From: Candidatus Bathyarchaeia archaeon
Lineage (GTDB): Archaea > Thermoproteota > Bathyarchaeia > Bathyarchaeales > Bathycorpusculaceae
Assembly (NCBI GenBank): GCA_049512075.1
Contig: JBEKXL010000001.1
Location: 336,410 to 376,409, forward strand
Length of the DNA: 40,000 nt
Direction of reading: 5' to 3'
The notes beneath the pieces were generated by a model that saw nothing but the letters and a program-made list of their open reading frames with translations, searched no databases and had not been told where the DNA came from. The translations under genes were made by a program, and so were the position numbers. Below, piece after piece: positions 1-40,000 of this stretch. The first letter of the stretch is position 1. Each line of letters starts with the position of its first letter.

Positions 1-87
1 GAGGAAAATAAATTAATAGAGGCAGGCTTTGAATACGTACGCTACAGCGAAAAAGACGAAGTCGCCATATACCGCAAACGAAAGTAA
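1..87 (+). CDS. 3' end of a CDS entering from upstream of the window (hypothetical; C-terminus EENKLIEAGFEYVRYSEKDEVAIYRKRK*)
   Basis: Frame 1 is open from base 1 to TAA at 85-87. The peptide looks protein-like, but 28 aa is too short to assign a family. Confidence 0.3.
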   Translation, partial: EENKLIEAGFEYVRYSEKDEVAIYRKRK

Positions 88-128
88 TCGCCACGGGCTA
101 TTTCCAAACCTCAGTAGTATTACTCAGG

Positions 129-206
129 GCTCCGGTAGTATAGTCCGGTTAAGTATTCCGGCCTTTCGAGCCGGAGACCCGGGTCCAAATCCCGGCCGGA
201 GCACCA
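129..206 (+). tRNA. tRNA-Glu (anticodon UUC) with genomically encoded CCA
   Basis: Hand-folded cloverleaf. Acceptor GCTCCGG/CCGGAGC; D-stem GTAT/GTAT with G-U pairs; anticodon stem CCGGC/GCCGG with loop CTTTCGA (anticodon TTC). T-stem CCGGG/CCCGG with loop TCCAAAT, where C at position 55 is slightly unusual. Discriminator A followed by CCA. Confidence 0.85.
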
Positions 207-218
207 AAGAACTTTCTC

Positions 219-245
219 TTAGCGCGCGCTGGGATTTGAACATTA
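219..245. repeat. Truncated third copy of the head of the 119-bp tRNA-like repeat (TTAGCGCGCGCTGGGATTTGAAC)
   Basis: Resembles CAAGCGCGCGCTGGGAGAGTTTCGAAC at 6041 and 32529. It lies 13 bp after the tRNA-Glu CCA end. Confidence 0.4.
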
Positions 246-837
246 GACCAAGTGAAGAAATCTTCCGCACAAACACTTTTTTTCTTTTAGCCCGCGTGGA
301 GGTGATCCCATCTGAGAAAAATAAATACAGATCAACCAAACCGCGGCGCTATTGTAGCTAGCTAGCTAGCAACCTTGCCCAACAGTTCACCATCCTCAGC
401 GGAATAGCAGCATTATTCTTTGTCTTAGCGGTAATGACGGTAAAGGACAAAATGGCCGACTAAGAAAGAGACTTACGCCCGAGAAGTGCGCATGTGCATG
501 CAACATGTCCTTTTCTTAAGGCGCGGGCGCTAAATACGAGACCTCAACCCAAGAATAAATGTTAACCAATTTCGGGACAAGCCAGCGCGCGCTATGGAGA
601 GAGACTGAGGTTAAAGTGAATCTTAGCTATAAGGGGCTCTGTCAACTCTTCGGGACTTGAATGATAGCGCCGCGCTACCTTAGAACCGAAAGCGGTTTAG
701 TTCGTGCTTCTTTCGCGCGCGCGAATGTGCGGAATGTTGCTCAAAGGAGCTACTGATTTAGCCCGCACTACCGATGATGCCGCAAACTTGAGTGAAACTT
801 ATAAAGAAACCAAGCGACTTTCATAAGGGCGAAATCC

Positions 838-1119
838 ATGTCCGAACCTTCAGCCCGTGCTAACCCTGACGATTTAGAAATGTTAAAACTTTTCAGAACG
901 CGACAAGACGCGCGTGCGCGCGAAATAGCACGCGCGCTAAGGATTTCGGGCATAATCCTTCTCGTCATTGGTCTGTTAGTAGCGGTTGGACAAACTTTCA
1001 ACATAATAAGTGAATTCTATTATGAAACAGAGTTGCTAGGCAGCTTGTGTTGGATCGCTGTCGGAATGGCAATTGAGTTCTTCGGCATAGGTCTAATTAT
1101 CGTTAGCAAAGAAAAATAG
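838..1119 (+). CDS. Small two-TM membrane protein (hypothetical)
   Basis: 93-aa ORF with two hydrophobic helices in the C-terminal half. The N-terminal part overlaps three GC-palindrome-like motifs (about 900-945), so the start and the reality of the gene are uncertain. Confidence 0.35.
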   Translation: MSEPSARANPDDLEMLKLFRTRQDARAREIARALRISGIILLVIGLLVAVGQTFNIISEFYYETELLGSLCWIAVGMAIEFFGIGLIIVSKEK

Positions 1120-1344
1120 CGAGCGCCATAAACACAAGCGCGCGCGCTGTTCGAGAGACATCTCCACTTGTCTTGGGTTCAAATCCCAAAGACCCTGCAA
1201 CCTAAACAAAAAAAGGGCGCGCGGTTGAGCTGGAGACGTTGTGAGGGGATTAACCCGTTGTGTTTGATTGCGTAAGTAAAGGATTTATTCGGCGAATACT
1301 CCAGAGGTTTGGCTATATTGGTTTGTTGTGAAGGGGGACGGGAA

Positions 1345-1839
1345 ATGAAGTCGGCTTTGCTCGTAATTGATGTGCAGAAGGAGTTTTTCAACATCAGTCA
1401 GACATGTTCTGACTCTTTGAAGTCGGCGGTTGAATACATAAATGCGACAATCGCCCTCTTTAGAAAGAAAAGTTTACCCGTCTTTGTCATACAACATAGG
1501 AGTGACAAGGAGGGCCTCGTACCAGGAAAACCAGGTTTTGACGTTCCTGAGAGTTTGAAGGTTGAGCCTCAGGATACACGCATAGTCAAGACCTATGGTA
1601 ACTCATTTGTGAAAACTGGTCTTGAAGAGAAACTCAGAGAACTTGGAGTTGACACGGTATTCGTGACTGGGTTTTGTGCAGAATTCTGCGTTTTATCCAC
1701 GTATAGAGGTGCTGAGAACCTTGACTTCGTGCCGATAATAGTAAAGGGTTCTATCGCTTCGGACAATATAGAACACATCAGGTTCGTGGAAGAGATCAGC
1801 GAAACCATTTCTCTCGGCGCATTGAAAACTCTTCTCTAA
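1345..1839 (+). CDS. Isochorismatase-family cysteine hydrolase
   Basis: MKSALLVIDVQKEFF N-terminus and VTGFCAEFCVLST motif (Asp/Lys/Cys triad context). ATG at 1345 is preceded by GGGGGA. The longer ORF-track start at 1309 is less likely. Confidence 0.8.
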   Translation: MKSALLVIDVQKEFFNISQTCSDSLKSAVEYINATIALFRKKSLPVFVIQHRSDKEGLVPGKPGFDVPESLKVEPQDTRIVKTYGNSFVKTGLEEKLRELGVDTVFVTGFCAEFCVLSTYRGAENLDFVPIIVKGSIASDNIEHIRFVEEISETISLGALKTLL

Positions 1840-2193
1840 TTCTATTCTTTAGCGCGCGCTTTCTGTCAGTTGGTTGTAAGAACAACCTTCCCCACTCTCA
1901 GCACGCTAACCTTATTTGGTATAGATAGCAGCGACCCTGAATCTGAACAAAAAAGGGAAATTTCGGTAGAAATTACAGTCTGGGAACGGTAACTCCCGGG
2001 CTACCACTCCTGGACTCCGCGAGCACACAGCAACTGTATCTGCACCTAATTAGGTATGAATCCCCACCGATCCACGTAGTGAATATATAGACGGTATTGC
2101 CTAGTAACTCATACCACATGGAGCAATGGAGGTTGGTGTTCATGCGAAAATTGAGGAGTTTAGAAGAAGGAAAAGAACCGGACTTAAAGTCTG

Positions 2194-2212
2194 AATCCCG
2201 GCCGGAGCACCA
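2194..2212 (+). repeat. Exact 19-nt copy of the tRNA-Glu 3' end (AATCCCGGCCGGAGCACCA)
   Basis: Identical to 188-206 and in direct orientation. No matching tRNA 5' half lies upstream. Confidence 0.85.
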
Positions 2213-2348
2213 TTGTTCTCACTCTTGATGTACCTGTTTTGCCCAAAAAAGCTCAGTTTAGGTAGCACGCGCGCTATCGAACAGAATGAATCGCGCGAGC
2301 TGAGTGTGTCTGAGAGTTACGTCAGATAAACATGCAAAATCGTGTTAG

Positions 2349-5300
2349 TTACTTGCGCTTCTGTAGGTCTTCTTTCCTAATAAGTAGCTCGTTCTCTAGA
2401 TGGTCCCGATTGCTCATCTTCTTGATCTTCAGGAATTTTTCTAGGCCTTTCTCTGTTTCTTTCTCGTGGATGTTGACCTCTCCGTCAAACAGTCCTAGAA
2501 TTGCGTGAAGCTCCTCTGAAGTGTGCATTTGAGGATCTATTACTGCTAGAGTAGTGAATCCCGCTGACCGCAATTCGGGTATGAGTGCAGCGAGCCATCT
2601 TCTCGTTTGAACTACATGATGTTGAAGGAGAACGTCCGAAATTATCTCAATGCAAATCCTTCTTGGACGCTGGTGAGTCGCATCTATTTTGCGGATGGCT
2701 GAAGTTAGAGCCATGTTGATGTTTGTCAAGTTGTCTACACCGTTTATCTTGACCACGTTGGGCAAGCTTTTGATGATCGCGTCTGCCTGAGGATTACACA
2801 CGAAGAGGCAGAAGTTTGAGGGGAACTCCTCCGCGAGTATCTTACAGTCACACATACCAGGGTCGATGGTGACATGAAATGTCTCTTCACCCCTTTTTGC
2901 CCCCGTCTCAAGAAAACTCCTGACCAGTAAACCCCTCACGTCGTAGGAAGGTGAGGTCAAAGCCACCGCGTAGTTTTCGGGTATCCCCCCACACAAAAGC
3001 CCGTCAAGGCCTGCGTACCCAGTAGCGATGTGACCGGGAATACCCTCCGAGACTTCTGCGGCGGGTTCGGACTTCGAGACCACTTCCCGCGCAGTTTCTT
3101 CGCGAACCATTCTTGACCTTGTTTTTTCTACCCTCTTGATCGCACCGATCTCCTGATATATGCCAAGTGCTTGGTTCAACAGCGAAAAGGCTCTTTCTTC
3201 ATCGCCCTCTTCGTTCCTTTCCAGATGCGTTGAGCCGTATTCGTACAGAAGATCAGCGAATGGTTCGACGTACCATTTCTGTGCATCCACGGATTTATAT
3301 CCTTGAAAGCTCTTTTCGAAGTGTTGTATTGATTGTTCCCAGTTTTTCTGCTCTCTCAAGAGCATTGCTTTCAACATTTCGACTTCGGCCATAACAAGCT
3401 TGTTTTTGGCTTTTGCTGCGTACGCACGGATCTTCTCGATCAGTTCCCTGGCCTTTTCACTTTCGCCTTTTTTCAGATACAACTTCGAAAGCTTAGGCAG
3501 CACTAGTAGAACCTGGGTGTCTACGTCTCCTGCTTCTTGATATGCGCTGTTGGATTCATTAAGGTACTTCTCTGCTTCCCCGTAGTCTTCCATTTCCATG
3601 AACAATTCGCCAAGCCCGACGCCCGCTTCTGCAGAAAACTGGTATTCTCCTACTCTTCTTGCCATGTCATAGGCTTCCCTCAGATACTGAAGACTCTTCT
3701 CCCATTCTCCTAAGACGAGATAGCATACGCCAATACCGGTCAATGGGACCGAAACATGGGCGGTGTATTTGGCTCTCTTGTCAAATGCCAAAATTTCTTC
3801 AAACATGGACATTGCTCTCTGGATTTCGCCCATGTACGCATAGCTTGAAGCCAACATCACATCAAGCCAGGCTAAGCCGTATAAGCCGCCAACTTTTCTC
3901 ACGAACTCCGACCCTTTCTGAGCGGTTTCAAATGATTTTTGAAGCTCTCCAATGCTACCGTAAAGTGTGGCAAGGTTGTTGTAGAAATTCGTAGCGTACC
4001 CTACCAAGTTATTCTTGAGAGCCATCTTCAGCCCTTGCTCGTAGTATTGCAGAGCCTTTTCATGTTCGCCAGATTTCAGACTTATCGTCCCCAAGTCATT
4101 ATAGCACCCTGTGAGGACTTGTTGGTTGCCTAGCCTCTCTGCGAGTTCAAAGGCTTTCTGTGCCCAAGACAATGCTTCAGGTTTGCCACTTCGCCAAAGC
4201 ATGTGTGAGATGTCTTCATATAGACCGGCTAGTTCCGCACTTTCAGGCTCTTTTTGAAGTATTTCCAAAGCCATGTTATGATGCTTAGAAGCAATGTCCT
4301 TGTCCCCAGCATTCTGCCAGAACAGTGATCCCATCCATCCGTGAAGTCGTGCACTGTTTTTCTTGTCTTCTAGCTGGTCCCACAAATCCAATGCTCTATC
4401 CCAGTATTCCAAGCAGACGCGTGGTTCGCCCATCCACCATTTGAGGCTACCAAGCCTTTCAATTATGCGCGCCTTCTTCTCAAGATTATCTCCTTGTTCT
4501 TCGAGAAGCTCAAGGGCATGCTGAAGGTAAGAAAAGGCCTCATTGTGAGCATAAACTCTCTGCGCTTTTTCCCCTGCCTTCAAGAAGTATTCAAGCGCCT
4601 TGTCCTTGTCACCAGCCTCCAAGAAGTGGTAAGCCAGTTCCCCAAAATGTTGATCAACACTACTAGCATAGACTTTCTCCAAAGCATTTCCAACAGAATC
4701 GTGAAGCTTCTTGTGTCGTAGATGGCTAACTTCTTCATGCACGACATCTCTCACCATTACATCAGCGAAACAGTACACATCTTCTGCACGAATCACCTTC
4801 TCCTTGACCAGTCCTGTCTTCAACATTCTTTCCATCAGTTCGAGTAATTTATTTTCCTCAATGCCAGTCACGCCGCGTAGAGCCTCAAATGTGAAGTCGT
4901 TACCGACGAAAGAAGCCAAGGTCAGAATGCTCTGGCTTTCATCATCCAATCGGTTTATTCTTGTCTTTATTACACTCTTTACAGTTGTAGGGAACTCGAT
5001 CTTTGAGACTTCCCTGATCTTCCATTGGTTCTCCTCGCGAAAGATAACGTCTTCTTCCTTCAGAGATCTCATCACTTCTTCCACGAAGAAAGGGTTCCCT
5101 CTAGTCTTCTCATAAACTAACTCACAGAACTCTTTCGGCACCTCTTCCTGCTCCAGGATCTGCCGGATCATCTCAGAAACATCATTGAGAGACATTCGCT
5201 TCAGCATGATAGGCCTCAACAGACGTTCCCTATTCAGTTCCGCCAAGACTGGCGACAGAGGATGCTTCTCGTCAACGTCAGTCTCACGATAAGCACCCAG

Positions 5301-5900
5301 AAGAAGCAATCGTGTCTTGTAGATGCCGCGCGCCAAATAGTGTAAGAGCAGAAGCGAAGTCTGATCAGTCCACTGCAAATCATCAAGAACGACCAACAAC
5401 GGAGCTTCCTTACAAACGTTGACTATAAACTGGAAGACTGCCTCAAACAGCCTGTCACGCTCGTGTTCAGGACCGACAGGTAGGGACTGAGGAATCGTCC
5501 CGAGCTTTTGCCTAAGTTCAGGAACCAACTTTGCAACCTCACTTGGATAAAAGCTAACAACCCTGTACAATTGCTCTGGACTACAAGCCTCCAAATAGTC
5601 TCTTAGCACCTCGCTCCATAGAACATACGGAGGAACCCCATCCATCCTGAACAGAGCCGGACATCTTCCATAGAGAACTTGCATCCCACGCAAGCGTGCG
5701 TAAGCACCGAGTTCTCTGGTCAGCCTCGTCTTGCCTATTCCAGCCTCTCCGGACAGAAAAACAAGACCGCCCTGACCCTGAATTGCCCCATCAACGGCCT
5801 CCCTAAGAAGCCTCATCTCCTCAACTCTATCAATAAGCTGACTCTCTTTTACCGCAAGAGGACGCGGGCTCGGAACAACTTCTGGCTCACGCGACGGCAC
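2349..5900 (-). CDS. STAND-type NTPase (AAA_16-like P-loop) with a long TPR array and a C-terminal degenerate KaiC/RecA-like domain
   Basis: 1183 aa with a GTG start. Walker A GEAGIGKT and Walker B LLVVLDDLQWTD. Many TPR-like helical repeats across roughly aa 410-890. The C-terminus (ATGYAGLDGLLCGGIPENYAVALTSPSYDVRG) resembles the KaiC/RecA N-terminal motif but lacks the GxxGxGKT P-loop. Confidence 0.85.
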   Translation of the reverse strand: MPSREPEVVPSPRPLAVKESQLIDRVEEMRLLREAVDGAIQGQGGLVFLSGEAGIGKTRLTRELGAYARLRGMQVLYGRCPALFRMDGVPPYVLWSEVLRDYLEACSPEQLYRVVSFYPSEVAKLVPELRQKLGTIPQSLPVGPEHERDRLFEAVFQFIVNVCKEAPLLVVLDDLQWTDQTSLLLLHYLARGIYKTRLLLLGAYRETDVDEKHPLSPVLAELNRERLLRPIMLKRMSLNDVSEMIRQILEQEEVPKEFCELVYEKTRGNPFFVEEVMRSLKEEDVIFREENQWKIREVSKIEFPTTVKSVIKTRINRLDDESQSILTLASFVGNDFTFEALRGVTGIEENKLLELMERMLKTGLVKEKVIRAEDVYCFADVMVRDVVHEEVSHLRHKKLHDSVGNALEKVYASSVDQHFGELAYHFLEAGDKDKALEYFLKAGEKAQRVYAHNEAFSYLQHALELLEEQGDNLEKKARIIERLGSLKWWMGEPRVCLEYWDRALDLWDQLEDKKNSARLHGWMGSLFWQNAGDKDIASKHHNMALEILQKEPESAELAGLYEDISHMLWRSGKPEALSWAQKAFELAERLGNQQVLTGCYNDLGTISLKSGEHEKALQYYEQGLKMALKNNLVGYATNFYNNLATLYGSIGELQKSFETAQKGSEFVRKVGGLYGLAWLDVMLASSYAYMGEIQRAMSMFEEILAFDKRAKYTAHVSVPLTGIGVCYLVLGEWEKSLQYLREAYDMARRVGEYQFSAEAGVGLGELFMEMEDYGEAEKYLNESNSAYQEAGDVDTQVLLVLPKLSKLYLKKGESEKARELIEKIRAYAAKAKNKLVMAEVEMLKAMLLREQKNWEQSIQHFEKSFQGYKSVDAQKWYVEPFADLLYEYGSTHLERNEEGDEERAFSLLNQALGIYQEIGAIKRVEKTRSRMVREETAREVVSKSEPAAEVSEGIPGHIATGYAGLDGLLCGGIPENYAVALTSPSYDVRGLLVRSFLETGAKRGEETFHVTIDPGMCDCKILAEEFPSNFCLFVCNPQADAIIKSLPNVVKINGVDNLTNINMALTSAIRKIDATHQRPRRICIEIISDVLLQHHVVQTRRWLAALIPELRSAGFTTLAVIDPQMHTSEELHAILGLFDGEVNIHEKETEKGLEKFLKIKKMSNRDHLENELLIRKEDLQKRK

Positions 5901-6040
5901 AAGTATGACTCCATGCTAACGGTTAATCACATTCATCTTGTTGCGCAATCCTAAAAAAGATATCTCATACCACAAGAGAAAGTGATACAGCCCTTCTCAG
6001 CATGTGCATCGAACAAAATCAAAAACGGTCCATGCCTTTC

Positions 6041-6159
6041 CAAGCGCGCGCTGGGAGAGTTTCGAACCCTCGCCGAGCACAGGCAAGCATACTTTTTCCG
6101 GCAAATTCGTGTTCTGATAAGGGCTAGAGCACCATTTTGACGAGGTCAAGAGAGAGATA
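6041..6159. repeat. 119-bp repeat, copy A (tRNA-like T-arm plus acceptor remnant on the minus strand, ...CTAGAGCACCA on the plus strand)
   Basis: About 93% identical by eye to 32529-32648, in direct orientation. On the minus strand it contains GAGGG-TTCGAAA-CTCTC followed by CCAGCGCG. Confidence 0.85.
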
Positions 6160-6245
6160 TCGAGAAAAAGACGTGCTTTCACATGTTCTAGTTTCCTAGG
6201 AGAAAAGTTATAGTCCAGTTTGGCTCTGTTACGAGCAGGATGTAG

Positions 6246-7244
6246 AAGGCAATTTGTCTGGGCAAATATCTGGCTGTAGACCGAATCGAATTCATCGTAA
6301 CCTATCTCTGCAACTCAAGCTGTAGCCATTGCCAACTCAGTGAAGAAGAGAAAGGGAAGAGGTTTCCAAGTCATGTTGACAAGGACAAGACTGTCGAGAT
6401 TGTCAGAAAGGTCGGACAAGCGTATGCTCCAAAATCAATCATGACGTTTGGAGGAGAGCCTCTGCTCTATCCTGAAATCGTCTGCGCAATCCACGAACAA
6501 GCAAAGAAAGTGGGTATTCCCATTCGAGAAGTCATCACGAGCGGTTTCTGGTCGACAAGAGCAGAGAAGATTCAGGAAATCGCCCAGAACCTCGCGAAAT
6601 CTGGTGTTAATGAAGTCTCAATCTCGGTTGACTGCTTTCATCAAGAATTCATTCCGCTTAAGACCGTTAAGAAGGCCGCGAATTCACTCATTGCGGCAGG
6701 AATTGAGCGCGTAAGCTGGAATCCTTGTTGGGTCGTGTCTAAAGGTCATGACAACAAATACAATCGCAGAACCAAGACAATCCTGCAGAAACTCCGCAAT
6801 CTGCAAGTGGAAGAGAGTGAAGGAAACAGCGTGCAGCCCAAAGGAAGAGCCCGTTCATCTTTAACAGAATTCTTTCCACTGAGAACGCCAGTGCCGAAGG
6901 GAAAATGTGGCGAGATGCCCTACACGGAAGCGCTTGATTCAGTCAAAACAATTTCCGTAGAACCAGACGGAAGAGTTGCTGTCTGCGAGAATTTCTACAT
7001 CGGAAACGCGTTCAAATCCGACATCATTGATATCCTAGAGAACTATGACCCGTTCAAGATTCCTGAAGCCAAATCAATACTCGAAAAAGGCATGAACGGA
7101 CTGATAAAATGGGCAAAGAACAGAGACGTCGAGCCAAGGCCTGAGGGATACTACAACATCTGTCACATGTGCACCGATCTTCGAGAAAGAGCAAGCACCG
7201 CATGCTCGAATTCTTCAACCCACCGGCTACCAGTAAAAGATTAG
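6246..7244 (+). CDS. Radical SAM protein with a C-terminal Cys-rich SPASM/twitch-like region; 5' end unresolved
   Basis: CNSSCSHC (CxxxCxxC) is encoded at 6309-6332, upstream of the ORF-track ATG (6441) and in the same frame. GGEPLLYPE follows, then C-terminal Cys motifs (GRVAVC, CHMC). No ATG/GTG/TTG lies between the in-frame TAG at 6243 and the Cys motif. Confidence 0.7.
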   Translation, partial: KAICLGKYLAVDRIEFIVTYLCNSSCSHCQLSEEEKGKRFPSHVDKDKTVEIVRKVGQAYAPKSIMTFGGEPLLYPEIVCAIHEQAKKVGIPIREVITSGFWSTRAEKIQEIAQNLAKSGVNEVSISVDCFHQEFIPLKTVKKAANSLIAAGIERVSWNPCWVVSKGHDNKYNRRTKTILQKLRNLQVEESEGNSVQPKGRARSSLTEFFPLRTPVPKGKCGEMPYTEALDSVKTISVEPDGRVAVCENFYIGNAFKSDIIDILENYDPFKIPEAKSILEKGMNGLIKWAKNRDVEPRPEGYYNICHMCTDLRERASTACSNSSTHRLPVKD

Positions 7245-7273
7245 CGCACGCGCTTTTGGGTTTTGGGCTTGGG

Positions 7274-7286
7274 GGTAAAGTTTTAT
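7274..7286 (+). promoter_or_regulatory. GGTAAAGTTTTAT box (BRE/TATA-like), copy 1
   Basis: 13-mer shared with 20747, 22176 and 25632, and in variant form on the minus strand at 39633-39648, where it sits about 25-40 nt upstream of the MFS start codon. Confidence 0.45.
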
Positions 7287-7305
7287 TCCTTCCTTCCTTC
7301 AAGCA

Positions 7306-7570
7306 AGATCCTATAGCTGTGGTGAAGTTTCAGGTAAAGAGACGTCCCGAAGACGTAGTTGCTCCTGAACATCTTCTGCGTCAGCTGCGCGCCTATGAAG
7401 AGTTGCTTTCAAAATCTACTGGTTCTTTGCCCTATAGACAGCAAATACAGCTTAATGCAATAACTGAAGGGTTAGCCCTCATACGAGGAGATGTCGAACT
7501 CAAACAAGACCATGTGGACACAATTGCACGGCTTTCTAAATGGATAAACTACGACTTCAAAGAGATTTAG
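7306..7570 (+). pseudogene. C-terminal fragment of a paralogue of the 299-aa P-loop ATPase (14858-15757)
   Basis: VVKFQVKRRPEDVVAPEHLLRQLRAYEELLSKSTGSLPYRQQIQLNAITEGLALIRG...WINYDFKEI aligns with the last ~85 aa of the 14858-15757 product. No ATPase domain lies upstream. Confidence 0.7.
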
Positions 7571-7648
7571 CATGCGCGCTCTAAAATCTTAGTCAAACGA
7601 GTTCCCAAGCAGACATTCGAGCCCAGTAGATGCATGATGCTGGATAGA

Positions 7649-10600
7649 TTAGCTGGTTAAGTAGCTGCAGTAGATGCTGTACGCGCGATCTTTGAAACCT
7701 GCATAGGTAAGTGAGTTGGTGGGAAAGCTTGCCAGCGAAGTAGTTCCATAGATAGACTGGTTCGTGCTTCCCGTGCTGTAGTAGAACCGCAGGGTCTTTC
7801 CAGAAGCCATAGCGTCAACTACGAGCCAATAGTACGCGCCTGCAGAAAGGTTAGGCGTCGTTGTCAAGGCTACGGTCACCCAGCCATTTGTTCCTGCTGG
7901 AACCGTTCCAGTTCCAGAGGCCAATAGGTTGCCAGGCGCTCCGCCAGCGTCACTGTAGATGCCGACCTTCACGGTTCTGGCTTCGCCGTTTCCCTCTGAA
8001 ACCCGAATCGATATGCTCTGAGCCACCCCATTCTTGGAAACTTGGTACCTGCTCCCGTAAAAGTATTGGCACAGGTTCGTTTGGCTTGCGCCCACGTCAA
8101 TCTTGCCGAACGTTTCAGTGACTCCGGCGTTTGCCGTTTGGAAACTCCAGCTGCAAGGCACCAAGCTCTTGGCAGTCTTACTTTGGGCAGCAGCTGAAAT
8201 CGAAATCGTGTAGAGTGTTCCCTGCGCCAAGCTCGCGTTTGGAGTGAAAGTCATCACCGTATCGCCTACGGTCCAGGTGAAGCTGCCTGAAACGGACGGA
8301 CTGATGGTGAACGCGTTCTGAGTGGAGGTTTGGTCCATTGGCTCGCTGAACGTGACTTGGATGGAAGTGGATGTGGAGACGCCGGTCGCGTCGCTGCTGG
8401 GGACGTGGTTGACAACGGTGGGTGCGGAGGGTGCGGTGGTTAGGTAGGTGCAGTAGATGCTGTAGACGCGAGCGTTGCGAGCTGAATATTGGCATGGATT
8501 TGCTGGGAAACTGGCATAGCTCGTAGTGCCGTAGACTCCTTGGTTTGTGGCTCCAGTGCTGTAATAGAACCTGAGAGTCTTACCTGACACTTTGGCGTCG
8601 GCCATTAGCCAATAGTAGGCGCCTGCGGAGAGTGATGGCTTGCTTGTGAGATTTACGGTTACCCAGCCTAAGTAGTTGGCAGAAACGGTTGCTGTTCCTT
8701 GGGCAATAAGGGTAGATGGAACACCAGCGTTATCGCTGTATAGGGCTACTTTCAGAGCTGTAGCCGAACCCGTGGCTTCCTGAACGTAGAGGGTCAAGCT
8801 CTGCGCGACTCCGTTTTCGGTCATCTGGTATCTGCTTCCATAGGAATACGCGCAGAGGTTACTGACGCTGGAGCCGATGTCTTTTTTGCCGAACGTTCCT
8901 GATGTCTGCCCGGCTTGTTCTGTTGTGAAGCCCCAGGCGCTGGGTGACAGCATGTTTTGGCCCAGCTGGTCTTTGGCGCCTGTGGATATCGTTATTGTGT
9001 AGAGTGTTTGGTAAACAAGGCTTGAAGACGGAGAGAAAGTGAGGACTGCATCACCTGAACTCCAAGTGAAGCTGCCCGAGACTGATGGGTTCACCGTGAA
9101 AGCGTTTTGAACCGAAGACGTGTCCATTGGTTCGCTGAAAGTCACTTGTATGCTTGATGTCACAGCAACGTTGGTCGCGTTTGCTATTGGAACGTGACTG
9201 GACACGTAAGGTGGAGTAGGCACCTGAGGCTCCGGACCTACGTAAGCCCGTGAAACTACGACACAGTCACAAAAGACAGTTGTGCTCGCACAGTTGGTGA
9301 TCTGAGGGAGCCCGAAAGCCACTTGGGTAAGGGCTCCGTACGTGCCTGTGTTTACTCCGGTGATTGAACAGACAAGGGAGCCGTCCACCCATAATTCGCC
9401 CAAACCAGCTGCGGCGTCCTCCTTCCAGTGAAGCTCAACGCAGTACCAGTGGTTCATTGAGGGAACGTTGGCAGAATAGGCGTAGACATAGCTTGTCCCA
9501 CTCCTGATGACAAGACTCCATTGGACGAGTCCACCGGTCTTCTTCCAACCTGCATAGGCTACGCTGTTTGAACCCGCCTTGAAAATGATTGTGTAGAAGC
9601 GGTCACTCTCATCAGCAATTCCAGATTGAGAAACGTAAAAGTAGCTTCTAGCATAAAGCTCAGTGGAGGATGCCATGGTCTTGTAGGAGTATGCGTACTC
9701 TGTTCCGCCTCCCCCGTTTGAACTGTATTTTGCGCTGTAAATGCCGTGATGAGTAGGTGTGTTGGCAGTAGCTGCAATTTCACCAGAAGATACGCTTGTG
9801 CCCGTCCATGCGTTGAAGGTTCCAGATTCGAAACCATCATAAAACAGGTTGGGTGTCCAAGGCTTCATTAGAGGATAGTGGTCAATATTGTTCATATCAA
9901 TTACGTAGGGAGTATCGCCGATCCCGTCGTTGTTGGTATCCGTGCCGAGATAGTCGCTCCAGTAGTTGCCTCCAAAGGAATAACCATCATCCCAAATGTT
10001 AGCATAGCCAGATGCGGGAATGTATACTGGTGTATTATTGTTGACAAAGTTGTTATGGAGGATTTTGTTGCTTGAAGAAGAGTCAACAACAATGCCATAT
10101 TGGTTGTTCGCTATGTTGTTTCCAGAAATGCTGTTGAAAGAAGAAGAGTAAAGAATGATGCCAGATTCGTTGTTTGCTGCGTTGTTTCCAGAAATGCTGT
10201 TGAAAGAAGAAGAGTAAAGAATGATGCCAGATTCGTTGTTTGCTGCGTTGTTTCCAGAAATGCTGTTGAAAGAAGAAGAGCCAAGCCAGAAGCCGTATTC
10301 GTTATTTGTTGCGTTGTTTTCAGAAACATTGTTATTTGAAGAATAATAAAGGATGATGCCGTAGTAGCTGTCTGTCATGCTGTTTCCCGAAATGCTGTTG
10401 TTTGAAGAATAATAAAGATAAACACCATAACAATTGCTTGTTATGATGTTCCCACTAATATTATTGCCAGTAACCGTAATGCAATAGATTCCACAGGGCG
10501 ATCCATTCGTTCCACTGTTTCGAATTGTGAAGCCACTGACTTTGACCAAGTTGGCCGTTATGGTTATTACATTTCCAGCAAGTTTCCCGTCCATAATGGT

Positions 10601-12250
10601 CGTCTTGTCGTTCTCCCCAATGAGCTCTATTGCTTTGTCAATGACCACATTTTCATAATATGTACCGGCTCTTACAAAAATGGCATCACCTGACCAAGCC
10701 GAACTGATAGCATTTTGAATGGTTGGATATTGATCTGGAACTATCATCTTTGTCAATACGAGGTTGGATACGACGAAATTGTTATTGACCGTGTACAAAG
10801 GAGTATCCGCGGATTGTGCATGGTTGATGCAGAATTTAGTGACTGTTCCGACCGTTATGCTGCCACCGTCGTAGACTTGCAAGAAGTACTGTTGGTCGTA
10901 GGCTTTCGTCAGGACATCTTTGAACTCGGTAACGTCAAGCAATATATCATTATGACAGAAGGGAACGTTGCCACCATGAATATAACTGTTAAAACTCTTT
11001 GTTACGATAGGGTTGTCAACGGTTCCAGCGCCGACCGTGATGCTGCATTCACCTCTGTTGTTGTGGTTGATTCCGAAAGTCGCGACTAACTGTGGTGTGT
11101 AGTTCAGAAGGTCGCTACAAATCATGCAGAAGCTTACGCGTTGTTTCATGGCTTCGTAGGAAATCCAATAACAGCCGTCACAGATATGCTCCCAGCTAAA
11201 AGGCGACGGAAGCCACGGGATACCCCAAGAGTTCGCAATCTTGAAAGCGCCATAGTGTGTTTGCCCCGCTTCAGTGTATGCGAAGTTGTCATCGTATCCC
11301 ACTATTGTTCCGGCATGATTTGTACTCGGATTCACATAGTTGTCAAGTGTAAGCATATCGTTGCCATCAAGCAAGGACCAGCCCCAGGTGGGATCTTGGA
11401 TCTTGTGTGCATCCACGCTTACTATAGCGAGATTACCTGAAGACAACCATGTCTTGAGTTTTGCGAGACCAGCGTCATCTTGCAGCATCATATATAAATT
11501 GATGCTGCTAGCATTGGCTCGATATAGAGGTGCTTCCTTCCATGCGATTTCAGAAGGCCAACTCGTGTAATCGCCCGCGTTGTACGGCATTGTGCTTAGC
11601 GAGCAGTCGCCCACAGAACATATGAGCCCTATTGCATCAGAGTAGTATGATCCTTTATCTACGCCGTCGTCGATCAGGTTGTAGATGAAACTTGGGCTCA
11701 TGATTTCGTTTTGCATGGCTCCCGAGTTTACATTCCAATTGTGTTCTTTTGCCTCTTGGAAGGTCTTCGTGTAGTACCCAACAGCCCAAGCAACACACGA
11801 ACCTTCTTGACCTTGGTCTCCGATTGGTGGAAACCAAGGTTCAGCCATGTTATCCCAACTGGATGGGGACTGGCCCGAAATTGAAATCTGATCTGCCACA
11901 CTTGCTTCGTTCTCTATCAATTTCCACTCTTCTTCAGACGGGGGAGCCAAACCTGTTCCATGACCTTTCACAACTTGATTGTAGTTTTGGCCTTCATTTC
12001 TAATTCCGGTTCTGGCTTCCAACAATTGCAGCTCGCTTTCGTTCATTGCGCTTTGAACAATCGTTGGTTGCGCTTCGATGGTTTTTTGATTATTCTCTGT
12101 TGTGTTGCTGCCACCATACTGTGGATTTGAGGAGATAGGCGATTGCGACAACTTCTCAGTATCTGCTCTTACAGACTGTATCTTGCAGGCTAATCCGAAG
12201 ACCTGCATTAGCAGAAGAAAAACGAATAGAACAGCAATAATCCTTCTCAT
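7649..12250 (-). CDS. Giant secreted multidomain surface protein: signal peptide, papain-like (C1) cysteine peptidase, parallel beta-helix (PbH1) repeats, LamG/ConA-like module, then two Ig-like plus C-terminal-module pairs
   Basis: 1533 aa. N-terminus MRRIIAVLFVFLLLMQVFG. Peptidase motifs QGQEGSCVAWAVGYY, NHAGTIVGYDD and NSWG. Repeats such as NNSISGN..YGI.LYYSS. FESGTFNAWTG...GGGGTEYAY module. Two SbsA-Ig-like segments (IQVTFSEPMD). Confidence 0.85.
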   Translation of the reverse strand: MRRIIAVLFVFLLLMQVFGLACKIQSVRADTEKLSQSPISSNPQYGGSNTTENNQKTIEAQPTIVQSAMNESELQLLEARTGIRNEGQNYNQVVKGHGTGLAPPSEEEWKLIENEASVADQISISGQSPSSWDNMAEPWFPPIGDQGQEGSCVAWAVGYYTKTFQEAKEHNWNVNSGAMQNEIMSPSFIYNLIDDGVDKGSYYSDAIGLICSVGDCSLSTMPYNAGDYTSWPSEIAWKEAPLYRANASSINLYMMLQDDAGLAKLKTWLSSGNLAIVSVDAHKIQDPTWGWSLLDGNDMLTLDNYVNPSTNHAGTIVGYDDNFAYTEAGQTHYGAFKIANSWGIPWLPSPFSWEHICDGCYWISYEAMKQRVSFCMICSDLLNYTPQLVATFGINHNNRGECSITVGAGTVDNPIVTKSFNSYIHGGNVPFCHNDILLDVTEFKDVLTKAYDQQYFLQVYDGGSITVGTVTKFCINHAQSADTPLYTVNNNFVVSNLVLTKMIVPDQYPTIQNAISSAWSGDAIFVRAGTYYENVVIDKAIELIGENDKTTIMDGKLAGNVITITANLVKVSGFTIRNSGTNGSPCGIYCITVTGNNISGNIITSNCYGVYLYYSSNNSISGNSMTDSYYGIILYYSSNNNVSENNATNNEYGFWLGSSSFNSISGNNAANNESGIILYSSSFNSISGNNAANNESGIILYSSSFNSISGNNIANNQYGIVVDSSSSNKILHNNFVNNNTPVYIPASGYANIWDDGYSFGGNYWSDYLGTDTNNDGIGDTPYVIDMNNIDHYPLMKPWTPNLFYDGFESGTFNAWTGTSVSSGEIAATANTPTHHGIYSAKYSSNGGGGTEYAYSYKTMASSTELYARSYFYVSQSGIADESDRFYTIIFKAGSNSVAYAGWKKTGGLVQWSLVIRSGTSYVYAYSANVPSMNHWYCVELHWKEDAAAGLGELWVDGSLVCSITGVNTGTYGALTQVAFGLPQITNCASTTVFCDCVVVSRAYVGPEPQVPTPPYVSSHVPIANATNVAVTSSIQVTFSEPMDTSSVQNAFTVNPSVSGSFTWSSGDAVLTFSPSSSLVYQTLYTITISTGAKDQLGQNMLSPSAWGFTTEQAGQTSGTFGKKDIGSSVSNLCAYSYGSRYQMTENGVAQSLTLYVQEATGSATALKVALYSDNAGVPSTLIAQGTATVSANYLGWVTVNLTSKPSLSAGAYYWLMADAKVSGKTLRFYYSTGATNQGVYGTTSYASFPANPCQYSARNARVYSIYCTYLTTAPSAPTVVNHVPSSDATGVSTSTSIQVTFSEPMDQTSTQNAFTISPSVSGSFTWTVGDTVMTFTPNASLAQGTLYTISISAAAQSKTAKSLVPCSWSFQTANAGVTETFGKIDVGASQTNLCQYFYGSRYQVSKNGVAQSISIRVSEGNGEARTVKVGIYSDAGGAPGNLLASGTGTVPAGTNGWVTVALTTTPNLSAGAYYWLVVDAMASGKTLRFYYSTGSTNQSIYGTTSLASFPTNSLTYAGFKDRAYSIYCSYLTS
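10115..10246. repeat. Perfect 66-bp tandem duplication inside the beta-helix region (22-aa unit SISGNNAANNESGIILYSSSFN)
   Basis: 10115-10180 and 10181-10246 are identical. Diverged copies flank them. Confidence 0.9.
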
Positions 12251-12302
12251 TTAGTATGCAAATCCTCCCGAATAGTATGATTGATATTTCGTCTGTTCGT
12301 TT

Positions 12303-12315
12303 TTAAGACTTGTGA
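12303..12315 (-). promoter_or_regulatory. Shared promoter box of the secreted-protein genes (minus strand TCACAAGTCTTAA)
   Basis: The same 12-13-mer occurs at 19022-19034 and 20219-20231. Each is 37-94 nt upstream of a minus-strand start codon. CACAAGT + CTTAAA fits the BRE (cRnaAnt) + TATA arrangement. Confidence 0.5.
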
Positions 12316-12424
12316 TAAATAGCTCTAGGCACAGTGAACGCGTTTCTGATTGAATCTAGATTCCTTCGGGCATATGATGGATGAGAGCAGAGCATAATTG
12401 AATAAATGTTAACGCGCGCGTGCT

Positions 12425-13450
12425 TCAGTTTAGGTTTGCTGTTCTGGGAATCCATGTTTCATGTTCATCTCTAAGATATCGGGCGAAGAGAAAAGCTTCT
12501 TCGTTAATCAATGTTTCAATGGTTTGGCGTTTGCCATGCTTCATTCTCGGAATCTCAACCACCGATTCAAAATAAGAATAGAGTTTACCTGTTAGATCAA
12601 CCGTCTCAGAATCGTTCAGGTACTCCCTCTGTCCAGCCTTGTTTTTACTGAATTCCTCATGCTTCATCATGAAGTCTTTTTTCTTGAAGTTTGCAGAGTT
12701 TTGAATGAGAAAGTTTTCAACAAGGTATCTGTACAATTCCATGAAGTCGCATACAAGAGACGGTTTACCCCATGCTTCAGAATGCAAGAAACCCAGATAC
12801 GGCTCAAGCTTCGCCCTTACGATGGCTCTGTAGACTTTCCATTTCAGAATCGTATAGGCAAGGTTGAAAAGATTGTTTAGTCCGTCATATGCCTTGAACG
12901 TTTTACGATTTTCAACTTGCATGAAACTCGGGAACAGTTGAAAGACCTGCTTGAAGTATTGTTTTGAACAATGGCCTTCAATTGCCATGAGTTTGGTTGT
13001 TATGTTTCCAGAATTGACTTCTTCAATTGCTCTCTTGATTGTGAGTAGATTATGTTGTCGCAGGCCATATTTTCTTAAGACAAGGTTCTCGGTTTCAATT
13101 CTGGAGGCGACTATCTTCTTGGCGATAGAGACTCCCTTATCGTTCTTAGAGGCTTCATATTGGCTGATTCGAGTCTTAACGTGGCTGTCATCGTCTAAGC
13201 CTTTCAGCATGGCGACAGGTTGACCTTTCTGGGTGACGATTAGAACGTCTATGTCCCAGAATCCCATAGAAGCTAAGGCTCCTGTCGAAACAAGATTTCC
13301 GCTTTTGAGAACCACTTCGCCTATCTCGTTTTCGAACAAAGGATAACGCTGAACATTCTGTTCTTTGTCCCTCACAATAAAGCAACCTTTCTCCATTCCC
13401 AAATATGAGCCTCGACCATCGAGAGCAATCTTGAGAACTTTAGTCTTCAA
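12425..13450 (-). CDS. cas1: Cas1 family endonuclease/integrase, stand-alone (no CRISPR array or recognisable Cas2 nearby)
   Basis: 341 aa with a TTG start. The N-terminal beta domain (LKIALDGRGSYLGMEKGCFIVRD...YPLFENEIGEVVL.SGNLVSTGALASMGFWDIDVLIV) has the typical Cas1 pattern. The C-terminal domain carries NLFNLAYTIL...LEPYLGFLHSEAWGKPSLVCDFMELYRYLV, matching the Cas1 GFLH...SL..D.ME..R catalytic region. Confidence 0.85.
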   Translation of the reverse strand: MKTKVLKIALDGRGSYLGMEKGCFIVRDKEQNVQRYPLFENEIGEVVLKSGNLVSTGALASMGFWDIDVLIVTQKGQPVAMLKGLDDDSHVKTRISQYEASKNDKGVSIAKKIVASRIETENLVLRKYGLRQHNLLTIKRAIEEVNSGNITTKLMAIEGHCSKQYFKQVFQLFPSFMQVENRKTFKAYDGLNNLFNLAYTILKWKVYRAIVRAKLEPYLGFLHSEAWGKPSLVCDFMELYRYLVENFLIQNSANFKKKDFMMKHEEFSKNKAGQREYLNDSETVDLTGKLYSYFESVVEIPRMKHGKRQTIETLINEEAFLFARYLRDEHETWIPRTANLN

Positions 13451-13482
13451 CTACCTTCCACTCCTCGGGCGCGTGCATCAAA

Positions 13483-14091
13483 TCACTCTCTATATTCCGA
13501 TTGATTCGGTGGACTGTATCGCCGCTCACTTTCAGGCTTGAACAATTCGACCAGATAGTTACTCAGATCAAAGGCGTCATCTATCGTACGTCTGTGAGAA
13601 GAAGTAATGTGGTTCATCTGCATAGACTTCAGATACCCAAAACCATACTTTATGAGCAGCATGGCAATCTCAGCTCTTACGAGGTCTGGAGGCTCTCTTA
13701 CTGCACGCTGTCTACCCCCTTCTTTCTCAGACCCTGCAATGACAGGTACGTAAATTGTGGGCTTCAAAAGGAGAGCTTTCACAATAGGTTCCAGAGTCTC
13801 TTTAGTCACAACCTGATTCACGTCGTCTCTGTCTGCAACTTCGACAAACAGGTTGACATCAACTAGCCCCACTCTTACGCTACTCCGCACTTTATACCAA
13901 AAAGTGCTTTTGGCCTGCTTTTCCATTTTGCCGCTCCCTTCCAGTTTGCCGCCCTCTCCCATTCTGCCGCCTCTTCCCAAAATTCCCAAGAGCTGCTTCC
14001 TTCTATTCTTCCTGAAGATGCCTCCTCTAGAGTTGATATATAGCTTAAATGCGGCTATCGCTTTTTGCCTATTCCTATCTTTTGCTTCCAT
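13483..14091 (-). CDS. Hypothetical protein co-oriented with and immediately upstream of cas1 (basic, Gly-rich N-terminus with a 6-aa repeat)
   Basis: 202-aa ORF separated from cas1 by 32 nt. An AT-rich promoter region lies directly upstream. I recognise no family. An alternative start at Met56 (13926) is possible. Confidence 0.55.
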   Translation of the reverse strand: MEAKDRNRQKAIAAFKLYINSRGGIFRKNRRKQLLGILGRGGRMGEGGKLEGSGKMEKQAKSTFWYKVRSSVRVGLVDVNLFVEVADRDDVNQVVTKETLEPIVKALLLKPTIYVPVIAGSEKEGGRQRAVREPPDLVRAEIAMLLIKYGFGYLKSMQMNHITSSHRRTIDDAFDLSNYLVELFKPESERRYSPPNQSEYRE

Positions 14092-14169
14092 TATAGACTA
14101 TCTCCAATTAGAATATAGCCATAATTTATATATATACCTTCCCATTTATGCATTTCGGAGAAAACAAAT
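14092..14169. promoter_or_regulatory. AT-rich divergent promoter region between the cas1 operon and the RHH/ATPase operon
   Basis: 78-bp gap containing AATTTATATATATACC and other TATA-like runs between divergent start codons. It is one of the few gaps without a GC palindrome. Confidence 0.4.
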
Positions 14170-14778
14170 ATGGAATCGTTACAACACGCTGAAGATGTGT
14201 CTGAGAACAGATCAGACCTTCACGACGCCGAAAGCTTAGAATCCGAAACGCTTCCCCCTCTAGGAGAACAGCGCACACGCAACAAGGATGTAGAAACACT
14301 TGACGAGAATGAACCGCTAAAACAAGTATTGATATACCTCTCCGACAAGCGACTGAAACAGCTACGCAAAATAGCTTACACCAGAGGCGTTAGCAGAGCC
14401 TCTCTAGTAAGAGAAGCCGTTGAAGACTGGTTCACTGAACAATCAAATTCCAAAGAGAAGATTCCGAACGAACTATTGGAAAAGATTCTCGATTATTGCT
14501 CAAAAGACTACGGCGATGGCTTTGAAATTGATGGAGACACTGGATTCGTAGCAATGATGCAAGAAAACAAGTTACAACTCAAAGACCTAACAAAAAAACA
14601 GTGGGTCGAAGTGGCTAAGAAAATCGACATCGGCTTCAACAGGTATTTTTCGCAGCCTTCACCCGAAGAATTCGCAGGCAAGTTTGACCCAATATCACCC
14701 AGCAAGGAACAACGCGCATGGCTATCAAGTAATGAGAATCTCCCAGAAGATTCTGAGGAAGAAAAAGGGAAGGAATGA
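14170..14778 (+). CDS. Ribbon-helix-helix (CopG/Arc/MetJ-like) DNA-binding protein with acidic tails
   Basis: KQVLIYLSDKRLKQLRKIAYTRGVSRASLVREAVEDWF fits the strand-helix-helix pattern. Confidence 0.7.
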   Translation: MESLQHAEDVSENRSDLHDAESLESETLPPLGEQRTRNKDVETLDENEPLKQVLIYLSDKRLKQLRKIAYTRGVSRASLVREAVEDWFTEQSNSKEKIPNELLEKILDYCSKDYGDGFEIDGDTGFVAMMQENKLQLKDLTKKQWVEVAKKIDIGFNRYFSQPSPEEFAGKFDPISPSKEQRAWLSSNENLPEDSEEEKGKE

Positions 14779-14857
14779 CTTCATGAGAAGGCAAACGAAA
14801 CCTACCCCTTTCTTAGTTTTTGAAAAACAGAAGAAAACCTGAGAGTAGTGTTCAGAC

Positions 14858-15757
14858 ATGGAAAATTGCCAAGTATCGGTCAAGAAGAGTCAGAGTGATA
14901 CACCTACCAAGGAATATGACTCTGGCCTCAGGGTAATAGACCCCTCCAGGTGTATCACTCTGGAAAGTGACAAGGAACCCTTACTCATAATCAACATAGT
15001 TCTTCAAACAGCTTTCCTCAAATCCTGTCCAAAACCCAAATCGCTTTTGCTGATAGCCAAATCTGGAATCGGCAAATCACGGCTGCTGTCGCCTCTTTCA
15101 AGACTGGACTTCGTGAGCTACGTAAACGACATCACACCGAAGTATCTGGTTGAATTTCTGAAAAGAGCCAAGATTGGTGAGAAGAAGTTTCTAGTGATTC
15201 CTGACTATACGTCTTGTCTCAGTCACGGCGTTAACACAAGAAACACTTTGAATGCAATTCTTAGAAGCATGACCGAAGAGGGCGTCAGCGATCTTTCTGA
15301 CTATCATCTTGAGTTTCAGTCAGACACACCAGTGAGGGCAGGCCTGCTGACTGCCATTACCACTGCTTCCTATGCAATGTTCAGGGAATCATGGAAGACT
15401 ACTGGTTTCCTGTCAAGGTTGATTCCCGTTTCGTTTGACCATTCCGTAGCAACCAAGGAGAAAATAATGGATACTATCGATGCCAGGTTGCCTGACGTTA
15501 TAGACAAGGTGAAACTTGAAGTAAAGAAAAGACCCGGAACAGTTGAATGCCCAGAGAATCTTTTGCGTCAACTGAGGCAGATAGAAGAGAATCTTGCCTT
15601 GCATTCTGGCTCGTTACCGTACAGGCATCAGATTCAACTGAACGCGTTGACAGAAAGTTTAGCTGTCATGAGAAACCACGCCGCAGTCACGCAGGAAGAC
15701 ATTGACACGATCAGTTATTTGTCCAACTGGATAAACTACGATTTCAATCCCTTATGA
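14858..15757 (+). CDS. P-loop NTPase (AAA-like) with a C-terminal helical, possibly winged-helix, domain
   Basis: Walker A LLIAKSGIGKSRLL and a Walker-B-like KKFLVIPDYT. The C-terminal ~85 aa are conserved in the fragment at 7306-7570. Confidence 0.7.
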   Translation: MENCQVSVKKSQSDTPTKEYDSGLRVIDPSRCITLESDKEPLLIINIVLQTAFLKSCPKPKSLLLIAKSGIGKSRLLSPLSRLDFVSYVNDITPKYLVEFLKRAKIGEKKFLVIPDYTSCLSHGVNTRNTLNAILRSMTEEGVSDLSDYHLEFQSDTPVRAGLLTAITTASYAMFRESWKTTGFLSRLIPVSFDHSVATKEKIMDTIDARLPDVIDKVKLEVKKRPGTVECPENLLRQLRQIEENLALHSGSLPYRHQIQLNALTESLAVMRNHAAVTQEDIDTISYLSNWINYDFNPL

Positions 15758-15776
15758 ATTGAGAAGAGTGAGGCAC

Positions 15777-15971
15777 ATGACAAAGAGATTAGTGTGCGCT
15801 GAATCTGAACAGGTCATTGGCGTTCTAATCGACTTTCAGGACAGAGACCACAAAGACCACGCTATCAAGTTCATCTCTCACAGAGGTTTTGACAGATTGT
15901 TATGTGATCATGTTTTCTCCCATTTCTGTGTGGAATGTCCCCAGTATGAATGCGATAGGAGAAGTGTTTGA
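15777..15971 (+). CDS. Small Cys/His-rich protein (possible zinc-binding)
   Basis: 64 aa from ATG 15777, preceded by GTGAGG. C-terminus HFCVECPQYEC. It starts 20 nt after the ATPase stop. Confidence 0.4.
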   Translation: MTKRLVCAESEQVIGVLIDFQDRDHKDHAIKFISHRGFDRLLCDHVFSHFCVECPQYECDRRSV

Positions 15972-15993
15972 CAGATAGAAGAGGTGTTTTGAC

Positions 15994-16122
15994 ATGGCGT
16001 TTGCTGGGCAGGGAAGGAAGAAGCAGCTTAAGATTTATGGCACGAGAAGGAAAGGCCACCGTGAACTTTGGACTGTGAAGGGGAAGGGGAAGTATTTCTG
16101 GGTGAGACGTGACATTAAATGA
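15994..16122 (+). CDS. Small basic ORF (42 aa, MAFAGQGRKKQLKIYGTRRKGHRELWTVKGKGKYFWVRRDIK)
   Basis: ATG to TGA. It is in the same frame as the primase-polymerase-like frame downstream. Confidence 0.3.
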   Translation: MAFAGQGRKKQLKIYGTRRKGHRELWTVKGKGKYFWVRRDIK

Positions 16123-16128
16123 AGGTTT

Positions 16129-16692
16129 TTGGCTTCTGGCAAGTGGAATCCGAAAGAGCCTCTATGTGAGACGTTGTTCACGGAAACTGAGCCTTTAATC
16201 ATCGATTATGACATAGGCAGTGAAGCTCTAGGCAAAGTTAGGCAACTTGTCAATGAATGGGAATGGATTGATTTTGAGGCTGAAAGCTAGATGACACATG
16301 AATGGGTAACTTCAGGTTACTGCATAGGCTTCAACACGGATAGAGGAGTCGTTCTGGATTTGGACAACATGAAGTACCGCAAGGCTCTAAAGATCACTGA
16401 GGATCTCTGCAAGTCGTATAGGCTTCAAGGCTATCTTCTGATCAAGTCAAGTCCTAAGAGCTACCATGCTGTGTTTAACCGTTATCTTTCTTGGAGAAAA
16501 GTCACGAAGATACTGTTCAGTCGGTATTAGACAGTTAGGTATGCTGTGTTTCAAATGATGTCTGGACATTTGACTCTTCGCATTAGTAAGAAGAATGGAA
16601 AGGACAAGCCTCAGATTGTGCGTCAAATGGGAAAATCTGACAAGTTGGTTAAGGACTATCTTGAAGTCTATGAAGTATTCAGAGATTACTAA
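16129..16692 (+). pseudogene. Primase-polymerase (AEP)-like reading frame interrupted by two in-frame TAG codons
   Basis: The central ORF 16291-16530 encodes GYCIGFNTDRGVVLDLDN (hhhDhD-like) and GYLLIKSSPKSYHAVFN (sGxxH-like). The frame stays open and protein-like before TAG 16288-16290 and after TAG 16528-16530, up to TAA 16690-16692. The family call rests on short motifs only. Confidence 0.45.
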
Positions 16693-24924: not shown

Positions 24925-25100
24925 AAGCGCGCGCGACGACTTAAGATGCTAATTTCTCGCGAAATGTTAGATGTAAATCATGTAATAAATATCAAAATAG
25001 ACCGAAAGAAAGATGACTTGATTTTTCAAGTTGACCTCAAGTCGAATAAATGAACCAACTAAACCTTTAAGCGCGCGCGCTATATTCCATGTGATTTTGC

Positions 25101-25613
25101 TTGTTTAAACTCAACAGTGTGTCTACCAAGTCATCGGTATTGTATATTCTTAGGAAGACTCTTGTGGTAATTGGGTGCTTAGTGTTTTTGTTTTCTGTCA
25201 TTTTTCCCTTCTTTCTCTTCAGGACAGTACTTTCTCCAACATCGAATTACGATTGGTCATATAGACGTGACTTCTACGGTAACTTTGGTGGAACAAGGCA
25301 GTTTTGGTTTATCAATAACTGGGAAAACACTGGTTCGGCAACGATGTCTTGGGCATTAATATCGATGTTCATAATTCAGGTTTTGACGTTGGTCTTTGGC
25401 GTAGCCTCTGTCTTCTTCAATAGAAGAATTCTATCATTTGCTCCAGTTTTGCTGTGTCTTGGAGTTCTGGGTTTGATGATTTATGCAATAGGTGACAGAG
25501 ATGGAGAGTATCAACAAGGCTACTACCTGATTTTTCCCTCACTTGCCTTGTTCATATTTGCCTTCGTACTAAATGAAGTGACAAAGAAACAACAAACATC
25601 AGCTCGCGCTTAG
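25101..25613 (+). CDS. Polytopic membrane protein (hypothetical)
   Basis: 170 aa with a TTG start and about four hydrophobic helices. Confidence 0.55.
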   Translation: MFKLNSVSTKSSVLYILRKTLVVIGCLVFLFSVIFPFFLFRTVLSPTSNYDWSYRRDFYGNFGGTRQFWFINNWENTGSATMSWALISMFIIQVLTLVFGVASVFFNRRILSFAPVLLCLGVLGLMIYAIGDRDGEYQQGYYLIFPSLALFIFAFVLNEVTKKQQTSARA

Positions 25614-25631
25614 GTTTTGTGTGTGCGGGGG

Positions 25632-25644
25632 GGTAAAGTTTTAT
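25632..25644 (+). promoter_or_regulatory. GGTAAAGTTTTAT box, copy 4
   Basis: Flanked by inverted arms GGTTTTGTG ... CACAAAACC. About 220 nt upstream of the glycosyltransferase ATG. Confidence 0.4.
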
Positions 25645-25865
25645 CACAAAACCCAAAACTGGAAAAATGCATTGTAGTGCAATATGTTTTAATGGATTTG
25701 GTTAGTGTGCGTGGTTTTCCAACATATTTATTTGTCAGTAAAACTATTCGAGATCTATAGCGCGCGCTAAGAATCCTAGAAACAAAGTAGATACAAGAAA
25801 AACAGAAGACAGAACTAGCGTGGCAACATGACAGAAATGTGATATCAAGTAGATGTGGGAACTGA

Positions 25866-27059
25866 ATGAAAAAAATTCTCTTTGTGAGCGGCTCGATCGG
25901 TTTAGGACATGTAGGCAGAGATTTGGAAGTTGCTGGAGCCCTCAGGAGGATTCGGCCTGACGTTGAAATATCTTGGATGGCTGAGCCCCCAGCCTCGGGA
26001 GTTCTCGAAAACGCTGGGGAAAAGCTTCTTCCAGAAGCAGGTTTGTTATCCTCGGCCAACGCGGAGTTGGAAGGATTAGCCAGAGAATACAAGGCAAACT
26101 TGGTACAGTGGGTCATGAACATGCGAAAGGGTTGGTCCCGGAATGCCGAAGTCTATGCTGGGATTTCTGAAGAATACAGTTTTGACCTGTGGATAGGGGA
26201 CGAACCATATGATATTATGATTGCAATGCAAAAGAACCCAGGCTTGAAGAAGTGCCCTTTTGTGGTTATTTATGATTTCTTGGGGCTTGACGCAACCACT
26301 TGGAATCCAGTTGATCATCTTGCCGCTTACATGACGAATAGGCTCTGGGTCAAGTTTTTGGTAGGTGAGCCGTCTCTCGCGGATCGAAGCATCTTTGTTG
26401 GTGAAATCGAGGACGTTCCAGACAAGAGGTTTGGTTTCATGCTGCCCAACCGTCGCAGACTCGCCGAGAAACTGATTAACTTTGTGGGCTATGTGTTTCC
26501 AGAGGATATTGAAGACTTCAGAAACAAGGCTAAGGCGCGCAAACTCTTGGGTTACGGAAATGAACCTTTGATTTTGTGTTCTATTGGTGGGACATCAGCG
26601 GGGAAAAACCTGTTGGATCTGTGCGTTAAAGCATACCCGATAGTCAAGGACAAAATTCCTAACCTTCAAATGGTCTTGGTTTGCGGGCCGCGTGTAGCGC
26701 CAGACTCGATTCAAACTCCCGCAGGGGTGAAGATTTTTGGGTACTTGCCCAGTCTGTATAGGCACTTGGGCGCTGCAGACCTTTGCATTGTCACTGGAGG
26801 CGGAACAATAACGCTTGAATTGACTGCACTTCAAAGACCGTTCCTGTATTTTCCGCTTGAGCACCATTTTGAACAGGAAATTGACGTGGCGAATAGATGC
26901 CAAAGACACGGAGCAGGCATCAGAATGACTTGCTCAAAAACCACGCCCGAATCATTATCAGAAGCTATTGTCTCAAACATCGGAACGCATGTCGATTACC
27001 CATCGATACCCACTAATGGCGCACAGGAAGCAGCCAGAACAATCCAGTCAATTCTCTAG
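25866..27059 (+). CDS. GT-B fold glycosyltransferase (MurG/GT28/GT1-like)
   Basis: N-terminus MKKILFVSGSIGLGHVGR and C-terminal GGGTITLELTALQRPFLYFPLEHHFEQ, typical of this family. Confidence 0.75.
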   Translation: MKKILFVSGSIGLGHVGRDLEVAGALRRIRPDVEISWMAEPPASGVLENAGEKLLPEAGLLSSANAELEGLAREYKANLVQWVMNMRKGWSRNAEVYAGISEEYSFDLWIGDEPYDIMIAMQKNPGLKKCPFVVIYDFLGLDATTWNPVDHLAAYMTNRLWVKFLVGEPSLADRSIFVGEIEDVPDKRFGFMLPNRRRLAEKLINFVGYVFPEDIEDFRNKAKARKLLGYGNEPLILCSIGGTSAGKNLLDLCVKAYPIVKDKIPNLQMVLVCGPRVAPDSIQTPAGVKIFGYLPSLYRHLGAADLCIVTGGGTITLELTALQRPFLYFPLEHHFEQEIDVANRCQRHGAGIRMTCSKTTPESLSEAIVSNIGTHVDYPSIPTNGAQEAARTIQSIL

Positions 27060-27341
27060 GCTCCTGTTTCCATGTTTTTCTCTCCAGGAAAAAGGCTTGC
27101 CCATTTTTTTGGGCATAATTTCTAAGGGCTATTTTTAGCGCGCTTTTTTGACGACGACGTCTTAGCGCGCGAGTATTCTCTTACACATGGTGCGGTAGCC
27201 CAGGAGAAACCGCTACTTAGGCCATAGTTTTTACTTTCTAGCTTAAGGAGTTTCGCCCATATCCTCTCTTTCTCGAAAGCGACAGACATGTGGTCGAGCA
27301 AAATGAGCAAGTATTTAAAGCAAACGTGTTAACGAATTCGC

Positions 27342-28238
27342 GTGAGGGTCGGCGAGTTGGTCGCAGGGGTTAAAGAGATTCAGAAGCATTTCAAAATGAC
27401 AGATGGCTTTGACCTATTTTGCAGACATTGGAAAGCCGATGGAGAGAGCAGAAAATCAGTCGTGTGCATCCATAGCATAGGGGGACATTCCGAAGTTTTC
27501 CGAGTTATGGGACAGGATTTGGCCGAAGATGGAATCGAAGTCTATGCCTTAGACCTTAGAGGTTTTGGAAACTCCAAGGAAAAAGGCTTGCCAAGAGGAG
27601 ACACCAAGGATTTCAATAGGCACCTACGAGATTTGGGGGAAGTAGTAGGTTTCGTACGCAAGAGACACCTCAAGAACAGAGTCTACATGTTTGGTTGGAG
27701 TCTAGGTGTATTGTACACTCTTTGGTATTCTGCAAATCATCCAGATTCTCTAGACGGAATAATACTTGCAGCGCCTTACTGGGTCGGATCAATGCCCCTA
27801 ATATATCGCACTAATATCTCGTCTATGCTCGTCTCTGCGCCTGAGACGATCTACGACACCTACAAGACTTGGTCCCGTGAGTTCAAGGAAAGCGCAGAGG
27901 GCAAAATCCTGCGCCAAGATCCACTGTTCACAACAAAGCGCAGTTGGCGTTGGCTAGGCGGCGTAAAGGAAACTTTGAGCGATAGAGTATTGCAAAATGC
28001 GTCGCAGACAGAGAAACCCACTCTGATAATTCTAGGCGGGAAGGACGACAAGGACATTCGAGATGGGGCCAAACAACTCCTTGAGAGTGTGGCAGCGAAA
28101 GATAAGTCAATCCAACCCTTTCCAGACGCAGACCATTTCTTTTATCATGCCTTATTCTTCAAGACAACCGCCAAGCATGACCAGGCAAAAAGAAAGCGGG
28201 TGACCTCTGTCGTTAAGGATTGGTTGAACGCTCACTAG
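27342..28238 (+). CDS. Alpha/beta hydrolase (lysophospholipase/monoacylglycerol-lipase-like)
   Basis: VVCIHSIGGHSEVF, nucleophile elbow GWSLG and C-terminal DADHFF. The start may be GTG 27342 or ATG 27396. Confidence 0.8.
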   Translation: MRVGELVAGVKEIQKHFKMTDGFDLFCRHWKADGESRKSVVCIHSIGGHSEVFRVMGQDLAEDGIEVYALDLRGFGNSKEKGLPRGDTKDFNRHLRDLGEVVGFVRKRHLKNRVYMFGWSLGVLYTLWYSANHPDSLDGIILAAPYWVGSMPLIYRTNISSMLVSAPETIYDTYKTWSREFKESAEGKILRQDPLFTTKRSWRWLGGVKETLSDRVLQNASQTEKPTLIILGGKDDKDIRDGAKQLLESVAAKDKSIQPFPDADHFFYHALFFKTTAKHDQAKRKRVTSVVKDWLNAH

Positions 28239-28561
28239 ACCATTTCTAATGCTAGTGAGCGCGACCCAGTTCAAGCTGGAAAAGCATGAATCCATTCCTA
28301 AGCAATGGTAGCCCGGGATAGCTTCAAACACTCGGTTCAAACTTTTCCTGCATACTATCAATCTGCGAGCAAAAACTAGCTTAATTGCGATTGAAATGAC
28401 TAGATTTCATTGTTGTTTTGGCTATTCACCCGAGAGCTCGACTTTTTTCCGCGGTCATGTTATGGAAGGCGTCAGGTTAACTAAACCTAGGTGGGATATT
28501 TCGGCAGATTCATGAGAACTTGGAAAACAATCTTCGATTTGCCATTTTTCATTTTGTTGGT

Positions 28562-29458
28562 TTAAATGACCACGCCCATGCGGTGGAGTTCGTCCAGCAA
28601 GCTTGCCTTTGTCTGTTTGAGTCTTTGCCTCTGTTCAGCGTATTCGTCGCCACTTATCCTGTCAGCTCGAAAGTCTTGGTCGAGTTTTTCCAATTGTGCA
28701 TCTATGTCAGACAGTCTTGATTTGAGTTGATCAACGTATGAGATGGCTGCGGTCGATTCTAATGTTTGAGCGGGCGTCAAAGCCGCTTTTATGGCGCCAT
28801 CTTCGATGCGCAGGATTCTGTCTCCTCGCCTGGCAGCATTTGGGTCATGAGTAACCATCACAATGGTCTTGCCCAGTTCTCGGCTAATATTCACCAAGTA
28901 GTCGATCACGATTTTGGCGTTAGTAGTGTCTAATTCTCCTGTCGGCTCGTCGGCTAGGATTACTGGGGCGTCGTTGGCTAGAGCAGCAGCCATGGTTATG
29001 CGTTGCTGTTCTCCGCCGCTTAATTCGTCGGGTTTATGATCGGCTCTTTGAGTTAGGCCCACTATTTCAAGCAATTCTGTGACACGTTCTTTTCGTTTAC
29101 CTCTTCCCGCACCTATGGCTATCATTGGCAGTTCGACGTTTTCAGCAGCTGTCAACGTGGGAATTAGATTGAGAGTCTGGAAAATGTGTCCCACGGTTTT
29201 CCTTCGATAATCAACGAGCTGAGAGGTTGAGAGCGCCGTGACTTGCGTACCACCTACTACGACGGAGCCTGCGGTTGCCGTGTCTAATCCTCCTATTATG
29301 TTTAGTAGAGTGGTCTTTCCGCTTCCACTTGGTCCTATGATTGAGACCACTTCGCCCTCTTTCACTGACATGCTTAGTCCACGTAGAGCCTGAACCTCCA
29401 CTTTGCCCAGATGGTAAACTTTAATCAGGTCTTTGACGATTATTTCTGCACCTTTCAA
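28562..29458 (-). CDS. ABC transporter ATP-binding protein (MacB/LolD-like) with a C-terminal coiled-coil extension
   Basis: [27 protein letters not shown] and [11 protein letters not shown], followed by a ~70-aa helical tail. Confidence 0.9.
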
Positions 29459-32241
29459 ACTTCTCGCACCGTCCTTTCTAACCTTGAACTGTATCTTTTT
29501 GCCAGGAGAATGACCGGGATGATGGTTGACGCGAAGACGAGGAAGAAAGAAACGAATAGGGTCAAGAGTGCATCAGGCGGAAAGACCATGTGCCAGCTCA
29601 AAGGGATGGATGAATAGAAGGCGGTGTTCACAGCGTTGTTTGACGCAACTATTCCGCGCACCACTATGAGTCCCACAACCGTGCCCACAAGCACCGCGAA
29701 TGTCACGACCGCAAGGCTTTCGGTGAGAAGCATAACGAGCAATTGCTTGAATGAGAGCCCCCGAACGCTCATGATTGACGCCTCACGTCTCCTCTCTGTC
29801 AAGCTGACCAACGTGACAAGTGCGGTTCCGACTGAAGCCGCCGCCACCATGAAAAACACGCCTAAGTGTAGAACGTCAAAAGATCCCGTAAGGGTAAGGT
29901 TGCTCTGCTCTTCCTCAAGCTGCTCAGCCACGGAGGACACTGAGCTGACACCGTTGATTTCCAATCCGCGAATCTGATCCGCGACATCCTCACTGTCCGT
30001 GCCGCCTTGCAACTTGATGAGTATTTTGGCTGAGGCTGAACGAACTACGTTTTCTTTTAGCTGGTCGTACAGTCCTTCTGGAACATAAGACCAGTACTGA
30101 CCTGAAGATTGCGCCGACTCGATTCCGAAAAACCCTATAACCGTCAACTCTTCCGTCTGCACTGCTCCCGTGGATGAGTCACCAAAAGTCACGGTGACGA
30201 CATCGCCAACCTTCTTGCTAAGAGTTGTGGCTTTGCTGCGATCCAAAATAACGGTGTAATTGTTTGAACTCATAGTTTCAAAGGCTTTTTCAACCGAGTT
30301 ACCGCTGAACAGGTCATCCTCATAATAAGCTGTCGAAAGCCACGTTTTGGGATCTACCGCCCGAAACTGCATTCCTACATACCCTCCAGAACCAGCTGAA
30401 CCCGTGAAACTGTATTCTGCAGTCATAGATTGAACGTGAGACACGTTGCTGGTGATGGCATTTATCATCTGCGAGGCATTCGCAGGCGAACTCAATGCAA
30501 GACTAACATCCGAGCCAACAGCAAAGTGAGCTCCACGAATAACTAAGTCTTGTTCACTCGCCAGGGTTCCAACGACCTGAAAACTGTAGCCAATAATGAA
30601 GGCTATGAGAAATGCGGCGGCAGCGGCACGAGCAGGGTTTCTACGGACACTCTTGGTCGCAAGCTTACCTAGATCACCCAAAAACCTAGCAGCCCTAGCC
30701 ATGATTTCTTGGAACATCGAGCCACTTACGAAGATTTTTGTGAACCCCCAGAAGAACAGAAACGGCCCGACATAAGTCAGTCCGAAATCGATGGCAACAA
30801 CTATTCCTAACAAAATGAAGACGAGAACGTTCGACGGAGCTCCTCCGAGCCCCGCCTGAAGATTAATGCCCAGAAGAAACACGATTATTTTAAAAGAACC
30901 GAGAAGGAGTGCAACCCAAGGCCACAGCCGCTTGTACGGTTTATCCTCTTCCACGTACACGTATTCTCTCAAAGCGTCCACTGCGGTCATCTTTGAAGCC
31001 TTTCTTGCTGACCGATAAACCGAAAGAAAGGTGATGATGAGGGCGAAAACCATGGTCAAAATGATGGTGTCAGATCCCAATACAAGCGTGCCGATGGATT
31101 GGCCGCCAGCGGCCGCGACAAACCATGGAGTAAGAGTCAAACTCAACGCTATGCCCAGCAAACCTCCAAGTAGCCCTATCAGTGCAGCCTCGAACAGAAA
31201 CATCCACCAGAGTTGTCGCTTAGAAAACCCTTTGGTCGATAGGAGACCGATCTCCCGGCGCCTCAGGTTGAAGGACACGTCAGAAACTGTTGAGCCCACG
31301 TACCAGGCCACAAAAAACACCGGTAAAGATGCTATGATGAAGGTAAAACGCATCGCAAACGAGGTACTCTGAAAACTGTCCAACGGGTAGGCTAGATTGT
31401 CTTGAGCAGACAAACCAAAACGTGAGACCTTTTCACTAATCTGCACTGTAACCGCTTCAAGCCTGTTGGCTGAACCGGTGACGTCCCACGGGCTGATAAG
31501 GCTCGAGCGGTCAACAAAAACCTGAATTGCGGTGCTGAGTGGAGAATATTCAGGCGAAAAATCATACACGACATCGAGCAGCTTAGCAAAAGTTTTCTCC
31601 CAACTAGTGATAAAAAGATTAGCGTTCTGTTGTGGATAAAGCTGGCTCGCGGCCGAGCTAAATGCTATAGAAAGCTCCTGTTCACTGAGATGAACAAAAC
31701 CAGCTACTTTAAGATTCACAATAAGTGATAATGTTGGTACATGAGAATACATCGTGATATTTATCGGAATGACGTCACCAATGTGAACCTTTCCAACGTC
31801 AGGCGATTCTGCCCAGACATACGTTTCATTCTCTCCTAAAGTGGAGGTGTTGCAGACAAGAGAGTGCTCAGGTATCCCAATCAAATTGATGGAAGTCGTG
31901 AAATTGAGCTTCTCAATATTATTGAAATCCACGTATGAAGAAATTGCCTCGACGTGAGTTATGCCTTGCACAGTTGATATCGCGTTAATTGCATCTGACA
32001 CGTTTTTGGAGGACAACAGGCTATTCGCTGGAAAACCATTAATATATGCGTAGGAACTGTAACCTATGGAAATGTCAACTGGAATTTTACTCAGCGCTTG
32101 ATCAAGAGCCCGCCACGCAGCTGTATCCGCGCCCACGTTGATGCCCGCGAAAAACGTTGAAGCCAAAACGATGCCTAGCAATAAGGCTATGAACAGTCGC
32201 CATGAACGAACAAGTCGCTTAAAGGTGTACGAAAACGACAA
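29455..32241 (-). CDS. Large FtsX-like ABC permease with two extracytoplasmic domains
   Basis: 928 aa with a TTG start. N-terminal TM, then two blocks of clustered TM helices separated by large soluble regions. It overlaps the downstream MacB-like ATPase by 4 nt. The family is assigned from architecture and context. Confidence 0.7.
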   Translation of the reverse strand: MSFSYTFKRLVRSWRLFIALLLGIVLASTFFAGINVGADTAAWRALDQALSKIPVDISIGYSSYAYINGFPANSLLSSKNVSDAINAISTVQGITHVEAISSYVDFNNIEKLNFTTSINLIGIPEHSLVCNTSTLGENETYVWAESPDVGKVHIGDVIPINITMYSHVPTLSLIVNLKVAGFVHLSEQELSIAFSSAASQLYPQQNANLFITSWEKTFAKLLDVVYDFSPEYSPLSTAIQVFVDRSSLISPWDVTGSANRLEAVTVQISEKVSRFGLSAQDNLAYPLDSFQSTSFAMRFTFIIASLPVFFVAWYVGSTVSDVSFNLRRREIGLLSTKGFSKRQLWWMFLFEAALIGLLGGLLGIALSLTLTPWFVAAAGGQSIGTLVLGSDTIILTMVFALIITFLSVYRSARKASKMTAVDALREYVYVEEDKPYKRLWPWVALLLGSFKIIVFLLGINLQAGLGGAPSNVLVFILLGIVVAIDFGLTYVGPFLFFWGFTKIFVSGSMFQEIMARAARFLGDLGKLATKSVRRNPARAAAAAFLIAFIIGYSFQVVGTLASEQDLVIRGAHFAVGSDVSLALSSPANASQMINAITSNVSHVQSMTAEYSFTGSAGSGGYVGMQFRAVDPKTWLSTAYYEDDLFSGNSVEKAFETMSSNNYTVILDRSKATTLSKKVGDVVTVTFGDSSTGAVQTEELTVIGFFGIESAQSSGQYWSYVPEGLYDQLKENVVRSASAKILIKLQGGTDSEDVADQIRGLEINGVSSVSSVAEQLEEEQSNLTLTGSFDVLHLGVFFMVAAASVGTALVTLVSLTERRREASIMSVRGLSFKQLLVMLLTESLAVVTFAVLVGTVVGLIVVRGIVASNNAVNTAFYSSIPLSWHMVFPPDALLTLFVSFFLVFASTIIPVILLAKRYSSRLERTVREV

Positions 32242-32416
32242 GTTTAATCAAATAACAGTTTGACCGATAACCAATTTCAGTCTTTTGGTTCAAATGATTT
32301 CGCAAAGACGAGAGTCTGAACATCGTCCTGACTAGGGTTTGTTGGTAGCCCGGGATAGCTTCGAGCTCTCGCCAAGCATATCCAGTATGATTTTTTACTC
32401 GTAAAAACGTGCCCCG

Positions 32417-32434
32417 ATCCCGGCCGAAGCACCA
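32417..32434 (+). repeat. Second partial copy of the tRNA-Glu 3' end (ATCCCGGCCGAAGCACCA, one mismatch)
   Basis: 17 of 18 nt match 189-206, in direct orientation. Confidence 0.7.
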
Positions 32435-32528
32435 TTTTACTGGTATAATCTTAGTGCGACAGCAGGAGCCTCAGACTTCTCGGAATAACCCTTCACAGGT
32501 AAAGAAACCGAAAGTCTGATCCGCCAGA

Positions 32529-32648
32529 CAAGCGCGCGCTGGGAGAGTTTCGAACCCTCGCCGAGCACAAGGCAAGCATACCTTTTCCGGCAAATTCGTT
32601 TTCTGATAATGGCTAGAGCACTATTTTGATGAGGTCAAGAGAGAGATA
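32529..32648. repeat. 119-bp repeat, copy B
   Basis: About 93% identical to 6041-6159, in direct orientation. It lies 95 bp after the tRNA-Glu 3' copy. Confidence 0.85.
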
Positions 32649-33146
32649 GCGCCCGCTCACGCCGGTTTCCAATGAGAATTTGGCGCGTTATCTACTTCCT
32701 GATTTCTTATGGTCCGAGAAAATGAGCATATCGAGTCAACAGCTCAGAAGAAGCGGGCGTCCGGGTTCTGTGAAGTCTTTGTCACCTTGCTAATTTTGGT
32801 CTCCATGTGAAAATTCGTCACCTGCAACGATACTGGCGCGTAAAGGGACATGAACCGTTCGCTGAGTTTTGTTCGATGTTCATAACGACTGACCTATAGC
32901 GACCCTAACCTGTCGCGAGTCGATTGCAAATTCTTCAGCAATGCTTGGCTATTAGGAAAAACTCTCACCCCGACACGCAAGAAATTGAGCTTTATTTGAA
33001 GATAAGCAATGGTAATCATCACTATTATGAATTTGCCGACTTCGTAGTTTCTCTTGCTCATTCTATGATTCTACCTCTCTGAGATGGCGTGCGCAACCTA
33101 TTTAAGAATCACGATTATATCACGTCGATGGTTTGGTGCACAAATT

Positions 33147-34502
33147 ATGAAAAGTAGGATACGATTGGTTTTAGGCGTTGTTCTTCTCGCCATTTTCATT
33201 ACAGCATTGTGCACTTCGTTCGGCGCCGCTGCCACGACAGGATGGAGCCAGACGTACGGAGGTTCTGGAGACGATGAAGCGTATTCCCTAGTCCAAACAA
33301 GGGACGGGGGCTACGCGTTAGCGGGATTCACAAACTCCAGCGGCGCGGGCAGCTATGATTTCTGGTTGATCAAGACCAACTCTTCCGGAGGCATGCAGTG
33401 GAACCAGACCTACGGTGGGGCAGGGGACGATGAATCCTATTCAGTCGTACAAAGCAACGACACGGGATACGCAGTAGCCGGGTTCACGGATTCTTACGGT
33501 GCCGGTGAAACCGACGCTTGGCTTGTCAGAACAGACTCTTCTGGAAACATGCAGTGGAGCCAAACCTACGGGGGAGTAGCGCAAGACGGCGCATACTCTG
33601 TAATCCAAACCAGCGACGGAGGCTACGCGTTAGCGGGGTTCACTGATTCCTTCGGGGCAGGCAGCTTCGATTTCTGGCTAGTTAAGACAGACTCTCATGG
33701 AAATATGGTGTGGAACCAGACTTACGGTGGGACAGGGGACGATGAAGCCTCGTGTGTGGTTCAGACCAGCGACGGAGGCTACGCGTTAGGGGGGTACACG
33801 AACTCTTTCGGCGCTGGCAGCTACGACTTCTGGCTTGTCAAGACCAACTCTTCTGGAGGCATGACGTGGAACCATGCTTACGGTGGCTCGGGAGACGATG
33901 AGGCTGAGTGCGTTATTCAGACCAGCACTGGCTACGCCCTAGCCGGATACACCAACTCAACTGGAGCAGGCAACGACGATTTCTGGCTGGTTACGACCGA
34001 CTCCTCTGGAACGTTACAGTGGAGCCAAACCTACGGAGGAGCATACGACGAAATAGCAAACGCGTTAGTTCAAACCAGCGACGGAGGCTACGCCCTAGGA
34101 GGCCTAACAGGATCCAACGGCGCCGGCGACGTTGATTACTGGCTCGTCAAGACCACGTCTACCGGAACCACGCAGTGGAGCCAAACCTACGGAGGCTCAG
34201 ATGACGATGAAGCGTATTCCCTAGTTCAGACAAGCGACGGAGGCTATGCGTTAGCCGGGTTCACAGCTTCCTACGGCGCCGGCAGCTACGACGCCTTTCT
34301 AGTCAAAACCGACTCCTCAGGAAACAGCATGATGCCACAGTCATCATTCTCCATCCCATACTCCACCATAGCGATAGTAGTCGTGATTATAGCAGTCATA
34401 ATAATAGCAGTCGTATTCATAGCCCGCAGCAGACGTTCCAGGTCCGACACAGGCAGTGGTCAACAGTATCCACCCCCAAGTCCCGAAGTGAAACCGCCAT
34501 AA
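33147..34502 (+). CDS. Secreted, C-terminally membrane-anchored repeat protein (about eight ~46-aa beta-propeller-type repeats)
   Basis: Signal/TM MKSRIRLVLGVVLLAIFITALC. Repeats W.QTYGG.GDDEA.S.VQTSDGGYALAG.T.S.GAG..DFWLVKTDSSGN. C-terminal TM followed by RSRRSRS. Confidence 0.8.
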   Translation: MKSRIRLVLGVVLLAIFITALCTSFGAAATTGWSQTYGGSGDDEAYSLVQTRDGGYALAGFTNSSGAGSYDFWLIKTNSSGGMQWNQTYGGAGDDESYSVVQSNDTGYAVAGFTDSYGAGETDAWLVRTDSSGNMQWSQTYGGVAQDGAYSVIQTSDGGYALAGFTDSFGAGSFDFWLVKTDSHGNMVWNQTYGGTGDDEASCVVQTSDGGYALGGYTNSFGAGSYDFWLVKTNSSGGMTWNHAYGGSGDDEAECVIQTSTGYALAGYTNSTGAGNDDFWLVTTDSSGTLQWSQTYGGAYDEIANALVQTSDGGYALGGLTGSNGAGDVDYWLVKTTSTGTTQWSQTYGGSDDDEAYSLVQTSDGGYALAGFTASYGAGSYDAFLVKTDSSGNSMMPQSSFSIPYSTIAIVVVIIAVIIIAVVFIARSRRSRSDTGSGQQYPPPSPEVKPP

Positions 34503-34618
34503 GAGACTCGCTCGGCTCAGGCCGCGAACCGTTCTCTAGAATTTTCCCAGATCAGACTATCATATCTCGTCTCCAAGTAGGCTTGCGCGCGCGCTAATCC
34601 CTGACTATTACAATGAAA

Positions 34619-34637
34619 ATTACATCTGACATTACAA
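34619..34637 (+). repeat. 19-nt direct repeat ATTACATCTGACATTACAA, copy 1
   Basis: Exact match to 34706-34724. Confidence 0.9.
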
Positions 34638-34705
34638 ACAAAAGGGCCGAGTCCACTCTGAACAGCCTTTCAGCCCGTTTTTCTTCATGGTTTGTTACCA
34701 CACAC

Positions 34706-34724
34706 ATTACATCTGACATTACAA
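34706..34724 (+). repeat. 19-nt direct repeat ATTACATCTGACATTACAA, copy 2
   Basis: Exact match to 34619-34637, with 87-bp spacing. Confidence 0.9.
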
Positions 34725-34892
34725 GTGAAAAAGGGGAGCGACCCAGCGCGCGCGGCATGATCCGCCAGCCAAGATCAACTGGACAGTCATGGTCTGCATG
34801 CGAGGACAATTGTGAGACTTGAACTTGACGAACTCAAAACTCAAATACAAGCTCTACCTATCGAGTAATCTTCTTGGTTGAAGGTGAAATTA

Positions 34893-36428
34893 ATGGCTGG
34901 AAATGCAGTGTCAGACTATAATACGCTGATGGAGAAAGCCAAGGAACTTGCTATTTTGATGTCAACGGAATCCATGATTAGCTGGGATATGGAGACGATG
35001 ATGCCTCCGAAGGGTATCAACCTGCGCAGCCAGCAACTTTCTTTACTCAGTGTAATTGAGCACAAGATGAGCACTCACCCGGAGATTGGAGCCCTACTGC
35101 AGAAGATCAAGCGAAGCCCAGAGTATGACAAGCTTGACCAGGTGCAGAAAAGAAACGTTTACCTCATCCAGAAACGCTACGACGAACAGACGAAGCTTCC
35201 AGAAGAACTCGTAGCAGCGATTGCAAAACAGCAGGCTCTGTCTATTGACACGTGGAAGAAGGCGAAAGCGGCCAAAAACTATGCCATGTTCAGACCTGAG
35301 CTTGAGAAACTCGTTGAACTGCAGAAGAAGGCCGCGGACATTTTGATGAAGGTAAAAGAGACGGCAACACCCTACGATGCGATAATAGACATCTTCGAAC
35401 CCAAGATGACCGCCAAAGCAATCACCAAAATCTTCGATGAACTCAGAGAAGGGCTAGTTAAGGTTCTGAAGAAATGTGAGGCTGCGCCGAAACAGCCGGA
35501 TCTAAGCGTTCTGAAGCACAAGGTCCCGATAGACGTGCAATACAAAATCGCGGTGGCGCTCGCCGAGGCCGTCGGGTACGATGTAACATCAAAACGAGCA
35601 GGAGGCAGAATCGACCCCACCGAGCACCCCTTCACAACAGGCTACTACGACGATGTTAGAATAACAACGCACTATTACGAGGATCTCTTCGCATCCTCAA
35701 TCTTTTCCGTTCTGCATGAAGCAGGGCACGCCATGTACGAACAGAACCTCAAGCAGGAATGGATGTACCAGCCGATCGGCAGCGGCGTTTCAAGCGGTTT
35801 CCATGAGTCACAATCCCGTTTTGTCGAAAACGTTGTGGGCCGATCCCGCGAGTTCTGGACCTACTTCCTGCCAAAGCTCAAAGAAGTCGGCGGTAGCACG
35901 CTGTCAGGCTTGAATCTGGACAAGTTTGTTCACGCAATAAACCAGGTTAAACCCTCAAAAATCCGCGTTGAAGCAGACGAAGTCACCTACGGACTGCACA
36001 TAATCATAAGGTTCAACATTGAACGCGACCTCTTCGCCGACAAAATAACAGTCAAGGAACTCCCAGAAATATGGAACCAAAAGTACAAAGAGTATCTAGG
36101 CTTAAAAATCGAAAACGATTCAGAAGGCGTAATGCAAGACACCCACTGGGCCAGCGGCTATTACGGCTATTTTCCAAGCTATGCATTGGGCAACATCTAC
36201 GACGGACAATTACTCACAGCAATGGAGAAAACTTTACCAGACTGGCGGAAACAACTGACGAAAGGCAACTTCAACGAGGCAAAAGCGTGGCTGACCAAAA
36301 ACGTTCACAGCCAAGGAAACCTCTACGACCCCCCCGACCTAATCAAGAGAATCGCAGGAACAGAAATAGACGTAAAACCGTACATGGGGTACCTGAACAA
36401 GAAGTTCTCTGAACTCTACGGTTTCTGA
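34893..36428 (+). CDS. M32 family carboxypeptidase (carboxypeptidase Taq-like)
   Basis: HEAGHAMYEQ (HExxH), TEHPFTTG, DVRITTHYYED and IRVEADEVTYGLHIIIRF. ATG 34893 is preceded by GGTGA. Confidence 0.9.
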   Translation: MAGNAVSDYNTLMEKAKELAILMSTESMISWDMETMMPPKGINLRSQQLSLLSVIEHKMSTHPEIGALLQKIKRSPEYDKLDQVQKRNVYLIQKRYDEQTKLPEELVAAIAKQQALSIDTWKKAKAAKNYAMFRPELEKLVELQKKAADILMKVKETATPYDAIIDIFEPKMTAKAITKIFDELREGLVKVLKKCEAAPKQPDLSVLKHKVPIDVQYKIAVALAEAVGYDVTSKRAGGRIDPTEHPFTTGYYDDVRITTHYYEDLFASSIFSVLHEAGHAMYEQNLKQEWMYQPIGSGVSSGFHESQSRFVENVVGRSREFWTYFLPKLKEVGGSTLSGLNLDKFVHAINQVKPSKIRVEADEVTYGLHIIIRFNIERDLFADKITVKELPEIWNQKYKEYLGLKIENDSEGVMQDTHWASGYYGYFPSYALGNIYDGQLLTAMEKTLPDWRKQLTKGNFNEAKAWLTKNVHSQGNLYDPPDLIKRIAGTEIDVKPYMGYLNKKFSELYGF

Positions 36429-36607
36429 TCAGACGCACTCTTTGCCCGATGCAAAAACACTCTCAACAATACGTACGCGACGATTCCCCCGACAAACAAG
36501 TAAACCCCAGTCCAGCCGACGATATTATCATAATAGTTTGCCCCGTACAAGAACAAGATGACTCCTAAGATAACAACGAACAAACACGCGAGTCCCTTCC
36601 ATTCCAC
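36416..36607 (-). CDS. Small two-TM membrane protein (hypothetical)
   Basis: 63-aa hydrophobic ORF, convergent with the carboxypeptidase and overlapping its end by 13 nt. Confidence 0.35.
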   Translation of the reverse strand: MEWKGLACLFVVILGVILFLYGANYYDNIVGWTGVYLFVGGIVAYVLLRVFLHRAKSASDQKP

Positions 36608-36936
36608 AAGACCAGCTCCGCAAACCGGTTTTAACCCTCTTACAATATCTCAAAGTATATAGACTTAACGATTACAGACCAATGTCCACATCAAAACAAC
36701 AGTCGACAGCACACAAGCCCGCCTCTTCGAGCACAACACAGTCGAAACCCAGACAGTTCATCCACCCTCCTCACCACACCTACAGACAATGTCACGAGCA
36801 TGCCGAAAAAGCGTCTATAGTCCAGTGTGGCTCGACACTTGAATGCAGAACTGCCTGCGCATTTGACTTTTTTCCTGCATGTTTCCGACAGTCTTATATA
36901 CCACTTATGCATCCAAATAGCGTGTGTGATCAGCAA

Positions 36937-38391
36937 ATGTCGGAACACAACGTTAAGAAGCCTGAAACAAGGGAAGAGTTTGTCGACATGCTCCTAGAAG
37001 CTGCGAAGAAGGCTGCCGAAGACCGCGGTGTCCCGAAGGTTAGACCGACAAAACCTACAGTTCTTGGAACAGCTGAAGTCTTAAACATACACAGGGACAC
37101 CCTTTATGCTTGGCTTAAGGAGTTTAATGTCGATTTCAAAGATATATCAGACAGTATTCCGACAGACATTGTGTCGGCATATGGGGACGCAACGGGGAAG
37201 GTCTATTTGATTGGGGAAGCACTTGTCGGAGACGGGAATGAAGTTGCACATATCGATCTTCTGATAGGTGACAAGAACGGGCCAGTTGGAAACGCGTTTG
37301 CGCAAGGCATGTGCAGTCTTTCAGCAGGGCACACGCCGCTTTTGGCGGTCATACGTCCCAACCTTCCGCCCAAGCCGCACACGCTTCTTGTGCCAAAAGT
37401 CACTACGAAGAATATGGAGGACGTGAACAAGATCTTCGGCCCAGCTCAGGCTGCTGTGGCGAAGGCCGTTGCAGACGCGGTGGAAGACGGGATAATTCCA
37501 ACCGACAAGATTGATGATTGGGTGATCATATGCAGCGTCTTTGTTCATCCAGCAGCAAGCGATTTTCGAAAGATCTACCATTACAATTACGGAGCCACGA
37601 AACTGGCCTTGAAACGAGCCCTGGCGAAGTATCCCCCGCTGGAGAAGATCCTCTACGACAAGGACAGAGGCAAACATCCGATAATGGGATTCAAGGTGCC
37701 GCGTCTATGGAGACCACCGTACCTGCAGATTTCACTTGACAACCCTGACTTGGACAGTGCAAAGAAGATCATAGCTCAGCTGCCAGGAAGCGACAGGATA
37801 ATCATTGAAGTGGGCACCCCGCTTATCAAGAGATACGGAACAAAAGTGATAAACGAACTCAGAGAAGTGGCCAAGAGCATGTTCTTCGTTGCAGATCTGA
37901 AAACATTGGACGTTGGAAAAGTCGAAGTTGACCTTGCCTACGACGAAACCGCAGACGCTGTGGTAGCCTCTGGACTTGCACCGGCTGAAACCCTTGACGC
38001 GTTCATTCACGAAGCAAAAAGACTGGCAACGTACGGAGTGGTGGACATGCTCAACGTCGAAGATCCCCTCAAGAAGCTCAAGTCTATCAAAGAATTTCCA
38101 GACATAGTAATCTTGCACAGAGGAATAGACCAGGAAACCGGAAGAACGCACGGAATGGAGATTATCCCTGAAATACGTCAAACCTTCAAGGACAAGAAAT
38201 TCCTCATCGCCGTAGCAGGCGGAATAGTGCCAGAAACGGCCCGCGAAGCGTTGCAGAAAGGTGCAGACATAATCATCGTCGGACGATACATAACCCAGTC
38301 AAAGGACGTTGAACGCGCAGTGAGAGACTTCCTGGAAGCAACACCAGAAATGCGAGAAGACATCGATCTGTTCAGAGTCCATGTCGAGTAA
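36937..38391 (+). CDS. fae-hps: Bifunctional formaldehyde-activating enzyme / 3-hexulose-6-phosphate synthase (Fae/Hps), possibly with an N-terminal HTH extension
   Basis: GEALVGDGNEVAHIDLLIGDKNGP...LLAVIRPNLPPKP (Fae) followed by LQISLDNPDLDSAKKII...IIIEVGTPLIK (HPS/OMPDC fold). ATG 36937 lies about 40 nt after CTTATATA. An alternative TTG at 37207 would give the canonical MIGEALVG start. Confidence 0.85.
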   Translation: MSEHNVKKPETREEFVDMLLEAAKKAAEDRGVPKVRPTKPTVLGTAEVLNIHRDTLYAWLKEFNVDFKDISDSIPTDIVSAYGDATGKVYLIGEALVGDGNEVAHIDLLIGDKNGPVGNAFAQGMCSLSAGHTPLLAVIRPNLPPKPHTLLVPKVTTKNMEDVNKIFGPAQAAVAKAVADAVEDGIIPTDKIDDWVIICSVFVHPAASDFRKIYHYNYGATKLALKRALAKYPPLEKILYDKDRGKHPIMGFKVPRLWRPPYLQISLDNPDLDSAKKIIAQLPGSDRIIIEVGTPLIKRYGTKVINELREVAKSMFFVADLKTLDVGKVEVDLAYDETADAVVASGLAPAETLDAFIHEAKRLATYGVVDMLNVEDPLKKLKSIKEFPDIVILHRGIDQETGRTHGMEIIPEIRQTFKDKKFLIAVAGGIVPETAREALQKGADIIIVGRYITQSKDVERAVRDFLEATPEMREDIDLFRVHVE

Positions 38392-38417
38392 GCATCTGTC
38401 CACTTTTTTTCTCCTGC

Positions 38418-39608
38418 CTATGCGAAGATCTTGAAGAAGACGAAGGCAGCGAAGAATATTGCACCGGCCACAACAAAAACTTGGAGGAACCCCGAAGCCT
38501 GAGCGATGAAAGGGCCAATAAACGAGCCGAAGGCTCCTCCCACGCCTATCAGAACATTGATCAGACCCGCTTTGCCTGCTGGTATAAGCTCCATAGACAG
38601 AGAAAGAATGGCCACCATAAAGACTGCAAAGAGAAATCCCATAGCAACTAGAATTCCGGTAGTCAGCAGAACGTTAAAAGATGACAGATTCAACGCGGCA
38701 AGAAGCACGAAGGCAAGCAGGCTTCGAAACAGCACTAGTCTGGCTACGCGGGCTTTCCCAGTTGACCCCTGCGACCTTCTGCCAGCCAATACGTAGCCCC
38801 CAATAGCTCCCCCGGAATTGAGCACGTAAATCGCGAAGACGAATCCCGCCGTGGGGGCGATGCTGTTCACAAACACGGGCATTGGAGTGAACAATATGCT
38901 CGTGGCAAGCGAGAAAAGCACTAGTCCGCAGCAGAAGGCTGTGACGTTCTCTCTTTTCAATTTCTCATCCAGACCTATGCCGTCCATCATTCTGGAAGCT
39001 ACAAAAACACCGTGAGACGCGAAGTCCACAGTCTTCTCGAGGCTCACCAAGCTTCTCTCAAAAATCATGGGCGGGTCCACCACGAATATAGCGGAAAGAA
39101 CGAATGCCACGAAGTTCAGTCCTGCAACAAGATAAAGCGTGCTCGTTGGGCCGAACCCGTAGAATGAAGCGAAGAAGCCTAACACTAAGCCGATCACTGA
39201 TCCGACTTCCGTGAGTCCTTCGTAAAAGGCGAAGTTCCTCTCCCAGTCTTGATGTGAATATAGTTCAGAGATGAGAACGTTCTTCGGAGCTTCATGGGCA
39301 ACGTGAAAAATCGACATTACCGCGTAGAGCACAATAAGCAAAGGCATGTACGTCGTGAAAGTGAAGAGATATATCATGACGGTCGAGCCGAGCAACGCAA
39401 GGAGAATATAACGTTTGTAGTGTCGCGTCTTGTCGCATAAATATCCCCAGACGAACGAGGCGGGGATAGCTGCGAAAAGGGCGATGGCGGTGATGACTCC
39501 AACATAGAATAATCCGTTCTTGGAGTCGATTATGAGTAAGTACAGCGGCAGGAAAATGGAGAGTAATGCGAAGGCCATTTCGTGGAAGAAGAACCCCAGC
39601 CGCCACAT
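38418..39608 (-). CDS. MFS transporter
   Basis: 396 aa with about 12 TM helices. A promoter box lies directly upstream. Confidence 0.8.
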   Translation of the reverse strand: MWRLGFFFHEMAFALLSIFLPLYLLIIDSKNGLFYVGVITAIALFAAIPASFVWGYLCDKTRHYKRYILLALLGSTVMIYLFTFTTYMPLLIVLYAVMSIFHVAHEAPKNVLISELYSHQDWERNFAFYEGLTEVGSVIGLVLGFFASFYGFGPTSTLYLVAGLNFVAFVLSAIFVVDPPMIFERSLVSLEKTVDFASHGVFVASRMMDGIGLDEKLKRENVTAFCCGLVLFSLATSILFTPMPVFVNSIAPTAGFVFAIYVLNSGGAIGGYVLAGRRSQGSTGKARVARLVLFRSLLAFVLLAALNLSSFNVLLTTGILVAMGFLFAVFMVAILSLSMELIPAGKAGLINVLIGVGGAFGSFIGPFIAQASGFLQVFVVAGAIFFAAFVFFKIFA

Positions 39609-39632
39609 AGCCAGAAAACCTCGTCAAAGCAA

Positions 39633-39648
39633 GATTAAAACTTTTACC
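39633..39648 (-). promoter_or_regulatory. GGGTAAAAGTTTTAAT box (variant of GGTAAAGTTTTAT) upstream of the MFS gene
   Basis: On the minus strand, 25-40 nt upstream of the ATG at 39608. Confidence 0.55.
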
Positions 39649-39890
39649 CAACCAAAACCAACGAACCCGGGATTCGTTCTCGCAGGCATGAGCGCTAGTC
39701 TATCCATCTTGTGACCTCGTGTGGGCGCGGCCGTCTAGAGGGAGGAGGAATCATGTCGGCGTATCCTGTGAGGCGCGCGCGCTCTTGTGCAATTAGAGCC
39801 TGATGGTTGAATCAGTTGTTATTCCACAAGCAACAAGATCCACAAGAAATAAGAACATAGTATCTGATAGTGTTCTATTGATAGGGTAAT

Positions 39891-40000
39891 ATGGAGAAGT
39901 CTCCTTGACATCTCTTGAGCGTGATCGTGTTCCGAGTGCTCGTCCTATCACTGCGAAAGAGGCTCCGCTTGTAGACAGACTTGAAGAAATGAATATTCTG
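39891..40000 (+). CDS. 5' end of a second STAND ATPase paralogue (continues beyond the window)
   Basis: MEKSPLTSLERDRVPSARPITAKEAPLVDRLEEMNIL parallels the N-terminus of 2349-5900 (…PSPRPLAVKESQLIDRVEEMRLL). Confidence 0.6.

What the first reader, a model, noticed from the sequence alone, without database searches (positions are those of the whole stretch)
219..39786. GC-only palindrome T(T)AGCGCGCGCTA(A) in almost every intergenic gap
By eye I count roughly 30-35 exact GCGCGC hexamers. My rough estimate from base composition is that five to ten would be expected. Only about five lie inside confident CDSs: two in the STAND gene, one in the glycosyltransferase, one in the ATPase fragment, and those in the doubtful 838-1119 ORF. 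Typical instances are 219-230, 1848-1860, 20256-20267, 22133-22143, 24398-24414, 25068-25084, 25758-25770, 34585-34598 and 39770-39786. They often begin at or within a few nt of a stop codon; the TAG of the radical SAM, 7306-7570 and 20952-21359 ORFs is part of the motif. They sometimes occur in pairs 25-90 bp apart, which could form long stems (for example 586-597 with 667-679, and 27133-27143 with 27160-27172). Three gene-fragment breakpoints coincide with them. Candidate roles include REP-like elements tied to a transposase, transcript 3'-end or processing signals, protein-binding boundary elements, or recombination sites that shuffle gene cassettes.
Basis: seen in the sequence. Interest (0 to 1): 0.65.

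Follow-up and report, generated by a model that had tools for sequence, protein, structure and literature searches.

The report
Transposon tips and scars, GC-only
The short GC-only palindromes that fill the gaps between genes in this peat archaeon are most likely the end-pieces and left-behind scars of one family of jumping genes, so they record where DNA was inserted, lost or swapped rather than acting as a signal the cell reads.

Summary
GCGCGC occurs 59 times in the window (overlapping hits) against 7.6 expected. GCGCGCGC is the most over-represented 8-mer of this 2.7-Mb Bathyarchaeia genome (646 against 28). About 85% of runs of 8 nt or more lie outside genes.

The motif is not placed like a terminator. 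Its density is equal in convergent, divergent and tandem gaps.

GCGCGC is the invariant outermost hexamer of both inverted ends of a ~1.1-kb IS5-like insertion sequence with a DDE transposase. It also caps at least 30 miniature derivatives (MITEs). GCGCGC-ended copies with a full-length transposase were found only in the six motif-rich genomes among 41 relatives.

The solitary A(GC)4-5T copies have no conserved flanks. They appear as clean 8-12-bp indels between relatives. They sit at 25% of synteny break points, against about 2% expected, and at two polarity-resolved deletion junctions.

Their length stops sharply at 10 nt: (GC)5:(GC)6 is 90:2 here and 179:9 in five relatives. Two terminal hexamers joined with a 2-6-nt overlap would give exactly this.

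My reading is that these are transposon ends plus excision or collapse scars. The link to the IS family is strong. The scar chemistry is inferred.

This scan reached a similar conclusion on another Bathyarchaeia genome (e1-3085161).

The parts
222..229 (.). solitary (GC)4 run, TA on the left, 16 nt after tRNA-Glu
517..534 (.). degenerate copy TTAAGGCGCGGGCGCTAA that bounds the IS-end remnant on its inner side
533..592 (+). 60-nt remnant of one end of the IS family (…CCAATTTCGGGACAAGCCA + GCGCGCGC). At least 12 other copies in the genome end at the GC run in the same way.
664..678 (.). degenerate copy ATAGCGCCGCGCTAC
714..723 (.). solitary (CG)5 run
1138..1147 (.). solitary (GC)5 run
1852..1859 (.). 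solitary (GC)4 run, TTTA on the left, 12 nt after the stop of the isochorismatase gene
6044..6051 (.). (GC)4 run that opens the 122-bp direct repeat 6041-6162. Its left flank is unrelated to that of the other copy.
7241..7253 (.). degenerate copy TTAGCGCACGCGC. Its TAG is the stop of ORF 6441-7244.
7568..7580 (.). TAGCATGCGCGCT, which reads as the last 10 nt of an IS/MITE end (GCAT+GCGCGC). Its TAG is the stop of ORF 7169-7570.
12413..12420 (.). (CG)4 run 4 nt beyond the stop of the stand-alone Cas1 gene
19426..19433 (.). (GC)4 run where similarity to paralogous beta-helix gene copies ends (19128-19421)
20258..20265 (.). solitary TA(GC)4TA
20324..20331 (.). solitary (GC)4TA, 59 nt from the previous run
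21445..21454 (.). (GC)5 run. A repeated segment (21456-21494) starts right after it.
22137..22144 (.). solitary TA(GC)4, 7 nt after the stop of ORF 21569-22129
24401..24410 (.). solitary (GC)5TA
24927..24935 (.). (GC)4G run at the point where the Cas1 fragment (24679-25053) loses similarity to full-length Cas1
25071..25080 (.). (GC)5TA. The duplicated segment 25082-25610 (other copy at C4:42540-43089) starts right after it. The other copy ends at its own (GC)4.
25760..25767 (.). solitary TA(GC)4TA
27138..27171 (.). pair TA-GCGCGC … TA-GCGCGCG, 21 nt apart
32532..32539 (.). (GC)4 run that opens the second copy of the 122-bp direct repeat (32529-32651)
34585..34594 (.). (GC)5TA that cuts off the left side of a multi-copy repeat (34595-34745)
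34746..34754 (.). (GC)4G that cuts off the right side of the same repeat. Synteny with the nearest relative (L001) breaks here.
39773..39782 (.). (GC)5 run at the edge of a 5.5-kb segment that L001 lacks. L001 has (GC)5 and (GC)4 runs at its own break points.

Best explanation
The palindromes are the mark of one transposon family, not a signal that the cell uses.

Shown:
- A ~1.1-kb IS5-like insertion sequence encodes one DDE transposase of about 316-350 aa with an N-terminal DUF772 domain.
- At least 30 gene-less miniature derivatives (MITEs, 130-300 bp) exist in this genome.
- Both the IS and the MITEs carry GCGCGC as the outermost six base pairs of both inverted ends, usually next to TA (…T TA|GCGCGC-ATGCNTGTTCCTAAA…TTTAGGAACANGCAT-GCGCGC|TA A…).
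- GCGCGC-ended copies with a full-length transposase occur only in the genomes that are rich in the motif.
- Solitary copies are gained as 8-12-bp indels. They sit at synteny breaks and at two deletion junctions whose polarity is resolved.

Inferred:
- The solitary A(GC)4-5T copies, which are the majority, are what stays behind when such an element is lost.
- The two self-complementary terminal hexamers, left on the flanks by transposase cleavage or by collapse of the inverted repeat, pair over 2, 4 or 6 nt and are sealed.
- This gives 10, 8 or 6 nt of alternating GC and almost never 12.
- Elements persist only where they do no harm, and aberrant events at their ends also delete, capture or exchange neighbouring DNA. 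So the scars pile up in intergenic and accessory DNA, at the edges of strain-specific segments and at gene-fragment break points.
- Where TA is kept, the scar reads TAG on both strands. A truncated reading frame that enters it in the right phase therefore stops there.
For: Abundance and placement:
- GCGCGCGC occurs 646 times against 28 expected and is the top 8-mer.
- Of 581 runs of 8 nt or more, 83-87% are intergenic, while 20% of the genome is intergenic.
- Density is equal in the three classes of gap.

Link to the IS family:
- 96 arms and 30 complete MITEs have an exact GCGCGC cap on both ends. The sub-families differ right after the cap.
- The 1109-bp element C32:7469-8577 encodes a protein that matches DDE_Tnp_1 (E 6e-17) and DUF772.
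- Full-length copies in G001, G003, G004, G021 and G002 are all GCGCGC-ended.
- Transposase homologues of 71% identity or more occur only in G000, G001, G003, G004 and G021. G002 has a 41-45% sub-family. Those six genomes hold 29-115 copies of AGCGCGCGCT, and the other 35 relatives hold 0-11.
- At six MITE loci with an informative flank, relatives lack any GC run at the junction. So the hexamer travels with the element.

Solitary copies as scars:
- The outer flanks of solitary runs resemble those of IS ends (A at -1, TA the commonest dinucleotide, TTA…TAA).
- The length cut-off is sharp. (GC)4:(GC)5:(GC)6 is 249:90:2 in G000, and (GC)5:(GC)6 is 179:9 in five other genomes.
- There are five clean 8-12-bp motif-only indels between G000 and G002.
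- 22 of 87 synteny block ends have a run within 5 nt, against 1.7% per genome for random intergenic positions.
- Two deletions carry a de novo motif at the junction, with polarity fixed by third genomes. In G000 C13, AC[CGCGCGCG]TA replaces about 780 bp that G002 and G004 share. L225 has A[GCGCGCGC]T in place of 2.2 kb. At the right break point a third genome (L004) shares L223's arrangement; at the left break point L004 has a degenerate GC run and different DNA.
- Truncated IS ends sit next to short runs (33 against 12 expected, p = 4e-7).
Against: - No orthologous site was found with the element in one genome, a scar in the other and both flanks conserved. Among 27 G000 MITE loci and 5 MITE loci in relatives' DNA, only one flank was ever conserved.
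- The five clean indels show no duplicated TA. One looks like a 6-bp duplication around CGCGCG.
- TA flanks are rarer at solitary runs (about 30%) than at IS/MITE ends (60%).
- End-joining scars after excision are well known in eukaryotes, but are not an established outcome for prokaryotic IS5-like elements. This rests on my knowledge, not on a test.
- The 10-nt ceiling could also reflect instability of longer (GC)n tracts.
- Some motif-bounded inserts, such as the 302-bp and 425-bp inserts of G002, have no recognisable inverted ends of this family.
- G023 and G018 hold 9-11 motif copies without a detected transposase.
Confidence: 0.58

Rival explanations
1. Target-site model. The palindrome is a pre-existing preferred target. 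The IS inserts into it and duplicates it, as hairpin-targeting IS1182-type elements do. On this view GCGCGC at the element ends is a target duplication, and solitary copies are unused or restored targets.
For: Three empty sites with one motif correspond to filled sites with two motifs (pairs 16, 18 and 21). The best NCBIfam hit by score is IS1182. At two of eight informative MITE junctions the relative has a GC run at the same position.
Against: The cap is exactly 6 nt on both sides in about 90% of ends, although (GC)4-5 solitary copies are about as common as solitary (GC)3. When an end does have (GC)4, the other end has (GC)3. At six MITE loci relatives show no GC run at the junction. The model offers no source for new motif copies, yet clean de novo indels and deletion-plus-motif junctions exist.
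Confidence: 0.14
2. Break-repair filler that does not depend on the IS. A lineage-specific end-joining activity adds or selects short self-complementary GC tails at any double-strand break. The IS family only shares or has captured this end sequence.
For: Two deletions carry a de novo A(GC)4T-like filler, and the undeleted relatives show no element at the break points. Clean indels lack target duplications. Motifs sit at many kinds of rearrangement.
Against: No candidate enzyme was identified. The motif's distribution among genomes follows the GCGCGC-ended IS family. The flanks of solitary copies mirror the flanks of IS ends. A constant sequence is not expected from known end-joining polymerases (my knowledge, not a test).
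Confidence: 0.1
3. Dedicated site-specific recombination. The motif is the crossover core of an integron-like cassette system that inserts and exchanges gene cassettes.
For: Variable segments are bounded by motifs. The same flank can be joined to different DNA at a conserved motif (pairs 1, 7 and 10). Single genes and gene fragments lie between motifs at window 19.4-27.2 kb.
Against: The motif arises at sites that lack it in relatives. An 8-10-bp core has no accessory arms and no conserved flanks. No recombinase follows the motif: Cas1 does not, and tyrosine recombinases were not screened. Solitary copies are equally frequent next to core genes.
Confidence: 0.06
4. Cellular signal. The motif is a transcript 3'-end or processing signal, or a binding site of an abundant DNA-binding protein (a boundary or silencing element).
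For: The motif is strongly excluded from genes. It is palindromic. Many copies lie close to stop codons.
Against: Density is the same in divergent (0.74 per kb), tandem (1.00) and convergent (1.02) gaps. The median distance from the upstream stop is 134 nt. Only 15-20% of gaps have one. Turnover between 94%-identical genomes is high: of 35 motif observations (sites conserved in both genomes are listed once from each side), 20 were conserved, 9 decayed, 1 shortened and 5 were indels. The motif is absent from most of the family.
Confidence: 0.05
5. HIP1-like palindrome that is built up by substitutions through a methylation-linked repair bias.
For: It is a hyper-abundant GC-rich octameric palindrome restricted to a lineage, as HIP1 is in cyanobacteria (PMC5861425, PMC4390886).
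Against: It is excluded from coding DNA. It is gained as indels rather than by substitution. No C5 cytosine methyltransferase (PF00145) was found in a 99.8%-complete genome. N4 and N6 enzymes were not screened.
Confidence: 0.03

Closest known systems
IS5/IS1182-superfamily insertion sequences (DDE_Tnp_1 transposases) and their MITEs
   Same: One DDE_Tnp_1 transposase with a DUF772 N-terminal domain. About 1.1 kb long. Terminal inverted repeats. Many gene-less short derivatives with the same ends. TA-type target, as in several IS5 sub-groups (target knowledge from memory).
   Different: The protein is below every NCBIfam IS-family cut-off. An invariant self-complementary GCGCGC cap is shared by sub-families that differ right behind it. 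No target duplication was shown at a clean empty site.
Excision footprints of cut-and-paste DNA transposons (Tc1/mariner: TA + terminal nucleotides of both ends + TA)
   Same: Short palindromic scars made of the element's terminal nucleotides, often between two TA. The scars are much more numerous than the elements.
   Different: Footprints are a eukaryotic hallmark that depends on end joining. Here the host is an archaeon, the scar is 8-10 nt of one constant sequence, the pairing of self-complementary tips is my inference, and no element-versus-scar allele pair was seen.
HIP1 (GCGATCGC) of cyanobacteria (PMC5861425, PMC4390886)
   Same: An octameric GC-rich palindrome that is the most over-represented word of the genome and is restricted to a lineage. 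Deletions between copies have been reported (from memory).
   Different: As I recall, HIP1 is also abundant inside genes. It is linked to orphan methyltransferases and is modelled as substitution-driven (PMC4390886). This motif avoids genes, is gained by indels and follows a transposon family.
GC clusters of yeast mitochondrial DNA (PMC4478555)
   Same: Short GC-rich palindromic mobile DNA in AT-richer intergenic space, with presence/absence variation between strains. Links to TAG flanks, recombination and deletion junctions are from memory.
   Different: GC clusters are 30-60 bp structured elements of an organelle with no known transposase. Here the unit is 8-12 bp and a parent IS is identified.
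REP/REPIN elements with RAYT transposases
   Different: REPs are 20-40-nt imperfect palindromes with a GTAG head and a single-copy Y1 RAYT. The Y1 genes here belong to a multi-copy IS200-type IS with different hairpins.

Membership tests
IS5/IS1182-superfamily insertion sequence | DDE_Tnp_1 catalytic domain in the encoded protein | tested here: met
   PF01609 E 6e-17 over residues 86-269, plus PF05598 (DUF772) E 5.6e-6. A YREK-like stretch KRPTIEAVYSFLK is seen in the sequence.
IS5/IS1182-superfamily insertion sequence | Terminal inverted repeats that bound a ~1-kb element, in several copies | tested here: met
   Elements of 1082-1111 bp with GCGCGC-TGSCTTGTCCC… or GCGCGC-ATGCKTGTTCC… ends occur in G000, G001, G002, G003, G004 and G021. 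There are 10 transposase matches in G000.
IS5/IS1182-superfamily insertion sequence | Score above a curated family model (NCBIfam IS5, IS1182, IS4, IS982) | tested here: not met
   The best scores are IS1182 77.6 bits (cut-off 270) and IS5_4 50.6 bits (cut-off 140), the latter with a near full-length alignment. The protein is a distant or new family within the superfamily.
IS5/IS1182-superfamily insertion sequence | Short target-site duplication | tested here: inconclusive
   TA lies outside 54 of 90 ends and on both sides of most MITEs. TA is its own reverse complement, and no clean empty site was found.
MITE | Short, non-coding and multi-copy, with ends that match an autonomous IS of the same genome | tested here: met
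   There are 30 complete elements, mostly 130-300 bp with a few longer, whose arms share the GCGCGC cap and the TGTYCC…AAA core with the IS.
Transposon excision footprint | Scar composed of the element's terminal nucleotides | tested here: met
   Solitary runs are alternating GC only, like the 6-nt cap. Lengths 6, 8 and 10 equal 12 minus a 6-, 4- or 2-nt overlap. (GC)6 is nearly absent: 2 against 90 for (GC)5 here, and 9 against 179 in five relatives.
Transposon excision footprint | Same site with the element in one genome and a scar in another, both flanks conserved | tested here: not met
   None was found among 27 G000 MITE loci and 5 MITE loci in relatives' DNA. Two junctions have a GC run at the same position, but the far flank is unrelated.
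Transposon excision footprint | Target duplication kept on both sides of the scar | tested here: inconclusive
   TTA…TAA is the commonest flank of solitary runs. Only about 30% have TA on a given side, and the five clean indels show no extra TA.
REP/RAYT | A 20-40-nt imperfect palindrome with a GTAG head, and a single-copy Y1 transposase flanked by REPs | tested here: not met
   The motif is 8-12 bp with no conserved flank. The PF01797 genes are a 547-bp IS200-type IS that sits at 20 or more contig ends and has CCCCGGGG-type hairpins.
HIP-type iterated palindrome | Abundant in coding DNA as well, with a cognate methyltransferase | tested here: not met
   83-87% of runs are intergenic. No PF00145 match was found in the genome. 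Other methyltransferase classes were not screened.
Transcription terminator / 3'-end signal | Enrichment downstream of genes, with depletion in divergent gaps | tested here: not met
   Density is 1.00 per kb in tandem, 1.02 in convergent and 0.74 in divergent gaps. The median distance from the stop is 134 nt.
Integron-type cassette site (attC with IntI) | A 60-140-bp imperfect palindrome with R/L boxes, and an integron integrase | not tested
   Size and the lack of conserved flanks speak against it. No search for IntI or other tyrosine recombinases was run.

The most novel reading that the evidence does not exclude
The GCGCGC cap is a built-in donor-healing device. After the transposase cuts, the self-complementary tips left on the chromosome pair with each other, or with the tips at any other cut end, and are ligated without a dedicated end-joining pathway. 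One IS family would then both scar the genome with a constant palindrome and drive much of the deletion, capture and swapping of accessory DNA in these Bathyarchaeia.
Probability: 0.3. Interest if true: 0.72.

Novelty: new variant of a known kind. Interest (0 to 1): 0.55.

Why it matters
If the reading holds, a single insertion-sequence family explains three things in this genus of uncultured peat archaea. It explains the most over-represented word of the genome. It explains why accessory DNA looks cut into cassettes. It explains why gene fragments end at TAG inside the motif.

It would be a rare prokaryotic case of constant-sequence transposon scars that outnumber the elements themselves. In that case the solitary copies could be used to map past insertion and deletion events in metagenome-assembled genomes.

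It also warns annotators and motif hunters. A hyper-abundant intergenic palindrome can be transposon debris rather than a regulatory or recombination signal.

Tried and rejected
1. Terminator or 3'-end signal. Rejected by position statistics.
2. tRNA-like origin of the flank TGGGATTTGAAC at 231. Only tRNA-Glu 129-206 is called, and the flank is not a T-arm.
3. RAYT/IS200 as the enzyme. The Y1 genes are a multi-copy IS200-type IS with other hairpins.
4. Stand-alone Cas1 (casposase-like) as the inserting enzyme. Full-length copies occur in motif-free genomes G008 and G012. G001 and G002 have only fragments although they hold 29 and 87 motif copies.
5. GCGC-type C5 methyltransferase. None was found.
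6. Larger repeat unit around the solitary copies. Flanks are not conserved beyond 2 nt, and only 152 of 2874 arms cluster.
7. Clean empty sites for MITEs, sought in both directions. None was found.
8. Outgroup polarity for the small indels. The intergenic DNA of G001, G003 and G004 is too diverged.
9. Strain-level variants from metagenome contigs. The best matches were only 90-93% identical, but the L223/L225 pair gave one resolved deletion.
10. Literature. No paper holds GCGCGCGC together with archaea and intergenic.
11. Sub-terminal IS 4-mers next to runs of 8 nt or more. Not enriched (17 against 12.7), so this neither helps nor harms the scar model.
12. 16S rRNA for naming. Not in the assembly. 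The organism was named from relatives' record titles.
13. Read-level test.

Full report
**Origin of the window.** The window is G000:C1:336410-376409 of a 2.73-Mb metagenome-assembled genome (86 contigs, 47.5% G+C, 99.8% complete). No 16S gene is in the assembly. The closest public relatives of its Fae-Hps protein are all Candidatus Bathyarchaeia MAGs from peat and soil, the nearest being SPRUCE 151 at 92% amino-acid identity. The window itself is accessory DNA. It holds a tRNA-Glu with a copy of its 3' end 2 kb away, 122-bp direct repeats that bracket 26.5 kb, a stand-alone Cas1, a Cas1 fragment and other gene fragments.

- GCGCGC gives 59 overlapping hits against 7.63 +/- 2.85 in shuffles.
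- These hits form 37 maximal alternating G/C runs of 6 nt or more, 20 of them 8 nt or more.
- With my own ORF and codon-usage gene calls (2605 genes, 80% coding), 28 of the 37 runs and 19 of the 20 long runs lie outside genes.
- The one long run inside an ORF (24927-24935) is where the Cas1 fragment stops resembling Cas1.

**The motif is a property of the genome and of the genus.**
- GCGCGCGC is the most over-represented 8-mer of the genome (646 against 28 by base composition).
- There are 581 runs of 8 nt or more. Between 83% and 87% are fully intergenic, against 20% of the genome.
- The flank logo is A at -1 and T at +1 (69% each), with weaker T at -2 and A at +2 and nothing beyond. Solitary copies are therefore not part of a longer repeat.
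- Run length stops abruptly: 284 runs of 8 nt, 186 of 9, 105 of 10 and only 6 longer.
- Copies are spread over the whole genome but over-dispersed. The window has about 2.2 times the mean density.
- Among 40 relatives, AGCGCGCGCT is frequent only in the four other genomes of the same genus (29-98 copies) and in one other genus of the family (G021, 63 copies). Most others have 0-1. The reversed control word gives 0-7.

**It is not placed like a transcription signal.** Density is 1.00 per kb in tandem gaps, 1.02 in convergent gaps and 0.74 in divergent gaps. Only 15-20% of gaps hold a copy. The median distance from the upstream stop is 134 nt.

**It marks places where DNA was gained, lost or exchanged.**
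- Against the nearest relative (L001), every synteny break in and beyond the right half of the window lies at or next to a run in one of the two genomes.
- I fetched 400 kb of the closest genome, G002 (about 94% nucleotide identity), and aligned it to G000.
- Of 87 alignment-block ends, 22 (25%) have a run of 8 nt or more within 5 nt in at least one genome. The figure for random intergenic positions is 1.7% per genome.
- Junction anatomy shows three patterns: empty sites with one motif against filled sites with an insert between two motifs of different (GC)n length (pairs 16, 18, 21); conserved motif positions joined to different DNA (pairs 1, 7, 10); and ordinary insertions with target duplications and no motif (pairs 4, 5, 14).
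- For motifs inside well-aligned DNA I scored 35 observations (a site conserved in both genomes is listed once from each side). Twenty were conserved, nine decayed by substitution, one was shortened, and five were clean 8-12-bp indels of just the motif.
- Two deletions have resolved polarity. In G000 C13, AC[CGCGCGCG]TA stands where G002 and G004 share about 780 bp of coding sequence with no GC run at either end.
- In a related species, strain L225 has A[GCGCGCGC]T where strain L223 (98% identical) has 2.2 kb, and L223 has no GC run at either break point. L004 shares L223's arrangement across the right break point. At the left break point L004 carries a degenerate GC run followed by different DNA.
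- The motif therefore arises de novo at joints.

**Source of the motif.**
- I read the 50 nt outward from every run and clustered these arms. The clustering gave one large family. A sequence-pattern search for its core then found 96 such arms.
- The arms come in inverted pairs. There are 30 complete MITEs, mostly 130-300 bp, of the form xTA GCGCGC ATGCNTGTTCCTAAAWTGG … CCAWTTTAGGAACANGCAT GCGCGC TAx.
- Sub-families differ right behind the hexamer (ATGC, TGGC, TGCC, TAGC), but the GCGCGC cap is exact on both ends in about 90% of cases.
- A 1109-bp member (C32:7469-8577) encodes a 291-aa frame that matches DDE_Tnp_1 (PF01609, E 6e-17) and DUF772.
- A full 316-aa ORF is present in the G001 copy.
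- The protein is below every NCBIfam IS-family cut-off. The best are IS1182 at 77.6 of 270 bits, and IS5_4 at 50.6 of 140 bits with a near full-length alignment. It is therefore a distant IS5-like family.
- Homologues of 71% identity or more exist only in G000, G001, G003, G004 and G021. G002 has a 41-45% sub-family.
- All these copies are about 1.1 kb and GCGCGC-ended.
- These six genomes are exactly the six motif-rich ones.
- A broken single copy in G020 is also GCGCGC-ended, and that genome has one motif copy.
- In the window, 533-592 is a 60-nt remnant of such an end that finishes in the run 585-592. The sequence at 7568-7580 reads as the last ten bases of an end.

**Is the hexamer part of the element or of the target?**
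- At six G000 MITE loci for which a relative keeps one flank, the relative has no GC run at the junction. At two it has one, and at two it has the same element.
- The cap is a fixed 6 nt, although (GC)4-5 copies are about as common as solitary (GC)3. When one end has (GC)4, the other has (GC)3.
- I therefore take GCGCGC as the tip of the inverted repeat and TA (a TTAA-like site) as the target.
- No clean empty site was found in either direction, so the target duplication is not proven.

**Solitary copies.** There are 240 solitary (GC)4 and 90 (GC)5 without an arm, and only two (GC)6. In five other genomes (GC)5:(GC)6 is 179:9.

- Two terminal hexamers joined through a 6-, 4- or 2-nt overlap give 6, 8 or 10 nt, and 12 only by blunt joining. 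This matches the ceiling.
- Their outer flanks resemble those of element ends: A at -1 in about 69% against 83%, TA as the commonest dinucleotide, and TTA…TAA overall.
- Short runs without a recognisable arm still carry the sub-terminal IS 4-mers more often than expected (33 against 12, p = 4e-7), so truncated ends exist. Runs of 8 nt or more do not (17 against 12.7), as expected if they hold cap nucleotides only.
- I infer that solitary copies are scars of element loss, either transposase excision or collapse of the inverted repeat. I also infer that aberrant joining of cut ends accounts for the deletions and swaps.

**Weak points of the scar model.**
- No element-versus-scar allele pair with both flanks conserved was seen.
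- The five clean indels lack a duplicated TA.
- TA is less frequent at solitary copies than at element ends.
- Longer (GC)n tracts might simply be unstable.
- Some motif-bounded inserts have no ends of this family.

**Other candidates were tested and dropped.**
- The Y1 (PF01797) genes are a 547-bp IS200-type IS with CCCCGGGG-type hairpins. It ends many contigs.
- The distribution of Cas1 does not follow the motif.
- No C5 methyltransferase is present.
- I found no paper on this motif in archaea.
- HIP1 of cyanobacteria (PMC5861425, PMC4390886) and the GC clusters of yeast mitochondria (PMC4478555) are the nearest phenomena in the literature. They differ in placement, size and proposed origin.

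**Earlier notes of this scan.** After my own analysis, a word search showed a follow-up on another Bathyarchaeia genome (e1-3085161). It likewise read GC-only palindromes as rejoining scars and leftover transposon tips. That agrees with my reading but is not independent proof. The notes on this window about the Cas1 fragment, the ATPase fragment, the tRNA-Glu copies and the direct repeat were re-checked where they touch this finding.

**Verdict.**
The motif is tied to a transposase and to rearrangement break points. The enzyme is a DDE IS5-like one, and the solitary palindromes are best read as scars, not as signals or dedicated recombination sites.
- My confidence that the motif family derives from this IS family is about 0.85.
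- My confidence in the scar mechanism as stated is about 0.5-0.6.

Noticed in passing
window 34595-34745 (and 35 other places in G000): Multi-copy repeat of about 150-250 bp with two ATTACATCTGACATTACAA boxes about 87 nt apart. Dozens of copies in G001 and G002. Many copies share longer conserved flanks. Its nature is unknown (MITE, small RNA or promoter module).
   Followed up: partly
L132 1370-1916 (G000:C21) and 20 or more contig ends: A 547-bp IS200-type element (TnpA only, 139-153 aa) with CCCCGGGGCTTGCCCCGGG-type hairpins. Its termini sit at many contig ends, so it is the main reason the assembly is fragmented.
   Followed up: partly
window 129-206 and 2194-2215: tRNA-Glu(UUC) with encoded CCA, and a direct copy of its 3' end (AATCCCGGCCGGAGCACCA) 2 kb downstream. 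This looks like att-type remains of an element integrated at the tRNA gene.
   Followed up: no
window 6041-6162 and 32529-32651: 122-bp direct repeats (94% identical) that bracket 26.5 kb. Both begin exactly at a (GC)4 run and have unrelated DNA on the outer side.
   Followed up: partly
window 12425-13450; also G000 C2:64827, C37:3461, C43:178: Four full-length stand-alone Cas1 genes plus fragments in one genome. Close homologues are scattered among relatives, with no link to the GC motif. No CRISPR array or family-B polymerase was looked for.
   Followed up: partly
window 22175-22195 and 25625-25640: Recurring box GGGGGTAAAGTTTTATC(C)AACC, found in many places in the genome upstream of small ORFs. 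It looks like a shared BRE/TATA promoter module of mobile or accessory genes.
   Followed up: no
window 2255-2268 and 12421-12435: Direct repeat GCT(C/T)CAGTTTAGGT. It lies once just before and once just after a CG run, around the 10-kb block that holds the STAND, radical-SAM and beta-helix genes.
   Followed up: no
G2C2 46886-47312 and G2C1 204711 (G002), G000 C14:8005: A second kind of GC-capped arm, GCGCGC-TTCATGATTTGTTACCGCACAACATTACCACGG. It is related to part of the ATTACATCTGACATTACAA repeat and may be another capped element family.
   Followed up: no
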